In this document: one piece after another, positions 1-51,548 of the stretch
How the letters are laid out: each line of letters begins with the position of its first letter
How positions within the stretch are numbered: the first letter of the stretch is position 1
Sequence record: NC_079180.1
Strand: one strand, 5' to 3'
DNA from: Escherichia phage SKA49
Length of the DNA stretch: 51,548 bases
Translations under genes and position numbers: made by a program
Notes under the pieces: model-generated
What the model was told of the DNA's origin: nothing
Database searches by the model: none
Seen by the model: the letters and a program-made list of their open reading frames with translations, nothing else

Positions 1-170
1 GCTCACTTCGCCCGCTTTATATTATAATTTTATTTTGGGCCAGCGGGGAGGGGAAGTTGTGACATTATTATTTTAAAATTTTTTATCTCCGAGGAGGGGA
101 AGCCCAACGTCCTATCGGACTTAAAATACGGTCCCTACCCCAACTTTTTCCTACAGCCTATCGGCTTTCA
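1..170. repeat. left-end non-coding repeat region
   Basis: G-rich motif GGGGAGGGGAAG at about 45-56 and GAGGAGGGGAAG at 91-102; 12-bp palindromes GTCCTATCGGAC (109-120) and AGCCTATCGGCT (155-166); AT-rich runs; no ORF. Confidence 0.35.
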
Positions 171-250
171 AACAACACCAAGTTAGGCGCTTCGCTTATA
201 AGTCAAGGTCAAAGGCAATCAGAGTACGCTGTTGTAATGTGCTAGTCTCA

Positions 251-270
251 CCATTAGTTGGTTGTGATTA
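251..270 (+). promoter_or_regulatory. variant of the phage promoter-like motif (CCATTAGTTGGTTGTGATT) upstream of the RNAP gene
   Basis: Matches the core CATTAGTTGG-TGTGA shared by seven other intergenic copies; lies 60 nt upstream of the RNAP start. Confidence 0.4.
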
Positions 271-330
271 TGAATAGGCTACGCAAGTCTAATCCGTTTC
301 AGTTAAATCATAATCAATTGGAGACTTATC

Positions 331-2445
331 ATGACTAACGAAGAATACCGTGCACTGGCTGCTGATGGCGCTCGCTTGAAAGAAGAAGGCCAAGGTTGGA
401 AAGACGTGCTCGATACGATGGACCGTTGCAACCAGATGGTAGATGAAATCACCTCCGTTACACAAACCGAAACTAAAACCGAAACTAAATTGGAGACTCG
501 CAAAATGACAACTATCTCAACTCAAACTATCAAATCCGTTGTCCCTGCTATCACTGCTCTGGTATATCGTGCCAAAGAGAAACAGAACTACATGCAGCCT
601 CAGACCTGTGCTATTGCTGCTCTTGCAATCTTTAAGATGATGACCTCATTCACTCGTGATGACGTTGTTCCTGCCATTGCGATGGTTGAGCTGGCTTCTG
701 CTTCTATTGCTGATGCCAACCGCTACAACAACGACTTGAAAGCAATGCACTATGTTGACCCAGCTATCAACCTCATTGGTCTGGCTAAGCACTTCGGCTT
801 CATTACCATGAACGAAGACAAGTCATTCCAACAGACTGACACATGGGTTGAACTGGTTACAACCAAAGACACAGCAGTGCCATTCACTGAGCGTGTTACA
901 TCTGAATCTCGTCGCAAGCCTTTCGTTAAAGGTGGCAAAGTTAAGCCATCCAAAACTTTGAAAGCTGCAATCGAATTCCTGCAAGATACTGAGTACCATG
1001 TGGAGACTGAGATGGTTCGCATCATCCAGTCCATGATTGAACAGCGTACTTATGGTGGCTTGCAGATGCCAGAAGCAATCCAGACTGAACTCCATGTTTG
1101 GAACAATGCTGTAGCAATGATGAATCAGGACACACTGTATTCTGACTACTTTGCTGACAACCGTGGTCGCCTGTATCATGTAGCATGTGCTGGTCCTAAC
1201 CCACAATCCTCTGACTTTGCTCGTTGCTTGTATTCTCACAATGTTGAGAACATCGTTAAGAAGTTTAACGAAGATGGTTCTACTACCATTGCATACAACA
1301 TGTTCATGGCAGAGCTGGAAGATATTTCCGGTGGTGAATGGTGCAGTGCTAAACGTCTGACCTATGTTGCTCAGAATCCAGCTGGTTCACTTGCTCGCAT
1401 GATGAACATGCCTAAAGCTGAACGTCCTTCTAAGCCATTCACTTATGTTCGTCTGGCTCTGGATTGGTTCAAGTTTGAGACTACAGGTGAATGCGATTCT
1501 CGTGTAGGCTTTGGCTTAGATGCTAAATGTTCTGGTACTCAATATCTGGCATTCATTGCTGGTAACATGGAAATGGCTCGTGCAACAGGTCTGGTTGATT
1601 CTGAGACTAAAGCATCTGACCCATACCAGTTGAGTCTTCGTGAACTGTTGAAGCTGCTGGACAAGTCTTCAATGAAACCTTCTGTTGAAATCATGGATGA
1701 ATTCTTGAACCCTAAAGCTGGTCGTAAGTTTATCAAAACTCCGTACATGGCTATTCAATATGGTGGTGGTAAAGCTGCATTAACTGGTTCATCTGACTTC
1801 ATTAGCTACATGACAGAAGCGCTCCAGATTCCTATGGAGAAAGCTGAGGCATTTGCTGAACTGTGTGTAGAAGCAATCCATAACGCATTGGGTGCTAAGA
1901 TTAACATGTTCATCGAGAAAGCTGCTGATGCTGCATACAACCGTTGTGTTGAACTCAACAAAGAGTACATCACATATCGTCACACTGATGGTCAGGTTGT
2001 AATGAAGCCTTGCTTCCCATCTCGTGAAATCTGTGAGGCATTCAGCATTCGTGTTGACTCACAAACTCGTGTTATCTTTGGCCAGATTCAGGAGAATAAG
2101 CCTTGGACCATTCGTGAATCCAATCCAACTAAAGAAGAATTCAAGCGTACTTTCGTTGTTAACTACATTCAAGGTATTGACGCATTGGTTGCTCGTACTG
2201 TTGCAGTTAAGGCTAAAGAAGCTGGTCTTCGTGGCTTCACTTCAATCCATGATTGTTTCCGTTGCTGTCTGGCAGATGCTCCACGTATGATGGAAGTTAT
2301 TCGTGCAGCATATGTTGAAATCTTTGTAACCAACAATCAATTCGAGAATCTGTCTAAGCAACTCGGTGGCATTCAGATGTATCATGAGAACATCGTAACC
2401 GAAGAGCTTCTGATGAGCGAACACGCTTACTACTTCTGTCAATAA
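331..2445 (+). CDS. T7-type single-subunit DNA-dependent RNA polymerase (compact, 704 aa)
   Basis: Motif A-like FGLDAKCSGTQYLA, motif B-like GRKFIKTPYMAIQYGGG, motif C TSIHDCF with catalytic Asp; GGAG RBS before ATG. Confidence 0.85.
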   Translation: MTNEEYRALAADGARLKEEGQGWKDVLDTMDRCNQMVDEITSVTQTETKTETKLETRKMTTISTQTIKSVVPAITALVYRAKEKQNYMQPQTCAIAALAIFKMMTSFTRDDVVPAIAMVELASASIADANRYNNDLKAMHYVDPAINLIGLAKHFGFITMNEDKSFQQTDTWVELVTTKDTAVPFTERVTSESRRKPFVKGGKVKPSKTLKAAIEFLQDTEYHVETEMVRIIQSMIEQRTYGGLQMPEAIQTELHVWNNAVAMMNQDTLYSDYFADNRGRLYHVACAGPNPQSSDFARCLYSHNVENIVKKFNEDGSTTIAYNMFMAELEDISGGEWCSAKRLTYVAQNPAGSLARMMNMPKAERPSKPFTYVRLALDWFKFETTGECDSRVGFGLDAKCSGTQYLAFIAGNMEMARATGLVDSETKASDPYQLSLRELLKLLDKSSMKPSVEIMDEFLNPKAGRKFIKTPYMAIQYGGGKAALTGSSDFISYMTEALQIPMEKAEAFAELCVEAIHNALGAKINMFIEKAADAAYNRCVELNKEYITYRHTDGQVVMKPCFPSREICEAFSIRVDSQTRVIFGQIQENKPWTIRESNPTKEEFKRTFVVNYIQGIDALVARTVAVKAKEAGLRGFTSIHDCFRCCLADAPRMMEVIRAAYVEIFVTNNQFENLSKQLGGIQMYHENIVTEELLMSEHAYYFCQ

Positions 2446-2453
2446 GAGAAACA

Positions 2454-2497
2454 GGGCTGTCATCGAAAGGTGATGGCCCTTTCTTTATTCTTTATTA
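2454..2497 (+). terminator. intrinsic terminator after RNAP gene
   Basis: Hairpin GGGCTGTCAT-CGAAAG-GTGATGGCCC (with G-T pairs) followed by TTTCTTTATTCTTTATT. Confidence 0.55.
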
Positions 2498-2525
2498 ATT
2501 AAATCCTTTAATTCCCAATATTCAA

Positions 2526-3300
2526 GCAATATTGCTGCATGTAATATTGTTTCAATATTCGACATTAGTTGGATGTGAAGTAACAGAATACGGAGAAGTA
2601 TTCCGCATGTCATGTTGAATCATTCTAGAAACATTCAGCATGTCAGCTTTGAGTTACAGCGTTGTAATGATGTGGCAATCATTGAACTCCCTGGGAAGGC
2701 CACCTACAGTTCCAGCAACCATGACTTAGAGTAGGAATATCTATCCGAAACTTGGACTTCATTGTAGTTTGGTGTGCTTCATCGTGAGAAAGGTAGCGAC
2801 AACTTTCATAAGCAAATAGCATGACTCATTCCAGACAAACTTGGAACAGCTCATGTAGTACCAGCATGTTCAATTGCGACAATATTGCTCCATCTCCTAT
2901 TATAAAGGCCCACCCACAAGCCGGGAGATAACTTTGGTAATATTGGAACTTTTGGACATGCTTCTTTCTTTCAATCAGAATTCGAAAGAAGAGAAGAGTC
3001 GGAGCAAAGCCTCTCGTTTACACGCAGAAGCCGCCCCGATTTTGAGCAACAAATATTGTGACAATATTGTCGCAGTATGGCATGTAAATATTGCTACAAA
3101 TTGGCATGTTAGAATGTGGCAGAATTGTTAGAGGACTAATCACCTCGAAGATACAATCGTCTGCCAATCTGGCATGTTAATTTTGTAACAGTATTTGTGC
3201 CAATTTCGCATGTAGTATTTAACCCAATATTCTTGCAACCCGCATGAATACTGGCTTTCAGCCAAGCGAAGGCTTTATCATCGCATGTAATATTGTGACA
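2526..3300. repeat. cluster of AT-rich palindromic motifs (CAATATTG, GACAATATTGTC) and GCATGTAATATTG-like repeats
   Basis: CAATATTG or near copies at about 2527, 2545, 2877, 3049, 3058, 3087, 3294, 3302; (G/C)GCATGT(A/T)A-TATT at about 2536, 3080, 3102, 3169, 3205, 3282. Confidence 0.5.
2562..2580 (+). promoter_or_regulatory. phage promoter-like motif ACATTAGTTGGATGTGAAG
   Basis: Conserved about 19-bp motif in an intergenic position, one of eight copies. Confidence 0.55.
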
Positions 3301-3508
3301 ATATTGGGATAAAACCCTTTATTTAAATCATTTAGTTTATTAATTAAATGGTCGGTTTTCTGTACATAGGTATTCAGCTGTTTGTGCCAAATACAAACAA
3401 GTTGGCTGCTTCTACAGAACTCCAGTGCTACAAATGTTCGTGCCAATCTGCTGCAATTTATCTCATTTGGCGGGGTAATATTGTATTAGGTTGGTACGTC
3501 ATTATTTC

Positions 3509-3529
3509 GATTAGTTGCATGTGAATAAG
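3509..3529 (+). promoter_or_regulatory. degenerate promoter-like motif GATTAGTTGCATGTGAATAAG
   Basis: Partial match to the ACATTAGTTGGATGTGAAG consensus, upstream of the early gene cluster. Confidence 0.3.
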
Positions 3530-3717
3530 ACCAAATCTCTGTAAATTCTGTGACAGATTTTAGAGAGATTATGTCTCCAAGCTAATCATTGTAGTTTTTA
3601 GACACTTTGTGTGTCACATATATAGCCTGTGAAAAACGTGTGGTATATTGCTGGATTGCGACGCGCCCACCAGACTAGGAAGTCACTGACGGCGGCACAC
3701 ACAGGAATACTATATAA

Positions 3718-3780
3718 CTCCCTACAACTTTAAGGTGGATTGAGGTAAGACAAGACCTCCACAATCGTTCTGTAGGGAGT
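3718..3780 (+). promoter_or_regulatory. 9-bp inverted repeat (CTCCCTACA ... TGTAGGGAG) with nested GTGGA/TCCAC stem, upstream of first early gene
   Basis: Perfect reverse-complement arms 3718-3726 and 3772-3780 separated by 45 nt; candidate RNA structure or processing site. Confidence 0.35.
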
Positions 3781-3804
3781 TTTCCTTTAACTTTGGAGAA
3801 TAAA

Positions 3805-4053
3805 ATGGATACTGTGATTAAAGCTGCTTGTTTCAAAGACCTGCAAGATGGTCAAATCTTCACTGTTCGTTCTGTGAAGTGGATTAAAGTAAATGAGTCA
3901 GATAAGTACAATGCTGTAAAGTTCTTTGATTCAAGCAAAGCATGTACTTTTAGCGACAATATTGTTGTCAATATTGAAGTCGAATTAATTCCTGATGACG
4001 GAGATGTTGAAGCAACTCTTCGTAACACTGCTGGATATAACGAGGGATTCTAA
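3805..4053 (+). CDS. hypothetical early protein (82 aa)
   Basis: ATG with GGAG RBS 6 nt upstream; track ORF begins at TTG 3793. Confidence 0.6.
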   Translation: MDTVIKAACFKDLQDGQIFTVRSVKWIKVNESDKYNAVKFFDSSKACTFSDNIVVNIEVELIPDDGDVEATLRNTAGYNEGF

Positions 4054-4296
4054 ATGAATTATGCTTTATATCAATACATCAATCGCGATGGTGTTGTTTC
4101 TCATGCTTTGGTTAATACTGAAACCAGAGCAATAATGTTGGCAGACTTAATATCTTATACATCACTTTACGAAAACAAGCTGGTGTGGAATAATGCCGCA
4201 TATCCTGAATATGTTTGGCAAGCAATCCAGAATGACAAACATCACAAAGTTGTGGCAACTGCCACACATCCAGATTTCTTGAAAGTAAGAGGTTAA
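4054..4296 (+). CDS. hypothetical early protein (80 aa)
   Basis: ATG abuts upstream stop (TAAATG); track ORF. Confidence 0.55.
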   Translation: MNYALYQYINRDGVVSHALVNTETRAIMLADLISYTSLYENKLVWNNAAYPEYVWQAIQNDKHHKVVATATHPDFLKVRG

Positions 4297-4298
4297 CA

Positions 4299-4487
4299 AT
4301 GGACTTCATCGTCTACTTTAAGTTAAATGGTGTGGAGCAAAGATTGTACTTCAATTCTTTACTTCGTTTGCAACAGTGGGCGGAGAAGTTTATTGGTTAC
4401 GACTTTGAATACATCAACGCATGTACACCTGACGAACATGAGGAAATCGTGTTCAGTTCATTAAACCAGATTCTGGAGGCCAAATGA
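4299..4487 (+). CDS. hypothetical early protein (62 aa)
   Basis: AAGAGG RBS before ATG; track ORF. Confidence 0.55.
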   Translation: MDFIVYFKLNGVEQRLYFNSLLRLQQWAEKFIGYDFEYINACTPDEHEEIVFSSLNQILEAK

Positions 4488-4648
4488 AGTTGTCCCACTT
4501 CAAATCTTTTAAATCCTGTGTTTACGCTGCTGCCTATGGCAGTTCAAACAAACGTTTGAAGAAAATGGCTAAAGAAGCAAATCCACGTATGCCTGCTCGT
4601 GAAGTGGCAAGACGTGTTAAATCAATTTACGAATATCTGGAGTATTAA
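4484..4648 (+). CDS. hypothetical small basic protein (54 aa)
   Basis: ATG overlaps upstream stop (ATGA); GGAGG RBS; below the 60-aa track cutoff, found by reading. Confidence 0.4.
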   Translation: MKLSHFKSFKSCVYAAAYGSSNKRLKKMAKEANPRMPAREVARRVKSIYEYLEY

Positions 4649-4831
4649 GTGAGCTATGAGAATCTGCTACTAAGAACTGGTGGTGGGATGCTCATACTGA
4701 CCACACCTGAGTTCCATTTCACGAAGGTTTACTCCGAAGAATTTAAATCCTGGTTCCCAGCAAGTCTAAAAACACGATGGCTTAAAGATTGTGTACTTGT
4801 TGGGAAGAATGTGAAGTTAAGGAACAAATAA
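4649..4831 (+). CDS. hypothetical protein (60 aa, GTG start)
   Basis: GGAG 7 nt before GTG; track ORF. Confidence 0.35.
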   Translation: MSYENLLLRTGGGMLILTTPEFHFTKVYSEEFKSWFPASLKTRWLKDCVLVGKNVKLRNK

Positions 4832-5004
4832 TGAACGACCAGCAATTCAACACATTCATGCAGCAGATTAATCATCAAGAATTGATGGACACTCTCAAAG
4901 GCAAGAAGCCAGTCGAACGTAAATATAGTAAAATTGATAATTATATGCCAACAATCATTGCATGTGTTGGTGTTGCTATTGTTCTCTACTTCCTGGTGAA
5001 ATAA
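4831..5004 (+). CDS. small protein with hydrophobic C-terminal segment (57 aa)
   Basis: AAGGA RBS before ATG 4831; C-terminus TIIACVGVAIVLYFLV looks transmembrane. Confidence 0.45.
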   Translation: MNDQQFNTFMQQINHQELMDTLKGKKPVERKYSKIDNYMPTIIACVGVAIVLYFLVK

Positions 5005-5087
5005 TGGACATTGTTAAGAAATTAGTATTCTGCATTCTAATGTTCCCTCTGGTGCTGCTCGTTGTGGGCAGCTTCTTAATCTTCTAA
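5004..5087 (+). CDS. possible 27-aa hydrophobic peptide MDIVKKLVFCILMFPLVLLVVGSFLIF
   Basis: ATG overlaps upstream stop (TAATG); entirely hydrophobic; below track cutoff. Confidence 0.25.
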   Translation: MDIVKKLVFCILMFPLVLLVVGSFLIF

Positions 5088-5099
5088 TAAGGCAATTCC

Positions 5100-5396
5100 A
5101 TGTCAATTCAGAAATTCCTTGATGTATCAAACGTTGCTAAGAATTCGATTCCAAGCAATCCTGACATTCTGACCTCAATGCGTGTTGATGTTGCACTTCT
5201 GGCTTTGGCTGGTGAGCACATCAATGTACTTGAAAGGCAAGTATATGACTTACAAACTGAATCAGACCGTCGAGCAGAGGTGTTGATTGAGTTCCAGAAA
5301 TCTTACGATGCTCTGCAAGAAGACCGAAACAATTTGCAACAACGGCTTGCAGATGCACTTGAAGAAATCGAAAGGTTAACACCTCCAACCGAATAA
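5100..5396 (+). CDS. hypothetical protein, coiled-coil-like (98 aa)
   Basis: Track ORF; heptad-like C-terminus. Confidence 0.55.
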   Translation: MSIQKFLDVSNVAKNSIPSNPDILTSMRVDVALLALAGEHINVLERQVYDLQTESDRRAEVLIEFQKSYDALQEDRNNLQQRLADALEEIERLTPPTE

Positions 5397-5411
5397 CTAT
5401 TGGGAGTTATT

Positions 5412-5675
5412 ATGGCTACTAAAACCGGAATGATGATTGTCCCAAGCCGTAATAACTCTTTAAGCGGCTTCACTCCGTATAAAATCTATGAAGTAATTTC
5501 TGGCACTGGTGAAGCAAACCTGTCAGAAGTTGCTTTGAAGTTGGGCCGTATGGTCCACTCCGAAATCTCCTGTAACGTAGTTGATGATGAAGGTAAAATC
5601 CGTTTTGTAACAATGGATTTCTTTCGTGAATTTAACCTCAAATCTGAGATAGGTGTTTTATATCATGAAATTTAA
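5412..5675 (+). CDS. hypothetical protein (87 aa)
   Basis: ATG with GGGAG RBS; in frame with track ORF 5400..5675. Confidence 0.55.
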   Translation: MATKTGMMIVPSRNNSLSGFTPYKIYEVISGTGEANLSEVALKLGRMVHSEISCNVVDDEGKIRFVTMDFFREFNLKSEIGVLYHEI

Positions 5676-5892
5676 ATGTGTTGCTTCAACCAAAGATTAT
5701 GTTCCAGTTGGCTTCATCGTTGAAGGTGAAGCTATCTCGCCTTTGGAATTTAAAGTGGCCAAATCGGCTGAGAATGTTTCTCCAGCATTTCGTAAAGGTG
5801 CTGTAGTGCCTATGAATGGTGCATTCTGGACATGGCAGCGTGACCATGAAGCAGAATTTGCAGACATTTGTGAACAAGGCAGTCTTCAATAA
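5665..5892 (+). CDS. hypothetical protein (75 aa)
   Basis: ATG 5665 with AGGTG RBS; in frame with track ORF 5653..5892. Confidence 0.5.
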   Translation: MKFKCVASTKDYVPVGFIVEGEAISPLEFKVAKSAENVSPAFRKGAVVPMNGAFWTWQRDHEAEFADICEQGSLQ

Positions 5893-5898
5893 TTTCCT

Positions 5899-5925
5899 CA
5901 ACCACTTTTGTAATGAGAGTGGTTG
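5899..5925 (+). terminator. hairpin CAACCACT-(11 nt)-AGTGGTTG after gene 5665..5892
   Basis: Perfect 8-bp stem immediately after stop codon; no strong T-run. Confidence 0.3.
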
Positions 5926-5955
5926 CTGAATATTATTAATCAACTTGGAGCATTT

Positions 5956-6246
5956 ATGAAACAGCGCACCCGTTTACAACGCGACCCAGCCACAGGTCGC
6001 TTGTTGCCAGCATATTTGAAAGTTGGTGACTTAGTTTACACTCGTGACTTTGCTTTTGACATTTGCCCAAGCAAAGCATATGAAGTTCTTGCCACCAGCT
6101 TGTCTGGTCCTAAAGTAATATTTGGTGCACTTGAGCCAATCCAGTTAACCGGAACTCAGTTTGTCATTAAAGATGAATCTGGTTGCAATCGTATCTTCAA
6201 TCTTGAAGGTGGTTTATCCAAATGGGAGAAGGTGAAGCGTGGGTAA
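5956..6246 (+). CDS. hypothetical protein (96 aa)
   Basis: ATG with GGAG RBS; in frame with track ORF 5923..6246. Confidence 0.5.
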   Translation: MKQRTRLQRDPATGRLLPAYLKVGDLVYTRDFAFDICPSKAYEVLATSLSGPKVIFGALEPIQLTGTQFVIKDESGCNRIFNLEGGLSKWEKVKRG

Positions 6247-6472
6247 GAATTATATCGAAATGTTTAAGAGAATCTCTTTCAATGGGCGAGAGTTCTTGCT
6301 AAACGATGCAAGGCAAGATGTAGAGCTGTCTGATAAGTACAGCTCCTTATATCAGAGAACCCTTGTAAAATGGACGTTCTCTTATATATCTTACAATCTT
6401 CCAGAAGAGACGCTTGTAATTAGCGGTTCTGGAAATTCAGTTTTGGCAGCTTTGGAGAAACTAAAGCAATGA
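6239..6472 (+). CDS. hypothetical protein (77 aa, GTG start)
   Basis: AGGTGA 5 nt before GTG; track ORF. Confidence 0.45.
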   Translation: MGKNYIEMFKRISFNGREFLLNDARQDVELSDKYSSLYQRTLVKWTFSYISYNLPEETLVISGSGNSVLAALEKLKQ

Positions 6473-6756
6473 ACAAGAATTCAGTCTTACGTTATGTGGG
6501 TAAAACAAACTACAACTTTACCAACGGTAAGAAATACAAAATCGTCGCAGGTCGTGGTGACGGAGTTCCTCGCAACAACGGTACACTCGGTGCGTATATT
6601 CAATCTCCTTTGGGTTTTGTCGTTAATGACGATAACCGCAATTTATGTTATCGTACATTCTCCGATAATTGGGAACTTGTGAAAGATTCTGGTGAAGTTA
6701 GTTGGTATAAACCTGAATCAAACATGGACCCGATTCCAATTTCAAAGGTGATGTAA
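6469..6756 (+). CDS. hypothetical protein (95 aa)
   Basis: ATG overlaps upstream stop; track ORF. Confidence 0.5.
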   Translation: MNKNSVLRYVGKTNYNFTNGKKYKIVAGRGDGVPRNNGTLGAYIQSPLGFVVNDDNRNLCYRTFSDNWELVKDSGEVSWYKPESNMDPIPISKVM

Positions 6757-6954
6757 ATGCGTGTAAATACCCATTTGTACAGCCACAAAAGTCACAGTCC
6801 TATGAACATCTCTGCTGGATGGACTCTGTGGTTTGTTGGTGAAGAATGCAGTCCTTGGCATAACGTCAAATGCAAATTCTTTCCTGTGAAGCCGACCAAA
6901 AAGCAAGTGCGCAAATTACGTAGGAAGTTCATAAACGATTGTAAATCCTGTTAA
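6757..6954 (+). CDS. hypothetical Cys-containing small protein (65 aa)
   Basis: AAGGTGA RBS; track ORF. Confidence 0.45.
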   Translation: MRVNTHLYSHKSHSPMNISAGWTLWFVGEECSPWHNVKCKFFPVKPTKKQVRKLRRKFINDCKSC

Positions 6955-6994
6955 ATTAACAAGGAGCATTCATTGAGTGTTCCTGATTAATCTA

Positions 6995-7013
6995 ACATTA
7001 GTTGGATATGAGG
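6995..7013 (+). promoter_or_regulatory. phage promoter-like motif ACATTAGTTGGATATGAGG
   Basis: Conserved motif about 70 nt upstream of gene 7084. Confidence 0.55.
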
Positions 7014-7083
7014 GACAAAGCTATTCCGTGGTTAGCAATGTCACTGAAACTTAAACTGTAATTAACTTAAGAGAATCTTAATC

Positions 7084-7464
7084 ATGGCACAATATTCAGA
7101 TGTAAACACTGGCATTATCGGTCCTAACGGCTTCAAGAAAGACCCAAAACATCCTGACATTCGTGGACGTATTAACGTTGACGGAATCTGGTATTGGGTA
7201 TCCGGTTGGAACAAGCAAGCAAATGGTAATGAGTTTACCTCACTTGCATTAACCATCATGACCCAAGAACAGGTCGATGAAATGATGCGTAAGCGTGAAG
7301 AGAAAGCTAAAGCCAAAGCTCAACCTCAAGCTGCCGCTCAACAGCAACAGCCTCGACAGCAACCTTCCGCACAACAGCAAGCTCCTGCTCAGCAACAAGC
7401 TCCGCAGTCGTCTGCATACAACCCAAATGAACCACAGGACTTTGACAGCGACATTCCGTTCTAG
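7084..7464 (+). CDS. small protein with bacterial-SSB-type C-terminal tail (ends NEPQDFDSDIPF); candidate mini-SSB or SSB-tail mimic
   Basis: Trp/Gly-rich N-terminal domain, Q/A/P-rich linker, C-terminal acidic tip ending DIPF as in bacterial SSB. Confidence 0.5.
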   Translation: MAQYSDVNTGIIGPNGFKKDPKHPDIRGRINVDGIWYWVSGWNKQANGNEFTSLALTIMTQEQVDEMMRKREEKAKAKAQPQAAAQQQQPRQQPSAQQQAPAQQQAPQSSAYNPNEPQDFDSDIPF

Positions 7465-7585
7465 TGGAGATGCCCTATGAAAATTCTATGTTTTATAGGG
7501 CTACATAATTGGGAAATTTCACACGAAAACGATTATGTAACCATTTGGGTGTGCAGTCACTGTTCAACAATGCGTGAGGAATATC

Positions 7586-8062
7586 ATGGCAAATAAATTT
7601 GTCGAAATACCTGCCAACTTGGTTAAAGCTGGCGACGTATTAGTATACAGCAACAGGGAATATTTAATCGTAAAAGTTCTGCGATTTAGTTCTGTGGTTC
7701 AACTCCAATATTCCGGAGGATACTACAATTTTGAGTTTGGGCGCATAGTAAAAGTGTTGGACAGGCCACCAGCTTCGGGAACTCCAACAATCGAGTTCCC
7801 TAACCAAATAAATCCAGTATTCATTCCTGTGGAGAACAACATGGAAACTTTAAATATCCAAAATGCAATCGAAGCACAACGTATTCTTCTGCAAAAGCTG
7901 GAGCAAATGCTTGATTTAACACAGCTTCCTCCAACAGAAGATGGCAAGATGGCAATTGGCAATGCATCAATTCGCGTGGACAAGGCAACAGTTGTTAAAG
8001 CCGCACGCGATGAAATGAAAGCTGCCGCAAGCAAATCCGCAGAGCTTATCAAGAAATTATGA
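7586..8062 (+). CDS. hypothetical protein (158 aa)
   Basis: ATG with GAGGA RBS; in frame with track ORF 7574..8062. Confidence 0.55.
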   Translation: MANKFVEIPANLVKAGDVLVYSNREYLIVKVLRFSSVVQLQYSGGYYNFEFGRIVKVLDRPPASGTPTIEFPNQINPVFIPVENNMETLNIQNAIEAQRILLQKLEQMLDLTQLPPTEDGKMAIGNASIRVDKATVVKAARDEMKAAASKSAELIKKL

Positions 8063-8221
8063 GAATCTTCTGCAAACTGTTTGGGCATAGTTGGGAGTTG
8101 GTCACAAAGTGGAGAGGTGTGAAAACCTACATGTGTACCTGCTGCCTGAAAATCAAAGAAGAGTAATTAACAGAGGTCATTCCACTTCGAGTGGCCTCGA
8201 TTAATTGTCACTGGAGCATTC

Positions 8222-8572
8222 ATGAAAACTTTATACATTGCACTCACAATTTTGTTCGGGGTATTCGCATTCAAATCAGAAGCATCTGTTCGCAGCTTCC
8301 AGTGTGGCGGGTACAAAATGTCCGTTGAAACAATTACAATGAGCCAGCCACTCATTGCAACAATTTCTTTGCACGAAGGTACTTGGATTGAGATTCCAGA
8401 TAACGGAAATCCAAACCCAATGTCCACAGTGTTCTACAACACACAGAGCAGTAAACTGGCTTTAGTTGGTGTTGACGCTGAGGAACGTTTAGTGCTACAG
8501 ATTTATCGTGACATTGACTTCTTTCATGCCAAATTTCCACTTTTATCAACATATTGTAAGGAAGTTAAATGA
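8222..8572 (+). CDS. predicted secreted protein with N-terminal signal peptide (116 aa)
   Basis: N-terminus MKTLYIALTILFGVFAFKSEA is signal-peptide-like; GGAG RBS. Confidence 0.55.
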   Translation: MKTLYIALTILFGVFAFKSEASVRSFQCGGYKMSVETITMSQPLIATISLHEGTWIEIPDNGNPNPMSTVFYNTQSSKLALVGVDAEERLVLQIYRDIDFFHAKFPLLSTYCKEVK

Positions 8573-8802
8573 CGTCATCCGAATTTACCATTGATGGAGT
8601 ACCATACTTACTTGAATCCAGTTGCGAATATCGTCACTGGTCAGTAATTCGTGACCGAGTAGTTAAATTCTTGGAGCGAGTAGGGAAAGATGCGGCTATT
8701 CTGACTACAGCCACAGTAGAAGGAACAACCGAAATCAATCGGGAGCTTGTATCTTTTAAATTAACCATCAACCCAACAGGAAATCCATTCCGTGAAAGTT
8801 GA
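8569..8802 (+). CDS. hypothetical protein (77 aa)
   Basis: AAGGAAG RBS; ATG overlaps upstream stop. Confidence 0.5.
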   Translation: MTSSEFTIDGVPYLLESSCEYRHWSVIRDRVVKFLERVGKDAAILTTATVEGTTEINRELVSFKLTINPTGNPFRES

Positions 8803-9058
8803 AGAATTAGCTGACCGACTAACGGCAGCAAAGAAAGAGCTTGCAACGCACACCATTCGTGTTAATTCTCTTAAGGCACTCCCTTCTGGTGAGGAAATCT
8901 CACTATTCACAGACAATATTTGGTTTACCATGAATCGTGCGCAGTTTGTTGAGATTCAGGACCAACGTTTGGCTGAACTGGAGCAGAGAGTCAGAAATTA
9001 CGAAGGTTTGTTGCAAACTTTACAAGCAACTCTGGACCAGGAGTTGGGAAATGTCTAA
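8792..9058 (+). CDS. hypothetical coiled-coil protein (88 aa, GTG start)
   Basis: Track ORF; weak RBS. Confidence 0.4.
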   Translation: MKVEELADRLTAAKKELATHTIRVNSLKALPSGEEISLFTDNIWFTMNRAQFVEIQDQRLAELEQRVRNYEGLLQTLQATLDQELGNV

Positions 9059-9467
9059 TGTTAAGTTGGGCCAACGCTCACTTGACCGACTCAAAGGTGT
9101 AAATCCCTCATTAGTGGCAGTTTTCAAGCGTGCATGTGAAACAATGCCGTTTGATGTAACTGTTCTTGAAGGATTGCGCACTTATGAGCGGCAACAAGAG
9201 CTTTTAAAGCAGGGTGCAACCAAAGTTTCAGTTAGCCGACACATGTCAGGCAATGCTTTAGATATTGCACCGTATCCAATTGACTGGAATGACCTCGAAC
9301 GATTCAAAGTTTTAGCTCATCATATGTTCAAAGCTGCAAAAGAGCTTGGAATTACCATTCGTTGGGGTGGGAACTGGGGCCGTATTGATGAAAATCAACC
9401 GTATCCACCACTCGCACCAGGTAAGAAGAAGCTGATTGATATGCCGCACTTCGAACTTCCAGCATAA
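9051..9467 (+). CDS. peptidase M15-family peptidoglycan hydrolase (L-alanyl-D-glutamate peptidase-like)
   Basis: LEGLRTYERQQELLKQGATKVSVSRHMSGNALDIAPYPIDWNDLERF resembles the His/Asp zinc-site block of T5-type endolysins; GGAG RBS; in frame with track ORF 8937..9467. Confidence 0.65.
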   Translation: MSNVKLGQRSLDRLKGVNPSLVAVFKRACETMPFDVTVLEGLRTYERQQELLKQGATKVSVSRHMSGNALDIAPYPIDWNDLERFKVLAHHMFKAAKELGITIRWGGNWGRIDENQPYPPLAPGKKKLIDMPHFELPA

Positions 9468-9487
9468 CTTCATCAATGGAGCATCCG

Positions 9488-10033
9488 ATGGAAAACCAAA
9501 TTAATCAAGCAGTAGAACAGCTTAAGTCCTGGCGTAGAGATGAAACTTTATTGGTTCGTTTCTACACAGGCGAAACTAATTCTGAATTTGTAGATGCGTG
9601 GATTGATGGACTAGCATGGCGCCTTTATGATTTCAGTATGTCCGAATATTTGCATGAAGAATATGGCATTGAGTACCCTGCAACAGGAACTTATGACATA
9701 ATTGAATCAAGAGATGAAGATGTTACAGAGGTTTGCTTTGTTGATGGCCTGTTCAGCCTACGCAAGTATGACAAATTCAATGAGCTTTTAAATGACACTG
9801 ATTTGTTTGTAGTTCTTGCTGCATTCCGTAGTGGTGAAATTGACATTTTCACTGTGAGCAGTTTGAACGACATGTTCATTACTCGTTGTGATTCAATTGC
9901 AGACTACTTCAAAAATTACGATGGGATAGAAGTTCCAGACCATCTTCGTCCATATATTGATTGGGATGCAATCACCAAAGATTACGGCAGTGACTATATC
10001 TTCTCTGAAGGAGTATTGTTCTTAAATGCGTGA
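9488..10033 (+). CDS. hypothetical protein (181 aa; alternative start 9476)
   Basis: Track ORF 9476..10033; GGAG precedes second in-frame ATG at 9488. Confidence 0.5.
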   Translation: MENQINQAVEQLKSWRRDETLLVRFYTGETNSEFVDAWIDGLAWRLYDFSMSEYLHEEYGIEYPATGTYDIIESRDEDVTEVCFVDGLFSLRKYDKFNELLNDTDLFVVLAAFRSGEIDIFTVSSLNDMFITRCDSIADYFKNYDGIEVPDHLRPYIDWDAITKDYGSDYIFSEGVLFLNA

Positions 10034-10265
10034 TTTAAATATTGCTGAACTTGAGGCTGGATTGATTGTTCACCACCAGCCTCGAAACACTTTCTATCGT
10101 ATTCTTGGGCCTACAAAGATTAAAACTCACTGCGGAAGTTGGGTGGATGGGTTTGCTTACCAAGAAGTTAAGAAGTACGGGGACCATACTTTCTTAAGTA
10201 TTGATTCTTCTACTATCTACACACGACCGAAAGAGCTATTCGACTCAGATTGGAAAACGCTATAG
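10026..10265 (+). CDS. hypothetical protein (79 aa)
   Basis: Track ORF overlapping upstream stop. Confidence 0.5.
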   Translation: MRDLNIAELEAGLIVHHQPRNTFYRILGPTKIKTHCGSWVDGFAYQEVKKYGDHTFLSIDSSTIYTRPKELFDSDWKTL

Positions 10266-10334
10266 TTCCAGGCGGGTTTCTTCGAAGTGCCAAGCGGGTT
10301 TTGTGCTCGCATTGGCCTTCGGCTTTAGTCTGAA

Positions 10335-10353
10335 ACATTAGTGGGATTTGATT
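10335..10353 (+). promoter_or_regulatory. phage promoter-like motif ACATTAGTGGGATTTGATT
   Basis: Preceded by CTGAA as in other copies; intergenic. Confidence 0.45.
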
Positions 10354-10476
10354 CTGACCACTTAGGGGAAGAAAGGCATTATACACTTATCGCCAAATGG
10401 GTGTCAAGCACTTTCTTCATTTATTTAATTTTATTCTTATTATTCTTTTTGTTTGGAATATTGGAATAATTCTGAA

Positions 10477-10495
10477 ACATTAATTGGAATTGAAG
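10477..10495 (+). promoter_or_regulatory. phage promoter-like motif ACATTAATTGGAATTGAAG
   Basis: Preceded by TCTGAA; intergenic, second copy in the same spacer. Confidence 0.45.
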
Positions 10496-11134
10496 AGACA
10501 ACATCAGATAAGAGCTTTGTAACTAGGTAGTCCGTCTGGTACCAAGACGTGTGAGAACGTTCGATTCGTTCTACAAAGCTCTTTTCGATGGAATGTTTCC
10601 ATCATATACATTTATCTTTTTAACATAGGCCAAAGGGCCGGAATACTTATTCGCAGAAAAGCTATTCACTTGTTATAGGCGATGTATTGGGATGAATTGG
10701 AACTAAATAAGCAAGCTGCTAGGGCTGAATAATTAGAGGGGTAATGCCTCATGCTTATGTTAGTCATTCGAAAATAGGTTTGTGCCACAAGCTGCTGGTG
10801 CTCTGAGGAAGTCGGACAAACAGGGCTTAGAGTGGCATAATCCGCACAAAATCGCGCCACCAGCTATGCCAAAGCAGGTGGATTGGGTGAATGTATTGGG
10901 AAGGGTTGCAAAGCCTCTGCGACACGCCTGAGCCGCAAGGCGACGACACTCATGTGATTAGCGTATCGCACCCTAACGGGAGTAACCCTTCGCCAATGCA
11001 GTTATCCAGAATTGACACAAACGGTAGGCAGTGGTCCGATTTTCGGCCTTCCTGTGCTACTCTGTGGCCTGTTTCATGGGCCAAAAGATGAGAAGAGAAG
11101 TCACAAACACTGAATCGAAAATTGGAGAGTTCCT

Positions 11135-11452
11135 ATGATTCGTAAGCATTCTGCCAAAGTTTTAACATTGAGAAATGTTGAAAGAGCTTTTAGTGATAGT
11201 GTTGAAGAAACACTACACTTCGTACTTATTGGTGGGTCATGGTATTACAATGGTACGTCTAACTTAAACCATTTGAGTAAGTCTCACAAAGATGGTTTTT
11301 GGGAATATGATATTAAATATATTCTCGAAGATAGTCCAAAGTTCAGCCTCGGTGAAATAAAAAGAAGTTTCTACCACGGCCCAAACAAGTCCATGCAAAT
11401 TGCAACACGTGAGTGGACATCAAATCAACGAGCTTATGGAGAGCAATATTAA
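11135..11452 (+). CDS. hypothetical protein (105 aa)
   Basis: GGAGAG RBS; track ORF. Confidence 0.55.
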   Translation: MIRKHSAKVLTLRNVERAFSDSVEETLHFVLIGGSWYYNGTSNLNHLSKSHKDGFWEYDIKYILEDSPKFSLGEIKRSFYHGPNKSMQIATREWTSNQRAYGEQY

Positions 11453-11760
11453 TGGCTCGCAAAACATTGAAGCAAAAACTTCGAAAACAGATTCGTGAAA
11501 TCAAATCTGCTGCCGACCAGGAACATGAATTGGCTGGCATCACAATTAACTTTGAACTCCAGGCAATGCAAGCTGTTGCTTTAGGTCATGGCCTTATGAC
11601 CACACTCATTCATGCCAAGAATGTGCTGGGAGTAAACAACGAAGATTACCAAACCATTGAGAAAGTGGCGCAAGAGCGTATTTCGCAGTGCTTGGTGAAA
11701 TTAGTTGATATGGGAATTCCTGCTGAAGAAGCAAATCACCGAATCTTACAAGGCCACTAA
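11452..11760 (+). CDS. hypothetical basic helical protein (102 aa)
   Basis: ATG overlaps upstream stop (TAATG); in frame with track ORF 11413..11760. Confidence 0.5.
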   Translation: MARKTLKQKLRKQIREIKSAADQEHELAGITINFELQAMQAVALGHGLMTTLIHAKNVLGVNNEDYQTIEKVAQERISQCLVKLVDMGIPAEEANHRILQGH

Positions 11761-11761
11761 A

Positions 11762-12436
11762 ATGTCTTATCATGATGATGACAAAGAGATTGCACTATCA
11801 ACGTGTAAGCAATGGCTCAATGATAATGATGCCGTCTATCTTGCCAAGGAAGATGTTATCATTATGTGGGTCCATTTTAATCCAGAATCAAAGCGCGGTG
11901 AGTGGCAACGCTACAAGATGAAAGAGGCTTGTCGCATAATTAAAGCCACACGCGCTGGCTTCTCTGCTATGAAATACATCAAGCCAGAGATGCTGATGCT
12001 TGCTGCACAGGAAGAAGAACGTGCATACAAGCAAGCTGTTAAATCTCGTTCAACTGTTCCTCCAGAGTTCTTTAATTTGGAGCGCGCTGGACACTTCAAC
12101 AATTTAGAAATGTTGACACTGTGCCTGTTGCAAGAATTAGTTGGAAGAGGACAAAACATTGAAGCTGTTTGTCTTGGAGAACTCATGAAAGAGTTGTTCT
12201 CGGCAAAGGGCTTTGCTGTGCCAAATCGAACTTTACGCTGGAAATTGTTGCGAGCAGTCGCGCAAGAAGCTGGTGTAGTTGTTCGTGACAGAACAAACCG
12301 ACTTACTGTAACTGGAGTTGGGCGTTTTGTAGCAATCCAGATTGAGGGTTATGACGAATCAATCATCACTGAACTCACTGTCGCTGAGACAAAGGATTTA
12401 GTAAATAAAACACTAGAACGATTCAATAGATATTGA
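11762..12436 (+). CDS. hypothetical protein (224 aa)
   Basis: ATG directly after upstream stop; in frame with track ORF 11705..12436. Confidence 0.5.
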   Translation: MSYHDDDKEIALSTCKQWLNDNDAVYLAKEDVIIMWVHFNPESKRGEWQRYKMKEACRIIKATRAGFSAMKYIKPEMLMLAAQEEERAYKQAVKSRSTVPPEFFNLERAGHFNNLEMLTLCLLQELVGRGQNIEAVCLGELMKELFSAKGFAVPNRTLRWKLLRAVAQEAGVVVRDRTNRLTVTGVGRFVAIQIEGYDESIITELTVAETKDLVNKTLERFNRY

Positions 12437-12465
12437 GTCGTTTGACGAATCAGAGCAGTTCTGAA

Positions 12466-12484
12466 ACATTAGTTGGATGTGGAA
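12466..12484 (+). promoter_or_regulatory. phage promoter-like motif ACATTAGTTGGATGTGGAA
   Basis: Best consensus copy; about 75 nt upstream of the codon-optimised gene 12560. Confidence 0.6.
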
Positions 12485-12559
12485 AGAGAAAGGCTCTTTA
12501 ATTTTATCTAAGTCACGTCACCGTGGCGTGCAAAACTATTCAATATAAGGTATATACAA

Positions 12560-12898
12560 ATGGCTAAGATTGTAACCGTAACTCAGTACGAAGCTAACGA
12601 TGGTTCCCTGTTCCTGACCGAAGCAGAGTGTAATGCACATGACTTCAAACTGGAAAACGGTGCTAAAATTGAGAAAGCTGCCGAAGCGTACCTGAACACC
12701 GTTGGCGCTATCGACCGTTCTCGCTCCATGCAGAAGAACACCATCGAGCAGTTCCTGGCATTCTACCTGCCGTGGGTTGAATCTGGTGAGCCGGAAGTTG
12801 AGCGTACTAAGTTCGATACTCCGAAAGAAGCTAAAGTTGCTGACGCAAGTGTTGCAGAAGCTGCCGAAGCTGCTGTTGAAGAAGCTCCGGTATTCTAA
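12560..12898 (+). CDS. small acidic protein with host-optimal codon usage (112 aa)
   Basis: AAGG RBS; codons dominated by CTG/CCG/CGT/GGT; strongly acidic, C-terminus AEAAEAAVEEAPVF. Confidence 0.7.
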   Translation: MAKIVTVTQYEANDGSLFLTEAECNAHDFKLENGAKIEKAAEAYLNTVGAIDRSRSMQKNTIEQFLAFYLPWVESGEPEVERTKFDTPKEAKVADASVAEAAEAAVEEAPVF

Positions 12899-13795
12899 GT
12901 TGCCGATGGCAAACTTGAGAGACTAAGCTAAATCGATCTGGCATGCACTGGAAGTTTCCGGTGCTGCCTTGAACCCATTCCAGAGTGAGTGGGCTTCAAT
13001 TTGTACATAATTCAAACACCAGTGCATGAGCCTTCGACGGAAGGCAATGTTGGGAAATTTGTTGTGTACAAATTGAAGTAGTTTTCTGAGTCTTACGACG
13101 GGCCTAAACTGCCTGGAGTTATTGCGACTGTTTTATTCATTTAAAATAAATGCAAATGATTCTGAAATGCGAGTTGCGGCTTAATTAAATTTAAGTCCTC
13201 TCCGTGGTCTTCCAATCCCACGTAACCAAATTTGGCGCATTGTGGCTTCGAGATGTGATTAATAAATCGGAGCAATAATTAATTTGTATTCTGCGATGCA
13301 AAGCAGGCTTAAGTCCTCCAGTGCGCGTGGGGATGTGACAGAGTACAAACTTAATTATGCAGTTGGATATTTCTAGAGGACGGACGAGCACACTGGAATG
13401 TCTTCAATTGGTTTAGTGTGAGAAGCTATGCCAATTTGAAACGTAACTCCTTGGGGAAGTGCTCCTCTGGATTTCCCTCCACGCAGGAATCTCAAGCCTG
13501 TGGCAGTGACTTCGAAGCTGCACTGCGTAACCTAATTCACCCTAAAGTGAATTGCCCTGAGCATGGAAATAAACTGCTCAAACCGATGGTATCTACAAAG
13601 GTAGATTAAATCAGGTTGCCTGTTGGTACTTGGGTTCAACACCTGCTTGCACTCGCAAAGTAGTGCCTCGTACCTGAGATGAAGTGAGTCGGGACCATCA
13701 ATCCCACGTTATGTCAAAACACAGTAGGCGACTCACGGATTCTACAAGCCTCGCAGTTCGGGAAAACCTGCGTTATCAAAACCCCCCACCTATTT

Positions 13796-13887
13796 GGACG
13801 AGTAGCTCAGAAGGTTTGCATTGTGCTCAGTCAGGTAGAGCAATCTGTTCGACAGATGTGTCGTTGGTTCGAATCCAACCTCGTCCA
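13796..13887 (+). tRNA. tRNA-like element (possible tRNA gene or pseudogene; isotype undetermined)
   Basis: Perfect 7-bp acceptor stem GGACGAG/CTCGTCC, canonical T-arm GTTGG-TTCGAAT-CCAAC, discriminator A; core about 19 nt longer than standard, with duplicated GCTCAG flanking a 20-nt insert. Confidence 0.4.
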
Positions 13888-13917
13888 CCCATTTTCAACA
13901 ATAAACATGGAGTCCTC

Positions 13918-14058
13918 ATGGACATTGATGCACTAGACAATTTGGACTTCGGTGCTGCCGAAGAAGCAATTGAAGAACTCAAGAAAAAGCAGGACGAAGA
14001 AGCAATCGTTCCTGGTGCTGGCGATAATGACTGCTCAAGCGGTGCGTGTGCCATCTAA
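13918..14058 (+). CDS. possible small acidic protein (46 aa)
   Basis: ATG with GGAG RBS 7 nt upstream; C-terminal part of track ORF 13684..14058, whose 5' part overlaps the tRNA-like element. Confidence 0.3.
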   Translation: MDIDALDNLDFGAAEEAIEELKKKQDEEAIVPGAGDNDCSSGACAI

Positions 14059-14066
14059 GGTGATTT

Positions 14067-14303
14067 ATGCAACAGCTTAAATCAGTAATTCTTGGCGTCC
14101 TGACTGCATTTGGTATTATCATTGCAGTGTTCCTCAAAGGCAAAAGCTCAGGCAAAGCCGAGGAGCGTCAGGAAGCCAAAGAGAAGCAATTCGATTCCAT
14201 TAAAGAATCTATCGAGATTAAAACGCATGTTCAGAAAGAAGTGTCTAGCAGTTCTGATAGCAATGTCGATAGTGAGTTGCTCTCAAAGTGGGTTCGTAAG
14301 TGA
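14067..14303 (+). CDS. small membrane protein (N-terminal TM helix, charged C-terminus; 78 aa)
   Basis: AAGGTGA RBS; TM segment SVILGVLTAFGIIIAVFL. Confidence 0.45.
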   Translation: MQQLKSVILGVLTAFGIIIAVFLKGKSSGKAEERQEAKEKQFDSIKESIEIKTHVQKEVSSSSDSNVDSELLSKWVRK

Positions 14304-14436
14304 TTATTGCTTAATTGCACAACCAATCTATTTGGATGTTGCAGAAGTGAAAATCTTATCACGCGAAACCAAAACACAGATTCTAGTCCACAATGAAACG
14401 TGGGCACAAAAGTGTTCTCAACTTACCCGACAGTGA
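14227..14436 (+). CDS. possible lipoprotein (69 aa) overlapping the 3' end of 14067..14303 in another frame
   Basis: Signal-like MFRKKCLAVLIAMSIVSC with lipobox-like IVSC; weak RBS. Confidence 0.25.
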   Translation: MFRKKCLAVLIAMSIVSCSQSGFVSDYCLIAQPIYLDVAEVKILSRETKTQILVHNETWAQKCSQLTRQ

Positions 14437-15499
14437 GTGAACAAGATGAGCCTGTTGCATCTATAAATAAGTACAGTGAAACAAATGCTCGCCATCGCAT
14501 TTCATTTGGCAGTCCGGTACGGGACTTTAAACACACGTATATCATAGTCGAGGGAGTGCGCGACTTTAAATAACGAGACTCTAGCTACTTGTAGCATAGT
14601 AGGTGTAATTCCTGGTGCTCTGGGCATAACACATGATAAATTGCTGCCTCCTAGGATTGGAACGTCCCGCTACACATCGTTAGTGTGAGAAGGTTAGTCC
14701 ACCGAGACAAAGGCTTGCGGCTTGACTCCGGCCAAAGAAGAAAACGGCGTGCTTGAGAACGAAGCTCCGATGACTCCGTAAAGTCAACGTAATGAACGCG
14801 AAAAGTTCAGGTGGTCACTTCCTAAAACAGTGTCCGAGAGCATCCTCGCCAAAGTGCTTGAGAACGTTAGCTCTGTCTTGCCAGCATTAATGGCACGTTG
14901 GCCGCGTAAAGGCCACAGCGTCTGACCAACGTATCGGTCACCAAATTCAATGGATTCGTAGAGTTAATTAAACCTGCACGATGGGATAGGGATATAGCAT
15001 CCGAGGCCGACTGTGTAATTGCTGGCTTACTATAAACCAGCCGAATCCGCCAAATCAATGGGCTAGTGCAAATGTCAGTCACTAGAAGATGTGTTGCAAA
15101 ACGTCTTCCATGATGTGCAAAGTGTCAGTCACGTGCCCGCCAATTTCCTCCAACAGTTATGCCTCTGTTCAAAAGGCTCAAGAGAGCGTCTGGCATACCG
15201 TAGCGATACGGCTTAGTTGCGCTGATTGTGTTGTGCAGAAAGAAAGTTCAGGCTTTCGTTTGGGTTACTCCTCATCCCGAAGTTAGCTGGATTCAAAATC
15301 CAGACTATGTTCCTATACACATGAAATATGCAAGTCGAGGGTTCTTAATGTTCAAACATGATGCGAGCATTAAGCGGGTTTATACTTTTCCCCGATGGTC
15401 CCCATAAACAAGGCTGATTCACTTGGGCGGTTCGAATCAAATTTAATAAGTGTTTTGTAATACTCAGGGCACTTACTTAAATTTTAACTGGAGAGAAAC

Positions 15500-15730
15500 A
15501 TGAAAACTGCTGAAATTGCCGAAGAGATTTATAAGGCCGTAATAGCCAACCAAATCACAAGTGAAGTCCTGCACATGGATATTGAAGAAGTTCGCAATGC
15601 CTTTGGTGGTTTTGCAATCTTGTCAATAGAAGCTGCGGAAGCACTGACAAACACGTACAATCAACGCGAATATGAAAAGCGTTCTGTACTAAATGCGTCG
15701 ATGAAAGAAATTCAGGCGTCATTAAAATAA
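15500..15730 (+). CDS. hypothetical protein (76 aa)
   Basis: GGAGAG RBS; track ORF. Confidence 0.55.
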   Translation: MKTAEIAEEIYKAVIANQITSEVLHMDIEEVRNAFGGFAILSIEAAEALTNTYNQREYEKRSVLNASMKEIQASLK

Positions 15731-15786
15731 TACCATTATCATGGTGCGGAGCTAATTAATCTCCCACCATATGAACCGGAGAGCAA

Positions 15787-16437
15787 ATGATTACTGCAAC
15801 ACTCGTTGACCACATGGGCAGCGACCTCACCACTGTTAATGCTGCACGAGTTTCTTATGGTGCAGAGTCGCATGAAATATCTTTACGTGACGAGAAGCTG
15901 ATTGAGTTTCTTGCAAAGCATAAGCACATTACGCCGTTTCGCCACGCACAGGTAACATTGCGTTGCAAAGCTCCAATCTTCATTGCACGTCAGCTTGGCA
16001 AACATCAAACTGGCTTTAGTTGGAATGAGGTTAGCCGTCGTTACAAAGATGGCGAAGCAATCTCTATTGAATGCTTTGTACCAGGTGTTGTATTTGGTCG
16101 TCCTGAAAAGTTGATGACTCAGACTGCACAACCGTTGCCACAAGATTTTGCTGACGATATTCATTATCGCATGGAAAGCCATAACAAGGCTTGCATCGCA
16201 GAGTATGAAACGTTAATTGGTTTGGGGATTGCCCCAGAGCAAGCTCGCATGGTTCTCCCACAATCCATGATGACTGAATGGATTTGGACTGGCTCACTTT
16301 ATGGCTGGGCATCTATGTATAATCAACGTTCCTCCGAACATGCGCAATATGAAGTTCGCTTGTTTGCGGAAGAAGTGAATAAAATCATGTCAGAACTGTT
16401 CCCAATTTGTTGGAAGGCTCTGACCAACCAGGAATAA
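15787..16437 (+). CDS. thyX: ThyX-like flavin-dependent thymidylate synthase (divergent)
   Basis: ARQLGKHQTGFSWNEVSRRY resembles the ThyX RHRx7S signature, with KHQ in place of RHR; N-terminal AARVSYG block. Confidence 0.55.
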   Translation: MITATLVDHMGSDLTTVNAARVSYGAESHEISLRDEKLIEFLAKHKHITPFRHAQVTLRCKAPIFIARQLGKHQTGFSWNEVSRRYKDGEAISIECFVPGVVFGRPEKLMTQTAQPLPQDFADDIHYRMESHNKACIAEYETLIGLGIAPEQARMVLPQSMMTEWIWTGSLYGWASMYNQRSSEHAQYEVRLFAEEVNKIMSELFPICWKALTNQE

Positions 16438-16441
16438 ATAA

Positions 16442-18205
16442 ATGAACGTCAAGCAATGTGTGGCTAAGATTAAGCACGATGTACCAGACTGTAAATCCAC
16501 ATCTGGCAAGTCTTTACAGGTTTGGTTGAATGTCGATGAAGCTGGTAATAAGAACTTCTCTGGTTACTGCTTTGCGTGTGGCGTTCTAGTACCAAATCCT
16601 TATGGCAATAATCCGGAGAACATTCCAGAGATTAAAGTCAAAACTCCAGAAGAAATTCAGGAAGAAGTTGATGAAATCACTGCTTGTCCTCCGTTTGATT
16701 TAACCCATCGCAGCATCGAGCCAGAATTCTGGAAAGCTGCTGGTGTCCGACTTCTGTATTCAGAGTATGATGGAAAGACTCCAAATGCTCTGGCACATGG
16801 CTACACCAAAAATGGTAAACTTGTTCGTTGGAAGATTAAACTTCTGAACAAGAAAGTTATGTGGTCAGTTGGCGACACTCAGGGTAACGACCCTTACAAC
16901 TGGATGGCTGCAAAAGCAATTGGCGGTAAGACACTGTTCATCACAGAAGGTGAAGAAGACTGCATCGCATTGCGTCAAATCCTCAAAACTATGAACCGTG
17001 GTGGTGCATATGAAGATTTGGATTTTGCTGTAATTAGTTTGAGTGACGGAAGTGATTCCGTACACAAATGCTTGTCGCCAGTTGCAGAAGAAATTAAGCA
17101 ACGTTGGGAGCAGGTTGTTATCGTATTTGATGATGATGAACCTGGACGTAAAGCTGCAAAAGAAGCGTGTCGATTGTTGCCTGGTGCAATGATTGCAACA
17201 CTTCCAGCTAACGATGCCAACGATTGTTTGAAGCGTGGCTTGCTCAAAGCTACTCAATCTGCTGTTGTGTTCCGTGCTGCTCGTCCTCTGCCTACAGCAC
17301 TTGTCAACAAAGAACTTCTTATGGAAGAGCTTGATGACGAGGTTGAACAGGGTGTGGACTATCCTTGGCCCAAGCTAACTGACTTAATGTTTGGTCAACG
17401 TCGAGCCGAAGTTATTACAATCGGTGGTGCAGAAGGTGGTGGTAAAACTACCTTGTCCCGTCAGATTGTGCATCACAACATTACCAAGCACGATTGGGGA
17501 GTGTTTACTGCATACATGGAGGAAACTCCTACAGAAACATTGCGCCGAATGGCTGGCCTTAATGACAACTTGCCATATTGGGAACCTGCGTTTACTCGTG
17601 AAGACCCTCGATATGATGAAGCTAAGTTCCGTCAAACTGCTGCGAAGATGCTTCGTAACATGGAGATTTGGGACCGCAAGCAAGCTGGAGAAGACCCTTA
17701 TGAAACCTGGGATGGGTTAAAGACGATTCTTCGTCAGATTGGACCAGACATTGATATGTTTGTCCTTGATAACTTAACCTACTTATCGGAAGGGATTTCT
17801 GCGTCAGAGAAGAACGACTTTCTGGGCAAGCTGTATGCAGACATTACAAAGTTAGCAGACCAGTACCAGTTCCACGTGAATATTCTGTCGCACCTTAACC
17901 CTGTGGCAAAAGGTCAACGACCTCATGAGGATGGTGGACGTATTAAGAAGTCAGACTTTACTGGCTCACGTGCTGCTGCTAAATATTCTCATGGTATGTT
18001 CGGCTTTGAGCGTAATAGCCAGGCAGTTGACCCAAACTGTTCTATTATTCGTTCCATCAAAGCTCGTAAGAGTGGTAAAACAGAAGGCTTCAAGACGTAT
18101 TATGACACCGAATCTGGTCGAATTATTCAACGTTCTTGGGATGACTCTCTGTTCGAAACTAAAGAGATTGTTCAACTTACTAAGAAGAACGGTCCACACC
18201 AATAA
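16442..18205 (+). CDS. DNA primase/helicase (zinc-finger, TOPRIM and DnaB-like helicase domains)
   Basis: Zn-binding SGYCFACGV; TOPRIM LFITEGEEDCIAL and VFDDDEPGRKAA; Walker A GGAEGGGKTT; Walker B-like MFVLDNLT. Confidence 0.85.
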   Translation: MNVKQCVAKIKHDVPDCKSTSGKSLQVWLNVDEAGNKNFSGYCFACGVLVPNPYGNNPENIPEIKVKTPEEIQEEVDEITACPPFDLTHRSIEPEFWKAAGVRLLYSEYDGKTPNALAHGYTKNGKLVRWKIKLLNKKVMWSVGDTQGNDPYNWMAAKAIGGKTLFITEGEEDCIALRQILKTMNRGGAYEDLDFAVISLSDGSDSVHKCLSPVAEEIKQRWEQVVIVFDDDEPGRKAAKEACRLLPGAMIATLPANDANDCLKRGLLKATQSAVVFRAARPLPTALVNKELLMEELDDEVEQGVDYPWPKLTDLMFGQRRAEVITIGGAEGGGKTTLSRQIVHHNITKHDWGVFTAYMEETPTETLRRMAGLNDNLPYWEPAFTREDPRYDEAKFRQTAAKMLRNMEIWDRKQAGEDPYETWDGLKTILRQIGPDIDMFVLDNLTYLSEGISASEKNDFLGKLYADITKLADQYQFHVNILSHLNPVAKGQRPHEDGGRIKKSDFTGSRAAAKYSHGMFGFERNSQAVDPNCSIIRSIKARKSGKTEGFKTYYDTESGRIIQRSWDDSLFETKEIVQLTKKNGPHQ

Positions 18206-18212
18206 CAGAGCT

Positions 18213-18244
18213 GCTACGCTGCATGGTTCGCCCACCAGCGTAGC
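18213..18244 (+). promoter_or_regulatory. stable hairpin GCTACGCTG-(14 nt)-CAGCGTAGC between helicase and polymerase genes
   Basis: Perfect 9-bp inverted repeat; candidate RNA processing or attenuation site. Confidence 0.3.
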
Positions 18245-18270
18245 CCTCACCAATCCATTGGAGCCATACT

Positions 18271-20205
18271 GTGTTGTATCCTTGGGAAAATATGTATGCC
18301 AGTGACATTGAAACAACTGGCCTGTTGGAGCAAATGCGCAAGCAAGCTGCACCACGTCTTCACAACATCGGATATATTGATGTTCTGACTCGTGAAGAAA
18401 CTGTAATAGAATGGACCGACAGAAAATCTATCCAGGCATTTCTGGATACAGGCCCAACACTAATCATGCACAACGGCGCAACCTTTGACTTTGAAGCACT
18501 GAGGTTCCTTGGTTACGACGTTTCAAAATGTACACTAGTTGATACCTTGTTTATCAGTTGGTATCTGCAACCTCGTCGTGTTAAGCACGGTTTAGAAGGT
18601 TACGGCGAAGAGTTTGGTGTGCCAAAACCAGTCATTGAGGATTGGGAAAATCAAACTCAAGAAGAGTACAACCATCGTGTGATGGAAGACTGCAAGATTC
18701 AGTTGAAGCTGTGGGAACAGCAATACATTCAACTCTTGAAGATTTATAAATCTCCTAGCGAAGTTAAGCGCTTCGTTGAATATCTGATGACAAAAGCTCG
18801 TCAACAAGTTATTCAACAACGTACTCGCTGGAAGTTAAACATTGAGAAGGCATTGGCATTTAAGGCCAAGCTGGAACCAATGATTAAAGAGAAGACGGAC
18901 GCATTGGAAGCATCAATGCCACGTATTCCAGAATATGTTATCAAAACCCGTCCAGCTAAATGCCACAAGTTGAACGGACAACTGTCTGCCGCTGGTATTA
19001 AGTGGAAGGCTATATGTGATGCGAACGGTTTGGATTGGAAAGACCCAGAGATAGGTATCAGAATCTTAAAGGGCTATAAAGAACCGAACGCTGGTTCTCA
19101 CGTACAGATTAAGGATTGGTTGTTCAGCTTAGGTTGGGAACCAGAAACATTTAAGTTTGACCGCAATAAGGAAACAGGTGAAACCCGCCAGATTCCTCAA
19201 ATCACTGTGAAGGATGAAGATGGCAATCCTGAAATATGTCCAAGCCTGCATAAGTTGGCGGAAAGAAACCCCGAATCTGGTATTCAACATCTTATTGGGA
19301 TGGGCGTGTATAAACACCGTCTCTCTGTTGTTAATGGTTTCCTTCGCGACGTCGATGAAGACGGATACCTTACTGCACGATGTGGTGGCCTTACCAATAC
19401 TTTACGTCTTAAACACCGCGAACTTGTTAACCTCCCTTCTATTCGTGTATTTGGCGGTGAAGAACTGCGTTCAATGTTGGAAGCGTGGCGCGAAGACTAC
19501 GAACAGTTAGGCTCTGACTTGTGCTCACTGGAAGACCGTTGTAAACACCACTTCCAATGGATGTATGACCCTGAATACGTTAAGAAGCAGTTGGCACCAG
19601 ACTATGATGCTCACCTTGCAATTGGCGTAATTGGTGGATTTATTACAGAACAGGAATCTCAGGACCACAAGGACGGAATTAAGAAGTGTAAACAACGTCC
19701 AATGTTTAAGACCACAAACTATGCTTGTCAGTATGGTGCTGGTGTGCCAACTGTAGCTCGTTCTGCTGGCTGTGACCAGACTACTGCTGCACGACTGCAT
19801 AAAGCATATTGGGACTTGAACTGGTCTATTAAAGAGATTGCTGCAAACACCAAAGTTATCACAGTTGATGGTCAGATGTGGCAACAGAATCCAGTAAACA
19901 AATTCTGGTATTCATTGCGTACAGAGAAAGACCGCTTCTCCACATTGTGTCAGGGTACTGGTGCATATGTGTTTGATGTTTGGTGTAACAACATCATTGC
20001 AATTTGTAATGAACGTTGGGGATGTGACCCACTTCTGTCTGGACAATTCCACGATGAATTGATTCTCCAGGTTAAGAAAGGTTTCCGTGATTTGTGGACG
20101 GACTTGCTTAATGAAGCAATGGACCGAACCAACAAAGAACTTAAACTCAATCGTGATTGTGCATGTGATGTACAATTTGGCGACAACTACGCGGAGATTC
20201 ACTAA
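18271..20205 (+). CDS. family A DNA polymerase with 3'-5' exonuclease motifs
   Basis: Exo I DIETTGL, Exo II HNGATFDFEAL, motif B KQRPMFKTTNYACQYG, motif C FHDE; GTG start with GGAG RBS (alternative ATG 18292). Confidence 0.85.
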   Translation: MLYPWENMYASDIETTGLLEQMRKQAAPRLHNIGYIDVLTREETVIEWTDRKSIQAFLDTGPTLIMHNGATFDFEALRFLGYDVSKCTLVDTLFISWYLQPRRVKHGLEGYGEEFGVPKPVIEDWENQTQEEYNHRVMEDCKIQLKLWEQQYIQLLKIYKSPSEVKRFVEYLMTKARQQVIQQRTRWKLNIEKALAFKAKLEPMIKEKTDALEASMPRIPEYVIKTRPAKCHKLNGQLSAAGIKWKAICDANGLDWKDPEIGIRILKGYKEPNAGSHVQIKDWLFSLGWEPETFKFDRNKETGETRQIPQITVKDEDGNPEICPSLHKLAERNPESGIQHLIGMGVYKHRLSVVNGFLRDVDEDGYLTARCGGLTNTLRLKHRELVNLPSIRVFGGEELRSMLEAWREDYEQLGSDLCSLEDRCKHHFQWMYDPEYVKKQLAPDYDAHLAIGVIGGFITEQESQDHKDGIKKCKQRPMFKTTNYACQYGAGVPTVARSAGCDQTTAARLHKAYWDLNWSIKEIAANTKVITVDGQMWQQNPVNKFWYSLRTEKDRFSTLCQGTGAYVFDVWCNNIIAICNERWGCDPLLSGQFHDELILQVKKGFRDLWTDLLNEAMDRTNKELKLNRDCACDVQFGDNYAEIH

Positions 20206-20450
20206 TGGTTGTTGTATCTATATTCGACAAAGTGGACCATTTACACTTTGTCAATAAAGGCGAAGACGCACGGGAAGCTGTGCTGTCTGTAATTACCGAG
20301 AATGCTGAAACATTATTTGGAAGTGATTCTGCTACCAATTCAGTGTATCAGGCATTCATTAAAACTTTATCTGGTCCTGTCGTCAATGAGCAAGAGTTAA
20401 TCTCTTGTATGAACGACCTGGACTTCTCCCTAGTTATCACTCAACTGTAA
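20205..20450 (+). CDS. hypothetical protein (81 aa)
   Basis: ATG overlaps polymerase stop; track ORF. Confidence 0.5.
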   Translation: MVVVSIFDKVDHLHFVNKGEDAREAVLSVITENAETLFGSDSATNSVYQAFIKTLSGPVVNEQELISCMNDLDFSLVITQL

Positions 20451-20466
20451 TTTAAAGGTACTCAAA

Positions 20467-21333
20467 ATGGCATTTGCTGCTCCTACACTGGCCTCGAACA
20501 AGACTCCTTCTGCTGCACCATTACTGGAAGCGGGTGGTTATCCTGCTCGTGTTTGCCGTATTATCGACCTGGGCTTACAGCCTGGTTCTGCTAAATATCC
20601 TACCCCGTCTCTGAAACTTCTGGTGACTTTCGAACTGCTCGACGAGTACATGAAAGAAGTTGACAGTGAAGGTAAAATGGTCATGGTTCAAGACCCAGAC
20701 GAAGATGACGGCATCATGATGGCGAAGAATCTTGAAGACAAGCCGCGTTGGTTTGACTTTGAGTTTACCTATAATGCTGACGGCTTCATGGGAGAGAACT
20801 CCCACATCTACAAATTCGCTAAGGCGATTGATGCACTGGAAGTTAAACCTAATCTGGAACAAGGCATTCAGGGCCATCCTGCCAAGAACCTGCCGGATTG
20901 GTTGGGCGAACCTCTGATTGTTGGCATTGTTCAGTATACCAAGCAGTCAGGTAAGAATGCGGGTCAGGTTGCGAACAAAGTTGCTACCTTCTCTCCGATG
21001 AAATCCAAAGAGAAGAAAGAAGCCAAAGCTCTGGTTAACCCGACTGTCTTCTTCGACATGTCCGAGCCGGACCTGGAAGTATTCAACAAACTGCCAGGTG
21101 GCGAATCTCCGTATGCAATCAAGAACCGTATCACTTCCGGTGTTGATTTCTACAAGACTAAGCTGTCTGCACTGTTAGGTGGCAAACCTGCTGATGATGG
21201 TGCTGTACCGAATCAGGCTTCTGATGAAGAAGTTGATGCAGCTATGAAAGCTGAACTAGAAGCACAAGCTGCTGCGAAAGCACAGCGTGAAGCTGAAGGT
21301 GGTGCTGCTGGCGGCACAGGTATGCCCTTCTGA
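20467..21333 (+). CDS. abundant replication-module protein of unknown function (288 aa); candidate ssDNA-binding or annealing protein
   Basis: Host-optimal codons; C-terminus ends Gly/Ala-rich then MPF; followed by strong terminator. Confidence 0.55.
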   Translation: MAFAAPTLASNKTPSAAPLLEAGGYPARVCRIIDLGLQPGSAKYPTPSLKLLVTFELLDEYMKEVDSEGKMVMVQDPDEDDGIMMAKNLEDKPRWFDFEFTYNADGFMGENSHIYKFAKAIDALEVKPNLEQGIQGHPAKNLPDWLGEPLIVGIVQYTKQSGKNAGQVANKVATFSPMKSKEKKEAKALVNPTVFFDMSEPDLEVFNKLPGGESPYAIKNRITSGVDFYKTKLSALLGGKPADDGAVPNQASDEEVDAAMKAELEAQAAAKAQREAEGGAAGGTGMPF

Positions 21334-21347
21334 TTGTTGAACAATAT

Positions 21348-21372
21348 GGCTCCTTCGGGAGCCTTTAATTTT
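21348..21372 (+). terminator. rho-independent terminator
   Basis: GGCTCC-TTCG-GGAGCC hairpin followed by TTTAATTTT. Confidence 0.7.
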
Positions 21373-21381
21373 GGAGTTTAA

Positions 21382-21810
21382 ATGAAGTGTTGTCGCATTT
21401 GTGGTGAATCCAAACCTCTTACTGACTTTGGTTGCACCAAGAAGAGTAAGGATGGTCGTGATACTATGTGCAAATCTTGCAAGAATGTGAGAAGCAGACA
21501 GCATTACAATCTAAACTCTAGTAGGATAAAAGAGCATCAACGAACTTACCTGGCAAGCAATAAAGAAACCAAGTATGCGTCGTCTGCTGCATATCGTAAT
21601 GGCTTCCCAAACAAAATTCGTGCACACCGTATGGTGAATGATGCGCTGCGAAGAGGGAAGATTTCAAAACAACCTTGTGAGTGCTGCGGAAACTTATCAG
21701 CGATTGCTCACCACGATGATTACCTCAAGCCAATGGTTGTACGTTGGCTGTGCAGAAAGCACCACGCTGAATGGCACAGAGATAATGGAGAAGCACTAAA
21801 TGGCAAGTAA
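21382..21810 (+). CDS. HNH endonuclease
   Basis: N-terminal CxxC...CxxC and CECCGNLSAIAHHDDYLKPMVVRWLCRKHHAEWH. Confidence 0.65.
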   Translation: MKCCRICGESKPLTDFGCTKKSKDGRDTMCKSCKNVRSRQHYNLNSSRIKEHQRTYLASNKETKYASSAAYRNGFPNKIRAHRMVNDALRRGKISKQPCECCGNLSAIAHHDDYLKPMVVRWLCRKHHAEWHRDNGEALNGK

Positions 21811-22825
21811 GAAGAAAATCCTTTTGCTGGTCGATTTTGATATGGTGGCATTTAGTCATTGTGCGGCAGAAGAATTTGGGAAAGAGCCAGAAGATATAAA
21901 TTTCTCAAAGATTCAAATGTCAATGGACTCTAAGATGGAGTTCTTGTCGAAGCGTTCTGGCGCAACTCATGTTATGGGTTTCGTATCTCCTTCTAAGACA
22001 ATGCGAAACGTGTTTGCCGAAAATTATAAAGGCAATCGAGATAACGTGTGGCGTCCAGAAAACTTAAAGAATGCCAAGGCCCACTTGCTTGTTGCATGGA
22101 ATGGGTATTGGATGAAAGGTCTGGAAGCAGATGACCTTCTCGCTGTATTCGCACGTCATGAATACGAAATGACAATGGGTAAACGTAATGAGATTAAGAG
22201 CCTCACTCGTATTGGTCCGTGCACATATGACGAAGTCTGGATTGCATCGTTGGACAAAGACTTGCGCCAAATCGGGCAGAATGGTGGTGTTGGTCCAGTA
22301 ATCAAACATTACCAATGGGAACGAGAAACCCAGGGTATTGGTGAGAAGGTTGTAACTCCTCAGGATTACGGCGAACTCAAACTAATCATCAAGGACAATG
22401 GCAAGTCGAAGAAGAAAGAAGTCAAAGGCAATGGCCCTAAATTCTTCTTGCATCAATTGCTTATTGGCGACTCAACGGATAACGTTATGGGTTGCGGAGT
22501 TCTTGAAGAAAGAATTTACAAAACTGGTGCCAAAGCCGGAGAAACTTATTTCCGTCGTGATGGCATTGGTGCAGTTGCTTCATTCGAAATGCTGGATGGT
22601 ACAACATCCTATGCAGAAGGTTTGAAGAAAGTTATTGGTGCATACATTATGCGCTTCGGAGATGGTTGGGAACAAGAGCTGCTCAAAGTGGGCCGTCTTG
22701 TTTACATGCACCATCAAATTGAAAAGGGTAATTGTGTTCGCTTGTGGCATTACAAGAACATTAACGAATACTTTGACCTTAAAGAGAATCGTATCCTCAC
22801 TCAAGAAGAGTATCTCCAGAAATAA
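21800..22825 (+). CDS. 5'-3' exonuclease / flap endonuclease
   Basis: ILLLVDFDMVAFS, GLEADDLLAVFA and LIGDSTDNVMGCG resemble Pol I 5'-exonuclease motifs. Confidence 0.8.
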   Translation: MASKKKILLLVDFDMVAFSHCAAEEFGKEPEDINFSKIQMSMDSKMEFLSKRSGATHVMGFVSPSKTMRNVFAENYKGNRDNVWRPENLKNAKAHLLVAWNGYWMKGLEADDLLAVFARHEYEMTMGKRNEIKSLTRIGPCTYDEVWIASLDKDLRQIGQNGGVGPVIKHYQWERETQGIGEKVVTPQDYGELKLIIKDNGKSKKKEVKGNGPKFFLHQLLIGDSTDNVMGCGVLEERIYKTGAKAGETYFRRDGIGAVASFEMLDGTTSYAEGLKKVIGAYIMRFGDGWEQELLKVGRLVYMHHQIEKGNCVRLWHYKNINEYFDLKENRILTQEEYLQK

Positions 22826-22836
22826 TTGGAGTTGGA

Positions 22837-23361
22837 ATGGCTTACGGTTATTGTGGAACGGAAGCCAAGTTTGTATCTTGGCTCCAATCTGCTATTCGAA
22901 GTGTTTGGTCTAAACACCCAAGCAAACTCGCGCTGATACAATCTCGACGCATTGCATTGAAGGTCGGCGATTCAAAGAAACCAATCTTCCACATTCAATG
23001 CTACCATTGCAAGAAGTTGTATAAGCTCAAAGAGATTGAAGTAAACCACAAAGTTCAGGTTGGTGGGCTCCTTAAGTTGGAAGACCTACACCGCTTTGTG
23101 GACAACCTTCTACTGGTTCAGCCAGAAGATTTGGAATTGCTGTGTAAAGATTGTCACGGCATTATTACATACATGGAACGATATGGTGTATCCCGACGTG
23201 ATGCAGTCATTGAGAAGAAGTGTATTGCATTTGCCAAATTAACTGACGAAGAGCAAATTGCCAAGTGCAATCTTGCTAAAATAGAGCCAGTTCCTAAAAC
23301 CAAAATCGGACGCAAGAATGCTGTTCGAGAATACCTGAGAAAGAATCTTAATGTCTATTAA
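22837..23361 (+). CDS. HNH-like endonuclease domain protein
   Basis: CYHCKK...EVNHKVQVGG...LCKDCHG arrangement. Confidence 0.55.
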   Translation: MAYGYCGTEAKFVSWLQSAIRSVWSKHPSKLALIQSRRIALKVGDSKKPIFHIQCYHCKKLYKLKEIEVNHKVQVGGLLKLEDLHRFVDNLLLVQPEDLELLCKDCHGIITYMERYGVSRRDAVIEKKCIAFAKLTDEEQIAKCNLAKIEPVPKTKIGRKNAVREYLRKNLNVY

Positions 23362-24106
23362 GCTCCTCGATGACGGTACAAGATACACAAAGGCTCACGC
23401 ACATGATTGGGAAGACCCAGACTGCCGTATCAAAGGGCGCTGTGAACTCTTCATCAAGATTGACGGAATTCGAGCTATCCGTAATAAATCAGGTAGTGTC
23501 TGGAGTCGTAATTCCAAACCCCTACCTCATTTGGACCACTTACAGTTCAGAGATGCTGAGATATTCCGTAATAGTTGGAATGAGACTTCTAGCATCCTCG
23601 GACGTATTGACCCGCCAAGCATCCCACTAACCCAGGACAATGTGTATGAGTTGAGTGATGGTGCTGTTGACCCACGCCTGTACATCGGCTGGTGCAAAGA
23701 CCCAAGCAATGAAAACCTTAAGGCATTGATGGATAAATATCTGGCGCTTGGTCATGAAGGTATCATTGTCCGTGATGCAAGAGGTAAATGGTGGAAGATT
23801 GTACCATATAAATACGCCGATGTGAAGATTACTGGTATGAAAGAAGGTACTGGTGCTCTTAAAGGTATGTGTGGTTCTATCTCCTCGAACTACGGCAGTG
23901 CTGGTTCAATGGTGAAAGATTGTCTGGCAGACCACGGCATTCCAGAATCTAACACATTGATTCGTAAGTGGTTGTGGGAACATCGCCACGAACTAATTGG
24001 TTCGATTATGCAAGTTCGATATCGTGAGAAGACAGAAGCTGGTAAGTTCCGGTTCCCGTCACTCGTCCGTTTACGTGCAGACAAAAGTGAGGAAAGTTTT
24101 GATTAA
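23351..24106 (+). CDS. ATP-dependent DNA ligase (compact)
   Basis: Motif I FIKIDGIRA (KxDG); LGHEGIIVRDARGKWWKIVPYKYADVKI resembles motifs IV-V. Confidence 0.75.
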   Translation: MSIKLLDDGTRYTKAHAHDWEDPDCRIKGRCELFIKIDGIRAIRNKSGSVWSRNSKPLPHLDHLQFRDAEIFRNSWNETSSILGRIDPPSIPLTQDNVYELSDGAVDPRLYIGWCKDPSNENLKALMDKYLALGHEGIIVRDARGKWWKIVPYKYADVKITGMKEGTGALKGMCGSISSNYGSAGSMVKDCLADHGIPESNTLIRKWLWEHRHELIGSIMQVRYREKTEAGKFRFPSLVRLRADKSEESFD

Positions 24107-24725
24107 ACGATTAGCTGTTATTCTCAATGGACCTCCTGGCTGCGGCAAAGACACCATTGCAAATAAGATTGTTGCTGCTGAGGAACCTTACTTCCTCGGC
24201 AAACGCAAATTCATTAAACACCAGTTTAAGGATGCACTGTATGAGCATACTGCCAAACACTTTCAAGTTGATGTGGACAAGTTTATCCACTACGCTTCGG
24301 ACCGTGACCTCAAAGACTCTATCTCCCTTGCAGGTCTTGGTGGCAGAACACCTCGTCAGGCTCTTATTCACGTTAGCGAAGACGTGTATAAACCTCGCCA
24401 CGGACAAGACTACTTCGGTAAGGTTGAGGCTGCTCGTGTTGAAGAACTCGCGGGGCGTATGGGTGGCATTATTAATGTCATTTATCCCGATGGCGGTTTT
24501 GGTGATGAAGTCGTTGCCATTGAGTCTGCTTATGATTTTGTCCTCATTGTGCGTTTGCATCGTGATGGTTTTGATTTCACGGGCGATTCTCGCAGATACA
24601 TCAACCTCCCAGACACACCTACCCGCGTAACAGTGGATGAACATCTAGTTGATGGTAAAGTGGGTGATTCTGTATTCAAAGTGTTCAACTGGATTGAACG
24701 CGTAACTTATCAAGTAGAGAAATAA
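24099..24725 (+). CDS. deoxynucleoside monophosphate kinase-like P-loop protein (start uncertain: TTG 24099 or GTG 24087)
   Basis: P-loop LNGPPGCGKDT resembling T4 gp1 GxxRSGKDT; GAGGA before TTG; in frame with track ORF 23997..24725. Confidence 0.55.
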   Translation: MIKRLAVILNGPPGCGKDTIANKIVAAEEPYFLGKRKFIKHQFKDALYEHTAKHFQVDVDKFIHYASDRDLKDSISLAGLGGRTPRQALIHVSEDVYKPRHGQDYFGKVEAARVEELAGRMGGIINVIYPDGGFGDEVVAIESAYDFVLIVRLHRDGFDFTGDSRRYINLPDTPTRVTVDEHLVDGKVGDSVFKVFNWIERVTYQVEK

Positions 24726-24727
24726 TC

Positions 24728-25327
24728 ATGTCTTGTATGACCCAAGTTGTTGCAGTTAAACGAGTGCATCCTAATGCGAAATTACCTGTGTACGCTACTG
24801 CTGGCGCTGCTGCTGCTGACGTTTGCACTATCTCCGATAGCACTGTTGTTATCAATCCCGGCTGCTCTGCTGTTTTCGATACAGGCCTCCAATTCGAGAT
24901 TCCAGTTGGATACGAACTCAAAGTACATAGCCGTTCTGGTCATGGCTTTAAGTCTGGTATTCGCTTGGCAAACTGCACAGGAATTCTGGACTCCGATTAT
25001 CGTGGTAATCTTATGGTTAAGCTGCACAATGACTCGGACACAGCCTTTGTGGTTCAACCAGGTGAACGTATTTGTCAGGTGCAAGTTAGTAAAGCTACTC
25101 AACACCATTTCGTTGAAGTTGACAGCTTGAATGAAACTGCTCGTGGTGTAGGTGGCTTTGGTTCTACTGGACGTGTAGAAGTTGGTCAGTACGACCCAAG
25201 TCTTATCGTTCCATCAAACGGCTCACACTCGCACAGCATGTCTGTTGTTGGCGAAGGCACAACGGCCTTTGTTTCAGGAACAACTTCAATTGGTACCCAC
25301 ACTCGCGGGGCCGAACGTTACAAATAA
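24728..25327 (+). CDS. dut: dUTP pyrophosphatase
   Basis: dUTPase motifs RSGHG, GILDSDYRG, GERICQ, RGVGGFGSTG. Confidence 0.9.
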   Translation: MSCMTQVVAVKRVHPNAKLPVYATAGAAAADVCTISDSTVVINPGCSAVFDTGLQFEIPVGYELKVHSRSGHGFKSGIRLANCTGILDSDYRGNLMVKLHNDSDTAFVVQPGERICQVQVSKATQHHFVEVDSLNETARGVGGFGSTGRVEVGQYDPSLIVPSNGSHSHSMSVVGEGTTAFVSGTTSIGTHTRGAERYK

Positions 25328-25345
25328 ATCTGGAACCTATCTGAA

Positions 25346-25675
25346 ATGAAACTGTCCTCACCTGTTGTAGTAAATAGCCGCAAAGTTAGATTTGCATATC
25401 TCAAGTCCAATGTCACCTCCACTGGTGGCGGGACTTATCTCACCCGTGCACTTGCAGTTCGCAACGAAACAGGTGCGGATGTTATCGTTTTCATGCTCCC
25501 TCATGGTGAAAACACAATCAAGAACGTCGAACGTATCAAGCGTGGGCGCGAAGATTTAATGTCGGCTGTTAAGCCGCTGATACTGCCATTTAAGATTGTG
25601 GTGGTTGTTGGTTCTACCCAAACATATCTGGAAGATTTCTATAAAGATATGGCCTGGAGCGATATTAAATATTAA
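25346..25675 (+). CDS. hypothetical protein (109 aa)
   Basis: Track ORF upstream of packaging module. Confidence 0.5.
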   Translation: MKLSSPVVVNSRKVRFAYLKSNVTSTGGGTYLTRALAVRNETGADVIVFMLPHGENTIKNVERIKRGREDLMSAVKPLILPFKIVVVVGSTQTYLEDFYKDMAWSDIKY

Positions 25676-25692
25676 GCGACACGCGTAATTAT

Positions 25693-25710
25693 GGAGGCTA
25701 TCTGGCCTCC
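25693..25710 (+). promoter_or_regulatory. hairpin GGAGGC-TATCTG-GCCTCC nested in GCGAC...GTCGC inverted repeat
   Basis: Perfect 6-bp stem in the 55-nt spacer before gene 25731. Confidence 0.3.
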
Positions 25711-25730
25711 TATCTTATTCGGAGTCGCTT

Positions 25731-25916
25731 ATGCGCACAATACAATGTCCTAACTGCCATTATGAAATTGCAGAAGATGATTTCATAACGCAGCAATGTC
25801 CTATCTGTGATTCATACATGCCACTAAACCGCCTGTATTTAAAGGCCGATTCTGGTTTAGGCAGCATCATTCGCATCAATCCCGTGCAAACTCAGCCATT
25901 AGTGGATTGTGATTAA
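25731..25916 (+). CDS. small zinc-ribbon protein (CPNCH...CPICD)
   Basis: Two CxxC pairs; GGAG RBS. Confidence 0.5.
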   Translation: MRTIQCPNCHYEIAEDDFITQQCPICDSYMPLNRLYLKADSGLGSIIRINPVQTQPLVDCD

Positions 25917-25936
25917 AAAACAAAGAGAACGAATCA

Positions 25937-27955
25937 ATGTCAAAGACTGATGACCTCGGACCGGAGTTTAATGATACAGTAGCCTCGTATCTTGCCAAGC
26001 ACTACGGTGACGTATTAAAAGTCTCAAGAGAAAGATTCTGTATTCTATCTTTGCCATTGCTCCGTCGATATATTTCAGAAAATACTGCAATAGTTGACAG
26101 CTATGAAGAACAAATTCAAGCAGAGTTAGAAGGCCAGGGTCTTGAAAACGATGCTGTATTGCGTTCCGTTTTCAGAGCACAACTTGAGCGTCTTCGCTCT
26201 GGCGACAAGAAAGACTCGACTGCCTATGCAGATGAGTTGAAGAAAGGTATTCAAGCAGGTGTTACTGACCGTGTTGCAGGTTCCACATTAGAGGAGCCAA
26301 ACTCGGAGCATGATAACACCGATGAACTTGTAGACAAGATTCTGCATGACCCACACAATGTGGACCCAACTGTAATCCCTGCCAAGGTTGCAGAACGTGT
26401 TCGCAAAATCTTGATGAAAAGTTTCGAAGCCTTTGGTAAATGGCAGTTCCATATTCAGATGGGATTTCCATTTCAAGCACAAGACTTTCACGATGTAATA
26501 TTCAGTGTTGGTCAGAAGGTTGTTGATGGTGAAATTGACCGCTTAATAGTGACAATTCCTCCACGACACTCTAAGACTCAGCTTATGAGTATTGCATTGC
26601 CCTTGTATTCATTTTGCCACAATGAATCAAGCCATAACATTATCACCTCGTATGCAGAAGACGTTGTTCTTGAATCGAGTGGTTACATTCGTGCTGTAAT
26701 GATGGACCCACTGTTCCAACGCATATTCCCGAAGGTGAGAATCGACCCTAACAAACGTTCTCTTGAACGCTGGGGTACAACCAAAGCTGGAGTTATGCAC
26801 GCAGTACCTACTGGTGGTAAGCTAACTGGTAAAGGTGCTGGACTTCTTGTTGCAAAATACTCCGGTTGTTTCGTGGTGGATGACGTTATCAAGCCGAAAG
26901 ATGCCTACTCTGACACAGTTCGAGCAGAAATCAACGACCGATTTGATAACACCTTTATGTCACGTCTTGCCAACGATGGTTGCATAACTGATTCGTACGG
27001 AAACCAAATTAAGTGTGCCCGTACACCAATGGTTATCATCATGCAGCGAGTCCATGACCAGGATTTAGTTGGTTATATACTCCGTGGTGGCTCTTCTGAT
27101 AAATATCATTACCTCAATATCCCAGCGATTATTGAGAAAGGTGTCGGAAGTGCTGAATGGTATGATAAGTTAATCAAGAAGCAGAACTACACTCATGCTA
27201 TACCCATTCTGTATAATTTGAACAGGAAGGAAGAGAAGTCTGCATTATGGCCTTCACGTAAGAGTTTAGAATCTCTGGAGGCAATGAAAGAGTCTAACCC
27301 ATACACATACAATTCACAGTATGCTGGCGACCCATCTGCACAAGGCCATGGCCTTATCAAAGAAGATTGGTGGCAAGAGTATGAGCCAGACGTTTTCGAC
27401 AGAAGTCGCATAGTCAGAAGTTTTATTACAGCGGATACGGCATCAACTGCCAAATCCTATTCTGATTATTCGGTCCTTAAGCATTGGGGCGTGACTAAAG
27501 AGCGTGACGTTTATTGTTTAGATATTATGCTCGGTAAGTTTGAAACTCCAGAACTCAAGACTGCTATCATCGACTTCTGGAACAAATGCAACAAGTTGGA
27601 CTTGAAATGCGTAGGTTGTATTCCTCGTGCATTGTACATGGAAGACAAGTCTGCCGGACAATTCTTGAACCAACAATTTATCAGAGATGGGAGTGTCCGA
27701 GTTTTACCATTGCCTCGTGATGGCATTAATGGTAATGACAAGGTAACTCGATTCCTTAACGCAATCCCATATTTCTCGCAAAAGAGAATATTCTTCCCTG
27801 CTGGTCATGAACACATCGACCACGTTAGACGTGAAATACTTGGATTCACTTCTTTGGGTAGTGGTACTGGACACGACGATTGTGTCGATAACGTTTCAGA
27901 TATGGTTGCAATCGAATTCTCAGGCCCAAGTGCCAACTACTCCGCATGGATGTAA
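25937..27955 (+). CDS. terminase large subunit
   Basis: Walker A-like PRHSKT, Walker B VVDD, nuclease Asp blocks ITADTAS and GHDDCVDN. Confidence 0.85.
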   Translation: MSKTDDLGPEFNDTVASYLAKHYGDVLKVSRERFCILSLPLLRRYISENTAIVDSYEEQIQAELEGQGLENDAVLRSVFRAQLERLRSGDKKDSTAYADELKKGIQAGVTDRVAGSTLEEPNSEHDNTDELVDKILHDPHNVDPTVIPAKVAERVRKILMKSFEAFGKWQFHIQMGFPFQAQDFHDVIFSVGQKVVDGEIDRLIVTIPPRHSKTQLMSIALPLYSFCHNESSHNIITSYAEDVVLESSGYIRAVMMDPLFQRIFPKVRIDPNKRSLERWGTTKAGVMHAVPTGGKLTGKGAGLLVAKYSGCFVVDDVIKPKDAYSDTVRAEINDRFDNTFMSRLANDGCITDSYGNQIKCARTPMVIIMQRVHDQDLVGYILRGGSSDKYHYLNIPAIIEKGVGSAEWYDKLIKKQNYTHAIPILYNLNRKEEKSALWPSRKSLESLEAMKESNPYTYNSQYAGDPSAQGHGLIKEDWWQEYEPDVFDRSRIVRSFITADTASTAKSYSDYSVLKHWGVTKERDVYCLDIMLGKFETPELKTAIIDFWNKCNKLDLKCVGCIPRALYMEDKSAGQFLNQQFIRDGSVRVLPLPRDGINGNDKVTRFLNAIPYFSQKRIFFPAGHEHIDHVRREILGFTSLGSGTGHDDCVDNVSDMVAIEFSGPSANYSAWM

Positions 27956-27957
27956 AT

Positions 27958-28170
27958 ATGGCGGTTATCACTCGTTTAGATGCCCGCTCACGCAAGAACA
28001 ACTCCTTCCAGATTCAGGATTTGGAAGGAAACATTTTATGTGTGATTGAGGCAGTTTCTACCACAGAGAGCGACTGTGTTAAGTTAAAGCACGAGTCAAA
28101 TCTGCGACTCCACACCTCCGACAACATCCAAATTGTTAAGGGTAATGGAACTATTCTGAGGAAGAAATAA
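27958..28170 (+). CDS. hypothetical protein (70 aa)
   Basis: ATG directly after terminase stop; in frame with track ORF 27946..28170. Confidence 0.45.
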   Translation: MAVITRLDARSRKNNSFQIQDLEGNILCVIEAVSTTESDCVKLKHESNLRLHTSDNIQIVKGNGTILRKK

Positions 28171-29486
28171 TGACTTCCAAGAAGAAAAACAATCTTTCTG
28201 TTAAAGTTGCAGATGGGTTAGAAAACCTTGTAACGGGGTTGGGCGGTCAAGCAGATAAGTCTACTTTCAACCAGTGGACTTTCTCAAACAAGAACGCGAA
28301 CTATCGCGAACTTATGAACCGCTTCCGTGAGGACTGGGTTGCACAGAAAGTGTGTACCGTCATTCCTCAAGATATGACGCGTAAGTGGCGGCATATTGAT
28401 AGTGAAGAAGGACGCAAAGCGGATAAGAAACTTCGTATTCGTAAGCTGTTCCGTGAAGCATATCAATGGGCCAGATTGTATGGTACTTCATTTGTTCTGC
28501 TCGACCTGAAAGGTACGGGCAAACTTGATACACCATTGCGACTGGATAACTTGAAGACTGGATGTATTAAATCCATGAGAGTTATTGACCGCTCACGCTT
28601 ATTTGCCGCAGGGACTATGGTTCTGGACCCTTTGAGTCCTCACTATGGTTTGCCAGAGTATTACACTTTGGCCGGATATCCCGGCTATATCCACTACACT
28701 CGTTTTCTTCGGTTCGAGGGTACTGAACTGCCGCTGTTCGAATTCCAACGTAACATGTGGTATTCCGATTCGGTACTTATTCCACTGCTGAAAACGATTG
28801 ACCAATTCTACACAACTGCCGCTGCTGCTGCCAGCCTTGCCCAAGAAGCCACCATTGATGTGGTAACTGTTGAAGGCTTACAATCTCTGCTTACATCGCC
28901 GGAAGGTGAAGCTGCTGTGATGAAGCGCTTCAAACTTATGAAGCTGGCAAAGAGTATTTATAACGTCCTAATTCTCGACAATACTGAGAAGTATGACACC
29001 AAGTCAATTGCACTATCTGGTGTGAAAGATTTGATTTGGGAATACTTGAAGATAGTTGCTGCCGCAGTTGGTATTCCGGCTACACGTTTCCTTTCTGCAT
29101 CTCCAGACGGTATGAATGCTACGGGCGAATCTGACCTCGTAAACTATATCGACTTGTTGACAGGCTTGCAGACTTCTGTGTTCGACCCTCGTTTAGATGT
29201 GGTAGACAAGATTGTCCAGGCGCACTTTGGCATTGAAGAATATAACTACGAATGGTTAGACATCTTCCCTGAATCCAATGTTGAGAAAGCGAAGCGAGCT
29301 AAAGATTTGGCATTCGCTGTTGACCTGTTGGTTAACAATGGCACCATAACTACCGAAGTTGCAAACGAAGTCATGTTCCATTCGGGCGTGTTCGGCACTT
29401 GTGACCTTGGCAAGCCAAATCCTAATCCTCCTAACATCCAAAAGGGTAACGCAAGTGAAGCAAAACCAAAACCTGGTTCAGCTTAA
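28170..29486 (+). CDS. portal protein
   Basis: 438 aa, immediately after terminase and before scaffold/capsid genes. Confidence 0.7.
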   Translation: MTSKKKNNLSVKVADGLENLVTGLGGQADKSTFNQWTFSNKNANYRELMNRFREDWVAQKVCTVIPQDMTRKWRHIDSEEGRKADKKLRIRKLFREAYQWARLYGTSFVLLDLKGTGKLDTPLRLDNLKTGCIKSMRVIDRSRLFAAGTMVLDPLSPHYGLPEYYTLAGYPGYIHYTRFLRFEGTELPLFEFQRNMWYSDSVLIPLLKTIDQFYTTAAAAASLAQEATIDVVTVEGLQSLLTSPEGEAAVMKRFKLMKLAKSIYNVLILDNTEKYDTKSIALSGVKDLIWEYLKIVAAAVGIPATRFLSASPDGMNATGESDLVNYIDLLTGLQTSVFDPRLDVVDKIVQAHFGIEEYNYEWLDIFPESNVEKAKRAKDLAFAVDLLVNNGTITTEVANEVMFHSGVFGTCDLGKPNPNPPNIQKGNASEAKPKPGSA

Positions 29487-30519
29487 CGACGAAGATACCG
29501 TGAATGAAGTAGTTTTGTTGAACGACAAGGCTACTTTAACGACCCGTCGTTTACGTGACTCTGGCGAAATGATTGCAGAATGCACCATCGCTCGTACTGG
29601 CATCATGCTGTACAAAGCGAAAGAACTTGGTGAAATTGCAAAACATCTGGACCCAGAATCTATTTGCCGTGTTCGTACCAAGCCGGAAGTATTATTTGAC
29701 GAAGCAACCATCGAAGGCTGTCGTTCAATTCCGGTTACTATCGGCCATCCGAAAGATGATGTTAACATCAAGAACAACAAAGAACTCCAGAAAGGGTTCA
29801 TCGAAGGGCGTCCAGTTGCAGACGGCTCTTTCTTGGCTGCATCAATCGTTTTGAATGACGAGCAAGCTGTTCGATTAGTTGATTCTGGTGTTGACCAAAT
29901 CTCCTTGGGCCATAATGCTAAACTGGCTGTATCAGAAGATGGTGAAGCCGACTTCGATAAAGTTCGCATTATCCCTAACCATGTTGCAATTGTTGTTCGT
30001 GGTCGTGCTCAGACTACTCGCATTGGTGACTCTGGTGAAGAGATTGCCATTGTTGATAAGGCAACCTTTGATGTTGTTGAAGCAGAGCGTGATGCAGCGC
30101 TTGACAAGATTAGTGTCCTTGAACAGAAACTTGCTGATGCAGAAACTGCACGACTATCCGATGAAGCTATTCAGGCTGAGGTAGACAAACGTGTAGTTGC
30201 TCGTACAGCATTGCTTGTTGATGTGGCCCGTCTTGGCGACGAGTTCTCCAACCTCGATTTCTCCGGCAAGACCGATGCAGAAATTAAGTTGGCTGTAGTT
30301 AATAAATTGCATGACAAGGATTTCAGCGATAAGAGCGAAGACTATATCTCCGCCCGTTTCGATGCAGCTCTTGAAGATTGCGATTCCATTACTTTGGGAG
30401 ATGCCCTGAATCAGTCTATGCAATTCGCTGCTAAGAAAGATTCAGAAGCTCGTAAACCTAAAGTTTCTATTTCCGAAGAAGCTAACAAACGTCGTTTAGA
30501 ACGCTTCAACTCTTTATAA
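29455..30519 (+). CDS. prohead protease/scaffolding protein (putative; GTG start uncertain)
   Basis: Between portal and capsid genes; C-terminal coiled-coil ISVLEQKLADAETARLSDEAIQAEVDKR. Confidence 0.5.
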   Translation: MKQNQNLVQLNDEDTVNEVVLLNDKATLTTRRLRDSGEMIAECTIARTGIMLYKAKELGEIAKHLDPESICRVRTKPEVLFDEATIEGCRSIPVTIGHPKDDVNIKNNKELQKGFIEGRPVADGSFLAASIVLNDEQAVRLVDSGVDQISLGHNAKLAVSEDGEADFDKVRIIPNHVAIVVRGRAQTTRIGDSGEEIAIVDKATFDVVEAERDAALDKISVLEQKLADAETARLSDEAIQAEVDKRVVARTALLVDVARLGDEFSNLDFSGKTDAEIKLAVVNKLHDKDFSDKSEDYISARFDAALEDCDSITLGDALNQSMQFAAKKDSEARKPKVSISEEANKRRLERFNSL

Positions 30520-30528
30520 GGTAAGACA

Positions 30529-31002
30529 ATGCCAAAGCAAGATTGGTCTATTAATACTGGTGAAGCATATGCAGGTGAACAATACGGCCTGGCTACCACC
30601 AACTCCCAGCGCCTGACTTACGTTGCCGAAGAAGAAATGGCAAACTTTGGTCTGGCTGTTGTTCAAGGCACGGCATCTAATCAGGTTAAACCTGGTATTG
30701 GAGCAGACGGTACTGTTCTGGGCGTTACTATGCGCCAGCTTAACATCGAATCTGCCACCCGTCCTGGTGACGGTACTGTTGCAATCAAAGTTGGTTGGCC
30801 TCTGGGTGTTATGCTGTCTGGCCCAATCATGGTCAAACTGAAAGCCGCAATCACCGACAAGAACATTGGTGTATCCACTAAAGGTGAATTTGGTGGCGTT
30901 GGTGCTGGCTATACTAAAGCAACCAACCTGACTGCACTGCGTTATCCGGCTTCCGCTGGCGATGTTGTTCCGGTCATGATTAACGTAGTCCCAAAGCCGT
31001 AA
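30529..31002 (+). CDS. head decoration protein-like structural protein (157 aa; zero-frame product)
   Basis: Host-optimal codons; position between scaffold and major capsid genes as for lambda D. Confidence 0.6.
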   Translation: MPKQDWSINTGEAYAGEQYGLATTNSQRLTYVAEEEMANFGLAVVQGTASNQVKPGIGADGTVLGVTMRQLNIESATRPGDGTVAIKVGWPLGVMLSGPIMVKLKAAITDKNIGVSTKGEFGGVGAGYTKATNLTALRYPASAGDVVPVMINVVPKP

Positions 31003-31295
31003 CGCCACCTCCATCTCCTACAGTATCTGCTGTAGCAGGAGTTGTAACTGCTGACGCATCTGTATCTGATGCTACTGTAACTGTGGACAAGCTGTTTAAG
31101 TTTGAGAACTCCACAGCAACAGACTATAACTTCACTGTTACGCCTCCCGTGACTGGTGTTTCTGTGGCGGCAAACGGCACTGTGACTGTTCTGAATGAAA
31201 CGACTACTGATACCTCTGCCACGATTAAGGCAACAAACAAAACAACCTCCAGCGTGACTGCAACTAAAGAAATTGCTATTACGCCGAAGTCTTAA
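30529..31295 (+). CDS. predicted -1 frameshift product: decoration protein fused to C-terminal Ig-like domain (about 254 aa)
   Basis: Slippery heptamer C_CCA_AAG at 30990-30996; -1 frame stop TAA 30981-30983 immediately upstream; -1 frame open to 31295 with no start codon or RBS before GTG 31083; Pro-rich linker TPPPSPT then beta-rich T/S/V domain; frame confirmed against minus-strand track ORFs. Confidence 0.55.
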
Positions 31296-31303
31296 GTTGT
31301 GAT

Positions 31304-31324
31304 GGCGCAATTAATAGTTGCGCC
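31304..31324 (+). promoter_or_regulatory. hairpin GGCGCAA-TTAATAG-TTGCGCC upstream of major capsid gene
   Basis: Perfect 7-bp stem. Confidence 0.3.
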
Positions 31325-31350
31325 TCACCAAACAAAACGGATTAATTTAC

Positions 31351-32358
31351 ATGCCTAAGATGATTAAACTGGCGGACGGTTCTGAATTCGAACTGAACGA
31401 CGCCATCGCTCGTATTCAGGATTCTGGTACTGTTCCTCTGAATGATGACGACGCAGTATTCTTTCAACGCCAGCTTGAGTTCATTGAAGCTCAAACTTAC
31501 GACACTCTGTATCCAGAACTGGAGGCTCGTGCTGCTTTCGGTGTGGACACTACTGGTGGTGCTGGCGTAAACACTCTGACCTACCGTTCTTACAACCATG
31601 TTGGTAAAGCACAGGTAATTAACGCTCGTGCAACCGACCTGCCGAAGTCCAGCATTTCTGGTAAAGAATACAGCATCCCTGTTAAGTCTGTTGGTACTGC
31701 ATTCGACTACGATATTGACGAAGTGGCTTCTGCTGCTGTTACTGGCCTCCCGCTGGAAACCCGTAAAGCAAATGCTGCCATCCGTGGTTACGAGCAGTAT
31801 GTTAACTCCGCTGCATGGTACGGCGATAAAGCTAACGGCTTTGTTGGCTTCTTCGAAAACCCAGACATCACCAAAGCAACTGTTGCTCAGGGTGCTGGCA
31901 AGTCTACCAAGTGGGCCGAGAAGACTCCGACCGAAGTTATTGCCGACCTGACTGCTGCTGTGTCTGCAATGTATGCTTCTACTCTGAAAATCATGCGCCC
32001 GGACGAAATCTGGATGCCTGTTGAGCATGAGCAGTACATCTTCAACACTGCACGTTCTGAACAGTCTGACAAGACGATTGGTCAGTTCTTCATTGACAAC
32101 AACCAGTTCATCAACTCCCGCGATAAAATCAAGGGTCTGAACGCAATCAAAGGTCACGGCGATGCTGGCTCTGATTGCTTCGTTGTTGTTTGCCGCAATG
32201 CAATGGGCAACCGTACCTTCCGTCTGCGTGAACCTCTGCCGCTGACCTGGCAACCGGTACAGCTTCATGGCCTGGTTTATGAAGTTCCTGGTCGTGGTCG
32301 TTTCGCTGGCTTCCAAGCGATGTATCCGGCAGCAATCTCCATCAACTCCGGCATCTGA
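31351..32358 (+). CDS. major capsid protein (start uncertain; track ORF begins TTG 31318)
   Basis: Strongly host-optimal codons; follows portal-scaffold-decoration genes; followed by stable hairpin. Confidence 0.7.
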   Translation: MPKMIKLADGSEFELNDAIARIQDSGTVPLNDDDAVFFQRQLEFIEAQTYDTLYPELEARAAFGVDTTGGAGVNTLTYRSYNHVGKAQVINARATDLPKSSISGKEYSIPVKSVGTAFDYDIDEVASAAVTGLPLETRKANAAIRGYEQYVNSAAWYGDKANGFVGFFENPDITKATVAQGAGKSTKWAEKTPTEVIADLTAAVSAMYASTLKIMRPDEIWMPVEHEQYIFNTARSEQSDKTIGQFFIDNNQFINSRDKIKGLNAIKGHGDAGSDCFVVVCRNAMGNRTFRLREPLPLTWQPVQLHGLVYEVPGRGRFAGFQAMYPAAISINSGI

Positions 32359-32364
32359 TAAATA

Positions 32365-32384
32365 GGGCGGGACTGTTCTCGCCC
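32365..32384 (+). terminator. stable hairpin GGGCGGGA-CTGT-TCTCGCCC after capsid gene
   Basis: 8-bp stem including one G-T pair; no T-run. Confidence 0.4.
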
Positions 32385-32404
32385 ATAACTTAAGAGAAAT
32401 AGTA

Positions 32405-32845
32405 ATGCAGATTAAGAACAACGAATCACGCAATCTTCAATTCTTCTTCTATAAGAAGGGAAAGTCTGGCAAATCTGAGTTAGACTTTATTCACATTCCT
32501 GGTGGCGCAACTGTAGAAATCGACGATGAAATCTACAAATCTCTTACGGAATCTTTGACGGAAGTTGAAGAACTGCGCGAAGAAGTGGTTCCGCTTGATG
32601 ACGAGAATATCGGTGCTTCTGTTAAGACCGGTAAAGAAGCTCTTGTCATTAAAGAGTATTACAGCACTGGCAAAACTCGCAAAGTCAACTTGGTTAAAGA
32701 AGCAATCAAAGCTGGCTCTCTTACCATTGTTGAACGTGTGAAAGTTGGTATGCCTGACATTGATGCTATTCTGACTAAGAATGGTATTGATATTAAGGGT
32801 ATGCCGGAAGACGTTAAACTGGCACTCTACGATAAGTTGGCGTAA
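32405..32845 (+). CDS. structural (head/neck) protein, hypothetical
   Basis: Track ORF in morphogenesis module. Confidence 0.5.
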   Translation: MQIKNNESRNLQFFFYKKGKSGKSELDFIHIPGGATVEIDDEIYKSLTESLTEVEELREEVVPLDDENIGASVKTGKEALVIKEYYSTGKTRKVNLVKEAIKAGSLTIVERVKVGMPDIDAILTKNGIDIKGMPEDVKLALYDKLA

Positions 32846-33235
32846 ATGATAACACTAACCGATTTGGTTAAACGTTATCCGGCAATGGCTGACATGACCC
32901 CAGAGCGTTTTGATATCTTAGTTGAAGATGCGAAACTTATCATGGGGACAATCGAATCGCGTTGGTGTGGGTTTTATGACCCAGCTATGGCATCACTTGT
33001 GGCGCATTGGTCTGCAACAATTGACGACCTAATGCCTGGTGATGCCGCAATGCCAGCTATGCCTGTTAGTCGTACCGATGTGGACGATGTTCAGGTAGAG
33101 TTTAGCGACCGAATCATTTCAACAATTCCTTATGTTGAAGCTGATTTCATGTCTACTGTGTACGGTCAACGTTACTTGCAATGGCGGCGAATGGCATTTG
33201 CTGGGCCGAGGGTTAGCCCTGGGTCACAGTTTTGA
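32846..33235 (+). CDS. head-tail connector/adaptor protein (putative)
   Basis: Track ORF, position only. Confidence 0.45.
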   Translation: MITLTDLVKRYPAMADMTPERFDILVEDAKLIMGTIESRWCGFYDPAMASLVAHWSATIDDLMPGDAAMPAMPVSRTDVDDVQVEFSDRIISTIPYVEADFMSTVYGQRYLQWRRMAFAGPRVSPGSQF

Positions 33236-33594
33236 TTAACCAGCGTCGAGCATTCAACCGCTACACAACCACTCGTATGTATCTTGAGGTATATCAAGAG
33301 GGTTACTACGATGACAAAAATAATTGGGTTGGTGATTCATATGCTCCAAAGAAACCCATCCGATGTACTCCCATACCTTATGGTGACAGGGATTCTGGCG
33401 TAAGCGGCCAATCGCTTAAAGCTACAGAAGTCGGAGAGCGCCAACCTGCATTCATGCAAGTACATTCCCGAACTGAAATGCCGATGAAGTCTATCCTTAC
33501 TATCTACGGCCTTCGTTATAAAGTTATTTCTGTTTCTGACTACAAGGCGGCTGGGTTCTTTGAAGTTATTGCTGCCAAGGAGTTAGAGAAATGA
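33232..33594 (+). CDS. head-tail joining protein (putative)
   Basis: Track ORF, position only. Confidence 0.45.
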   Translation: MINQRRAFNRYTTTRMYLEVYQEGYYDDKNNWVGDSYAPKKPIRCTPIPYGDRDSGVSGQSLKATEVGERQPAFMQVHSRTEMPMKSILTIYGLRYKVISVSDYKAAGFFEVIAAKELEK

Positions 33595-34103
33595 TTTACG
33601 ATGAAGATATTCAGGCGATTAAGGATATTGTGGACGTCTGTGTGGGCGTCCCACGCTTCTCCTATGAGATGCAGGTAAACGCACCTCGACCATCTGATAA
33701 CTATGCCGCAATAAAGTGTGTGTCGTCAGTTAATCCAGGCTTTGATGAAACTCGAATCGAAGTCCGTAATGGCGAGGAGGTATTTGTTACGAGAGGGATT
33801 CGAATTCTAACTTTCTATATTCTCTTCTCACGTCGTGGGAGTGAATATGTTAAGTTCGACAATTCCTTCTTCCGTCCAGATGTTCAGGCCATGCTTAAAA
33901 GTAAAGGCTTTGCAACACTCGACAAAAATCCACTGAATCTTGCCTCGTTAACTCTTGAGACGAATTGGGAATTCCGAGAAGGAATCCAAATCAAATTCAA
34001 TGTTCTGCGTGAAGACGTAATGAATATTGGAACAATGTCTGACGCCAGTGTTGGCGGCAAATTCTATGATGGTGGTGAACCCATCCTAATTAAGGGAATC
34101 TAA
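33591..34103 (+). CDS. tail completion/neck protein (putative)
   Basis: Track ORF, position only. Confidence 0.45.
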   Translation: MIYDEDIQAIKDIVDVCVGVPRFSYEMQVNAPRPSDNYAAIKCVSSVNPGFDETRIEVRNGEEVFVTRGIRILTFYILFSRRGSEYVKFDNSFFRPDVQAMLKSKGFATLDKNPLNLASLTLETNWEFREGIQIKFNVLREDVMNIGTMSDASVGGKFYDGGEPILIKGI

Positions 34104-35552
34104 ATGGCAATTCCAATTTCCGATATCATCCAGGTCAACATTGCGGTATCTCCGAATGCTGTTGCCGTGGAAGGTTTTGGTCCTCTGCTCTTTCTTTCGA
34201 AGGAGTTTAAACCGACTGCTGCCGAAGTAGTTCCTGTTCGTCAATATACGAGCATGGCTGCGGTGTCTGCGGATTTCCCATCCGGTGAAATCTATAATGC
34301 AGCTTTGGCGTGGTATTCTCAGAAACCTACTCCGAAATATTTCCTGGTTGGTGCAATCACTCATGAAGACGTGGTTCCTGCAACTGCTGGCACTATCACT
34401 GCTTCTACTGCTGCAAACCTGGACGACATTAAGGCTGTAACCTCTGGTGTAATTTCCATCAACATCAACGGCGTTGATATGCACACTGGTGCTATCAACT
34501 TCTCTACCGTAACAGACTTTGCTGGTGCTGCTTCTGCAATGACTGCTGCATTCGTGACTGCTGGCATTCCTGCAACCGTCTCCCAGACTACTGGTGTGTT
34601 CAAAATCACTACCAACCTGACTGGCGACACTGCTGTTATCGGTGATGTATACGGCACTGCTGCAAGTGCTTTCAAGCTGGATGCAAACTCAAGTCCAGTA
34701 TTTGCCCAGGGTAAAGACGAACAGTCTATTGGTTCTGACCTGTCTGCAATTCTGAACTCCACTTACAACTTCTTCTTCGTTGCTATTGACCGTAAGTACC
34801 GCGGCGGCGCCTCTGGTGATAACCAGATGACTGTTGCTAAGTGGGCAGAAGCGAACGAGAAAGTGTTCGGCTGGGCTGACAGTGACCCGCAGATTCTGGT
34901 TGTTGGTGCAGAGTCTAGCTTTAAGCGCGCCAAAGAACAGAACCTCCAGCGTACCTTGCTGGTTTATGATGCGTCTGATAATGGCGACGAATATCCAGAA
35001 ATCTCCATCCTTGGTCGTGCATCAACTGTCAACTTCAACGTTGCAAACTCTTCGCTTGTCCTGGCGTTCAAACAGGGTCCGGCTATCAAGACTGCTGACC
35101 TGTCTCCGAACCAGCTTGCTGCCCTCGAACGTGTAAATGGTAACGCATTCATCAACGTTGGTGGGAACACTATGTTCTACAACGGCAAGATGGCTGACGG
35201 CACTTGGTTCGATACCGTTCAGGGTGTGTCTTGGCTGACCTCCAAGATTCGTGCGAACGTGTTCAACCTGTTCTATACCTCCACTACCAAGATTCCTTGG
35301 ACGGATACCGGCGTTGCCCTGGTCAACCAGCAAGTAACTCTGGCACTGGAACTGGCTGTAACCAATGGTCTGATTGCCCCAGGTTACGACAATGAAGGCA
35401 ACTTCTACCCAGATGGCTACAAAGTCTTGTCTACCGACTTGGCTCTGATGCAATCTCAGAAAGGTGCTCGAATCTGGGAAGGTACTTCCTTCATTGCAAT
35501 TGGCTCTGGCGCATTGCAGGGTGCAGTTATCTCCGGCAACTTCGTTCAGTAA
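34104..35552 (+). CDS. tail sheath protein
   Basis: 482 aa, host-optimal codons, directly before tube, chaperone and tape-measure genes. Confidence 0.6.
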   Translation: MAIPISDIIQVNIAVSPNAVAVEGFGPLLFLSKEFKPTAAEVVPVRQYTSMAAVSADFPSGEIYNAALAWYSQKPTPKYFLVGAITHEDVVPATAGTITASTAANLDDIKAVTSGVISININGVDMHTGAINFSTVTDFAGAASAMTAAFVTAGIPATVSQTTGVFKITTNLTGDTAVIGDVYGTAASAFKLDANSSPVFAQGKDEQSIGSDLSAILNSTYNFFFVAIDRKYRGGASGDNQMTVAKWAEANEKVFGWADSDPQILVVGAESSFKRAKEQNLQRTLLVYDASDNGDEYPEISILGRASTVNFNVANSSLVLAFKQGPAIKTADLSPNQLAALERVNGNAFINVGGNTMFYNGKMADGTWFDTVQGVSWLTSKIRANVFNLFYTSTTKIPWTDTGVALVNQQVTLALELAVTNGLIAPGYDNEGNFYPDGYKVLSTDLALMQSQKGARIWEGTSFIAIGSGALQGAVISGNFVQ

Positions 35553-35563
35553 GGGTGCGATAA

Positions 35564-36019
35564 GTGAAACAATATTCTTTCTATAATACCGACCTCATTA
35601 TCGACGGTGCTCGCGTAGATGGTTTTACCTCTGGTAACGCCATCATCACTGCTCGTCGTAATGCACCTCAGCACCTGCCAGTGATTGACGCGTATGGTAA
35701 GTTGGCTGTGGCTACCACGGCTGACTTGTCTGGTACTATTACGTTCCCGCTTCTGCAAACCGCAGACTGGAACGAAATCCTATACAACCGTGCTCAGCTC
35801 ACTCAGGCAACTGGCTTGTCTGGCAATAAATCTTTGTGGACTCCACTACAGATTCAAATTGTTGACAAGATGGGTGATGTGCTGGTCAATGGTGTAAACG
35901 GCGCTATCTTGCAGCAACCTGCAATTCAGCGTGGTGTGTCCTTCACGTCTAACGTGTGGTCTATCTTTGTAGAGCGCCTCCAGATTAAGACTGGTTCTTA
36001 TCCGGAAATTGGCGTTTAA
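35564..36019 (+). CDS. tail tube protein (GTG start)
   Basis: 151 aa between sheath and chaperone genes. Confidence 0.55.
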   Translation: MKQYSFYNTDLIIDGARVDGFTSGNAIITARRNAPQHLPVIDAYGKLAVATTADLSGTITFPLLQTADWNEILYNRAQLTQATGLSGNKSLWTPLQIQIVDKMGDVLVNGVNGAILQQPAIQRGVSFTSNVWSIFVERLQIKTGSYPEIGV

Positions 36020-36030
36020 TTGGAGTAAGT

Positions 36031-36489
36031 ATGGCTTGTGAATTGCTTCAACGTGAATTCACAAACTCCAAAGGCGAAACAGTGTTAGTCGTTGTTCGAC
36101 AATTGTCGGCTTCGGCTGCACTGTCTCTTCACGCGGAGTTGGTAAGCAAGTTAGGCTCACGAGTATTTCCATTCATCGAAGGTAAATATAACTTCGCTGA
36201 TATTATATACTTGATGCAGCAAGTAGAGCATACCGTATTCACAGAATTGTTTAAGCGTGTTATCAGCATGCACTCGTCCATAGACGGACAAGAAATCAAA
36301 CCTGCATTATATGATATGCAGTTCAATGGCGAATTGATGTTGTCTTGCCATGTCTTTGCTTTCGTGCTCGAAGCAAACTTCCTTGATTTTTTCAAGCAAG
36401 GGCTCGAAATCCACGAACAGAGACGATTGGAGGCGGAGGAAGCATCCAAGCTGGCAGAGCAGAAGAATTCGAGTCCGGAGACAGTTTAG
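36031..36489 (+). CDS. tail assembly chaperone (zero-frame product)
   Basis: Position between tube and tape-measure genes; contains slippery site near 3' end. Confidence 0.55.
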   Translation: MACELLQREFTNSKGETVLVVVRQLSASAALSLHAELVSKLGSRVFPFIEGKYNFADIIYLMQQVEHTVFTELFKRVISMHSSIDGQEIKPALYDMQFNGELMLSCHVFAFVLEANFLDFFKQGLEIHEQRRLEAEEASKLAEQKNSSPETV

Positions 36490-36665
36490 TATCCCTGTTC
36501 CCCGACATAAAATATTTTCTGCATCGTCCTATAATCGAAGACAGTTCTCTCTGCAAGTTACGTGAATTGCAAGATGGAACCTATTCGATTATGGACTTAT
36601 TGCTATTCCACGACATTCTCGATTTGCGTAAGAAACTCGAACCAGTAGATGAAGACAATGGCTAA
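36031..36665 (+). CDS. predicted -1 frameshift product of tail assembly chaperone (G-T / E-E'-like)
   Basis: Slippery heptamer T_TTT_TTC at 36387-36393; -1 frame stop TGA 36384-36386 immediately upstream; -1 frame open for 93 codons to TAA 36663-36665, overlapping the tape-measure start. Confidence 0.5.
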
Positions 36666-39600
36666 TCAAAAAGATTTAATGAAGTTGAGCGTTAATGAGT
36701 TAATTGCATTAGGCTCTCAAAGCGGTCTGACTTTCCATGCTGGTATGAAGAAGTCGCACATGGTTCAACAACTTAGTGCGAGCGCTGCTTCGGGATGGCT
36801 GGATACAAATGCAGAATTAATGGGTGGGTCGTTTGAAGATGACAGTTTAATTACTGAATCTTTGGGCGACTCTTCCATGATTTCAGACGCTGCCCACATT
36901 GCACAAGTGCTTTCAAGTGCTGGCTACACAGAAGCATTTCATGCAGCAATGAATGGCCCAACACACCATGTAGAAGCTGTTCACGCATACATGGAAAGGC
37001 TTGGTGTCAACACAGATGATGTGTGGATGCACATGCCAAAGCCAAATCCGAACTTACCGCAAGGTAGCTTCAACATGCTTAATGCCTATATGCGAGATAC
37101 TTTGCAAGGGCATCAAGATATTATGCCAGAAATCCCAGGCCACTATGCTGGGGATATTATGGCTGAATACTCCACCAACCGTGGAAACATTGCTGACTCA
37201 TATAACTACATGGCTCACATGTATGTTGACCGTGAGCAATACAGCAATCATGAACAATACGCAAGAGACATTAGTCGAGTTGCCAAACGTCTGGAACAAG
37301 AGTTACCCGCAGCCTTTAAGGAAGTTGGGTATACCTCGGCCTCTAATGTAGGAAATAAATCGGCCCCACATATTTCTTACATGGATGCACTTCCTCAGAT
37401 TGGTTCTCCTTCAATTGTTTCTGGCATTGCACATCCTCGTGCACCTCTTAACGCATCTGGACTTCCTCTTGGTTCTTATGGTTCTGGCATAAATCCAGAA
37501 TACTCCCTCACTGCATCATTAACTGGTGGCACTGGTTGGAGTGAACCAAGCAAGGCTTTATATTCCTCTATTAGTGAAGCTGTTAAATCTGCTGCCAAAG
37601 TTTATTCTGGTTCCAAAGGGATGATGAATACTCGTCACGAAGTATCTGACCGTGACATGATTATGGACAGCGCAACTCGCTATACAGATTTGGAAGAAGC
37701 CAGAAGCGGGTACGAAAACCTTCGTTCTGAACTTGCAGATGAACCGGCTTATTCTGCATCGAGTGTTCGAGCTATTCTCGAAAACACTTATGACAAAATG
37801 GATTCCGAACCTGTTCGCATTCCAAAGATGAAGGGAGCATCTCAGCGAGTCGAAAAAGATTCGCAATCAACATCTACAGAATTTACAGCACAACTTGGAG
37901 AGGCCACCAATTGGAACTCTGCAAGAATGCGTCGTGAGGAAATTGCGATTGCAAATATGGATAGTGCTGGATTCCGTGATGTATCAGACTATGGTACAGG
38001 ACGTTCCGAGTCTCCCGTCAGATTCCATGACTTAGAACAGGGCAGCCAAGAGTGGCTAGACTTCCGTAAAAACTATGACATAACTGGTTCAACTGTTGGA
38101 ACTTTCTTAGGAAACAACCCATACACCCGACCTTGGGCGGGAATGATTGACAAGATTGGTCTATCTCGTAGTAAAGAGCACAGCGATTTCACTAAGAAGA
38201 TGTTCGCTGATGGTCACAGGACGGAAGAAGAAGCACGCGCTCGTGTTGGTAAGGAATTTGGATTCGATATCAAACAAACTGGCGCTATAACAAATGACAA
38301 CTATCCCGCCTTCATGTATTCTCCTGATGGTCTTATTGGCGATGATGCCATTTGGGAGCACAAGAATCCGCAAAGGGCTGGTAAGTTTGCTGACCTTCTT
38401 AAAGGCGACCATCCAGATTACATGGACCAAATTCAATTTGGTATGCACGTTTCTGGCCGTTCTCGTGCTTTGTTCTCACAAACCATCAACGACGAAACAC
38501 GTTCACAGTGGATTGAGAAGGACGAAGGATGGTACGAGAGAAACAGAAATCGCCTTGATTCTGTTCTTGGCCGTCTTGATGCTGGGCGAGAGTTTGTTAG
38601 AAACAATGCTGGACTAGACCGAGAAGAACTGATTGCTGGTGCAAGAAGTGCAATGACTGGTGATGGTATCTGGAAGGATATTCGTCAAAGGTCAACTCGT
38701 GGCTACTCTGCCATTGCTGGAACTCCAGAAGACCCATTTATTGGTTCACGTTCTTCGTACAATCCAAAGGCATCATATTCTGACTACCAGCCAAACTTTG
38801 TAATGCACGAGCAAAACTTTCCAGCAACCACAGGAAACGGTGATACTGGAAACGACTCGATGGCATTGTCTGTTAAGAAAGGTATCCTTGCTGCTCAGGA
38901 AGAAAACAGGCAGAAGGGTATTGGTGCAGATGCAGACTTTAATGGCAAAGCCGATTCAATGGGTTGGGACCGCGAAAGATTTGATGCTGCCAATGGCGGT
39001 GGATATTCTGGCGGTGGTGGTGGTCGTGGCGGCAACTTCACAAGCGGTGGCAACTACTATGATGACTACGGTCGCATGGGTGGTTCACTAGCTGCTGGCA
39101 TTGCTGGAGGTAGTATTGGTTCAGCAACCAACGGAGTTATGCAAGCATTAATGGCAACTCCTGCGGGACGTATGGCTGCTGTAGGCATTGGTGCTATTCA
39201 GATTGGCAATGAAGCTGCTGAATACATGAATGACTTTATCGGCAACTCGCTTGATGCTGGCGTGATAAATCCTAATGAATACTCTTCTATGTCGCAAGGC
39301 TTGGAGATGTTAGGACTCAACTCACAACAAGCGGCACGTCTGAATCAAACCACACATAGTGCCTACAACACCATGCTTAACGGCGACCCCAGCGCCGCTG
39401 TGAACATCGTTCGCGGCAGTAGGGGATTGCTCACCATAGGTGATATTCGTGCGACAGGCGGCGACCCTGTGGCCCTAGCTCGCATCATGCAGGAAAGGGG
39501 CAAGGAGCGTGGCTGGAGTCAGGCCCGTATCGCAGGTGCTGCCGAAATGGCTGGCCTGAATGGGATGGCGCGAGCCTACGACCGCACGGAATACAGCCAT

Positions 39601-40374
39601 GAGCAAGCTGGTTCGGTGGTAGAAGCGGGTAGAAACTCTGACTTTGCCGAAGGTATGGCCCAGTCGGAAATGTTGCAGGGAAGCCGCGCACGGATGCTGC
39701 CGAGCTACAACGTGCCACAAAGTGTCTTATCTAACGGTGCTTCCGTATTCGAGGCTGGCAGTGATTCACTTGATAGTGTACGCACTGGATTCAATAATAC
39801 GCGAGAATTTGCTGGAAGTGTTTACGACTTTATCGCCCAGGAAGAATCTGGCGGTCGTGAATATAACAAAGATGGTTCTCGTGTAACAAGTCGTACTGGT
39901 GCTCGTGGGATAATGCAGATTCTTCCTTCAACAGCTCGTGACCCAGGATTTGGAATCAGGCCGTCTGATGGAACTCCGGAAGATGATGCACGAGTTGGTC
40001 GTGAATATTATGACGCAATGTACAAGCGTTATGGCGACCACGAAAAGGCAATGGCTGCTTACACCGATGGTCCTGGAACTGTTGACAAAGCTGTTGATAA
40101 GAATGGGCTGGATTGGCTAACTGCTGTTCCTGTACAAGCACAGAATCGCGTCAAAGCATTCCGTGAATGGGCCAAGTCTTCTCAGACTTTGGAAGAAGGT
40201 GCTACAGGGTTTACTCGCAATGGAATGTCGTACGGTCAAACCCAAACTGTTGTTAATGTTAAGATTGATGCTAAGGTCAACAACCAGACTGCTTCTGCTA
40301 CAGTGGCAATTCCTGGTGGTCAGACTGTGACTCAACAAATGAACATGCACAATGGTGCGCAACAAAGAAGATAA
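36649..40374 (+). CDS. tape-measure-like large virion protein with C-terminal lytic transglycosylase domain
   Basis: Transglycosylase motifs QEESGG, GARGIMQILPSTA, AYTDGPGTV; Gly-rich segment; N-terminal Rho_N-like LSVNELIALGSQSGL; mid-region YqaJ-like motifs ITGSTVG...NPY, EHKNP, DQIQFGMHVSG. Confidence 0.6.
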   Translation: MKTMANQKDLMKLSVNELIALGSQSGLTFHAGMKKSHMVQQLSASAASGWLDTNAELMGGSFEDDSLITESLGDSSMISDAAHIAQVLSSAGYTEAFHAAMNGPTHHVEAVHAYMERLGVNTDDVWMHMPKPNPNLPQGSFNMLNAYMRDTLQGHQDIMPEIPGHYAGDIMAEYSTNRGNIADSYNYMAHMYVDREQYSNHEQYARDISRVAKRLEQELPAAFKEVGYTSASNVGNKSAPHISYMDALPQIGSPSIVSGIAHPRAPLNASGLPLGSYGSGINPEYSLTASLTGGTGWSEPSKALYSSISEAVKSAAKVYSGSKGMMNTRHEVSDRDMIMDSATRYTDLEEARSGYENLRSELADEPAYSASSVRAILENTYDKMDSEPVRIPKMKGASQRVEKDSQSTSTEFTAQLGEATNWNSARMRREEIAIANMDSAGFRDVSDYGTGRSESPVRFHDLEQGSQEWLDFRKNYDITGSTVGTFLGNNPYTRPWAGMIDKIGLSRSKEHSDFTKKMFADGHRTEEEARARVGKEFGFDIKQTGAITNDNYPAFMYSPDGLIGDDAIWEHKNPQRAGKFADLLKGDHPDYMDQIQFGMHVSGRSRALFSQTINDETRSQWIEKDEGWYERNRNRLDSVLGRLDAGREFVRNNAGLDREELIAGARSAMTGDGIWKDIRQRSTRGYSAIAGTPEDPFIGSRSSYNPKASYSDYQPNFVMHEQNFPATTGNGDTGNDSMALSVKKGILAAQEENRQKGIGADADFNGKADSMGWDRERFDAANGGGYSGGGGGRGGNFTSGGNYYDDYGRMGGSLAAGIAGGSIGSATNGVMQALMATPAGRMAAVGIGAIQIGNEAAEYMNDFIGNSLDAGVINPNEYSSMSQGLEMLGLNSQQAARLNQTTHSAYNTMLNGDPSAAVNIVRGSRGLLTIGDIRATGGDPVALARIMQERGKERGWSQARIAGAAEMAGLNGMARAYDRTEYSHEQAGSVVEAGRNSDFAEGMAQSEMLQGSRARMLPSYNVPQSVLSNGASVFEAGSDSLDSVRTGFNNTREFAGSVYDFIAQEESGGREYNKDGSRVTSRTGARGIMQILPSTARDPGFGIRPSDGTPEDDARVGREYYDAMYKRYGDHEKAMAAYTDGPGTVDKAVDKNGLDWLTAVPVQAQNRVKAFREWAKSSQTLEEGATGFTRNGMSYGQTQTVVNVKIDAKVNNQTASATVAIPGGQTVTQQMNMHNGAQQRR

Positions 40375-40380
40375 GGAGTT

Positions 40381-40406
40381 GGGGAGAAATCCCCAGCTTT
40401 CCTTTT
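40381..40406 (+). terminator. intrinsic terminator (GGGGA-GAAA-TCCCC then AGCTTTCCTTTT)
   Basis: GNRA tetraloop hairpin with T-rich tail directly after tape-measure stop. Confidence 0.55.
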
Positions 40407-40425
40407 ACATTAGTTGAACATGTAT
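40407..40425 (+). promoter_or_regulatory. phage promoter-like motif ACATTAGTTGAACATGTAT
   Basis: Immediately after terminator, 23 nt before baseplate gene 40448. Confidence 0.45.
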
Positions 40426-40447
40426 TAATTTCAATAGGTATATCGCA

Positions 40448-41542
40448 ATGCCGTGGATGCGCAGAGTTGAGATAATTGTTTCTCGTAAAGATGACCCAAG
40501 TGTGCAGACGATATTCAAATCACATCGAATTGATTTCGAAGTTCGTTCTACTGTTGGGTGGCCCGCCGATACGGCAAACGTAACTCTGTTCAACTTGTCT
40601 TTGGAAGAAGTTAAGTTCTTGCAGGATAAGTCCTATGGAGATATGTATATCGAAATTCGTGCAGGGTATGCAGAAGATGAACGTGGTGCTTCTTCTGGTG
40701 GCGTTAAAAACTACCGAAGGTCTGAATCTTCTAGCAATGTTATCGAAGTAAATACTTCACTGCCTACGCTATTCTCTGGGATAATTACAAACGCAGTTGG
40801 CTACAGAAAGCCCCCTGAACATATCACACAATTATTCTGCATTTCGAAAGCGTATGGTGCATCAACCGACTTCTCCCAAATGAGGGCAATCCCTACTGGC
40901 TCAACCTTGAAGGATGCTATTCGCTCTATGTGTTTGGACTATGGCTTCAATACCATATCCACATTTGGCGTAGAAGATGAGGTAATGAATCAAGTTATGC
41001 CTCGTGGTCGTGTGTTCCATGATACATTCCTAATTGAGTTTCGTGCGATGTTGGGAGAATACAATCTCCTGTTTTCTGTAACTACTGGTGAGGTACAGAT
41101 ATTCCCAGATACCTTTGGGGATAAAGATGCAGTAAACAGAATGTCCAAAGACCGTGAACCAATCAAGTTGGATGCCAACTCAGTTATTGGAAACCCTGTT
41201 GCTGGAATTTGTACCTACACACTTAGCACCTTCCTGAACCCAGCATACCAGCCAGGGATGATTCTTGATGTTTCACCGCTACTGGGAACTCAGCTCCTTG
41301 CAAATGGTGTGACGGCAATACAGGGCGATGGCGTTGTTCTTAACACCGACCAATCTGTATTCCGATGGGCTGTTGAAGATAAATACTTCATCATGGAAGT
41401 TGTTCATAAAGGTTCTACACACGCCATTGATTATAAGACTTCCATCACTGCAATACTTGGTGGCAATACTATGATGGGTGGTAAAGAGGCTGCGTGGCAA
41501 GAAATGTATGCCAATAGTGGCATGGCTATGGAGTCATTCTAA
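40448..41542 (+). CDS. tail/baseplate protein (Mu gpN / P2 gpD-like position)
   Basis: 364-aa ORF directly after tape measure. Confidence 0.45.
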   Translation: MPWMRRVEIIVSRKDDPSVQTIFKSHRIDFEVRSTVGWPADTANVTLFNLSLEEVKFLQDKSYGDMYIEIRAGYAEDERGASSGGVKNYRRSESSSNVIEVNTSLPTLFSGIITNAVGYRKPPEHITQLFCISKAYGASTDFSQMRAIPTGSTLKDAIRSMCLDYGFNTISTFGVEDEVMNQVMPRGRVFHDTFLIEFRAMLGEYNLLFSVTTGEVQIFPDTFGDKDAVNRMSKDREPIKLDANSVIGNPVAGICTYTLSTFLNPAYQPGMILDVSPLLGTQLLANGVTAIQGDGVVLNTDQSVFRWAVEDKYFIMEVVHKGSTHAIDYKTSITAILGGNTMMGGKEAAWQEMYANSGMAMESF

Positions 41543-42444
41543 TGTCTATTTTCGATACAAACTTAGTTGATAGTGCTGCTGGTGTACTAAAGAACTTTAG
41601 CTACGGGCATCACCCTTCAATTGTTATGTGGTCCAACGGAGTAGTTGACCAAAAGGAAGATGATGAGTCTTTCCTTGGAAGCATAACTGGTGGCGTGTCC
41701 CGTGCACTGGAAAGTATCCCGCTTGTTGGTGATTCTCTTCCAGAAAGTTTTAGCTCTTTTAAGTTTGATGCAATGGTTAGTGAGGAACACGAAGCCGCAT
41801 CAACTGTAACCAAGTTTCCTGTAAGTTCTGGCTTTCTTGTCAGTGACCATGTTATCAACCAGAACCGGGTCTTGAAGTTAACTGCTGTTGCTGTCAACAT
41901 GCAAAACTCTTCAATGTGGTCTGCCTCACTACAGGGCTTGTCTGTAGCAACTGGTGCAATCTTCAACTCCCCAGCTTTGTCTGTTATGGGGAGTGCAATT
42001 GGCGCTGTTGCTTCAACATTTGAAACAAGCAACCGAATTCAATCAACCTATGATTTGTTTAACAATTTCCGAACGACAGGAAAGAAGCTCTACATATCCA
42101 CAATACTCGGCCCGTATCTGAATTGTGTAGTGACGTCAATCAAGGCGAAGCACGACAAGAACACTTCGGCAATGCTGGCAGTAGAGATTTTGTTGGAAGA
42201 GCTTCAAACAATAGGCACGGATGCCTTGGCGGTGGAAGCAAGAAAGGCAATGGAATCAATGTATGACTATTCCGACTTTGCCAAGACTGCAACAAACTTA
42301 GGCATGGGTGCGCTTGGTGGCGTTCCTCTCCCAGGATTGGGTGATGTATTTGGTGTATCTTCTGTGACACAACTTGCCAACCTTAAAGGCAAACTTGAGT
42401 TACTTAATTCTCCAGTATCTTCTGTTAAGGGTGTTCTCCTGTGA
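41542..42444 (+). CDS. baseplate hub protein (putative)
   Basis: Position between tape measure and spike genes. Confidence 0.4.
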   Translation: MSIFDTNLVDSAAGVLKNFSYGHHPSIVMWSNGVVDQKEDDESFLGSITGGVSRALESIPLVGDSLPESFSSFKFDAMVSEEHEAASTVTKFPVSSGFLVSDHVINQNRVLKLTAVAVNMQNSSMWSASLQGLSVATGAIFNSPALSVMGSAIGAVASTFETSNRIQSTYDLFNNFRTTGKKLYISTILGPYLNCVVTSIKAKHDKNTSAMLAVEILLEELQTIGTDALAVEARKAMESMYDYSDFAKTATNLGMGALGGVPLPGLGDVFGVSSVTQLANLKGKLELLNSPVSSVKGVLL

Positions 42445-42809
42445 CAAACGCTGAAACACAAGCACAGGCATTTAATGAAATCATTAGCCTTCTTCCTACA
42501 GGCTACGTGAAGACTGTCCCGTTTGATGTTTCCAAGGATGTATCCTTTGAGTTCTCTGGCGTCACAGTTAAAATGTCTGCCCTTTATTTAAACACGTATT
42601 TGAACTGCTACATGTTTGACCTGGCCTGGGGAGCGACGAATAAAATATTCGGAATCCCCATCCGTTGTGGTATTGACATTCTTGAACAATACTCGACGCC
42701 ACTTCCAAACATGTATGCAACAAATACGATATTCCCTGGACAAGAGGTTGTGAGCTACAAGCAACTTTCTCTGTTCATTATTGATGCGAGTGTTCTTGAA
42801 CGTGGCTAG
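42441..42809 (+). CDS. baseplate-associated small protein (GTG start)
   Basis: Track ORF. Confidence 0.4.
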   Translation: MTNAETQAQAFNEIISLLPTGYVKTVPFDVSKDVSFEFSGVTVKMSALYLNTYLNCYMFDLAWGATNKIFGIPIRCGIDILEQYSTPLPNMYATNTIFPGQEVVSYKQLSLFIIDASVLERG

Positions 42810-43596
42810 TCATAACAACAATCAAAATGCTCCAGATATTAATACCAGTTATCCAGGGCATATCTACAACTTTGATGCTGTAACGCAAACGTGTGAAGTA
42901 CAACTTGCAATAGAAAACTTGTTTGTTGGATATGCAGAAGCGTATTCATTACAACCTAAACAAAGATTGCAAGGAGTTCCGGTTCAATTCATTCAGGGTG
43001 GTGGGTGGAGTTTGACTCACCCTGTTCCTGACGGTACTCCATGCTATGTACACTTCTCACAGCGTGGTATCGACCACTGGTTATCAGAGAACAAGGATGC
43101 TGCTGGAATGATTGGTTCAAGACCTTCACCAGCATTCAGTCAACTGTTCTCGCACAATGCTGCCGTATGTACGATTGGTACTCAGCCGATTCCAAAAGTT
43201 ATTGCCGGATTTGCTGGTGATGTTACAGAACTTCGTAATGCAGACAGAAGCCAGCGACTGACAATGCACGCAAGTGGTTTAATTGAAATCATTACGGGTG
43301 CTGCCAAAATTCAAATCACGAAAGATTCGGAGATTTTAATTGAAGTTACGTCGCAAGCAACAGTTAAAGCGCCGCAGATTACTCTGGACGGCGACACAAC
43401 AGTCACCAAATCATTAACTGTTTTAGGTGGCATGGCTGTATCTGGAACCAAGAATGGTTCTACTGCAACGTTCACTGGCAACTTCAAGATGGACGGCAAC
43501 ATGACTCAAACTGGCTCCCTCACCCTTAATGGTATTAAGGTTGATGGTCACACCCACACTAACCCAGAAGGCGGCGATGTTGGGCCGATGAAATAA
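42784..43596 (+). CDS. baseplate central spike protein (gpV-like)
   Basis: C-terminal IKVDGHTHTNPEGG His-x-His tip; in frame with track ORF 42781..43596. Confidence 0.55.
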   Translation: MRVFLNVASHNNNQNAPDINTSYPGHIYNFDAVTQTCEVQLAIENLFVGYAEAYSLQPKQRLQGVPVQFIQGGGWSLTHPVPDGTPCYVHFSQRGIDHWLSENKDAAGMIGSRPSPAFSQLFSHNAAVCTIGTQPIPKVIAGFAGDVTELRNADRSQRLTMHASGLIEIITGAAKIQITKDSEILIEVTSQATVKAPQITLDGDTTVTKSLTVLGGMAVSGTKNGSTATFTGNFKMDGNMTQTGSLTLNGIKVDGHTHTNPEGGDVGPMK

Positions 43597-43967
43597 TGGC
43601 TGGTAATTTAGCTTTAGATTCAAACCACGACATTATTATTGGGCGTGGTGCAACACGTATATCGGGGGCCGCTCAGGTGGCCCAACTGGTTAAGTGCAGA
43701 CTGTTAACATTATTTGGCGAGTGGGCTTTGGATGACACTATCGGTCTTCCTTGGTATGAGTCCATATTCACCAAACAGGTTCGTGTATCCGATATAGAAT
43801 CCGCTGTTGCAAACATTATTCGTGGCACTGCGGGAGTTCAGCAACTCTTGTCTATTGACATTGATGCTGACTTCCGAACTCGCCAACTTAATATTTCATT
43901 CGTAGCCATCTCTGACTATGGCGATATTTCGGAAACTGTAACATGGCTACAATACAGTATGGCGTAA
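43596..43967 (+). CDS. baseplate wedge protein (gpW/gp25-like)
   Basis: 123 aa, directly before J-like gene; LTLFGEW...D..GLPW pattern. Confidence 0.5.
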   Translation: MAGNLALDSNHDIIIGRGATRISGAAQVAQLVKCRLLTLFGEWALDDTIGLPWYESIFTKQVRVSDIESAVANIIRGTAGVQQLLSIDIDADFRTRQLNISFVAISDYGDISETVTWLQYSMA

Positions 43968-45100
43968 CAGAAGACGGGTTTGTAAGAAAGCCCGTTACAG
44001 AAGTTGTTAAAAGTCTTAATAACAAATTCATTGCAGCGTTTGGTGCTAACTTCGATGTAAGTCCTGAATCCCCAGATGGGCAGGTTATCGGAATAGTTGC
44101 TGACGAAATCGCAACATGCTGGGAGCAAGCTCAGCAAGTATTTAACGCATATCGACCTGGCGCTGTTGAAGGAGTCGGACTTGATAACGTTTGCGAACTT
44201 ACCAATACTAAGCGATATGTTAATAAACCATCCCAAGCAACTGTGTATTGCGACGGTACTGTTGGCACTTTGGTTCCTGCTGGCTCGCTTGTTAGTGATG
44301 GTAGTCGTCAGTTTAGGCTAGATACTGATGTAACCTTACCTGGTGATGTTACCGTTATCGCAACAGAGCCTGGAGAGTATTACATTGCTGCTAATACAAT
44401 CATTAACATAGTGACACCTATTGCTGGCTGGACTTCTGTAACCAACCCAACAATTGGTACAACTGGTATTGACTATGAATCAGACCCAGAACTCCGAGCA
44501 CGCCGTGACAAAACAACGGCAGTCAATTCAGCCACGACAGCAGAAGCCATCTATGCTTCACTCGCTGACCTTGATATTGATTACATTCGTGTTCGTGATA
44601 ATGATACCGATGCTGCTATTGGCAGTCAGCCTCCAGGCACTGTCTTTGTTGTAGTTGATGGCGGCACAAGTAACGATATTGCTCGACGCATTTATAATGC
44701 CAAAACTGGTGGTGTTCCTACTCATGGTGACATTGAAATCACAATCAATGACTCTCGTGGCTACCCGCACCCAATCAAGTTCAGTCGGCCAGTTCGTACC
44801 CCAATCTTTGTCAAAGGTACTTTCCGTCGTCGTTCTTCTGCAAACATTAGTTCCAATGATGCTGCTGAAAGATTGCGAGAAGCTGCCATTGCATATTTAA
44901 ACAGCTTACAGCCTGGTGATGATGTAGTTTGGTCAAACATGTTTGGGCCGATTATGTCTGCCGTGCAATATATTGAAGTTGATTCGTTGTTCATTGGCCT
45001 GTCTGCAAATCCGACAAGCACTGCAACAATTGAACTCGACATTGATAAGCGCGCCCAAGGTCTGGAAGCTAATATCAAATTCACTGACGTAACGGTGTAA
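43943..45100 (+). CDS. baseplate J-like protein
   Basis: 385 aa, position in baseplate module. Confidence 0.6.
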   Translation: MATIQYGVTEDGFVRKPVTEVVKSLNNKFIAAFGANFDVSPESPDGQVIGIVADEIATCWEQAQQVFNAYRPGAVEGVGLDNVCELTNTKRYVNKPSQATVYCDGTVGTLVPAGSLVSDGSRQFRLDTDVTLPGDVTVIATEPGEYYIAANTIINIVTPIAGWTSVTNPTIGTTGIDYESDPELRARRDKTTAVNSATTAEAIYASLADLDIDYIRVRDNDTDAAIGSQPPGTVFVVVDGGTSNDIARRIYNAKTGGVPTHGDIEITINDSRGYPHPIKFSRPVRTPIFVKGTFRRRSSANISSNDAAERLREAAIAYLNSLQPGDDVVWSNMFGPIMSAVQYIEVDSLFIGLSANPTSTATIELDIDKRAQGLEANIKFTDVTV

Positions 45101-45101
45101 C

Positions 45102-45743
45102 ATGGCTACTAAACATGGCTTGGAGATGTTGTTATCTCAGTATTACAACTCGCCAAACTTAAAGAAGTATATTTCAATCTTTGTTGAAGAGTTTGCGGAA
45201 GTTAAACAAGCCATGTCCGATTCTGTAAAGTATCGCTACCTTGCAGATTCCTTTGGCGTCATGGTTGACGACATTGCCTATATTGTTGGCACTGAACGTG
45301 TAATCTACGGCGCCGAAGCTCTCGGATACTTTGGCTTCTATCGTGACCCGTCTGCATTCCCAGCTGGGGATGACAACGACCCAGATATTGGCGGCATACT
45401 TAAGTCCGATTATGATAAAGATTCTGGCGACTTTATTCGTACAGACTTGCAACTTAAGAATGCTATCAAGGCCAGGATTACCAAAATCACTGGCAACTGT
45501 AATATCGAGCAAATCATTACATACCTTGAGCTTCTAATTGGGCGTGACTTAGACCTTGAAATCAAAGAAGGGTTTAAGCGTATGGACTACATTGTCCACG
45601 AAAGTTTGTCTGTTGCTGATAAGGTTATGCTGGCCCACACGATTCCACAATTTAAACCTGTGGGAATCACTGTAACACTTCGAGATAATAATGGCGTTAT
45701 CGACCTGGTGTTCAGTTCTAAAGACTACCCGCCGGAGACATGA
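45102..45743 (+). CDS. baseplate protein (gpI / Mu gp48-like)
   Basis: 213 aa following J-like gene. Confidence 0.45.
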   Translation: MATKHGLEMLLSQYYNSPNLKKYISIFVEEFAEVKQAMSDSVKYRYLADSFGVMVDDIAYIVGTERVIYGAEALGYFGFYRDPSAFPAGDDNDPDIGGILKSDYDKDSGDFIRTDLQLKNAIKARITKITGNCNIEQIITYLELLIGRDLDLEIKEGFKRMDYIVHESLSVADKVMLAHTIPQFKPVGITVTLRDNNGVIDLVFSSKDYPPET

Positions 45744-46888
45744 TGACTAAACGCTTAACATTTAAATTCCCTTGGGCGCAAGATGGTGAAATTGCTGACC
45801 CAGACTTAGACACAACCAACCCAAGTTATGTTGCAAACCGATATGCAAGCATGGGCTGGGAAGCTGAGAAGCCACCAAACGAATGGCAGAACTTCTTAAC
45901 ACAGATTAGTGATTTAAAGATTATGTCTTTACTCTTCTCTGGTGTGGCAGAGTTTGATAGTAGTGTTACATATCAAACTGGTGCAGTGTCTGTTCTCAAT
46001 GGTGTTGTGCAAATTAAGGTTGCCTCTGGCTGGGAACAAATCCTAGACATGAAGACTGTAGATTATCTAAATGATGTTGCAGCATTGAAACTCATTTATG
46101 ACAATCACATGGCTACCGAGAATCCGCACAACGACACAGTTGATACGCTGGTGGATAAAGGAAGAACAAAGGCAAATATTGATATTGCCTTTGGGAGTGC
46201 TACCGACCCTCAAACAATTGTTTATCACAAATTGCAACAAGGTCGTGTTCACCAGGAAACTCCAGAGCAGGTTGGCACTCTTCCAACATCTGGTGGTACA
46301 TTCACTGGTCCTGTGTCGTTCCTTGCTGGGATGAAATTTGCGACAGACAACACTGTTAGTATGAACGGTGCAACAGGTCGTTTGGAACTTCGTAGTGGTA
46401 GTCGTATTCTGTCTATTGATGCTCTAGGAAATGTTGTCTGGAGCATAGTTGGTGGTGAAGAATATCCCGTGATGACGGAGCTGAATTACTCAGAGTTTCA
46501 GATTCGTTGGGGAAACAGATTTGCCCTACCGACACCATACTTGAGTATGAACCTATCAGCCAGTATTAACGATGCTTGCTCTGTTCGTGGTTGGAAGATT
46601 TCAACAACGGGAACACCAGTATTTCACCCTATGGGTGGGTTGAAGATGGATGACAATACTGTAACCTTCTCCGGATTTGATGTTTCTTGTCCAACCACAA
46701 TAGTGGCCTTTACAAGAAATGCTTCCGGCACTCTTGGGAGAGGTAACTCTGATGCTCCGTCTGGTGGTTATACAAGCCTTAACACACTCCTTACGAATCT
46801 TGGAATAGTTGATGCTGCTTACGTCGTGAGTATCACTTGCTATCCAACATTAACCGCTTATCAGAAATCAATGTTAGTGAGGCCATAA
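45740..46888 (+). CDS. tail fibre protein
   Basis: 382 aa after baseplate genes. Confidence 0.5.
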   Translation: MMTKRLTFKFPWAQDGEIADPDLDTTNPSYVANRYASMGWEAEKPPNEWQNFLTQISDLKIMSLLFSGVAEFDSSVTYQTGAVSVLNGVVQIKVASGWEQILDMKTVDYLNDVAALKLIYDNHMATENPHNDTVDTLVDKGRTKANIDIAFGSATDPQTIVYHKLQQGRVHQETPEQVGTLPTSGGTFTGPVSFLAGMKFATDNTVSMNGATGRLELRSGSRILSIDALGNVVWSIVGGEEYPVMTELNYSEFQIRWGNRFALPTPYLSMNLSASINDACSVRGWKISTTGTPVFHPMGGLKMDDNTVTFSGFDVSCPTTIVAFTRNASGTLGRGNSDAPSGGYTSLNTLLTNLGIVDAAYVVSITCYPTLTAYQKSMLVRP

Positions 46889-48279
46889 TGGCGCTTCGTC
46901 CTAAATTAAATCGCGTATGGACTTCAAATAACACTGTTGCCAGACGTGACCCAGGGGATGCAAAGTATCTCCAAGGTTGGGTTGCTGAGATACCAACCTA
47001 TCAAGTTTTAAACTATTTGCAGTATAAAGTTGATACCACAATGCTTGCTCAGGCGGAACGTGGAATCTTCGAGTGGGGTGGTGATGTTTCTTATGGTGTT
47101 GGCAGTTTGGCTTGGGACGAAACAAACAAAACTATTTATGTTTGTACTGTAACAAACCCAAGCAAGACTTTGGCCCCAAGTGCCAACCCAGCACAATGGA
47201 GTCCGAGCGCCATTCAGGTATCTCGTGCCAACTATGACTCTGTTGTATCTGCAATCAATACCCATATTGCAAACCGAGCAAACCCTCACCAAGTAACTGC
47301 TGCACAGGTTGGTACATACAACCGTGCTGAAATGGATGCACTTGTATCCAACTATCGAGCAATGGTGTTGGCGCATGCCTCTGACTACAACAACCCACAT
47401 AAGCTAACTGCTGTTCAAGTTGGTGCTGTTCCTGTAACTGGTGGTGAGTATACTGGTCAGGTAACTATGCCGACCGCCTACTTCAATGCCTCCAAGACTG
47501 CACAACTGTTGCAAGACAATGGACTATGGTTGAAGAATGGCAACTACTTACTAGGTATTAACGGTACGACAGGGAATCCCGAAGCAGGAACTGCTGCAAG
47601 CAAGTCCAGGATAGTCACAGAATCTAACTTCCCAGACTTGAAAGCTGCACAAGAGCCTAAATATGCAGTAGAAGCGCCATACTATGAAATGGCACTAATA
47701 GGTTCTGTAAACATACTTCGTGGCGCAGGAACATTCAGTACCGGAGACTCCGAGCCTATGTACTTGGCATCATCTGGGAATGCTCTAACATTCGACAGCA
47801 CACCAACCAGCCCAGCACAGAGATTCGAAGCCTCTTCACAACTTCCTGCTAGCTCAAGTATTACAGTCTGTGCCGATGTTATGAGGGTGTCACAGTCTGA
47901 TACGAGTGATGGCAACTGGCAGCTGAGTTTCGGCACCGCAGATTTCAATATCACTATTGGGTACAATGGGTATACGACCATCAGGTTCAGAGGCCCAACA
48001 GGAGGTATTGTTGCAATGCAGGGGGTAATCTCCCAAGATTTGAAAACTGTTGGTGTGTGGAACAGGTTGTCGGCAACACTTTCTGGAAGCACTATTAAGG
48101 TGTTTGTAAACGGTGTACTGCTATTCTCCAGAGAGCAAGAAGTGGGTGTTGCAGTTGGGAGAGCGCCATTTATAACTAAATGGAGTATGGTTGGGGCTAC
48201 CACAAACTCTAGAATATCTATTAGGTCTTTTAGGTTGTGGAACTCGGCACTAACAGACAAACAAATTTCAACTTTATAG
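46888..48279 (+). CDS. tail fibre protein
   Basis: ATG with GAGG RBS; in frame with track ORF 46837..48279. Confidence 0.5.
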   Translation: MALRPKLNRVWTSNNTVARRDPGDAKYLQGWVAEIPTYQVLNYLQYKVDTTMLAQAERGIFEWGGDVSYGVGSLAWDETNKTIYVCTVTNPSKTLAPSANPAQWSPSAIQVSRANYDSVVSAINTHIANRANPHQVTAAQVGTYNRAEMDALVSNYRAMVLAHASDYNNPHKLTAVQVGAVPVTGGEYTGQVTMPTAYFNASKTAQLLQDNGLWLKNGNYLLGINGTTGNPEAGTAASKSRIVTESNFPDLKAAQEPKYAVEAPYYEMALIGSVNILRGAGTFSTGDSEPMYLASSGNALTFDSTPTSPAQRFEASSQLPASSSITVCADVMRVSQSDTSDGNWQLSFGTADFNITIGYNGYTTIRFRGPTGGIVAMQGVISQDLKTVGVWNRLSATLSGSTIKVFVNGVLLFSREQEVGVAVGRAPFITKWSMVGATTNSRISIRSFRLWNSALTDKQISTL

Positions 48280-48287
48280 GATTCAAA

Positions 48288-49361
48288 ATGGCTAAAGGTT
48301 ATTCTTTAGATGCGCTAGTTCAAGAGCACTACATTAAAGATGCAGTTGGTTTAGATGTCAGCAATATAAATGATAAGTGGGGCGCGGATAATGTAGGGAC
48401 ATTCTTCCAAAACCTGCATGTAAATGCAACAGTTGAGAACGGGTATCCTTACGGAGCCTCGGCAGGCAACTTGGAAGTGCTACTTACTAATGCCGGTACT
48501 CTTGATAACTGCGTACAGAGATACACAAACTTTAATGATTTAAGAATGTGGATTCGCTCTCAAGACCGTGGAGCTGGAAACAGGACTTGGACACCTTGGA
48601 TGGAGCTTATAAATGCGAACAACATTTATAAAGCAATCTACCCAATTGGAATTGTTCTCCAGTTTGACAATGCCACCAACCCAAATAACTCCTTCACAGG
48701 AACATCTTGGGTACAAATCGTAGATGGTCGCTCTGTTCGTGCAGCGTCTTCTGCGGAAGTTGGCACTGAACTTGGTCAGATTGGTGCGATTGTTGGTGAA
48801 GATGAAGTTACCATTGCTGTGGCTAACCTCCCATCCCACACTCACAACATGCGTAACCATACACACTCCATCGCGTCCCACACACACACTATGGCCCACA
48901 CGCACTCAATCAACCACGACCACGGTGCAGTGACCTCAAGTTCAGGTGGTGCTCACACGCACAGCTTAAGCGGCACTGCTGCTTCTGCTGGTGCACACCA
49001 ACACACAGAAGGTTCGCCGTTTACTGGTGATGTCAATTTTGGTGCTACCTCAAGCACCAGTAAGAATAATATCAAAGACTGGTTGTACAGCCCATCTACA
49101 AGATACCCGCTAACCTCATCTTCCGGTGCCCATACACACAGTGTTAGTGGAACTGCCAACTCTGCTGGCGCTCACACGCACTCTGTAGACCTGCCTAACT
49201 TCACTGGCACTAGCGGAGGCTCTAGCGCAGGAAGCACTGGTGGAACAGCTTTGACAACTGGTGCTCCTAGCTCTAACGAATCGGATGCGACTGGTGGTGG
49301 CTCTAAGCTGACCGTCCGTAACGCCTCACACTATTATGCCCTCTGGAAACGAGTGGCTTAA
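48288..49361 (+). CDS. tail fibre protein with collar-like domain and HxH repeat tract
   Basis: HTHNMRNHTHSIASHTHTMAHTHSINHDH followed by GGAHTHS and GAHTHS repeats; ATG with AGGA RBS; in frame with track ORF 48237..49361. Confidence 0.55.
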   Translation: MAKGYSLDALVQEHYIKDAVGLDVSNINDKWGADNVGTFFQNLHVNATVENGYPYGASAGNLEVLLTNAGTLDNCVQRYTNFNDLRMWIRSQDRGAGNRTWTPWMELINANNIYKAIYPIGIVLQFDNATNPNNSFTGTSWVQIVDGRSVRAASSAEVGTELGQIGAIVGEDEVTIAVANLPSHTHNMRNHTHSIASHTHTMAHTHSINHDHGAVTSSSGGAHTHSLSGTAASAGAHQHTEGSPFTGDVNFGATSSTSKNNIKDWLYSPSTRYPLTSSSGAHTHSVSGTANSAGAHTHSVDLPNFTGTSGGSSAGSTGGTALTTGAPSSNESDATGGGSKLTVRNASHYYALWKRVA

Positions 49362-49369
49362 GGAAAATA

Positions 49370-49711
49370 ATGGAACGATTATCCATTCAGATGTTTATCG
49401 ACCTCATGCACCAATATGGTGTTTGGCATGGATTGCTGGCTGGTCTGACGGCTTTAATCCGTGGGGCATATGAAAGTGAGGGATTAAGCAAAGCGTTGCT
49501 GGATGCAGCGCTATGCAGCTTGATTGGCCTGTTTGCCTTTCATGTTGCTGGCACATTTGAAACTTTTACGACTAACGTCACAATGCAGTTAGTTCTGGCT
49601 ATCGTGATTGGTGTCATTGGTGCTAACCTCATTATCACAACTGTCAGGGAAAGTTTCTCTGGCGCAATCAAACAACTTAACCCTTTAACGTGGTTCAAGA
49701 AGGCACGATGA
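49370..49711 (+). CDS. holin (lambda S-like)
   Basis: AAGGA RBS; 113 aa with hydrophobic segments GLLAGLTALI, LCSLIGLFAFHVAG, LVLAIVIGVIGANLIITTV. Confidence 0.65.
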   Translation: MERLSIQMFIDLMHQYGVWHGLLAGLTALIRGAYESEGLSKALLDAALCSLIGLFAFHVAGTFETFTTNVTMQLVLAIVIGVIGANLIITTVRESFSGAIKQLNPLTWFKKAR

Positions 49712-49728
49712 AATGATAAGGAACTCGA

Positions 49729-50283
49729 ATGCTATCATTCAAAGTCCTTGCACTTCTGGCAGCTTTAGTTCACATCAACGCCCCAGCTTCGGTTGGGGCA
49801 GTGAATTCTGCTATTACAGATTTTGCAAGTCATTCTTATTTAAATGGAAGTCTGAAACTATCTTCTTCACAACGCAAAGAGCTAGAATGCTACACTAAAG
49901 TTATCTGGTATGAAGCTCGCGGAGAAGACAAACATGGAAAGATTCTGGTAGCTAATGTCGTCCGTAATAGAACTGAGTTCGGGAAGCCATTCGCTAACAC
50001 CGTTTGTGATGTTGTCTATCAACGCAATCAATTTGCATGGACACGAGAAGCAAAGAAGAAGAATGCTCAATGGAAGCATGTAGCAAAGATTAATTATGCC
50101 ACAGAACAACAACAAGTTCTGGACACCATTAGTGTTGCAATCTCTTTTGTACTATTTAATCAACCCTCTGTCACCAAAGCAACCCACTTTTGTACAGCAT
50201 CTGAGAAGTGCAACTTCAAGAATGTTAAAGGTCTGGGACGTTATGGTGGCCATAAATTCTATGAGTATCTAGGAAATCTGTAA
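49729..50283 (+). CDS. SleB/CwlJ-like cell wall hydrolase with N-terminal signal sequence (endolysin candidate)
   Basis: [25 protein letters not shown]...[15 protein letters not shown]; N-terminus [24 protein letters not shown]; AAGGA RBS. Confidence 0.7.
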
Positions 50284-51383
50284 TGGCTTACACTACCTTT
50301 TCACAAACCAAGAATAACCAACTACTAGAGCCAATGTTCTTTGGTCAGAACGTTAACGTTGCTCGATATGACCAACAGAAGTACAGCATCTTCGAGAAGT
50401 TAATCGAGAAGCAGTTGTCTTTCTTTTGGCGACCTGAGGAGGTTGATGTTAGCCAGGACCGAATTGACTATGCTGGTCTTCCTGAGTGTGAGAAACACAT
50501 TTTCACCAGCAATTTACGATACCAAATCTTGCTTGATTCCATTCAGGGACGTGGGCCAACTACAGTTTTGCTACCAATTGTGAGCATTCCTGAGCTTGAA
50601 ACTTGGATTGAAACTTGGTCATTCTCAGAGACAATTCACTCTCGTTCTTACACGCATATTATTCGCAATATTGTCACCGACCCAAGCGTCATCTTTGATG
50701 AAATTGTGGAGAATGAGCATATTAAAATGCGTGCAATTGGCATCTCCCAATATTATGACGAGCTTCAACACCTGACTTCCATGTGGCATCTGCATGAAGA
50801 TAAAGTTTCTCTTCGTGAGCTTAAGAAGAAGCTGTATTTATGCCTAATGTCCATCAATGCACTGGAAGCAATTCGCTTTTATGTCAGTTTTGCTTGCTCA
50901 TTTGCCTTCGCTGAACGCAAGTTAATGGAAGGAAATGCCAAGATTATTCGCTTAATTGCTCGTGATGAAGCGCTCCATTTGACCGGAACTCAACACATGC
51001 TGAACCTTCTTGCAAGCGGTGCTGATGACCCAGAAATGGCCGAAATTGCTAAAGAATGCCGCCAAGAATGCCAAGAAATGTTCGAAAATGTGGCCCAACA
51101 AGAGAAAGATTGGGCTGATTATTTGTTCAAAGATGGCTCAATGATTGGCTTAAACAGGCAAATTCTGTGCGGATATGTGGAATATATTACAAATATTCGT
51201 ATGCAAGCAGTTGGATTGGATGCTCCATTCAAAGGTGCTACTAACCCGATTCCTTGGATTAACGCATGGTTGAATTCGGATGCTGTACAAGTTGCTCCAC
51301 AAGAAACGGAGATTAGTTCGTACCTTGTTGGGCAGATTGACTCCGAAGTTGACACCAATGCTCTAGGCGGATTTGAACTATGA
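50283..51383 (+). CDS. nrdB: class Ia ribonucleotide reductase beta subunit
   Basis: Near-colinear with enterobacterial NrdB as I recall it: [54 protein letters not shown]-terminal [13 protein letters not shown]; one short internal deletion. Confidence 0.85.
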
Positions 51384-51470
51384 TTGGGTACGGTGAAGGC
51401 TGACGTTTGTCAGTTAATATGTGAGAAGAGATTCGATGCGTTAGCGTCGTTTCTCTTTGAACTAGAATAA

Positions 51471-51548
51471 AATAAGTAAGTTAAATATTACTTATTCCCA
51501 ATATTGCTACAATATTAAGAGTAATATTAGGAATGCGTAAAGTTCAAA
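51471..51548. repeat. right-end non-coding region with 9-bp AT-rich hairpin and three AATATT(G/A) motifs
   Basis: AATAAGTAA-GTTAAATA-TTACTTATT hairpin; CCAATATTGCTACAATATTAAGAGTAATATTAGG echoes the 2.5-3.3 kb cluster. Confidence 0.35.

Follow-up and report, generated by a model that had tools for sequence, protein, structure and literature searches.

Sharp et al. reportedly described translational selection in phage T7 in 1985. Across E. coli phages, head and tail proteins favour host-preferred codons when GC3 is controlled (Lucks et al. 2008, PMC2266997). In the family Chaseviridae, over half of the genes are hypothetical and phage promoters have not yet been identified (PMC12842549). By virion mass spectrometry of the chasevirus 4HA13, the major capsid protein (MCP), the tape measure, the sheath and AC4HA13_0057 rank highest (PMC9699118); by synteny, the last of these is the orthologue of the cement protein of the phage studied here. 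Our literature search found no report of a host-adapted codon class in Chaseviridae.

The window that we analysed is the whole stretch of 51,548 nucleotides from Escherichia phage SKA49 (NC_079180.1). It is a near-complete Carltongylesvirus (Chaseviridae) genome with ~94-95% identity to E. coli phage ST32; its + strand carries all genes, and in annotated relatives every gene likewise lies on that strand. Taking our results together, we consider it very probable that translational selection on the genes with the most abundantly made products is the best explanation of codon use in this genome.

Nine genes and the grading of their codon use

Codon use was analysed in 73 genes, with the E. coli ribosomal-protein and EF genes as the CAI reference. 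Conditioned on the amino-acid sequences and one genome-wide codon table, the variance of z over the 73 genes was 8.0 and the sum of z^2 was 582, where the 99.9% quantile under the null is 118, showing heterogeneity beyond sampling noise; in the same conditional test, p was <= 0.0004 for nine genes. An unsupervised multinomial mixture preferred two classes (BIC: K=1, 31378; K=2, 31044; K=3, 31128), a ranking that was unchanged under a codon-count penalty. Without any host information, its high class consisted of nine genes, which hold 17.6% of all codons and are scattered over five separate loci amid bulk genes:

505..2445, + strand: single-subunit RNA polymerase (RNAP) gene (99% identity to ST32 gp1; phrog_414 match)
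12560..12898, + strand: gp32-like 112-aa acidic protein (match to phrog_17419, of unknown function)
20467..21333, + strand: gp42-like protein of 288 aa with an OB fold, probably an ssDNA-binding protein
29455..30519, + strand: head maturation protease/scaffold-like gene gp54 (phrog_530, Pfam DUF2213)
30529..31002, + strand: capsid cement/decoration gene gp55 (Pfam PF22758 Phage_cement, E = 4e-17)
31351..32358, + strand: MCP gene (phrog_264 match)
32405..32845, + strand: gp58-like 146-aa protein of unknown function, adjoining the capsid gene (phrog_14310 match)
34104..35552, + strand: tail sheath gene (phrog_205 match)
35564..36019, + strand: tail tube gene (synteny, and the Nougat and 4HA13 annotations)

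Six of these had been listed in the original prediction, whose intervals 12560-12898 and 20467-21333 are exact ORFs. All six are raised in CAI (0.80 for gp32, 0.62 for gp42, 0.67 for cement, 0.74 for MCP, 0.635 for sheath and 0.515 for tube; bulk genes ~0.30-0.47), with z from 3.3 to 9.2. That list was not full, since the RNAP gene (505-2445), gp54 (29455-30519) and gp58 (32405-32845) are also in the class. For the RNAP gene we obtained CAI 0.617, Nc 38.8, z = 8.5 and a class posterior of 1.0; gp54 (CAI 0.545, z = 4.3) and gp58 (CAI 0.556, z = 3.0) are intermediate members. The highest host adaptation in the window is that of gp32, in which every Leu codon is CTG (CAI 0.797, z = 6.0). Among the head and tail genes, MCP (CAI 0.736, z = 9.2) and cement are more codon-adapted than sheath (z = 8.7) and tube, the latter being a weaker member (z = 3.3, host-referenced mixing coefficient alpha 0.46). 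The baseplate and fibre genes show no codon adaptation, and the portal and the tape measure also lie outside the class, the tape measure protein having a CAI of 0.377 in spite of its prominence in the 4HA13 virion, which speaks against a simple tie to abundance. "Structural" is therefore a poor proxy for the class; the number of copies per virion or per cell fits better. Shine-Dalgarno duplex energies did not differ between the codon classes (p = 0.26), and no clear Shine-Dalgarno sequence precedes the capsid gene, so that this feature lends no independent support to high expression.

The claim that there are two codon classes stood in part: the mixture fitted to full codon counts prefers K=2, but scalar CAI gives a bulk with a graded tail. 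When the check on CAI bimodality proposed with that claim was run, a second mode was not significant by Silverman's test on per-gene CAI (p = 0.39-0.89), and on this scalar index the claim formally fails; a Gaussian mixture favoured two components marginally and only with genes of at least 100 codons. These results bear on a proposal that we regard as very unlikely, namely that there are two discrete codon programmes set by temporal or regulatory class, through a late change of the tRNA pool or the help of phage tRNAs, and not an expression gradient. The mixture's preference for exactly two classes speaks for it, and so does alpha computed from phage-derived classes, whose distribution has two modes and leaves the range from 0.5 to 0.7 empty, but this measure is circular, since its classes derive from the very genes that it scores. 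When alpha is referenced to the host, it is graded (1.0, 1.0, 0.81, 0.80, 0.70, 0.50, 0.46, 0.38, 0.36, then bulk), and with the phage-derived classes several genes have alpha intervals that exclude both 0 and 1: gp54 (alpha 0.78, 0.56-0.97), portal (0.06-0.44) and primase-helicase (0.06-0.42). Nor is the class temporal, for it brings together the early RNAP, gp32 and gp42 of the replication region and late structural genes. "Two classes" is therefore a simplification of graded codon adaptation.

We suggest a probable course for translational selection. A mutational and compositional bias would set an A/T-ending baseline across the phage genome, and nine genes would have been pushed from it, to differing degrees, toward the codons of abundant E. 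coli tRNAs; the favoured codons are CTG, CGT, GGT/GGC, GCT, ACT/ACC, TCT/TCC, GTT, CCG, CAG and, among two-fold codons, those ending in C. How far a gene has shifted would scale with the demand for its protein, so that the genes outside the bulk would form a graded tail rather than a second sharp class. We infer that the host-adapted genes are probably the most highly expressed; the pointers to this are indirect, namely virion stoichiometry, the parallel with T7 and the protein ranking in the 4HA13 virion.

Codon identity, base composition and relatives

Across codons, the log ratio of high-class to bulk usage followed the log ratio of E. coli ribosomal-protein to average genes (Pearson 0.78, Spearman 0.81), and the correlation with E. 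coli ribosomal-protein codon usage was 0.88 for the high class and 0.58 for the bulk. The bulk genes are A/T-ending as had been proposed (GC3s 0.372), but "GC-ending" is a wrong label for the high class, whose GC3s is 0.423 and whose codons are still in the majority A/T-ending. The main change is that A-ending codons are lost and C- and T-ending codons gained, together with CTG, CCG and CAG. G-ending codons go up for Leu, Pro and Gln and down for Gly, Arg, Ser, Thr and Val, and AGA/AGG/CGG account for none of the 101 Arg codons of the high class vs 136 of 628 in the bulk. CAI separates the classes with an AUC of 1.0 vs 0.80 for GC3s; cement combines a CAI of 0.669 with a GC3s of just 0.383, and the GC3s of the RNAP gene is 0.375. 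What shifts is the choice of particular codons, and neither GC3 nor base composition accounts for it. GC3 is thus a poor proxy for host adaptation, and it was because GC3 had served as the index that the three further class members were overlooked.

A different account would leave translation without a role: the atypical genes would stem from mosaic or horizontal acquisition, or from regional heterogeneity in mutation or composition. Phage genomes are mosaic, and GC content here is ~0.39-0.42 in the early region and reaches ~0.44-0.50 across the head and tail region; a weak correlation of GC3s with CAI (r = 0.49) can also be counted in favour of this account. We nevertheless judge it highly improbable. 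The nine genes occupy five loci and not one contiguous block, as a foreign island would, and they form a syntenic core across the family (79 chasevirus records) and not a patchy set. In GC12 they resemble their neighbours, the codon shift points to E. coli ribosomal-protein usage and not to a base composition, and the GC-richest kilobase (39001-40000, GC 0.525) lies inside the tape measure gene, which is of the bulk class.

Relatives provide further evidence against acquisition. In Erwinia phage Nougat, the nine orthologues (proteins 42-89% identical) are within the top 15 of 67 genes by E. coli-referenced CAI. In Proteus phage Myduc, the orthologues are biased despite low GC3 (0.21-0.31), and TTA rises. 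A two-class mixture assigns each of the nine orthologues to its minor class in Nougat as well as in Myduc (9/9); in these phages the two-class model wins under the gene-count BIC only and not under the codon-count BIC. Over the two phages together, orthologue protein identity is 38-89%. As far as sequence comparison goes, a bias kept in the orthologues of diverged relatives indicates that selection rather than ancestry is the probable cause. A history shared with neighbouring genes, and orthologues that follow the optimal codons of each host, would both tell against acquisition and are already largely apparent.

Antisense open frames

Long reverse-strand ORFs had been said to arise opposite the host-adapted genes and to be spurious. 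The example given, at 31342..32433, does exist, and no other antisense frame in the window stays open for longer. It and a second such frame are as follows:

30514..31014, - strand: spurious antisense ORF of 166 aa, codon-aligned with the cement gene, without a family match
31342..32433, - strand: spurious antisense ORF of 363 aa, codon-aligned with the capsid gene and covering its full length

Among the codons avoided by the host-adapted genes are TTA, CTA and TCA, which read as the three stop codons on the opposite strand; their avoidance deprives the codon-aligned antisense frame of stops, so that long meaningless ORFs arise, of which 31342..32433 is the extreme case. Together these three codons account for 1.2% of high-class codons vs 3.4% of bulk codons (Fisher p = 5e-11), and across genes their density falls as CAI rises (rho = -0.72). 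They are absent from gp32, from the cement gene and from all 334 codons of the MCP gene, and it is because the capsid gene lacks them that 31342..32433 is open. Six of the nine longest antisense frames lie opposite the high-class genes, against their 17.6% share of all codons; long antisense frames are also found opposite bulk genes, e.g., the gp75 fibre gene, gp46 and primase-helicase.

That 31342..32433 is a true overlapping antisense gene strikes us as almost inconceivable. Its 363 aa place it far above any other antisense ORF in length and it has a possible TTG start, but its codon-aligned phase and the absence of the three avoided codons from the capsid gene fully account for its openness. 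In-phase stops interrupt it in relatives (one in ST32, at codon 113, and three in Nougat). Of the 40 codon differences between the capsid gene and that of ST32, 33 are synonymous in sense and 3 in antisense, so that the capsid protein changes at 7/40 and the antisense product at 37/40. Neither this ORF nor 30514..31014 gave a match in Pfam and PHROG searches, and the annotated genes of the family are all on the opposite strand. Being not conserved, rich in non-synonymous substitutions and devoid of homologues, 31342..32433 is spurious as originally proposed, and the long antisense ORFs are by-products; gene annotation should leave out the long minus-strand ORFs that face the capsid, cement, sheath and RNAP genes.

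Non-structural members, the tRNA-like gene and comparison with other phages

We noted three further features:

2453..2480, + strand: terminator-like hairpin (stem of 12 bp, T-run), immediately after the RNAP gene (consensus match only)
13795..13891, + strand: tRNA-like gene of ~95 nt (ARAGORN; Rfam tRNA, 45.2 bits)
21348..21363, + strand: terminator-like hairpin GGCTCC-TTCG-GGAGCC and then a T-run, immediately 3' of gp42

At the place syntenic to the hairpin at 21348..21363, a rho-independent terminator is annotated in phage 4HA13. An argument from high copy number fits the RNAP, an enzyme, less obviously; the T7 RNAP shows the same pattern. The gp32 gene is present in 79 chasevirus records and restricted to Chaseviridae, its orthologue has the top CAI both in Nougat and in Myduc, which makes it the most host-adapted gene in three genera, and Pfam, PDB and fold searches with it gave no match. 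Three parts make up the gp32 protein: ~90 aa of conserved domain, then a variable acidic linker and, at the C-terminus, an invariant P-[VLM]-F. The C-terminus of gp42 is MPF, and that of the annotated SSB, gp19, is DFDSDIPF, which resembles the tip of E. coli SSB. The codon signal suggests that gp32 and gp42, two uncharacterised non-structural proteins, may be very abundant in chasevirus infection. As a cheap ranking of likely abundant chasevirus proteins, codon adaptation singles out gp32, gp42 and gp58, of which gp58 has biased orthologues in Nougat and Myduc too.

The tRNA-like gene can be read in two ways, as a tRNA-Arg(UCG) with a 20-nt insertion or as a type-II tRNA-Leu(CAG). ARAGORN calls it Leu(CAG), its Rfam tRNA match (45 bits) contains a 23-nt D-loop insertion, and a perfect 77-nt Arg(UCG) is obtained only once 20 nt are deleted. 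Across ten aligned relatives, the would-be anticodon loop varies (TTCGA, TTAGG, TCGAA, TAAGA), also between near-identical ones. The GenBank note on the tRNA gene of phiEcoM-GJ1 reads "tRNA-Arg, codon CGA; may contain an intron". CGA in E. coli is without a Watson-Crick cognate tRNA and is near absent from highly expressed genes (PMC4032129, Table 1); phage tRNAs supplement codons that the phage uses often and the host seldom, according to Bailly-Bechet 2007 and Kunisawa as relayed in PMC4032129. The model of a phage-supplied tRNA fits if the gene is Arg(UCG) and reads CGA, a codon enriched in the bulk (104 of 628 Arg codons, 17%, vs 3 of 101 in the high class), and in that case it would lend some weight to discrete codon programmes. 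Compared with ordinary supplementing phage tRNAs, the SKA49 gene stands apart in its ~95 nt, its 20-nt insertion and its variable would-be anticodon loop. A doubtful but conceivable reading is that gp32 might be a stoichiometric host-takeover or replication-hub protein with an SSB-like C-terminal tip, competing for SSB-binding partners or docking on the phage replisome. Separately, the ~95-nt tRNA-like gene is possibly no ordinary decoding tRNA.

To return to translational selection, the codon pattern of SKA49 is an ordinary instance of this long-established process and not a new one. By the same CAI reference, the top genes of T7 are gp2.5 SSB (0.675), gp10A (0.643), gp0.3 (0.608), gp9 scaffold (0.562) and gp1 RNAP (0.545), which find parallels by function in gp42, MCP, gp32 (for the acidic early 0.3), gp54 and RNAP, respectively; the likeness of gp32 to T7 Ocr is an analogy in size, charge and codon bias alone. 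A single-subunit RNAP is common to both phages. The baseline GC3 of T7 is higher (~0.5), and T7 gene 10 has no full-length antisense ORF because it retains one TTA/CTA/TCA codon. Unlike T7, SKA49 is a myovirus with sheath and tube genes. In the survey of Lucks, Nelson, Kudla & Plotkin 2008 (PMC2266997), the preference for host codons survives amino-acid control and is stronger in head than in tail proteins, as in SKA49; the SKA49 class differs from their pattern in that it includes the non-structural RNAP, gp42 and gp32 and leaves most structural genes outside.

Codon usage across the gene set

In a megablast search, the 28000-36500 region matched 79 phage records, the best being Escherichia phage ST32 (Chaseviridae, Carltongylesvirus; 94.8% identity across the entire query), and no complete E. 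coli genome. All long ORFs with an ST32 protein match lie on the plus strand, and the window, running from a single-subunit RNA polymerase (RNAP; 505-2445) to an RNR beta subunit (50283-51383), is essentially a whole genome. The gene set that we assembled comprises 73 genes, none shorter than 45 codons, with starts taken from the ST32 annotation via blastp and with ORFs added to fill gaps; gp numbers are those of the ST32 orthologues. The reference for high expression in the host comprised 31 E. coli K-12 genes (ribosomal proteins, tufA, fusA and rpoA; 5,284 codons), and the average background comprised 37 genes within the opening 50 kb of the E. coli chromosome (13,740 codons). From these tables, the preferred codons are CGT, GGT, GCT, GTT, TCT, ACT, CTG, CCG, CAG and the C-ending two-fold codons, a set that is not simply GC-ending.

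Among the 73 genes, the codon adaptation index (CAI) spans 0.23 to 0.80. When each gene was simulated from its own amino-acid sequence and one genome-wide codon table, the z-scores were 9.2 for the major capsid protein (MCP), 8.7 for the sheath and 8.5 for the RNAP, followed by 6.3, 6.0 and 5.8, then by gp54 (4.3), the tube (3.3) and gp58 (3.0), and dropped to 1.7 for the tenth-ranked gene. Over the whole gene set, var(z) was 8.0 and the sum of z^2 was 582, against a 99.9% null quantile of 118. Since the simulation conditions on both amino-acid composition and gene length, we reject these as the cause. A multinomial mixture fitted to codon counts without host information favoured two classes (BIC 31044, against 31378 for one and 31128 for three), and a stricter penalty left this ranking unchanged. 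Its minor class consists of nine genes holding 17.6% of all codons. The position of each gene between bulk usage (the gene itself left out) and E. coli ribosomal-protein usage is expressed below as a mixing coefficient.

Genes of the minor, host-adapted class (plus strand)
505-2445: RNAP; mixing coefficient 0.50
12560-12898: gp32; CAI 0.797; mixing coefficient 1.0
20467-21333: gp42, a probable ssDNA-binding OB-fold protein; CAI 0.620; mixing coefficient 0.70
29455-30519: gp54, protease/scaffold; mixing coefficient 0.36
30529-31002: cement (decoration) protein; CAI 0.669; mixing coefficient 0.81
31351-32358: MCP; CAI 0.736; mixing coefficient 1.0
32405-32845: gp58; mixing coefficient 0.38
34104-35552: sheath; CAI 0.635; mixing coefficient 0.80
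35564-36019: tube; CAI 0.515; mixing coefficient 0.46

The original prediction of a gene subset with distinct codon use is therefore borne out with strong statistics from both the z-scores and the mixture. All six genes that it listed (gp32, gp42, cement, MCP, sheath and tube) fall in the minor class; the list was incomplete, leaving out RNAP, gp54 and gp58. A horizontally acquired island and a temporal class were also considered as explanations and rejected.

The prediction had further implied a bimodal codon index, which the scalar CAI does not show: its distribution is right-skewed without significant multimodality (Silverman's test, p = 0.89 for all genes, 0.64 for those of at least 100 codons and 0.39 for those of at least 140 codons), and a two-component Gaussian mixture brings a marginal gain for the longer genes only. 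The mixing coefficient is likewise graded, with bulk genes at 0.35 or below. A coefficient derived from the phage-learned classes appears bimodal, this measure being circular. We conclude that codon adaptation here takes the form of a bulk with a graded tail, and that "two classes" can serve as shorthand for it. The strict claim fails on the test that the prediction itself had named, bimodality of the index.

Codons that change and the frames opposite them

The subset had been described as using GC-ending codons, and this description is wrong. GC3s is 0.423 in the high (minor) class against 0.372 in the bulk, and the main change at third positions is the loss of A (0.259 to 0.186), with gains of 0.04 for C, 0.02 for T and 0.01 for G. 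From bulk to high class, CTG rises from 0.16 to 0.50 and CGT from 0.44 to 0.74, while ACA falls from 0.33 to 0.08 and GGA from 0.19 to 0.02; ATA, AGA and AGG are close to zero in the high class, which also has fewer codons ending in G for Gly, Arg, Ser, Thr and Val. These single-codon moves parallel those of E. coli ribosomal-protein genes: the log ratio of high class to bulk correlates with that of ribosomal-protein to average usage at r = 0.78. CAI separates the nine genes with an AUC of 1.0 and GC3s with one of 0.80, and GC3s is low or middling in the three genes missed before (RNAP 0.375, gp54 0.371, gp58 0.399). Therefore, the GC-ending appearance is the visible tip of a different signal, and we reject GC3 as the cause of the bias.

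The longest antisense open frame in the window (364 codons, 31345-32436) spans the whole MCP gene in the codon-aligned phase, in which sense TTA, CTA and TCA codons read as antisense stops. None of the 334 MCP codons is one of these three, an outcome with a chance of about 1e-5 at the bulk rate. Together they make up 1.2% of high-class codons against 3.4% of bulk codons (Fisher p = 5e-11), and their density falls with CAI (rho = -0.72). The minus-strand ORF opposite the MCP (31342..32433) had been called spurious, and the comparison with relatives upholds this: it has an in-phase stop at codon 113 in ST32 and three in Erwinia phage Nougat, and 40 codons differ from ST32, the change being synonymous in 33 of them for the MCP but in only 3 for the antisense frame. 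Since none of the five longest antisense ORFs has a Pfam or PHROGs match either, we reject a real gene here. The broader claim that long antisense ORFs arise opposite host-adapted genes is partly right: six of the nine longest do so, but long frames also face gp75, gp46 and the primase-helicase.

The capsid gene (start 31351) lacks a recognisable Shine-Dalgarno sequence, its leader (31296-31350) reading ...aaaacggattaatttacATG. GC-rich hairpins lie on either side of it, in this leader and in 32359-32404: GGCGCA...TGCGCC at ~31307-31328 and GGGCGGG...TCGCCC at ~32366-32385, without a T-run; these could be processing, stability or phage-RNAP terminator signals.

A tRNA-like gene and other loci

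One tRNA-like gene was found:
13795-13891, plus strand: tRNA-like gene of ~95 nt, called tRNA-Leu(CAG) by ARAGORN

In Rfam it is recognised as a tRNA (45 bits), with 23 nt inserted in the D loop. The ST32 paper lists a 95-bp tRNA-Arg (PMC6266442), and the phiEcoM-GJ1 record is annotated "codon recognized: CGA; may contain an intron". Two incompatible readings result, a tRNA-Arg(UCG) with a 20-nt insertion or a tRNA-Leu(CAG) of type II whose D stem is poor. Deleting 20 nt yields a perfect 77-nt tRNA-Arg(UCG), and the insertion in this reading duplicates GCTCAG. Across ten relatives the gene is nearly invariant, the exceptions being a handful of scattered substitutions and, in SA91KD, a deletion of 6 nt; its variable parts are the inserted patch and a 5-nt loop (TTCGA, TTAGG, TCGAA or TAAGA), which is the would-be site of the UCG anticodon. 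Such variation would better fit the variable-arm loop of the type-II reading, poor as its D stem is. Exact matches to the uninterrupted D-arm junction in IMG/VR were unrelated tRNAs only, and the conserved-flank pattern returned five contigs, of which four are probably phiEcoM-GJ1, Mangalitsa, ST32 and flopper themselves; the loop variation is therefore that of ten sequences. The syntenic site of Proteus phage Myduc holds an ordinary tRNA-Arg of 76 nt; Nougat has none. Phage tRNAs usually serve the unadapted codon majority. The share of CGA among Arg codons is 104 of 628 in the bulk and 3 of 101 for the high class, so that the unadapted majority of genes would likewise be the one served by a tRNA-Arg(UCG).

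Several differences from ST32 were seen. The gp34 homologue (13436-13677; 80 aa in ST32) is divided over two frames, 13436-13609 and 13573-13677, which suggests a frameshift, a pseudogene or a sequencing error. The gp20 homologue (7574-8062) has 162 aa here and 298 aa in ST32; because it aligns to three separate parts of gp20, it looks like an internally repetitive protein that has lost repeat units. Between gp42 and the exonuclease lies an extra HNH/endonuclease VII-like gene (21382-21810; 142 aa, phrog_2340) of low CAI (0.36) and with no ST32 counterpart, probably a mobile homing endonuclease. The ORF at the gp41 position (20205-20450; 81 aa) has no detectable similarity to gp41; the syntenic small protein of chasevirus 4HA13, AC4HA13_0041, is among the twelve most prominent virion proteins by LC-MS.

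gp32 has no match in Pfam, PDB sequences or Foldseek. gp42 has no PDB match by sequence, profile search included, and is placed among OB-fold SSBs by fold comparison only. A C-terminal tip of the form Pro-x-Phe or x-Pro-Phe, preceded by an acidic or low-complexity tail, is shared by three proteins:
7084-7464, plus strand: gp19 SSB, C-terminus ...DFDSDIPF
12560-12898, plus strand: gp32, C-terminus ...EEAPVF
20467-21333, plus strand: gp42, C-terminus ...GTGMPF
We take the gp19 tip to be similar to that of E. coli SSB. The linker varies freely among 31 gp32 homologues, all of which keep the terminal Phe.

Conservation of the bias and protein abundance

Orthologues in Nougat (Loessnervirus) are 42-89% identical. 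Ranked by E. coli-referenced CAI, the leading genes of this phage are the orthologues of gp32 (0.75), MCP (0.70) and cement (0.65), together with those of the gp19 SSB, gp58, sheath, dUTPase, gp42, RNAP, protease and tube. The minor class of Myduc (genome GC 39%) contains the orthologues of all nine genes and ten further genes, the gp19 SSB and dUTPase orthologues among them. The GC3 of the nine is just 0.21-0.31; CGT, GGT and ATC go up, AGA, AGG and ATA go down, and TTA goes slightly up in this class. For both phages, the two-class model is preferred under the lenient BIC only. That the same proteins are codon-biased across three genera argues for continuing selection linked to protein role, rather than shared ancestry of codons or a GC effect.

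Evidence on protein abundance is indirect. Four of the nine proteins (MCP, cement, sheath and tube) are virion parts present in multi-hundred copies. By LC-MS of the 4HA13 virion, MCP, tape measure, sheath and AC4HA13_0057, the cement orthologue by synteny, ranked first (PMC9699118). Shine-Dalgarno duplex energy, tried as independent evidence on expression, did not differ between the codon classes. A scan for sigma-70 consensus promoters was uninformative, with hits at or below shuffle expectation. Terminator-like hairpins lie directly 3' of RNAP and gp42, and a weaker one ~75 nt after gp32. The interpretation with the best support, which we regard as very probable, takes host-adapted codons as a mark of abundant proteins and the antisense ORFs as by-products.

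By kilobase, GC content in the window peaks at 39001-40000 (GC 0.525), within the tape measure gene. Since this gene is in the bulk class (CAI 0.377; GC12 0.516), the peak reflects amino-acid composition, not codon choice. Downstream of RNAP, ~1.6 kb (2446-4053) carries no ORF homologous to annotated ST32 proteins. In Myduc, the RNAP gene and the region after it make up a direct terminal repeat of 3.2 kb, and the direct terminal repeat of 4HA13 is 3.1 kb long; by analogy, RNAP may be present in two copies per packaged genome.

The same pipeline applied to T7 ranked gp2.5 (SSB), gp10A, gp0.3, gp9 and gp1 highest by CAI, which are among the most strongly synthesised T7 proteins. In 74 phages, Lucks et al. 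(PMC2266997) found host-preferred codons favoured in head and tail proteins with amino acids and GC3 controlled, the effect being greater for heads. Chithambaram et al. (PMC4032129) reported a low genome-wide match to the host for phiEcoM-GJ1 (rRSCU 0.34), which fits a poorly adapted bulk. Our literature search found no paper describing the within-genome codon pattern for Chaseviridae; the codon adaptation seen here is a fresh instance of a known phenomenon and ordinary biology.

Follow-up and report, generated by a model that had tools for sequence, protein, structure and literature searches.

A probable concatemer-processing signal at the left boundary of the direct terminal repeat of a Carltongylesvirus, Escherichia phage SKA49

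In phage T7, concatemer processing involves a hairpin-ended intermediate and depends on the phage RNA polymerase, and gene 1 is transcribed by the host polymerase only. The T7/T3 concatemer junction, and the way in which the terminal repeat is duplicated there, have reportedly been described. Hairpins also direct nicking by HUH endonucleases and rolling-circle Rep proteins. Putative phage promoters have reportedly been proposed for phiEcoM-GJ1. Outside of T7, the choice and duplication of ends is poorly understood in phages with kilobase-long direct terminal repeats (DTRs). The Chaseviridae have linear, non-permuted genomes with terminal repeats of ~3 kb (ICTV profile, PMC12842549). The terminase has been said to resemble T1-like enzymes (PMC8762354). 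Neither the packaging signals nor the promoters of this family have an experimental definition.

The window considered here is the whole 51,548-nucleotide stretch recorded for Escherichia phage SKA49 (NC_079180.1). Carltongylesvirus (Chaseviridae) records, including TH26, Bp10, Mangalitsa, JL1, ST32 and others, are 93-96% identical to its first 3 kb. This similarity identifies the window as the genome of a Carltongylesvirus of the family Chaseviridae, an E. coli phage with its own RNA polymerase. The phage collection contains no record identical to the window, and none above ~96% identity.

Bp10 and TH26 read ...GAATTGTGGCAATT^GCTCACTTCG... without a break across the first base of the window (the caret marks this junction and, below, the position of a cut), and they contain ~250 further bases between the last sequence of the window (...GCGTAAAGTTCAAA) and its first base. 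Thus, the relatives indicate that position 1 is an assembly break and not a genome end. The initial annotation had labeled this position as the left end, a label that does not survive the comparison. As read from the relatives, the missing ~250 bp are rich in long T runs and also include two GTCGGTC(A/G)ACTG motifs, together with three or four units of GAGACTnGAATTGTnnCAATATTA, so the window looks like an assembly that was broken in a homopolymer-rich stretch. The window is a single collapsed copy of the repeat from which ~250 bp of the junction are missing. The elements identified from position 1 to the end of the polymerase gene are as follows.

1-28, + strand: truncated tail of the upstream GAGACTnGAATTGTnnCAATATTA array, including TATAAT at 23-28; the continuity of Bp10 and TH26 indicates that the window opens mid-array
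29-56, + strand: T-run and G/purine-rich tract, copy 1 (GGGCCAGCGGGGAGGGGAAG), an extra copy found only in the lineage of the window, Bp10 and TH26
57-102, + strand: 46-bp unit comprising TTGTGACATTATTA, a T-run and G/purine-rich tract copy 2 (GAGGAGGGGAAG), which matches the single tract of the other relatives
103-108, + strand: CCCAAC spacer leading from the purine tract to hairpin 1, conserved in the alignment of relatives
109-120, + strand: hairpin 1, GTCC-TATC-GGAC (GTCCTATCGGAC), the proposed left DTR boundary, with the cut placed within 113-121
121-154, + strand: conserved left-terminal box TTAAAATACGGTCCCTACCCCAACTTTTTCCTAC (conservation 0.81-0.89), which would form the first bases of the packaged genome if the model is right
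155-166, + strand: hairpin 2, AGCC-TATC-GGCT (AGCCTATCGGCT), ~45 bp inside the repeat and kept in 18 genomes
249-268, + strand: putative phage-RNA-polymerase promoter motif CACCATTAGTTGGTTGTGAT (match at 253-267), 63 nt before the polymerase ATG
277-300, + strand: second conserved non-coding island, GGCTACGCAAGTCTAATCCGTTTC (265-300 in the conservation profile, 0.78-0.81 across genera), present in Y2, PM1, Myduc and 4HA13
331-2445, + strand: single-subunit RNA polymerase gene (Pfam PF00940, E = 1e-19; product 99% identical to the Bp10 polymerase), placed wholly inside the DTR

The left boundary was located by homology to six relatives with recorded or predicted termini.

Mangalitsa (PhageTerm; PMC6753284): DTR of 3,234 bp; left GTCCTATCGGAC^TTAAAATACGG, equivalent to window 121; right ...GAAAGAAGAGAAG^, equivalent to window 2996
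JL1 (both copies in the record, with 0 differences): 2,995 bp; left GTCCTAT^CGGAC; right GAAGAAGTC^GGAC
4HA13 (Sabourvirus; PhageTerm): 3,120 bp; left GGAC^TTAAATACGG; right ...ACCGGACA^
Y2, or vB_EamM-Y2 (Loessnervirus; both copies in the record): 2,608 bp; left GTCCTGTCG^GAC (TGTCG^GAC); right ...GGCATCC^GGG
PM1 (Suwonvirus; both copies in the record): 2,665 bp; left CTCCCTATCG^GGAG; right ...GAGAGTC^GAAC
Myduc (Myducvirus; PhageTerm): 3,202 bp; left CTCCCTAT^CGGGAG; right ...GGTGAC^GGAC

In all six relatives, which span five genera, the left end of the DTR falls in the loop or the 3' arm of the hairpin 1 homolog, or just after it, and the recorded cuts differ by up to 5 nt. The first base of the Mangalitsa record is equivalent to window 121 (left end GGAC^TTAAA, likewise in 4HA13). 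Three of the six termini (Mangalitsa, 4HA13 and Myduc) are PhageTerm predictions, and that of 4HA13 is not fully independent, because this genome was re-aligned to Mangalitsa prior to terminus analysis (PMC9699118). Window positions 109-121 align to the first bases of all six relatives, or to the bases just before them. Judged by this homology, the left end of the packaged DNA most likely lies at 113-121, and the DTR is placed at ~2.9 kb with the whole RNA polymerase gene inside it. The suggestion that the first 330 nucleotides might include a terminal repeat or packaging signal is therefore right in substance, given the homologous DTR boundary in hairpin 1; what changes is that the end is placed at ~113-121 rather than at 1, and that the repeat, at ~2.9 kb, extends beyond 1-330. 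A scan of IMG/VR with AAATACGGTCCCTA returned mostly chance matches and no new contig that opens at the hairpin (one match, L142, is PM1 itself).

A cross-genus conservation profile of nine genomes peaks at window 85-180 (0.76-0.89, with 0.3-0.6 on either side), and no other non-coding block is as well conserved across genera. With the 330 nt as query, the match to Erwinia phages is limited to 64-181. Within the left-terminal box, GGTCCC is invariant in the left-end alignment of the relatives.

Each of the two hairpins consists of a 4-bp inverted repeat that flanks an asymmetric TATC loop. They had been described as paired 12-bp palindromes 46 bp apart; the coordinates, letters and spacing are correct, and the sites are not palindromic (the reverse complement of GTCCTATCGGAC is GTCCGATAGGAC). 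A palindromic operator was considered and set aside, as dyad symmetry does not extend through the whole site, the central TATC being asymmetric. The shared 8-mer core, CCTATCGG, occurs in the window at these two sites only, on either strand. Its expected count is 0.47 and at least two copies occur in 9 of 100 shuffles, so the count alone is weak evidence; the case for the pair comes from the closeness of the two copies and from their conservation.

The two hairpins persist in 18 related genomes at a spacing of 42-48 bp, and their stems show compensatory changes. The forms of hairpin 1 are GTCC-TATC-GGAC, GTCC-TGTC-GGAC, CTCCC-TATC-GGGAG and ATCCC-TATC-GGGAT, and the stems of hairpin 2 are AGCC/GGCT, GAAGCC/GGCTTC, CAGCC/GGCTG, TAGCC/GGCTA, GCC/GGC and ACC/GGT. 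Since MAFFT misplaced hairpin 1 in PM1, Myduc and Faunus, the sequences were re-anchored on the loop before pairs were counted. In the loop-anchored alignment, 83.5% of the cells are paired and two-sided changes are found in 6 of 11 pairs; the covariation score of the hairpins was reached by none of 500 shuffles. The pairs of hairpin 1 change from GC to UA and from UA to CG with zero unpaired cells, and shifting the partner by 1-3 columns sharply reduces the pairing signal. This covariation provides good but not overwhelming support for selection on the stems as structures, because few independent evolutionary events are involved. The folding energies of 100-175 as DNA (z = -1.2, with stems of only 4-6 bp) and of 100-345 as RNA are indistinguishable from those of shuffles, so the argument for structure comes from covariation only. 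In an uncultured lineage (L080, L096), hairpins 1 and 2 are both GTCCTATCGGAC, and in Y2 the two hairpins are followed by a third small hairpin with a TTCG loop.

The region also contains G-rich motifs, GGGGAGGGGAAG at 45-56 and GAGGAGGGGAAG at 91-102, that differ by one mismatch. They are the only matches to the motif in the window with one mismatch or fewer, and 45-56 lies within one of just three sites in the 51.5 kb with a 12-mer of at least nine G. Mangalitsa, GJ1, SA91KD, JL1, PYps23T, 4HA13, Y2, PM1 and Myduc have a single T-run and a single purine-rich tract, followed by (C/T)CCA(A/C)C and hairpin 1. The window, Bp10 and TH26 have a second, diverged 46-bp unit comprising an AT-rich segment, a T-run and a purine tract. 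By this comparison, the second G-rich copy reflects a lineage-specific 46-bp duplication in which the upstream tract is the extra one. The direct repeat that the initial annotation reported is thus real in its coordinates, and it is not a functional pair; the upstream copy arose by duplication in one lineage. Tandem Repeats Finder, run on 1-400 with a minimum score of 30, returned no rows, as the copies are too diverged for it to detect the duplication.

In five genera, the sequence leading up to the left DTR boundary contains a T-run and then a purine tract, and this order is also seen in the distant phage ZPAH14 (Shantouvirus). In ZPAH14, which has a 3,373-bp repeat, TTTTTTATTTT...GGTAAGAGTGGGGTGGGGGAGGG occurs ~12 nt before the left boundary, and no CCTATCGG hairpin is present. 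This distribution marks the G-rich tract as a terminus-associated element. Formation of a G-quadruplex by the tract was considered and rejected, given that there are too few G runs in Myduc, Y2 and JL1.

Features were also identified on the right side of the repeat.

2892-2929, + strand: two-tier stem-loop, ATCTCC-TATTATAAA-GGC-CCACCCACAA-GCC-G-GGAGAT, 67-71 nt before the proposed right boundary
2984-3004, + strand: purine tract GAAAGAAGAGAAGAGTC^GGAG, the proposed right DTR boundary by homology to the DTR ends of Mangalitsa and JL1, with the cut at ~2996-3000
3350-3366, + strand: GGTCGGTTTTCTGTACA motif, 350 nt past the right boundary

The purine tract at 2984-3004 aligns to the end of the repeat in Mangalitsa (3234, ...GAGAAG^) and in JL1 (2995 bp, ...GAAGAAGTC^), and in the window it ranks among the top eight 20-mer sites for purine content. 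In every mapped relative, the reported right cut coincides with a CGGA(C/G)-like motif, the 3' half of hairpin 1 (GTC^GGAC in JL1, GAC^GGAC in Myduc, CCGGACA^ in 4HA13, TCC^GGG in Y2, GTC^GAAC in PM1 and AG^AGTCGGAG in Mangalitsa). When the 49 + strand CGGA[CG] sites in the window are ranked by upstream purine content, the right boundary is first and the left boundary is tied for second. The composite of purine tract and CGGA(C/G) also reaches scores of at least 12/14 at three other sites; its presence at both boundaries is thus supportive of a common signal but not unique to them.

The two-tier stem-loop has counterparts 60-76 nt before the mapped right ends of relatives. Its outer stem covaries (ATCTCC/GGAGAT, AGTCC/GGACT, GTTCC/GGAAC, TGTTTCC/GGAAACA), and the inner GGC/GCC is GCC/GGC in Myduc. 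The base of this structure (TCCTAT...CGGGA) is like hairpin 1 with an expanded loop. In the window, Mangalitsa, 4HA13, Y2 and PM1, the GGTCGGTTTTCTGTACA motif keeps a fixed distance of 350-366 nt to the right end, and related GTCGGTC(A/G)ACTG copies occur in relatives ~175-345 nt before hairpin 1, in the segment that the window lacks. Two further candidates were dropped. A 7-bp long-range pairing from the fold, TTGCTCC (2885-2891) with GGAGCAA (3001-3007), is not kept in 4HA13, and a strong hairpin at 2958-2996 is confined to Carltongylesvirus, with a weaker analog in Y2, and so is not a family feature.

The initial annotation had also reasoned that the region must hold a host-RNA-polymerase promoter for the polymerase gene. 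In a sigma-70 and terminator scan, we found no sigma-70 consensus match (-35 and -10 hexamers at 16-18 nt spacing) on the + strand of 1-330 or of the fuller upstream region of Bp10. Relaxed inspection by hand gave 7/12 matches at best. The sole published sigma-70 candidate, at 364-393 of phiEcoM-GJ1, is one GAGACT...ATATTA unit of the upstream array, and its equivalent in the window is the truncated left edge, which is outside the repeat.

A putative phage-type promoter is present upstream of the polymerase gene. The motif ATTAGTTGNNTGTGA, annotated as a putative promoter in SA91KD and phiEcoM-GJ1, is matched at 253-267 with 0 mismatches. The window contains 10 matches, all on the + strand, and none of 100 shuffles reaches 10; seven of the ten copies, including 253-267, are outside + strand ORFs of at least 60 aa. 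The likeness to the putative phage promoters of phiEcoM-GJ1 (EF460875, OL960574) thus lies in the motif itself, in the mostly intergenic placement of the other window copies and in their common strand. According to the ICTV profile, Chaseviridae promoters have not yet been experimentally identified (PMC12842549), and we therefore treat 253-267 as a candidate only for a phage-type promoter upstream of the polymerase gene.

Taken together, the comparisons suggest that the region is probably a site-specific signal for concatemer processing at the DTR boundary, on the left side of the concatemer junction. The T-run, the purine/G-rich tract, the CCCAAC spacer and hairpin 1 would together form a cis-signal on replicated concatemers, at which the terminase or an accessory nuclease would nick or cut. 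A second cut would be made at the right boundary, marked by the purine tract and then the CGGA(C/G)-like motif. The single repeat copy in the concatemer could be duplicated by nick-and-displace (strand-displacement) synthesis, as has been proposed for T7 (models of duplication at the T7 concatemer junction are summarized in PMC4281155). Hairpin 2 and the box at 121-154 would then form the extreme left end of virion DNA. Their role is the least certain part of the model; they probably act as a second site for the same factor, or as an end-protection or replication element.

A more specific version, which we regard as doubtful, is that one nuclease cuts 5' of CGGA(C/G) at both ends of the repeat, guided by the purine tract together with, at the left end, the covarying TATC hairpin, and that cutting is coupled to transcription from the promoter-like array outside the repeat. 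This would be a long-repeat analog of the polymerase-dependent processing of T7, with a different signal. The T7 class II pause motif HATCTGTT has four matches in the window, which is fewer than expected by chance, and all of them are more than 5 kb from both boundaries; transcription, if coupled to cutting, would thus act through a different signal. If true, early expression from injected DNA would be limited to the polymerase gene copy at the right end, as all of the sigma-70-like candidate promoters are outside the repeat.

The placement of the boundary conflicts with the published ends of PYps23T, a close relative that shares these hairpins. In its record, the repeat is 2,339 bp long and both boundaries lie inside a promoter-like motif, ATTAGTTGGA^NGTGAA, the two sites being ATTAGTTGGA^CGTGAA and ATTAGTTGGA^TGTGAA (equivalent to window ~262 and ~2573), and these ends come from ligation-PCR, alongside which restriction data were reported (PMC8762354). 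If the true DTR boundaries lie in such motifs, the block at 85-180 would be ~140 bp outside the repeat and might be, for example, a replication origin or a transcription signal. The reported NdeI fragment of 4.8 kb agrees with this (4.78 kb is expected for boundaries in the promoter-like motif, versus ~5.1 kb for boundaries in the hairpin), whereas the reported extra MbiI band of ~1.3 kb falls between the two expectations (1.23/1.11 kb and 1.38/1.44 kb, respectively). In our reconstruction of the digests, the PYps23T mapping is not dismissed, and NdeI fits the promoter-motif placement slightly better. However, the end is at the hairpin in six other records, which represent five genera and of which four were set without one another's coordinates, and a PYps23T junction located exactly in the 10-nt sequence common to both sites is what would be expected from template switching during PCR. 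We consider it unlikely that the boundaries are in the promoter-like motifs.

The hairpins could instead act in RNA, as part of a leader of the polymerase mRNA that controls stability, processing or read-through, with promoters further upstream. All of the elements precede the polymerase gene on its coding strand, covarying stems are typical of RNA structure and the third hairpin of Y2 has a TTCG loop. However, half of the polymerase gene copies would be without hairpin 1, because the left copy of the repeat starts inside it, and the phage-type promoter motif is downstream of the conserved block, so transcripts that start there would not contain the hairpins. The block is also 150-220 nt from the start codon, the stems are short (4-6 bp) with non-significant folding energy, and Rfam offers no match (the sole hit of Rfam 15 in 1-3600 is to a miRNA, at 3087-3197, and is at chance level); a leader function is thus quite unlikely. 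Duplex-DNA operators, through which a phage repressor or host factor would control the polymerase, could account for an invariant 8-bp core that precedes a key early gene in two copies, ~4.3 helical turns from each other. However, this core lacks dyad symmetry, its flanks covary so as to keep pairing and not identity, which base read-out by a dimer does not need, and the first site would be split by the genome end in virions. We regard such operators as improbable. Chance similarity in an AT-rich spacer could be argued from the shuffles in which CCTATCGG recurs (9 of 100) and from the lack of a Tandem Repeats Finder hit, but conservation with compensatory changes in at least five genera, in what is locally the best conserved non-coding block, makes coincidence barely credible.

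A processing signal at the DTR boundary, the reading that we prefer, has practical consequences. A short covarying hairpin at the mapped end in five genera is a concrete cis-element to mutate, as is the purine tract with CGGA at both boundaries. For annotators, the boundary shows where Chaseviridae genomes should be opened. The comparison also flags the ~250 bp of junction DNA absent from this record and exposes the conflict in the literature over PYps23T.

We found no description of the hairpins, their covariation, the purine tracts or the shared CGGA(C/G) motif in the accessible Chaseviridae literature. The feature is thus ordinary in kind, a local example of a known family property, with detail at the two boundaries (hairpin, purine tract and CGGA) that we did not find described there. 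The closest described systems are the DTRs of Mangalitsa, 4HA13, Myduc, Y2 and PM1, with which it shares the family, the genome position, homology at the boundaries and a polymerase gene inside the repeat. It differs in that the published records give coordinates only, and in that the window holds a collapsed copy that lacks part of the junction. The sites nicked by HUH endonucleases and rolling-circle Rep proteins are similar in that a short conserved hairpin is broken in its loop or 3' arm; here, in contrast, the end is double-stranded and the terminase is the expected nuclease. As at the T7/T3 junction, promoter-like elements and AT-rich sequence are directly left of the repeat, and hairpin-forming sequence is at its left edge. 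Unlike T7, this phage has a myovirus virion and a phage-type promoter-like motif directly upstream of its polymerase gene. The T7/T3 repeat is short and non-coding (160-230 bp), whereas the repeat here is predicted to be ~2.9 kb, coding, and to include the gene for the phage RNA polymerase.

The GTCGGT(C/T) motif is found on either side of the direct terminal repeat (DTR, probably ~2.9 kb in SKA49). In the window and in the sequence records of five relatives (L-numbers), it is located at:

window 3350-3366, GTCGGT(C/T) motif
L008, 967 and 1003, same motif
L006, 1262 and 1298, same motif
L011, 2966, same motif
L013, 3471, same motif
L025, 3031, same motif

Past the right boundary, the motif lies at a distance that is constant in four genera (350-366 nt); on the left side, it lies ~175-345 nt 5' of hairpin 1 (window 109-120). 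The motif is a candidate for a site recognised by the packaging or replication machinery. Comparison with relatives also reveals that ~250 bp are absent from the window at the 51548 / 1 junction. In relatives, this segment includes long runs of T and an array of GAGACTnGAATTGTnnCAATATTA units, together with two copies of GTCGGTC(A/G)ACTG. The SKA49 record is probably an assembly that was interrupted at a homopolymer-rich stretch.

An element near the right end of the repeat was also identified:

window 2892-2929, two-tier stem-loop, 60-76 nt 5' of the right end of the repeat

This stem-loop is kept across five genera, and each of its two stems shows compensatory changes. On the minus strand, the element looks like a weak intrinsic terminator. 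Repeats and inverted repeats of the type GCATGT...AATATTGTGACAATATTG / CAATATTG are densely packed in the surrounding non-coding DNA 3' of the polymerase gene (window 2500-3980), and the family recurs at the right end of the window (51498-51530). These repeats might serve as early promoters or as binding sites.

The single-subunit RNA polymerase gene, which is encoded wholly within the repeat, begins with an in-frame N-terminal extension of 58 codons (window 331-504) that has its own ribosome-binding site. A second ribosome-binding site and ATG, at window 505, match the start used by ST32, GJ1, PYps23T and most relatives. Among the relatives compared, the extension is limited to the Bp10/2KOFFS/TH26/Mangalitsa/TH23/TH33 group. 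Two further types of sequence element were noted:

window 253, 2564, 3510, 6997, 10337, 12468, 13407, 20312, 25898 and 29874, all +, promoter-like motif ATTAGTTGNNTGTGA (ten copies)
window 277-300, GGCTACGCAAGTCTAATCCGTTTC, second conserved non-coding island

One ATTAGTTGNNTGTGA copy is directly 5' of the polymerase gene, and seven of the ten fall outside plus-strand ORFs of at least 60 aa. The copies represent a putative set of promoters for the phage polymerase. In Carltongylesvirus, GGCTACGCAAGTCTAATCCGTTTC follows the promoter-like motif, whereas it is upstream of that motif in Y2, PM1 and Myduc, relatives from other genera.

The hairpins extend to an uncultured lineage represented by two IMG/VR contigs (L080, 3300018411_000096, positions 9700-9835; L096, 3300018412_000782), in which GTCCTATCGGAC is found in place of each hairpin. 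The two copies are separated by 38 bp and preceded by the same T-run and G-tract. In six relatives the left boundary of the repeat is recorded at hairpin 1, whereas both boundaries of the published 2,339 bp terminal repeat of Yersinia phage PYps23T (MW147598; records L009/L010) fall inside the promoter-like motif. This discrepancy may be either a genuine difference or a PCR artefact.

Follow-up and report, generated by a model that had tools for sequence, protein, structure and literature searches.

A phage genome with a single-subunit RNA polymerase and a predicted contractile tail is a new addition to the genus Carltongylesvirus

Introduction

The window analyzed here, a 51,548-bp stretch of phage DNA, raises the question of what kind of phage joins a single-subunit RNA polymerase (RNAP) to a contractile tail. 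A preliminary description had placed it in the phiEcoM-GJ1 lineage (Chaseviridae) as a lytic phage with an enterobacterial host, a lambda-like head module and a Mu/P2-like baseplate. We find that it is an ordinary new member of an already described genus, Carltongylesvirus (the phiEcoM-GJ1 group). Almost certainly, the window covers nearly all of the genome of an E. coli-type phage, lytic and with a contractile tail, that belongs to Carltongylesvirus (Chaseviridae, Cleopatravirinae) and differs at the species level from the members compared. We infer its lifestyle, host, termini and contractile tail from its genes and relatives.

Results

Whole-genome comparison

Megablast searches with the two halves of the window matched 76 and 79 phage records, and the related records were matched end to end. 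The top nucleotide matches, 87-94% identical across 86-96% of the window, were all Carltongylesvirus coliphages rather than phages of an unrelated family. Along its whole length the window was collinear with the genomes of Mangalitsa, DE15, TH53 and phiEcoM-GJ1, and tblastn of 82 Mangalitsa proteins against it gave the same order gene by gene. BLAST-based intergenomic similarities to the window were 84.3% (Mangalitsa), 83.9% (DE15), 83.4% (TH53) and 81.1% (phiEcoM-GJ1), values between the applied thresholds for a genus (usually 70%) and a species (95%). The proposed lineage was thus borne out. The ICTV Chaseviridae profile fits the window in genome size, G+C content, RNAP, lytic lifestyle and ~3 kb repeats, and gives exactly the combination of RNAP and myovirus pointed out earlier (PMC12842549).

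It is improbable that the window is a further isolate of a named species such as Carltongylesvirus ST32, GJ1 or mangalitsa. Numerous proteins match counterparts in Mangalitsa or ST32 at 96-100% identity, and aligned parts of the left half reach 94% identity with ST32, Bp7 and PO103-1, but no record combines at least 95% identity with full coverage, the best product of identity and coverage being about 0.84. No match of at least 95% was present in the phage collection (dated August 2025). Moreover, similarities of 81-84% fall in the range seen between recognized Carltongylesvirus species; the four genomes above are 79-87% similar among themselves by the same BLAST-based measure.

The major genes were all assigned by Pfam, PHROG and PDB comparison, and the genes present, their order and their families are read directly from the window. 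As first described, the genes (~73 credible ones) all lie on one strand, the plus strand (44.13% G+C, coding fraction 0.88). The baseplate genes first read as Mu/P2-like, and a Baseplate_J family common to P2 gpJ and Mu gp47, could suggest a chimeric contig, or else a temperate element of Mu/P2 type or a prophage in which the RNAP gene is no more than a passenger. This is scarcely credible, as ~36 full-length relatives are collinear with the window from one end to the other, and the window has uniform G+C and a monotonic cumulative GC skew, lacks bacterial flanking sequence and has virion proteins nearest the virulent-type Pam3, E217 and XM1 modules. Integrase, repressor and transposase families were absent from the ~70 ORFs scanned with Pfam and PHROG, in keeping with the lytic lifestyle proposed for this Carltongylesvirus genome.

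Genome ends and RNA polymerase

The left end contains the following features:
1-120, +: sequence preceding the left genome end in relatives (right-end unique region), by homology
121-2990, +: homologue of the ~3.2-kb Mangalitsa direct terminal repeat, with the RNAP gene, in single copy
250-267, +: promoter-like motif ACCATTAGTTGGTTGTGA, 64 nt upstream of the RNAP start codon
331-2445, +: single-subunit (T7-family) DNA-dependent RNA polymerase, 704 aa (PF00940 E 1e-19; phrog_414 E 1e-97)
2446-3804, +: 1.36-kb non-coding region with a terminator-like hairpin (2453-2480) as well as two promoter-like motifs (2561, about 3509)

Window positions 19-56 and 90-120 align with Mangalitsa 52273-52329, and window 121 corresponds to Mangalitsa position 1. 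About 190 nt found in phiEcoM-GJ1 and Mangalitsa between the tail and head of the window are missing, and therefore the genome is not strictly complete. The Mangalitsa record gives a PhageTerm-predicted repeat at 1-3234 (PMC6753284). The right end of that repeat falls at about window 2990; a search for an internal repeat in the window found none, and the boundaries given are those predicted by homology.

The RNAP assignment held up: motifs A (LDAKCSGTQ), B (KTPYMAIQYGG) and C (IHDCF) align with those of T7 RNAP at ~20% overall identity, and the protein is 96.6% identical to Mangalitsa RNAP. A simple scan gave no convincing plus-strand sigma-70 promoter upstream of the gene; the sigma-70 site annotated in phiEcoM-GJ1 falls in a stretch that is rearranged in the window. 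The non-coding region that follows contains 10 same-strand copies of GCATGT, often adjoining AATATTG, an array kept in Mangalitsa (14 copies).

Promoter-like motifs and the tRNA locus

The motif upstream of the RNAP gene is annotated as promoter-like in phiEcoM-GJ1 and occurs 7-9 times per genome at orthologous positions in five genomes, with 40 copies on the plus strand and 0 on the minus strand; the chance expectation in the window is 0.08. As the ICTV profile gives the RNAP promoters of the family as not identified (PMC12842549), we regard it as a candidate promoter only. Further elements are:
6994-7011, +: promoter-like motif upstream of the single-stranded DNA-binding protein gene
about 25897, +: weak promoter-like motif before the terminase large subunit gene
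40375-40400, +: terminator-like hairpin, then a promoter-like motif at about 40408, before the baseplate hub gene
10266-10995, no strand assigned: conserved non-coding region, 90-98% identical to Mangalitsa, with a tandem pair of promoter-like motifs (10334, 10476) and, at 10411-10470, an AT-rich stretch
13796-13887, +: tRNA-like gene with a ~29-nt D-loop (Rfam tRNA 45.2 bits; ARAGORN)

One perfect sigma-70 consensus promoter sequence, at 10407 to 10378 of the minus strand, is antisense and conserved. With a 4-bp anticodon stem the tRNA-like gene would read as Arg(UCG), whereas ARAGORN calls Leu(CAG); a tRNA-Arg is annotated at the corresponding locus in phiEcoM-GJ1 and ST32.

Early, replication, nucleotide and lysis genes

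3805-6954, +: ~13 small early genes (tblastn to Mangalitsa; PHROG families of unknown function only)
7084-7464, +: single-stranded DNA-binding protein (SSB; 68% identical to annotated Mangalitsa SSB)
9051-9467, +: M15 peptidase, T5-type L-alanyl-D-glutamate endopeptidase-like (Peptidase_M15_4 E 4e-8; Mangalitsa annotation)
9476-10033, +: anti-restriction protein homologue (phrog_14321 E 3e-53)
14067-14303 and 14227-14436, +: overlapping Rz-like and Rz1-like spanins (94-96% identical to annotated Mangalitsa spanins)
15787-16437, +: flavin-dependent thymidylate synthase ThyX (PF02511 E 7e-43)
16442-18205, +: T7 gp4-like primase/helicase (Toprim and DnaB_C/AAA_25)
18271-20205, +: family A DNA polymerase (PF00476 E 8e-11)
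21382-21810, +: endonuclease, divergent allele (phrog_2340 E 2.5e-34; 43% identical to the Mangalitsa protein)
21800-22825, +: 5'-3' exonuclease (93% identical to the Mangalitsa protein so annotated; 5_3_exonuc_N E 5e-6, its 26.7 bits below the Pfam gathering cut-off of 34.3)
22837-23361, +: HNH endonuclease/endonuclease VII-like protein (phrog_1985 E 3e-59)
23351-24106, +: ATP-dependent DNA ligase (DNA_ligase_OB_2; 99% identical to Mangalitsa ligase)
24099-24725, +: dNMP kinase (phrog_139 E 1e-38)
24728-25327, +: dUTPase of 199 aa that, like that of phiEcoM-GJ1, is extended at its C terminus (PF00692 E 9e-23)
49370-49711, +: holin (Phage_holin_3_1 E 7.5e-8)
49729-50283, +: endolysin, Hydrolase_2/SleB-type (PF07486 E 1.3e-15)

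The primase-helicase, PolA, exonuclease and ligase stand in the T7 arrangement which, together with the PF00940 RNAP and the single-strand layout, could be read as the mark of a phage of the T7-like kind (Autographiviridae) which took up a module for a contractile tail and belongs functionally and taxonomically to the T7 supergroup. We consider this very unlikely: the RNAP is just 20% identical to T7 RNAP and found no PDB chain (phmmer, E 1e-3), its gene lies, by homology, within a ~3 kb terminal repeat rather than downstream of a 160-bp repeat, and the virion module is entirely of the myovirus type. ICTV recognizes a separate family, and its current phylogeny refutes nesting (PMC12842549).

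Head and tail modules

The head module consists of:
25937-27955, +: terminase large subunit (Terminase_6C; 98% identical to Mangalitsa TerL)
28170-29486, +: portal protein (Phage_portal_3 E 3e-75; Pam3 portal 8hds E 5e-37)
29455-30519, +: DUF2213 head scaffold/maturation protein, scaffold/protease (PF09979 E 8e-32)
30529-31002, +: capsid cement/decoration protein, E217 gp24/Pam3 gp6 type (PF22758 E 4e-17)
31351-32358, +: major capsid protein, HK97-fold family PF09950 (E 3e-47; Pam3 MCP 8hdt E 9e-32)
32846-34103, +: head-tail connector genes (DUF4054/E217_gp27, adaptor, neck terminator)

The label of a lambda-like head, given earlier, did not survive: the nearest solved structures are those of Pam3 and E217, not lambda, and the lambda-specific head families were unmatched. 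The tail and baseplate module follows:
34104-35552, +: tail sheath (DUF3383/E217_gp31_N; DUF3383 E 1.5e-63; Pam3 and XM1 sheaths)
35564-36019, +: tail tube (99% identity to its Mangalitsa counterpart, annotated PP101 tail tube-like; KPP10_Orf10 E 7.5e-5, its 23.1 bits below the Pfam gathering cut-off of 25)
36031-36489, extended to 36665 by a predicted frameshift, +: tail assembly chaperone (Phage_TAC_15 E 3.5e-18)
36649-40374, +: tape-measure-position virion protein, 1241 aa (YqaJ PF09588, SLT; phrog_19855)
40448-41542, +: baseplate hub (E217_GP41, weak, E 0.005)
41542-42444, +: Dit-like tail tube initiator (PF21821 E 5.5e-21)
42441-42809, +: baseplate plug, Pam3 gp18-like (97% identical to the Mangalitsa protein annotated PP101 minor baseplate protein-like; PF22479 E 4e-4, its 21.3 bits below the Pfam gathering cut-off of 24.2)
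42802-43596, +: central spike/puncturing device (PF18352, phage protein N-terminal domain, E 9e-18)
43596-43967, +: gp25-like sheath initiator (phrog_120 E 6e-28; Pam3 gp21, E217 gp34)
43943-45100, +: Baseplate_J wedge protein (PF04865 E 4.5e-14; PDB wedge proteins)
45102-45743, +: second wedge protein, DUF2612 (PF11041 E 8e-12)
45740-46888, 46888-48279 and 48288-49361, +: three tail-fiber genes (phrog_8147, Laminin_G_3, Gp10_C), the last the most divergent (69% identity to Mangalitsa)

The sheath, tube, chaperone, tape-measure and Baseplate_J genes agree with the contractile tail first proposed. As a slippery heptamer, T_TTT_TTC (36387-36393), is located at the opening of the -1 frame, a -1 frameshift is predicted in the chaperone gene. 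The Mu/P2-like baseplate was right in its generic parts (Baseplate_J, gp25-like initiator and spike), but the best matches are to Pam3, E217, XM1 and phi92. The spike, whose PF18352 we take to be phi92 Gp138_N, matches E217 gp43-type spikes. Mu gp45 came up at no better than E 0.06-0.2 in the baseplate comparisons, the value for the spike being 0.06. Judged by sequence, the labels should read Pam3/E217-type HK97-fold head (T1-like in the Mangalitsa annotation) and Pam3/E217-type simple baseplate.

The tape-measure protein contains a lambda-exonuclease/YqaJ-fold domain (about 37975-38640; YqaJ E 1.8e-13; PDB 3syy), for which an AF2 model and Foldseek returned lambda exonuclease, and, at about 39829-40104, a lytic transglycosylase domain of SLT type (E 6e-13). 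The exonuclease-fold domain is conserved and apparently intact. The homologue in 4HA13 is a virion protein by mass spectrometry (PMC9699118).

An orphan NrdB

50283-51383, +: class Ia ribonucleotide reductase small subunit NrdB (PF00268 E 5e-49)

The high NrdB similarity first noted is real: the protein and DNA are 80% and 70% identical to E. coli NrdB, and Y122, the iron ligands, W48, Y356 and the C-terminal NrdA-binding tail are conserved. The nearest cellular homologues are from Enterobacterales (75-80% identity) and the best-matching phages infect E. coli, consistent with the suggested enterobacterial host. Identity to the listed phage NrdBs outside the group is at most 59%. No NrdA is encoded in the window.

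Discussion

Gene families and published relatives suggest the following infection cycle. The tail fibers would attach to the cell surface of the host, a member of the Enterobacterales and most likely E. coli, whereupon the sheath would contract and the SLT-bearing tape-measure protein would breach the peptidoglycan. Host RNA polymerase would express the left-end genes, including the phage RNAP, which may then transcribe the single-strand gene array from about 11 sites of the conserved motif (core CATTAGTTGGATGTGA). A T7-like replisome (primase-helicase, PolA, SSB, 5'-3' exonuclease, ligase and endonuclease VII) would copy the DNA with nucleotides supplied by ThyX, dNMP kinase, dUTPase and the host-like NrdB, which presumably pairs with host NrdA. 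Terminase would package DNA with ~3 kb terminal repeats into an HK97-fold head, and holin, endolysin and spanins would lyse the cell.

Among known systems, Mu and P2 share with the window a generic simple baseplate (Baseplate_J wedge, gp25/gpW-like initiator and central spike), and Mu/P2 tails and the lambda head share a tail chaperone with a -1 frameshift, predicted in the window, and an HK97-fold head with a decoration/cement protein. However, the P2/Mu hub, spike and gpI/gp48 families are unmatched in the window, which lacks a transposase or integrase. Its virion module is closest by sequence to four simple-baseplate myoviruses, Pam3 (cyanophage), E217 (Pseudomonas), XM1 (Vibrio) and phi92. 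These are the best PDB sequence matches of its virion proteins and share Pfam families for capsid, portal, cement, sheath, initiator, Baseplate_J wedge, spike and hub, although identities are low (E-values 1e-37 to 1e-6). To our knowledge these four lack a phage RNAP and a T7-like replication module.

With T7 and the Autographiviridae the window shares an RNAP of the single-subunit family, its catalytic motifs conserved, as well as a primase-helicase of gp4 type, a family A polymerase, a 5'-3' exonuclease, a ligase, a unidirectional genome and terminator-promoter pairs. The window differs in its contractile tail and baseplate genes, in its 704-aa RNAP (~20% identical), encoded, by homology, inside a ~3 kb terminal repeat, and in a promoter candidate unrelated in sequence to T7 promoters.

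Compared with its Carltongylesvirus relatives, the window is without gp34, gp36 and gp47, which are the three HNH homing-endonuclease genes in phiEcoM-GJ1, and without the Mangalitsa Imm homologue and several small early ORFs, and it has its own insertions (4488-4829, 6236-6453 and 20208-20439, among others). Alleles divergent from Mangalitsa are the endonuclease (21382-21810, 43%), an ORF at 8222-8572 (44%) and the distal tail fiber (69%). Otherwise phiEcoM-GJ1, Mangalitsa, ST32, DE15 and TH53 have the gene order of the window from RNAP to NrdB, and this genus and the window are alike in 44.1% G+C, the places of the promoter-like motif, the tRNA locus, the orphan NrdB and a tape-measure protein with YqaJ and SLT domains.

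Classification and species rank

When the two halves of the window were compared by megablast with 50,697 phage records (August 2025 collection), 76 and 79 records matched. The top matches were the Escherichia phages DE15, EcoM1, FXie-2024a, ST32, TH53, Bp7, JL1, Mangalitsa, SA91KD, and phiEcoM-GJ1 (87-94% identity over 86-96% of the query), and phages of Yersinia, Erwinia, Proteus, Pantoea, and Pectobacterium were remoter matches. The database records of the best-matching phages place them in Chaseviridae, Cleopatravirinae, Carltongylesvirus. All 82 annotated proteins of the coliphage Mangalitsa were also searched onto the window by tblastn; those that matched kept their order and most were 85-100% identical. 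Therefore the contig is not chimeric, a possibility that the preliminary description had raised.

Similarities were computed in the manner of VIRIDIC, by blastn with word size 7, as two-way summed identities divided by summed genome lengths.

Table. Similarity of Carltongylesvirus coliphages to the window (VIRIDIC-style blastn)
Mangalitsa: 84.3%
DE15: 83.9%
TH53: 83.4%
phiEcoM-GJ1: 81.1%

By the same measure these four phages are 79-87% similar among themselves. The window is collinear with the genus and, at 81.1-84.3%, exceeds the nucleotide similarity of roughly 70% taken for membership of Carltongylesvirus. Given these matches, the collinearity and the 81.1% similarity to phiEcoM-GJ1, the preliminary assignment to the phiEcoM-GJ1 lineage of Chaseviridae holds. 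The ICTV species rule in Chaseviridae is >95% identity across the genome (PMC12842549). As the maximum for the compared Carltongylesvirus phages is 84.3%, the window is a member of the genus and belongs to none of the compared species. Within the August 2025 phage collection, megablast gave no record of 95% identity with full coverage, and look-ups of the exact RNAP and sheath sequences found neither on record. Thus, judged by the 95% rule, the window probably represents a new Carltongylesvirus species.

One matching record carries an unexpected host. PP952070.1, named Staphylococcus phage Pel53 with Staphylococcus hyicus given as host, is 88% identical over 88% of the left half of the window, and its NrdB (ribonucleotide reductase small subunit) is of the enterobacterial type and 91% identical to that of the window. 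For a Carltongylesvirus this host label seems questionable.

Gene content, lifestyle, and genome ends

The G+C content of the window is 44.13%. Its roughly 73 credible protein genes are all on the + strand, and the coding fraction is 0.88. Chaseviridae are described as having dsDNA of 52-56 kbp with 39.3-52.5% G+C, in the form of a linear non-permuted genome with direct terminal repeats of ~3 kb, and as lytic phages of myovirus morphology that encode a large single-subunit RNAP, a DNA polymerase, and a helicase/primase (PMC12842549). The window agrees in base composition and also in size, given that its 51,548 bp contain one repeat copy and lack ~190 nt; with a second repeat of ~2.9 kb added the genome would be ~54.5 kb. 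Genes for the helicase/primase and the DNA polymerase are found at 16442-18205 and 18271-20205, respectively. The contractile tail can be matched only through its genes, which encode a sheath, a tube, and a sheath initiator, a Baseplate_J wedge, a spike, and a tape measure. The replication genes form a T7-like set (SSB, gp4-like primase-helicase, PolA, 5'-3' exonuclease, endonuclease VII/HNH, and ligase), to which ThyX, a dNMP kinase, and a dUTPase are added.

A Pfam or PHROGs scan of ~70 ORFs gave no integrase, repressor, excisionase, transposase, or partition families, which agrees with the lytic lifestyle given for Chaseviridae (PMC12842549), as far as gene families can indicate it. For lysis, the right end encodes a holin and an endolysin of the Hydrolase_2 family; two overlapping spanin genes lie at 14067-14436 and an M15 peptidase gene at 9051-9467. 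In relatives, plating is best at 20-30 degrees C.

A search of the window against itself found no terminal repeats, and therefore the terminal repeat is present once. Mangalitsa begins, at its base 1, with a PhageTerm-defined direct terminal repeat of 3,234 bp that includes the RNAP gene; this left end aligns with base 121 of the window, and the right end of the repeat maps to about base 2990 of the window. The repeat of the window is thus a putative one, assigned solely by homology to the Mangalitsa PhageTerm repeat. At the other end, the last 165 nt match the sequence that follows nrdB in relatives, and the ~190 nt of AT-rich, repeat-bearing DNA that come next in phiEcoM-GJ1 and Mangalitsa are missing. 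Given the single repeat copy and the missing ~190 nt, the window is a one-copy, slightly incomplete version of the genome.

Head, tail, and baseplate

The head genes encode a Phage_portal_3 portal, a DUF2213 protein, a capsid protein of family PF09950, and a Phage_cement protein of the same family as E217 gp24 and Pam3 gp6 (E217 and Pam3 are Pseudomonas and cyanobacterial myoviruses with simple baseplates). Among solved structures, the capsid (E 9e-32) and portal (E 5e-37) of Pam3 are nearest, and no lambda chains were found among the PDB matches of the head proteins. The lambda head is built from different families: a Phage_portal_2 portal, the gpC protease/scaffold, the gpD decoration protein, and the gpE capsid protein. 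As the head families of the window are of the Pam3/E217 type and none matches lambda, the lambda-like head first proposed is unsupported beyond the shared HK97 fold. The annotators of Mangalitsa labelled its head module T1-like.

The tail sheath is a DUF3383 protein, the chaperone belongs to TAC_15, and a Dit-like initiator is also present. The tail tube was named from its annotated Mangalitsa homologue (a KPP10_Orf10 match fell below the Pfam cut-off), and several 53-kb metagenome contigs arranged like the window share this protein. A match to the Pam3 gp18-like plug was weak and below threshold. The baseplate genes encode a spike (PF18352), a gp25-like sheath initiator, and two wedge proteins, one of the Baseplate_J and one of the DUF2612 family.

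The Mu/P2-like baseplate of the preliminary description survives in part. Two of its elements are present, the wedge of the P2 gpJ/Mu gp47 type (PF04865, E 4.5e-14) and the gp25/gpW-like sheath initiator (phrog_120, with PDB matches to Pam3 gp21 and E217 gp34). The P2 gpV/Mu gp45 spike, P2 gpD/Mu gp44 hub, and P2 gpI/Mu gp48 families were not found in the window: the spike matches PF18352 and E217-type spikes, with Mu gp45 appearing only at E 0.06-0.2, and the hub weakly matches E217_GP41. As the PDB matches of the tail and baseplate proteins are to Pam3, E217, the Vibrio phage XM1, phi92, and recent unnamed entries, the baseplate resembles those of Mu and P2 only generically, as a simple baseplate with Baseplate_J, gp25, and spike elements.

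Two observations concern reading frames in this region. In the tail chaperone gene (36031-36665) a canonical -1 slippery heptamer, T_TTT_TTC, lies at 36387-36393, exactly where the -1 frame opens. This site predicts a 211-aa frameshift product that would end at 36665 and overlap the tape-measure start codon. Opposite the major capsid gene, a 363-aa ORF on the - strand (31342-32433) is a codon-aligned shadow frame and was rejected as a gene. Stops in that frame would equal TTA, CTA, and TCA codons in the sense frame, and codon bias most likely accounts for the ORF.

RNA polymerase and candidate promoters

331-2445, + strand: single-subunit RNAP of 704 aa (Pfam RNA_pol PF00940, E 1e-19; phrog_414, E 1e-97)

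A phmmer search of the PDB with the RNAP returned no chain at E 1e-3, and therefore homology to T7 RNAP had to rest on Pfam and on pairwise BLASTP, in which the two proteins are ~20% identical (E 2e-6). The alignment places LDAKCSGTQ (motif A) over T7 D537 and IHDCF (motif C) over T7 H811/D812, and motif B (KTPYMAIQYGG) is present. Together with the PF00940 and phrog_414 matches, the three motifs bear out the single-subunit RNAP read from the bare sequence.

The GenBank/RefSeq record of phiEcoM-GJ1, from which we took the promoter predictions, annotates nine "putative phage promoters" with the core CATTAGTTGGATGTGA. Orthologues of all nine are found in the window, at 2561, ~3509, 6994, 10334, 10476, ~12135, 12465, 20309, and ~40408 (+ strand). 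A further site at 250 (+), 64 nt upstream of the RNAP gene, is not annotated in phiEcoM-GJ1, and a weak site lies at ~25897 (+) ahead of the terminase gene. In mismatch searches, from which all motif counts come, seven sites in the window (0.08 expected) had at most three mismatches to AACATTAGTTGGATGTGA, all on the + strand, and over five genomes the count was 40 on the + strand versus 0 on the - strand, at orthologous sites. Terminator-like hairpins precede two of the motif sites, one after the RNAP gene and one after the tape-measure gene. Hence, on its sequence distribution the CATTAGTTGGATGTGA motif is a good candidate for the RNAP promoter, although not a new one given its annotation in phiEcoM-GJ1. 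The candidate matters as it is conserved and strictly strand-specific, while the ICTV profile counts the promoters of the Chaseviridae RNAP as not yet identified (PMC12842549).

A nuclease domain in the tape-measure protein

The 1241-aa protein in the tape-measure position (36649-40374) contains two enzyme-like domains.

~37975-38640, + strand: YqaJ (lambda-exonuclease-fold) domain, residues ~440-665, E 1.8e-13
~39829-40104, + strand: SLT domain of the same protein

Alignments of the nuclease segment were obtained both to free-standing YqaJ/RecE nucleases and to its equivalent in four Chaseviridae genera, and the segment keeps the PD-(D/E)XK residues D118, E128, and K130 together with other invariant positions. 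Its AlphaFold model (pLDDT 85.7) matches lambda exonuclease (E 3e-10, TM 0.68) and LHK-Exo (TM 0.8). When the domain was the query in a word-indexed protein search, the matches were all distant free-standing YqaJ nucleases, and none came from its own family. An exhaustive search gave ~20 clusters (at 50% identity) of proteins of 960-1530 aa that have the domain in the corresponding place; some of them are 33-41% identical and likewise carry SLT. Literature searches gave no account of such a domain in the tape measure.

It is an unlikely though conceivable role that the predicted nuclease enters the cell with the incoming DNA and there resects the 5' ends of the ~3 kb repeats or attacks host or competitor DNA. 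Resected terminal repeats could anneal the genome into circles or concatemers before phage gene expression. If true, a virion-borne recombination or anti-host nuclease would be built into the tape measure.

An orphan NrdB of enterobacterial type

50283-51383, + strand: NrdB, class Ia small subunit, the last gene (PF00268, E 5e-49)

This protein is 80% identical to E. coli NrdB (70% at the DNA level), from which it differs by a 10-residue deletion. It keeps the tyrosyl-radical tyrosine, the iron ligands, W48, Y356, and the C-terminal NrdA-binding tail. Its nearest cellular homologues are those of Enterobacterales, including Proteus, Xenorhabdus, Providencia, and Yersinia (75-78%), and these support at the level of the order the enterobacterial host proposed earlier. 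Phage NrdBs outside the group are at most 59% identical among the matches listed, and 73 further records, beyond those listed, fall in the 60-80% band. This pattern of identities suggests that the gene was captured from an Enterobacterales host. No ORF of the size or family of NrdA is present in the window, which thus does not encode a complete class Ia reductase; the phage NrdB would pair with the host NrdA as a hybrid phage-host ribonucleotide reductase.

Non-coding regions, a sigma-70 site, and a tRNA-like gene

A perfect TTGACA-N18-TATAAT lies on the minus strand, from 10407 to 10378, antisense to every gene (context 10266-10995), between two tandem phage-promoter motifs and beside an AT-rich stretch. 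No other site in the window matches the sigma-70 consensus at 11/12 positions or more, and this one is kept in all four relatives, being identical in phiEcoM-GJ1, TH53, and DE15 and having one spacer change in Mangalitsa. No ORF lies downstream of the site, and folding of the putative antisense transcript gave no significant structure. The site could serve an antisense RNA or a replication origin.

The RNAP gene is followed by a non-coding region of 1.36 kb (2446-3804) that straddles the point where the terminal repeat is inferred to end on the right. The region has 10 same-strand copies of GCATGT (0.5 expected), many beside (C)AATATTG, and the array is also found in Mangalitsa, in 14 copies. 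These could be weak promoter-like or protein-binding sites. Two more non-coding stretches, 12899-13683 and 14437-15499 (~0.8-1.1 kb each), contain blocks 94-99% identical to Mangalitsa, above the conservation of many genes. Rfam searches of the non-coding regions at relaxed thresholds gave only a tRNA; a tmRNA-like match at 12991-13239 reached 17.7 bits, below the cut-off of 50, and was set down to chance. Folding of the conserved 13060-13360 block gave no significant structure.

The tRNA-like gene at 13796-13887 (45 bits in Rfam) has an oversized D-loop of ~29 nt, and an ORF (13684-14058) runs straight across it. The ARAGORN call of Leu(CAG) was set aside, as the sequence fits Arg(UCG); phiEcoM-GJ1 and ST32 annotate tRNA-Arg at this locus.

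Comparison with known phages

The combination of modules that the preliminary description called uncommon is real; it has been known since 2008 and is now formalised as Chaseviridae. As classification, the window is one more genome of a well-described genus and adds little. In 2026 another new Carltongylesvirus species, phage Tiny (53,007 bp), was described on the same grounds, when NCBI held 17 genomes of the genus (PMC13340011), and thus such finds are routine. The value lies in three testable side points: the candidate RNAP promoter, the host-like orphan NrdB, and the nuclease domain of the tape measure. These are modestly interesting leads on the whole family rather than on the window in particular.

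The window differs from phiEcoM-GJ1 in being without three HNH homing-endonuclease genes (16986-17429, 19254-19739, and 27023-27514 of phiEcoM-GJ1). In phiEcoM-GJ1 these split the ThyX/primase, primase/polymerase, and pre-terminase junctions, and they account for much of the 1.4-kb difference in size between the two genomes.

Follow-up and report, generated by a model that had tools for sequence, protein, structure and literature searches.

Genome organization and the phage RNA polymerase

The window, namely the whole stretch of 51,548 nt of Escherichia phage SKA49 (NC_079180.1) that was analyzed, represents a phiEcoM-GJ1-like myovirus (Chaseviridae, Carltongylesvirus) and shares 90–94% identity with the genomes of the GJ1 group. 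Every gene is located on the + strand, and the terminal repeat of the phage is about 3.2 kb. The following ORF was found to encode an RNA polymerase (RNAP):

331–2445, + strand: single-subunit (T7-like) RNAP ORF, 704 codons

The encoded protein matched phrog_414 ("RNA polymerase", E 1.2e-97) and the Pfam family RNA_pol (PF00940, E 1e-19). The homology of the relatives' polymerases begins only at residues 62–68 of this ORF, and, judged from the alignment, ATG 505 is the probable start of the conserved core (646 amino acid residues). T7 RNAP was the top PDB match of the AF2 model (pLDDT 90.7; E 8.6e-20, TM 0.59, 15% identity), and the comparisons overall put the identity of the two proteins at only 14–16%. 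The stretches LDAKCSGTQY (motif A) and IHDCF (motif C) align to the T7 catalytic aspartates D537 and D812. The encoded single-subunit RNAP, in short, has the T7/Pol A fold and its catalytic aspartates. Residues 506–537 form four beta-strands just N-terminal to the helix that aligns with the T7 region after the specificity loop; based on this alignment position and the predicted secondary structure, the beta-hairpin at ∼505–537 (FSIRVDSQTRVIFGQ...) may be the specificity loop.

Ten copies of a conserved motif on the coding strand

A motif with the consensus aaCATTAGTTGrAdgTGAad was found in ten copies, all of them on the + strand. The copies are designated sites A to I, with E1 and E2 as a tandem pair, and are listed with the neighboring terminator-like hairpins (bit scores are those of the independent matrix described below):

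251–269, + strand: site A, cCATTAGTTGGTTGTGATT; ATG 331 (small upstream ORF/RNAP) follows after 79 nt; 23.8 bits; syntenic with GJ1 572, 4HA13 123, Y2 188 and Myduc 173
2453–2480, + strand: terminator-like hairpin directly 3' of the RNAP gene; 12 pairs, then TTCTTTATTC
2562–2580, + strand: site B, ACATTAGTTGGATGTGAAG, consensus copy with 0 mismatches, past the terminator of the RNAP gene; identical copy in GJ1 (2897–2916), syntenic with 4HA13 2706, Y2 2228 and Myduc 2205
3508–3526, + strand: site C, cGATTAGTTGCATGTGAAT, weaker copy; the first early gene (3793) lies 284 nt downstream; 16.5 bits; syntenic with GJ1 3836, Y2 3098 and Myduc 3768
6995–7013, + strand: site D, ACATTAGTTGGATATGAGG; 88 nt upstream of the SSB gene (7084–7464); syntenic in all five phages compared
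10335–10353, + strand: site E1, ACATTAGTGGGATTTGATT; first of the tandem pair in a 625-nt ORF-free gap (10266–10890)
10477–10495, + strand: site E2, ACATTAATTGGAATTGAAG; downstream partner of E1 in the tandem pair, at a distance of 142 nt
12466–12484, + strand: site F, ACATTAGTTGGATGTGGAA; 93 nt upstream of the gene at 12560–12898; syntenic in all five phages compared
20310–20328, + strand: site G, CTGAAACATTATTTGGAAGTGATT; in the 3' part of a small ORF (20205–20450), 156 nt upstream of the gene at 20467–21333; 24.2 bits; syntenic with GJ1 21899 and 4HA13 21701
25693–25710, + strand: terminator-like hairpin ahead of site H; GGAGGCTATCTGGCCTCC, then a T-rich tail
25896–25914, + strand: site H, CATTAGTGGATTGTGATT; 40 nt ahead of the start codon for the terminase large subunit (25937); syntenic with GJ1 26984, 4HA13 27895 and Myduc 26993
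40375–40400, + strand: terminator-like hairpin after the gene of the 1241-aa virion protein and immediately before site I; 11 pairs, GGAGTTGGGGAGAAATCCCCAGCTTT, then CCTTTT
40407–40425, + strand: site I, ACATTAGTTGAACATGTAT; 40 nt ahead of the baseplate-hub gene (40448); syntenic with GJ1 41983, 4HA13 42331, Y2 43707 and Myduc 41613

A sequence-only reading of this DNA had reported eight copies. When the sequence was read directly, the motif was present at all eight coordinates, and two further copies, at 20311 and 25897, had been overlooked. Site C had been reported at 3509 as GATTAGTTGCATGTGAAT, which is one base off the register of the other sites. Three copies had been described as preceded by CTGAA; four, at 10336, 10478, 12467 and 20311, are preceded by CTGAAA. 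The orientation given in that reading holds for all ten copies. The eight copies reported there are intergenic, as it had claimed; the one at 3509 overlaps just an unannotated 58-codon ORF; in relatives, no annotated gene lies in the stretch matching this ORF. Its placement of the motif upstream of gene blocks agrees with eight of the ten sites, which lie in non-ORF gaps before genes or gene blocks, while the other two lie inside the 3' ends of small ORFs.

The motif is far more frequent than expected by chance. With up to three mismatches allowed, the exact 19-mer gave 4 matches (0.04 expected), and CATTAGTTGRNNNTG with at most one mismatch gave 11 matches, on the + strand only (0.74 expected); none of 100 shuffles reached 11. 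When the non-ORF segments were searched de novo for repeats, the top seed was GACATTAGTTGGAT. A weight-matrix scan of the genome, of the kind suggested in the sequence-only reading, was performed using an independent matrix built from other genera alone. At a threshold of 15 bits, this matrix recovered all ten sites and found none on the − strand, with a shuffle mean of 0.32; the sole additional match on the + strand (8460, 15.5 bits) lies in coding sequence. A cross-genus matrix at ≥20 bits returned exactly ten positions on the + strand and none on the − strand. Outside positions −1 to 16, the information content of the motif drops to 0.2–0.4 bits.

Position of the sites relative to genes and terminators

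Three sites (B, H and I) each come after a terminator-like hairpin, and the hairpin that had been noted before 40407 was recovered as a stem of 11 pairs with a T-rich tail. Some features of the layout count against a promoter role. Downstream of sites B, E1 and E2 there are 300–550 nt of ORF-free DNA and not genes, and two sites lie inside small ORFs. The 25-kb late region is served by two sites only, both off consensus, and the ≥20-bit scan of the window gave no copy ahead of the major capsid gene.

The copies always have the coding orientation and lie in gaps that are not translated, and some can form small local hairpins. These features would also suit an element working in the polycistronic + strand RNA, such as a site of RNase E or RNase III processing, an anti-termination signal, or an element for translation or stability. 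We consider such a role highly improbable, given that the copies have no shared secondary structure (z-scores from −3.6 to +1.6), that an Rfam search matched the tRNA only, and that the distances from site to start codon range from 40 to 555 nt. Moreover, site I begins 7 nt past a terminator-like stem and two more sites come after such hairpins, where little read-through RNA is to be expected.

Conservation of the motif among relatives

The motif occupies nine syntenic slots across five phages of four genera (the window, GJ1, 4HA13, Y2 and Myduc), the RNAPs of which are 66–76% identical to that of the window. Two of these slots flank the RNAP gene, one each precedes the early block and the SSB gene, one is the tandem pair in the ORF-free gap, and the others lie ahead of four more genes including those for the terminase and the baseplate hub. 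The conservation of the motif columns (0.87, compared with 0.60 for the flanks) marks the motif as an island within diverged flanks. In L014 and L016, with RNAPs of 53 and 42% identity, respectively, the top de novo seed was the motif itself, and it was also found in L010 (RNAP of 43% identity). When 2.9 million IMG/VR contigs were searched for the exact 18-mer, 8 matches were obtained, all on contigs of 52–56.6 kb, and six of these are putatively the Chaseviridae phages ST32, GJ1, flopper, Mangalitsa/TH53, Faunus and Y2. The more distant genomes with the motif include integrase-bearing, apparently temperate relatives in the chromosomes of Hafnia and other hosts. No related motif was found for three more distant RNAP clades (L008 pAh6-C, L011 and L012). 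Among the genomes searched, the motif accompanies only this RNAP clade. The sequence-only reading had named absence of the motif from relatives with the same RNAP as an outcome that would speak against it; the relatives examined that have this RNAP carry the motif.

Possible covariation of the motif with the candidate specificity loop

Among the clades with a resolved motif, changes in the motif occur alongside changes in the candidate loop, as placed by alignment. L015 contains six copies of TTAGTAGG and none of TTAGTTGR, the opposite of all other genomes, and its candidate loop reads SIRVADKMP-AYFGS; the lineage-specific change of TTAGTTG to TTAGTAG occurs together with a changed predicted beta-hairpin. 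Loop changes also accompany the motif variants of L009 (first two bases altered), L010 (3' half altered) and L013 (TTAGCTGAG(G/T)TG). This pattern is suggestive of motif–loop covariation, with the loop itself assigned by prediction.

The 5' half of the motif, CATTAGTTG, is nearly constant across RNAPs that are just 42–53% identical. T7 and T3 polymerases are far closer to each other, and yet their promoters already differ. Such stability could mean that the reader of the motif is more conserved than the RNAP, and it would be explained more easily if the motif were bound by another protein, whether one from the host or a phage activator, repressor or sigma-like factor that redirects the host RNAP; over half of the early genes are without known function. 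This explanation appears improbable to us, however. No −35 or −10 element of the sigma-70 type is in phase with the motif, the number of sigma-70-like matches genome-wide equals the shuffle count, and the motif lacks the dyad symmetry typical of dimeric regulators. Moreover, the motif was seen only in genomes with this RNAP clade, and it shifts where the candidate loop shifts.

Comparison with known promoter systems

A sigma-70 host promoter at the motif was considered and rejected, given that no TTGACA/TATAAT-like pair 16–18 nt apart was present. The misfit to sigma-70 spacing claimed in the sequence-only reading was borne out, with no such pair of hexamers at a fixed distance in the motif or its flanks. 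Promoters of the phage N4 virion RNAP, another divergent single-subunit phage enzyme, consist of DNA hairpins that are extruded, with a stem of 5–7 bp and a loop of 3 nt. Hairpin promoters of this type were likewise rejected: only some copies can pair around AAC-ATTA-GTT, the pairing varies by site, and the flanks keep no stem.

The system resembles those of the T7 group (T7, T3, K11 and SP6) in its asymmetric duplex element of ∼17–19 bp, in the repetition of nearly the same sequence on a single strand, ahead of gene blocks and behind terminators, in the tandem pairs, and in the T7-fold polymerase encoded in the genome. As in T7-like promoters, the elements are multiple, asymmetric and all in the direction of transcription, with ten on the + strand and none on the − strand. 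The SP6 promoter (ATTTAGGTGACACTATAGAAG) shares TTAG.TG....T..AG with the motif, which is a lead only. In contrast to T7, the polymerase is ∼240 residues shorter, the motif copies are less uniform, the best copies are found in the early and middle region and not ahead of the capsid genes, the RNAP gene itself is preceded by a copy, and the phage, a myovirus with a contractile tail, has a terminal repeat of ∼3.2 kb.

A possible origin at the tandem pair

Sites E1 and E2 flank a tract of 87% A+T and a conserved leftward sigma-70 consensus, and such a layout resembles the primary origin of T7. By this analogy, E1/E2 together with the leftward consensus and the A+T tract may form a transcription-primed replication origin. 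Two copies, site A among them, are placed within the direct terminal repeat by homology. One could accordingly ask whether the motif as a whole is a signal for replication, packaging or recombination (iterons, primase sites or Chi-like sequences), which we regard as extremely improbable, since the sites are scattered over 40 kb, before genes or gene blocks and after terminators. The T7 origin itself consists of RNAP promoters, so that an origin role of E1/E2 would add to the promoter function and not replace it.

Probable promoter function and proposed mechanism

The ten copies are most likely promoters of the phage's own T7-like single-subunit RNAP. This assignment, made earlier from the sequence, is supported by the strand, the location, the hairpins, the synteny and the association with the RNAP, and it remains a prediction. 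The copies would act as duplex promoters for a compact (about 646 aa), highly divergent T7-like RNAP. T7 RNAP–promoter complexes (PDB 1CEZ) provide the template for recognition: by analogy, the beta-hairpin of the fingers domain (∼505–537) would recognize the invariant TTAGTTG through its major groove, melting would take place in the A/T-rich and less conserved 3' part (dgTGAad), and the RNA would start ∼15–18 nt downstream of the C in CATTAG, possibly at the G of GAAG.

In the proposed scheme, the polymerase would initially be made by the host RNAP, after which site A would let it amplify its own gene. Sites B–F would drive the early and middle genes, and the off-consensus sites G–I would restart transcription past the terminators, in front of the replication-late, packaging and tail-baseplate blocks. 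As all genes are in one orientation, read-through would supply the remaining genes.

Relation to earlier annotation

In the type phage, phiEcoM-GJ1 (GenBank EF460875; Jamalludeen et al., 2008, Appl Environ Microbiol 74:516), nine features are annotated as "putative phage promoter". P1, P2, P3, P4 and P5 correspond to window positions 2562, 3509, 6995, 10335 and 10477, and P7, P8 and P9 to 12466, 20310 and 40407; seven of the eight copies in the sequence-only reading are thus GJ1 promoters 1–5, 7 and 9. The window sites are identical to the annotated features or differ by 1–3 changes, at orthologous positions of the Carltongylesvirus genome. The copies at 251 and 25897 have GJ1 counterparts (572 and 26984) that carry no feature in EF460875. 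P6 corresponds to window position 12135 (AATTAGTTGGAAGAGGAC, 14.6 bits), inside a gene, and looks like a coding-region look-alike. The GJ1 features are themselves predictions, with the same interpretation as proposed here, and the 2022 ICTV Chaseviridae profile describes the promoters as "not yet identified". Neither mapped 5' ends of transcripts nor in vitro transcription data for the motif were found in the literature searched. The finding is sound; with the same motif annotated in 2008, it was already known as a prediction.

Implications for the Chaseviridae

The Chaseviridae are myoviruses with a T7-like RNA polymerase, and the comparative data considerably strengthen the prediction of 2008 with ten sites, nine slots in four genera, exclusivity to the family and lineage variants. 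Taken jointly, it is possible, though somewhat doubtful, that a 646-aa polymerase and a ∼17-bp promoter form a system in which the recognition half (CATTAGTTG) is fixed down to 42% RNAP identity, in which a changed beta-hairpin is coupled to at least one naturally occurring switch of specificity by a single base (TTG to TAG, in an element from Symbiopectobacterium), and in which E1/E2 is possibly a T7-like origin. A 646-aa polymerase with a defined promoter of 17–19 bp would serve as a compact tool for expression, orthogonal to T7, and, if the system just outlined exists, the family would supply a small T7-orthogonal polymerase with ready-made specificity variants.

Copies of the motif in the window

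The repeated 19-base element containing CATTAG was found, on reading the sequence, at every coordinate that the sequence-only reading had given, the 3509 copy being one base out of register with the others. All eight copies claimed exist; the total is ten, the sites at 20311 and 25897 having been missed. CTGAA had been placed before three sites, but CTGAAA in fact precedes four. The sites are listed by the C of CATTAG, with their counterparts in phage phiEcoM-GJ1 (GJ1).

Motif sites in the window and GJ1 counterparts
252, + strand: site A; GJ1 572, without annotation there
2563, + strand: site B; GJ1 P1 (orthologue of window 2562)
3509, + strand: site C; GJ1 P2 (window 3509)
6996, + strand: site D; GJ1 P3 (window 6995)
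10336, + strand: site E1; GJ1 P4 (window 10335)
10478, + strand: site E2; GJ1 P5 (window 10477)
12467, + strand: site F; GJ1 P7 (window 12466)
20311, + strand: site G; GJ1 P8 (window 20310)
25897, + strand: site H; GJ1 26984, without annotation there
40408, + strand: site I; GJ1 P9 (window 40407)

When the exact 19-mer was searched with at most 3 mismatches, 4 matches were obtained versus 0.04 expected, and CATTAGTTGRNNNTG with at most 1 mismatch gave 11 matches, all on the + strand, versus 0.74 expected. Exact k-mer counts and single-linkage self-similarity clustering were too noisy to define motifs and were replaced by a pattern-free repeat search in non-ORF DNA, the best seed of which was GACATTAGTTGGAT. 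The scores of a cross-genus weight matrix were bimodal: exactly ten positions reached 20 bits on the + strand, none did so on the − strand, and the remaining non-ORF gaps scored at most 11 bits. An independent matrix, trained against circularity only on sites of other genera and of metagenomic relatives, again gave at least 15 bits at these ten sites and nowhere on the − strand (0.32 expected); its only further + strand match at this threshold lies in coding sequence, at 8460 (15.5 bits).

Three matches within genes, at 8460, 12135 and 29873, were set aside as look-alikes retained by coding constraint. The last, GATTAGTTGATTCTGGTG in the head-protease gene (29873-29890), is conserved in GJ1 and in phage 4HA13, apparently through coding constraint (...LVDSGV...) and not promoter function.

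Placement and conservation of the sites

The first 20 kb of the window are 90-94% identical to Escherichia phages DE15, Bp10, ST32, Mangalitsa and phiEcoM-GJ1, and the window was therefore placed in Chaseviridae, Cleopatravirinae, genus Carltongylesvirus (taxonomy line from the GJ1 record). All its long ORFs lie on the + strand, the RNAP gene being followed, in this order, by primase-helicase, DNA polymerase, terminase, portal, capsid, sheath and baseplate genes. A tRNA gene of 97 nt (13795-13891; Rfam 45 bits) was called tRNA-Leu(cag) by ARAGORN, and its orthologue is entered in the GJ1 record as tRNA-Arg, possibly containing an intron.

Homology with Mangalitsa, in which the terminal repeat spans 1-3234 and the RNAP CDS 211-2325, would put the physical left end near window position 121 and the end of the repeat near 3354. 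Virion DNA would then carry two copies of sites A and B and of the RNAP gene, and the window would have been opened 120 nt left of the true end. The sigma-70 promoter annotated in GJ1 corresponds to the very start of the window, which opens inside its -10 region; it would therefore fall just outside the predicted repeat.

In 4HA13 (Sabourvirus), Y2 (Loessnervirus) and Myduc (Myducvirus), whose polymerases share 66-76% identity with that of the window, genome scans placed the motif at the same gene-map positions. The shared slots flank the RNAP gene on both sides and precede the early block and the SSB gene; a tandem pair follows the anti-restriction block, and further slots precede the orthologues of genes 12560 and 20467 and the terminase and baseplate-hub genes. 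Site 20311, 156 nt ahead of gene 20467, is contained in the 3' part of a small ORF, and site 25897 lies 40 nt ahead of the terminase start. In anchored alignments of five slots the motif forms an island, with a mean conservation of 0.87 versus 0.60 in the flanks; positions T2, T3, A4, T6, T7, G8 and G14 are near-invariant, T13 is well conserved, and information content is negligible beyond -1 to 16. The exact 18-mer occurred in only 8 of 2.9 million IMG/VR contigs, all of 52-56.6 kb.

The polymerase and its candidate specificity loop

331-2445, + strand: single-subunit RNA polymerase ORF (phrog_414, E 1.2e-97; Pfam RNA_pol, E 1e-19)

The RNAP is clearly T7-like by profile (E 6e-14), and its AF2 model (pLDDT 90.7, pTM 0.85) has T7 RNAP as best PDB match (E 8.6e-20, TM 0.59, 15% identity); phmmer against the PDB gave no match at E ≤0.001, the long ORF reaching only E 0.004. 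The stretches aligning to the catalytic aspartates of T7 RNAP, D537 and D812, are both conserved. Compared with T7 RNAP, the enzyme is shorter by ~240 residues, chiefly at the N-terminus, T7 residue 318 aligning to ~163. In the model, four beta-strands at 506-537 immediately precede the helix aligned with the T7 segment after the specificity loop. From this position and predicted structure we infer that the 505-537 hairpin is the specificity loop.

The ORF opens at ATG 331, but most relatives show homology only from residue 62-68 onwards. Another ATG, at nucleotide 505, has the same upstream AATTGGAGACT ribosome-binding context. The upstream part (331-507) is a separate small gene in GJ1 and 4HA13 and is fused in frame in the window, Bp10 and Mangalitsa.

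Motif variants beside distant polymerases

A protein search yielded a graded series of RNAP homologues down to 35% identity, and flanking DNA was fetched for eight.

Motif and candidate loop by polymerase (RNAP identity to the window in brackets)
CATTAGTTGG group: loop FSIRVDSQTRVIFGQ, conservative substitutions only
L014 (53%) and L016 (42%): CATTAGTTGR as top de novo seed
L009 (54%): first two bases changed, GC/AG/CG then TTAGTTGG; loop SIRLDPRTR
L015 (52%): TTAGTAGG in 6 of 6 copies, TTAGTTGR in none, the reverse of all other genomes; loop SIRVADKMP-AYFGS
L010 (43%): CATTAGTTGR with a different 3' half, ATGGAGAATA; loop AIRVAANVN-VNFGN
L013 (36%): three intergenic copies, TTAGCTGAG(G/T)TG; loop TEIRYTQSTV-IGFGS
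L011: loop SLFLGTGEQTMYFGK

The motif is associated with the RNAP clade. A motif search for an equivalent in L011 and L012 gave nothing convincing, and in Aeromonas phage pAh6-C (L008, Nefertitivirinae) no equivalent motif could be defined and no CATTAGTTGG motif was found; the co-variation of motif and loop is left incomplete for these three clades, which counts against the promoter reading. In pAh6-C (23715-25102 and 28890) the RNAP has 843 aa, and the top intergenic repeat is hairpin-like, GGCTC-N3-5-GAGCC-ACAAGA, with six or seven copies grouped directly downstream of the RNAP gene.

An integrase gene is present in relatives whose RNAPs are 42-54% identical (regions L014 6881-11947, L016 7531-11884, L010 151-4650, L015 2377-8033 and L009 18330-19304). 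It adjoins the holin and RNAP genes in L010, L014, L015 and L016, with an endolysin gene after the holin except in L015; in L009 it lies downstream of the RNAP gene, ~6 kb away. L014 is part of a 4.8-Mb Hafnia alvei chromosome, with host genes on its left, and T6SS and chemotaxis genes flank L016. The integrase genes, the Hafnia context and the flanking host genes suggest temperate or integrated relatives using the same promoter motif, in a family described as strictly lytic.

Elements around the sites

~2537-2560, 2872-2889, 3046-3071, 3283-3306 and 3949-3976: second repeat family, GCATGTAATATTGTGACAATATTG, within 2525-3976
2581-2616: leader TAACAGAATACGGAGAAGTATTCCGCATGTCATG, directly after site B
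10378-10407, − strand: perfect sigma-70 consensus, TTGACA-18-TATAAT, between E1 and E2
~10405-10470: A+T tract (87%)
~10703-10730: conserved non-coding element AAGCTGCTAGGGCTGAATAATTAG, downstream of E2

The second family is centred on the palindrome CAATATTG, fills the ~1.2 kb of ORF-free DNA that separates site B from the first early gene, and extends across the predicted right boundary of the terminal repeat. Of its 28 near-matches in the genome, 12 lie within 1.45 kb; the full 24-mer occurs 3 times versus 0 expected. It recurs as TTAATATTGTGACAA (8-9 copies) in the 54%-identity relative L009 and was seen in 4HA13 and Y2; possible roles for these repeats are as early host promoters, as an operator array or as signals for end processing. 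The leader is conserved, with a possible GAATAC/GTATTC stem, and its GCATGTCAT is retained across four genera.

The sigma-70 consensus points leftward in an otherwise all-rightward genome and abuts the A+T tract; GJ1, 4HA13 and Myduc retain the two hexamers 18 nt apart, with a diverged spacer. Together with the tandem phage promoters these elements resemble the T7 primary origin. The corresponding ORF-free gap of Y2 and Myduc also contains the element AAGCTGCTAGGGCTGAATAATTAG, which had no Rfam match.

Alternative readings of the sites

As the sequence-only reading held, the motif does not fit sigma-70: no sigma-70-like match is phased with it, and such matches are no commoner than in shuffles, on which grounds a sigma-70 reading of the motif was rejected. 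Terminator-like + strand hairpins were found at 2453-2480 (directly after the RNAP gene), 25693-25710 and 40375-40400, each followed by a motif copy; the last, with 11 pairs, is the hairpin that had been reported ahead of 40407. A hairpin-promoter reading of the motif was rejected.

An RNA-structure reading was rejected, the ten sites having no shared fold and Rfam matching the tRNA only; three sites precede long ORF-free stretches, which speaks against phage-RNAP promoters, and an RNA-level role, or one in replication or packaging, is in each case very improbable. The recognition half is unusually constant for such diverged polymerases, which also weighs against the promoter reading; that another protein reads the motif is unlikely, and the motif varies along the polymerase series. 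Within the 25-kb late region there are only two sites, both weak, and none stands before the capsid gene, a further point against phage-RNAP promoters. The copies are nevertheless probably promoters of the phage RNAP, as first proposed, and that interpretation is well supported.

Proposed mechanism and earlier description

By analogy with T7, host RNAP would produce the first polymerase, whose 505-537 hairpin may then read TTAGTTG in the duplex motif; the enzyme would melt the variable A/T-rich 3' part and begin transcription ~15-18 nt downstream of the C in CATTAG. Site A would give positive feedback on the polymerase's own gene, sites B-F may serve early and middle genes, and the off-consensus sites G-I may allow re-initiation after terminators, ahead of later blocks.

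The GJ1 record (EF460875) holds nine 'putative phage promoter' features, taken here from GenBank as its authors' proposal, and one sigma-70 promoter. Since the nine carry the same motif, the phage-RNAP promoter interpretation is already published as a prediction for the type phage (2008); P6, which corresponds to window 12135, is a weak match within a gene and was taken as a look-alike. Promoters are not discussed in the later Chaseviridae genome papers on 4HA13 and ST32, the 2022 ICTV profile counts those of the family as not yet identified, and a search of papers for the motif string returned unrelated primers only.

Follow-up and report, generated by a model that had tools for sequence, protein, structure and literature searches.

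A conserved, previously unannotated member of a predicted phage promoter family directly upstream of the gene for RNA polymerase in Escherichia phage SKA49, and its possible role in a self-amplifying polymerase cassette

The window that we examine here (51,548 nt) is the complete or nearly complete genome of Escherichia phage SKA49, a phiEcoM-GJ1-like E. coli myovirus (Carltongylesvirus, Chaseviridae) whose first 3 kb share 91-96% identity with TH26, Bp10, Mangalitsa, ST32 and others. Throughout this genome, the long ORFs are in every case on the + strand. We will focus on the locus formed by the gene of an RNA polymerase (RNAP) of the single-subunit type, the terminator that follows it and a short motif that precedes it, which are laid out as follows:

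250-270, + strand: aCCATTAGTTGGTTGTGATTa, a predicted promoter motif of the phage type that precedes the RNAP gene (from its matrix score and its conservation in relatives)
320-323, + strand: GGAG ribosome-binding site (RBS) of the RNAP ORF, read from the sequence; the homologous RBS is annotated in Mangalitsa
331-2445, + strand: single-subunit RNAP ORF, 704 aa (Pfam RNA_pol match, 1e-19)
2453-2480, + strand: predicted strong intrinsic terminator with a 12-bp stem and a T run, directly 3' of the RNAP stop codon; its homologue is annotated in SA91KD

The 704-aa RNAP shares 92-99% identity with the annotated RNA polymerases of TH26, Bp10, Mangalitsa, ST32 and others. A GenBank record titled 'Staphylococcus phage Pel53' (PP952070.1) carries an RNAP that is 93% identical to the enzyme of these E. 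coli phages; its host label is probably wrong, or the record contaminated. An in-frame ATG within the ORF, at 505, is the counterpart of the start that is used in phiEcoM-GJ1 and ST32, and most relatives conserve it. The 331-504 part of the ORF is an in-frame N-terminal extension of 58 aa that is absent from phiEcoM-GJ1 and ST32; we considered it as the counterpart of the separate small gp01 of 4HA13 and rejected this, as there is no homology between them. The leader AATCAATTGGAGAC is duplicated, at 312-326 before ATG 331 and at 484-498 before ATG 505, and because it is present before both ATGs, two forms of the RNAP (704 and 646 aa) may be made. When folded, the 266-345 leader is no more stable than its shuffles (z = 0.17), and an Rfam search of 1-3700 gave a single sub-threshold miRNA match, which we take as chance.

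The motif itself, CCATTAGTTGGTTGTGATT, occupies 251-269 on the + strand, outside any ORF, and no + strand terminator is found between 270 and 331, the first one being that of 2453-2480. The initial annotation had seen here a promoter-like motif variant sitting 60 nt upstream of the start of the RNAP gene. The distance stands for the 704-aa ORF, with 61 nt from the end of the motif to ATG 331, but the start that most relatives conserve, ATG 505, lies 235 nt downstream of the motif. The motif is indeed present; to call it a variant was, however, an overstatement, as can be seen from its rank within its own family in the genome. A search allowing 3 mismatches returned two matches, the 251-269 site and a copy at 25896, against 0.03 expected by chance, and a looser search found the core ACATTAGTTGGATGTGA at 253, 2564, 3510, 6997, 10337, 10479, 12468, 20312, 25898 and 40409. 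A 20-nt matrix was built from the nine other family sites, the RNAP-upstream site being excluded, and the whole genome was scored with it on both strands. The RNAP-upstream site reaches 25.7 bits with this matrix to which it did not contribute, while the nine others, scored by leave-one-out, range from 14.3 to 26.9 bits, the copy at 2564 (26.9 bits) being the single one above it. Genome-wide, ten sites score at least 21 bits, all of them on the + strand; the next best site has 12.7 bits and the best on the minus strand 12.2. In 40 Markov-shuffled genomes, the best score averaged 12.2 bits, with a maximum of 17.3. The site deviates from the consensus aACATTAGTTGGATGTGA at two positions only, both of which also vary among the other copies. 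With a score so far beyond chance, the motif is real, and it belongs to the family as a full-strength copy and not as a weak variant. The nine other members are the following:

2561-2580, + strand: 28.9 bits; its homologue in SA91KD and phiEcoM-GJ1, shortly after the RNAP gene, is annotated as a phage promoter of the phiEcoM-GJ1 type
3507-3526, + strand: 22.7 bits
6994-7013, + strand: 26.5 bits
10334-10353, + strand: 26.7 bits; first of a pair within a non-coding stretch of about 500 nt
10476-10495, + strand: 24.0 bits
12465-12484, + strand: 25.9 bits
20309-20328, + strand: 25.4 bits; within a small ORF
25895-25914, + strand: 21.6 bits; 25 nt before a 672-aa ORF (25937-27955)
40406-40425, + strand: 21.4 bits; upstream of baseplate genes

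Eight of the ten sites fall outside the + strand ORFs of at least 60 aa, even though these ORFs make up 90% of the genome (P = 3e-7). At the position homologous to the 672-aa ORF, SA91KD is annotated with the terminase large subunit. The non-coding stretch of about 500 nt that houses the pair of sites also contains, between the phage promoters of 10334 and 10476, a perfect sigma-70 consensus on the minus strand (10378-10407, TTGACA-18-TATAAT, 12/12), which reads leftward in a genome whose genes are all rightward; this element might be an antisense promoter or a part of a replication origin.

Among the ten copies, no shared -10-like hexamer was found at a fixed distance downstream. An asymmetric element of about 18-20 nt, with neither a -10 partner nor a sigma-70 match, has the properties of a single-subunit RNAP promoter. 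In the T7 promoter, a binding block is followed by a short A/T-rich stretch (3-4 nt) and then by the initiating G. By analogy with this layout, the transcription start would tentatively be the invariant G of the motif, which is here at 266.

The same family could instead be bound by a phage transcription factor that works with the host RNAP, or by a replication or partition protein, the RNAP-upstream copy being then an operator. The link between the motif and the RNAP indeed rests on prediction, and the genome has other repeated elements of regulatory appearance, such as five copies of the palindrome AATATTG-N3-CAATATT. Against this, the motif is asymmetric, strictly confined to one strand and almost only intergenic, often just after terminators, and it comes with no -10 partner at a fixed distance. 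It also tracks the RNAP lineage, since it is kept in phages of six host genera and is absent where the RNAP is about 33% identical. Strandedness, terminator-promoter pairing and RNAP-lineage tracking are the hallmarks of single-subunit RNAP promoters, and we hold it unlikely that the sites serve another factor. As for the palindromes (0.04 expected), they are found at 2517-2533, 2543-2559, 3052-3068, 3289-3305 and 51500-51516, all in the early/terminal-repeat region, often beside GCATGT and for two of them just upstream of the 2561-2580 promoter; they look like the operator of a dimeric regulator.

Judging by sequence, the family, which belongs to the Cleopatravirinae, is the 'phage promoter' that was predicted in silico for phiEcoM-GJ1 in 2008. 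In the phiEcoM-GJ1 record (NC_010106), a 'putative host sigma70 promoter' is annotated before the RNAP gene, and a 'putative phage promoter 1' and '2' after it. In the SA91KD record (OL960574), the homologous sites are labelled 'similar to promoter of phiEcoM-GJ1 (Jamalludeen 2008)', and several of them directly follow predicted terminators. For PP101, eight consensus promoters have been hypothesised in silico (PMC6989608). According to the ICTV profile of 2022, the Chaseviridae promoters 'have not yet been identified' (PMC12842549). We looked in the literature for transcript mapping in Chaseviridae and for the motif sequence, and found nothing relevant, the published sites being all in silico. 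The copy that lies upstream of the RNAP gene is missing from these annotations. Thus, phiEcoM-GJ1 has its own copy, TATTAGTTGGAAGTGA, at 572, 83 nt before gp01, which its record does not list, and the SA91KD record likewise leaves its copy unlisted. None of the 49 GenBank records that match 215-330 carries a promoter annotation at this position; the features under these matches are 'none', terminal repeat, an RBS or the RNAP CDS. The RNAP-upstream copy can therefore be described, from these sequence comparisons, as a conserved and previously unannotated member of a known family of predicted promoters.

The position of the motif has also to be considered with respect to the end of the genome and to the host promoters that may lie there. 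Two features are needed here:

121-2996, no strand assigned: direct terminal repeat of about 2.9 kb with left end TTAAAATACGG, placed by homology; its right end (about 2996) was mapped by blastn
23-28, + strand: TATAAT, a perfect -10 hexamer with a T-rich run after it; relatives keep it just outside the terminal repeat

A terminal repeat of about 3 kb is given for Chaseviridae in the ICTV profile (PMC12842549), and PhageTerm-based annotations give a repeat of 3234 bp in Mangalitsa, 3120 bp in 4HA13 and 3202 bp in Myduc. In Mangalitsa and 4HA13, the repeat starts at the sequence homologous to SKA49 position 121, so that, with the left end placed by homology to these two phages, the motif lies about 130 bp into the repeat. 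The repeat contains the motif, the RNAP gene, the 2453-2480 terminator and the next promoter (2561-2580). Since it encloses the RNAP cassette, a compact promoter-gene-terminator unit is present at both ends of the packaged DNA.

The initial annotation took it as given that the host RNAP has to transcribe the RNAP gene first. This is a reasonable premise, and phiEcoM-GJ1 has an annotated sigma-70 promoter (TTGACG-N18-TATTAT) just outside the repeat, about 180 nt upstream of its motif copy, with similar host-promoter candidates in ST32, SA91KD and Mangalitsa. The corresponding stretch is, however, missing at the SKA49 ends. Indeed, about 265 nt that are present in Bp10, TH26 and Mangalitsa are missing between SKA49 positions 51548 and 1; in these relatives they comprise a long poly-T tract, three to four GAGACTAGAATTGT repeats (GAGACT(A/C)(G/A)AATTGT) and candidate host promoters. 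This absence is either an assembly gap at the homopolymer or a real deletion, and it is the reason why a host promoter that could prime the system is not visible in SKA49. The TATAAT of 23-28 is a candidate remnant of a host promoter reading toward the RNAP gene, for which the sequence starts too close to show a -35 box. Sigma-70 scans (1-4200 and the joined ends; at least 9/12 matches, spacing of 16-18 nt) gave no + strand match in 1-330. The best match, a TTCAAA-N17-TATATT element across the joined ends, was considered as a host promoter and rejected, as Bp10, TH26 and Mangalitsa have about 265 nt at this place.

It had also been suggested that the motif could be a decoy, or a variant that the host RNAP recognises. 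The analysis lends no support to the first of these. As to the second, the host RNAP would use an extended -10 look-alike, TGtGATTAT (264-271), at the 3' end of the motif. Here, TGTGATTAT does have a TG at -15/-14 and a GATTAT hexamer whose second and sixth positions are A and T, and 121-330 contains no other sigma-70 candidate. However, the hexamer has only 4/6 matches and the -35 region, TAGTCT, 3/6, which is below the threshold of the scan. In addition, the look-alike is specific to the haplotype of SKA49: the other haplotype and the other genera read TGAATTGTG or TGATTGTGAG while the core of the motif is kept, and neither the site nor the family comes with a conserved -35/-10. We thus regard recognition by the host RNAP as highly improbable.

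Several other elements are found around the predicted left end of the repeat. Two hairpins with the same loop, GTCC-TATC-GGAC (109-120) and AGCC-TATC-GGCT (155-166), bracket this end and are retained in relatives by compensatory changes (CCC/GGG, ACC/GGT, GAGCC/GGCTC); a role as elements for the terminase or for end recognition is possible. Another hairpin, AGGCG-CTT-CGCTT at 181-200, belongs to the conserved left-end block and shows compensatory changes in Loessnervirus-like contigs (CCTGC-TTC-GCAGG, CCCAC-TTC-GTGGG); as it is deleted in TH26 and L143, it is conserved yet dispensable. At 45-103, a 47-nt A/T-rich insert (TTGTGACATTATTATTTTAAAATTTTTTATCTCCGA...) flanked by the duplicated GGAGGGGAAG is common to SKA49, Bp10 and TH26, and absent from phiEcoM-GJ1, ST32 and Mangalitsa.

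To follow the motif among relatives, the homologous region was gathered from GenBank, IMG/VR and metagenome contigs. The 14-mer scan of IMG/VR gave mostly chance matches, which were filtered, and a longer pattern led to 10 viral and 3 metagenomic loci. The resulting alignment covers 14 lineages, including both Carltongylesvirus haplotypes, Faunus, 4HA13 and three uncultured (metagenomic) clades. Downstream of the motif, it reveals two conserved blocks:

277-284, + strand: GGCTACGC box, 8 nt, invariant across genera
290-301, + strand: conserved TAATCCGTTTCA

In these 14 lineages, a conserved sequence marks the left end of the terminal repeat and the motif comes 121-128 nt after it; ATTAGTTGG is invariant, and the GGCTACGC box follows 10-11 nt further on, while the roughly 40 nt that precede ATTAGTTGG have almost no conserved column. 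Likewise, blastn homology between the two Carltongylesvirus haplotypes has its first base at the start of the motif. The positions that vary between lineages (GG-A/T-T/A/C-G/A-T) coincide with those that vary between the promoters inside one genome, and one uncultured relative, L010, has a perfect consensus copy at the RNAP-upstream position (30.2 bits). With RNAalifold, the UCCG of TAATCCGTTTCA (AATCCG) pairs with the UGGA of the RNAP RBS, with 4 pairs and one sequence changed on both sides, so that TAATCCGTTTCA would be a possible weak anti-Shine-Dalgarno element.

Turnover is seen in other genera. In Suwonvirus (Okapia, PM1) and Myducvirus, the old motif position has decayed and a good copy, 40-45 nt ahead of the start of the RNAP, lies beyond the GGCTACGC box; thus the box, which is downstream of the motif in SKA49, is upstream of it in Suwonvirus and Myducvirus, as it is in Loessnervirus. 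Scored with the matrix of each genome, the relocated copies reach 22.3 bits in Suwonvirus and 17.7 bits in Myduc, and the copy of Myduc carries the lineage-specific TTGA-for-TTGG change that is found in the other copies of this phage. Loessnervirus has a degenerate sequence at both positions (8.7 bits, rank 15), which means that a promoter at the RNAP-upstream position is neither universal nor indispensable. The Nefertitivirinae, whose RNAP is about 33% identical, do not have the motif; they have a different repeated hairpin element, no copy of which is found before the RNAP gene, and they are uninformative on the RNAP-upstream site since the motif is absent from them. In Aeromonas phage pAh6-C, between 3700 and 15460, there are eleven hairpins GGCTC-N3/4-GAGCC followed by A(A/C)AAGA, with compensatory changes in the stem, all downstream of the RNAP gene and none upstream. 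For the other subfamily of Chaseviridae, this hairpin is a candidate for a promoter or a processing signal.

A core that does not vary, next to a flank that varies freely, together with the replacement of the site after its decay, points to selection for such an element in front of the polymerase gene. The copy at 251-269 might still be neutral or non-functional, for instance a relic of duplication or recombination at the genome end; the degenerate state of Loessnervirus and the fact that earlier annotators did not list this copy as a promoter would fit with this. But a relic would hardly show a core that is invariant in 14 lineages next to such a flank, nor a perfect consensus in one lineage, nor a copy re-created at a new position in two genera, and we find this explanation very unlikely.

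A role at the end of the DNA deserves more attention, although we give it a rather low probability: the site would be a phage-RNAP promoter used mainly for genome entry, replication priming or concatemer processing, and amplification of the RNAP would be a side effect. The distance to the predicted left end is fixed (+121 to +128 nt) in the lineages where the motif precedes the GGCTACGC box, and the motif belongs to the most conserved non-coding block of the family, with hairpins that show compensatory changes. We know of no contractile-tailed phage with transcription-coupled DNA entry, which speaks against such a role. In Suwonvirus and Myducvirus, moreover, it is the end-proximal position that has decayed and the good copy is nearer to the RNAP start, which fits selection for transcribing the gene better than selection for a constant distance to the end. 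A precedent exists in T7, where the phiOL promoter, near the left end, has been linked to RNAP-driven genome entry; phiOL is, however, weak and non-canonical (PMC6171733), whereas few matches are as strong as the 251-269 site.

What is established for this site is that it belongs to the family, its strand and position, its conservation and turnover, and the lack of an intervening terminator, and the gene of the cognate single-subunit RNAP adjoins it. The explanation that we favor, and that we consider reasonably probable, is that 251-269 is a functional promoter of the phage RNAP that makes the RNAP gene a self-amplifying cassette; recognition by the enzyme, the start point and the feedback are what we infer here. 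The first polymerase molecules would come from host-RNAP transcripts that start further upstream and read through into the RNAP gene, for which the annotated sigma-70 promoter of phiEcoM-GJ1, just outside the repeat, can serve as a model. Once present, the enzyme would initiate at 251-269, probably at G266, transcribe its own gene and stop at the hairpin terminator of 2453-2480. Promoter, gene and terminator would in this way form a natural 'autogene' under positive feedback, and this unit would be insulated from the early genes further downstream, which would use their own promoter at 2561-2580. That the enzyme might amplify its own synthesis by recognising the motif was already proposed in the initial annotation, and this is the reading that is favored by the full-strength match, the invariant core, the turnover, the TTGA change of Myduc and the lack of a terminator, the function itself being deduced from them. 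We rank self-amplification above a role at the DNA end because the copy moved toward the gene, and not toward the end, in two genera. The two are not mutually exclusive: as no other phage promoter lies further left than 251-269, this site may have phiOL-like roles at the end of the genome as well.

The terminal repeat adds a further question on priming. In packaged DNA, the left-end RNAP gene has about 130 bp before the phage promoter and no host promoter, while the right-end copy of the gene lies behind the host-promoter region. As the left-end copy is devoid of a host promoter, the cassette might be a closed self-starting loop, primed by a few virion-carried RNAP molecules (N4-style, with a T7-type enzyme) or only from the right-end copy; we regard such a loop as quite unlikely. 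The text and supplement of the 4HA13 proteome make no mention of a polymerase, which lends no support to a virion-carried RNAP and is not a real test of it either. If true, such a loop would make this myovirus family largely independent of the host RNAP for launching infection. In any case, the question is now sharpened to that of the origin of the first polymerase, given a gene located in a terminal repeat whose left copy has no host promoter.

The closest elements to the SKA49 site are the predicted promoters of the phiEcoM-GJ1 type, with which it has in common the consensus aACATTAGTTGGATGTGA, the strand and the intergenic placement. The nine other copies of SKA49 are homologues of sites annotated in the phiEcoM-GJ1 and SA91KD records; unlike our reading, these records leave out the RNAP-upstream copy. 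Chaseviridae are the myoviruses with a T7-type RNA polymerase, and their promoters are predicted ones. With 25.7 bits and a core that is invariant in 14 lineages, the site is well suited as the first template on which to define the pair of enzyme and promoter, and this pair could become a new orthogonal expression tool.

In T7, two arrangements can be compared with that of SKA49. The first is artificial: an autogene in which gene 1 is under a T7 promoter is said to have been engineered by Dubendorff and Studier in 1991. As in SKA49, promoter, polymerase and terminator form a unit in which the enzyme transcribes its own gene, but the T7 autogene is tolerated only under tight repression, whereas the SKA49 arrangement is natural. 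To our knowledge, T7 itself does not rely on such a self-feedback of its RNAP. The second is phiOL, which resembles the SKA49 site as a promoter for the phage RNAP that lies near the left genome end, points rightward and is upstream of the RNAP gene. According to what is reported of Dunn and Studier (1983), it is the leftmost promoter, which precedes gene 1 by about 2.7 kb and is also upstream of the host promoters A1-A3. Thus, phiOL is weak, non-canonical and distant from the gene, while the SKA49 site is a strong match 61 nt before it; and phiOL precedes the host promoters, while the SKA49 site is downstream of the candidate one.

The RNAP-upstream arrangement has an experimentally mapped precedent in another phage, the T7-like Pseudomonas phage LUZ100, in which ONT-cappable-seq mapped a phage-specific promoter (phi1) directly before the RNAP gene; positive feedback was proposed, and the arrangement was called peculiar (Putzeys et al. 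2023, PMC10134795). In both phages, a phage-specific promoter stands directly before the gene of the phage's own single-subunit RNAP, and in LUZ100 a host promoter is found further upstream of phi1, so that host read-through would come before the positive feedback (PMC10134795). The differences are that phi1 was mapped by 5'-end sequencing while the SKA49 site is predicted, and that MarR repressor sites are presumed on both sides of phi1 (PMC10134795), whereas no repressor-type palindromes flank 251-269, the nearest AATATTG-N3-CAATATT being about 300 nt away. Moreover, LUZ100 is a podovirus with temperate features, while the SKA49 cassette, which several genera conserve, is located in the terminal repeat of about 3 kb of a lytic myovirus. 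The position of the motif implies that positive feedback of the polymerase would be a design conserved across several genera, and not the peculiarity of one Pseudomonas phage.
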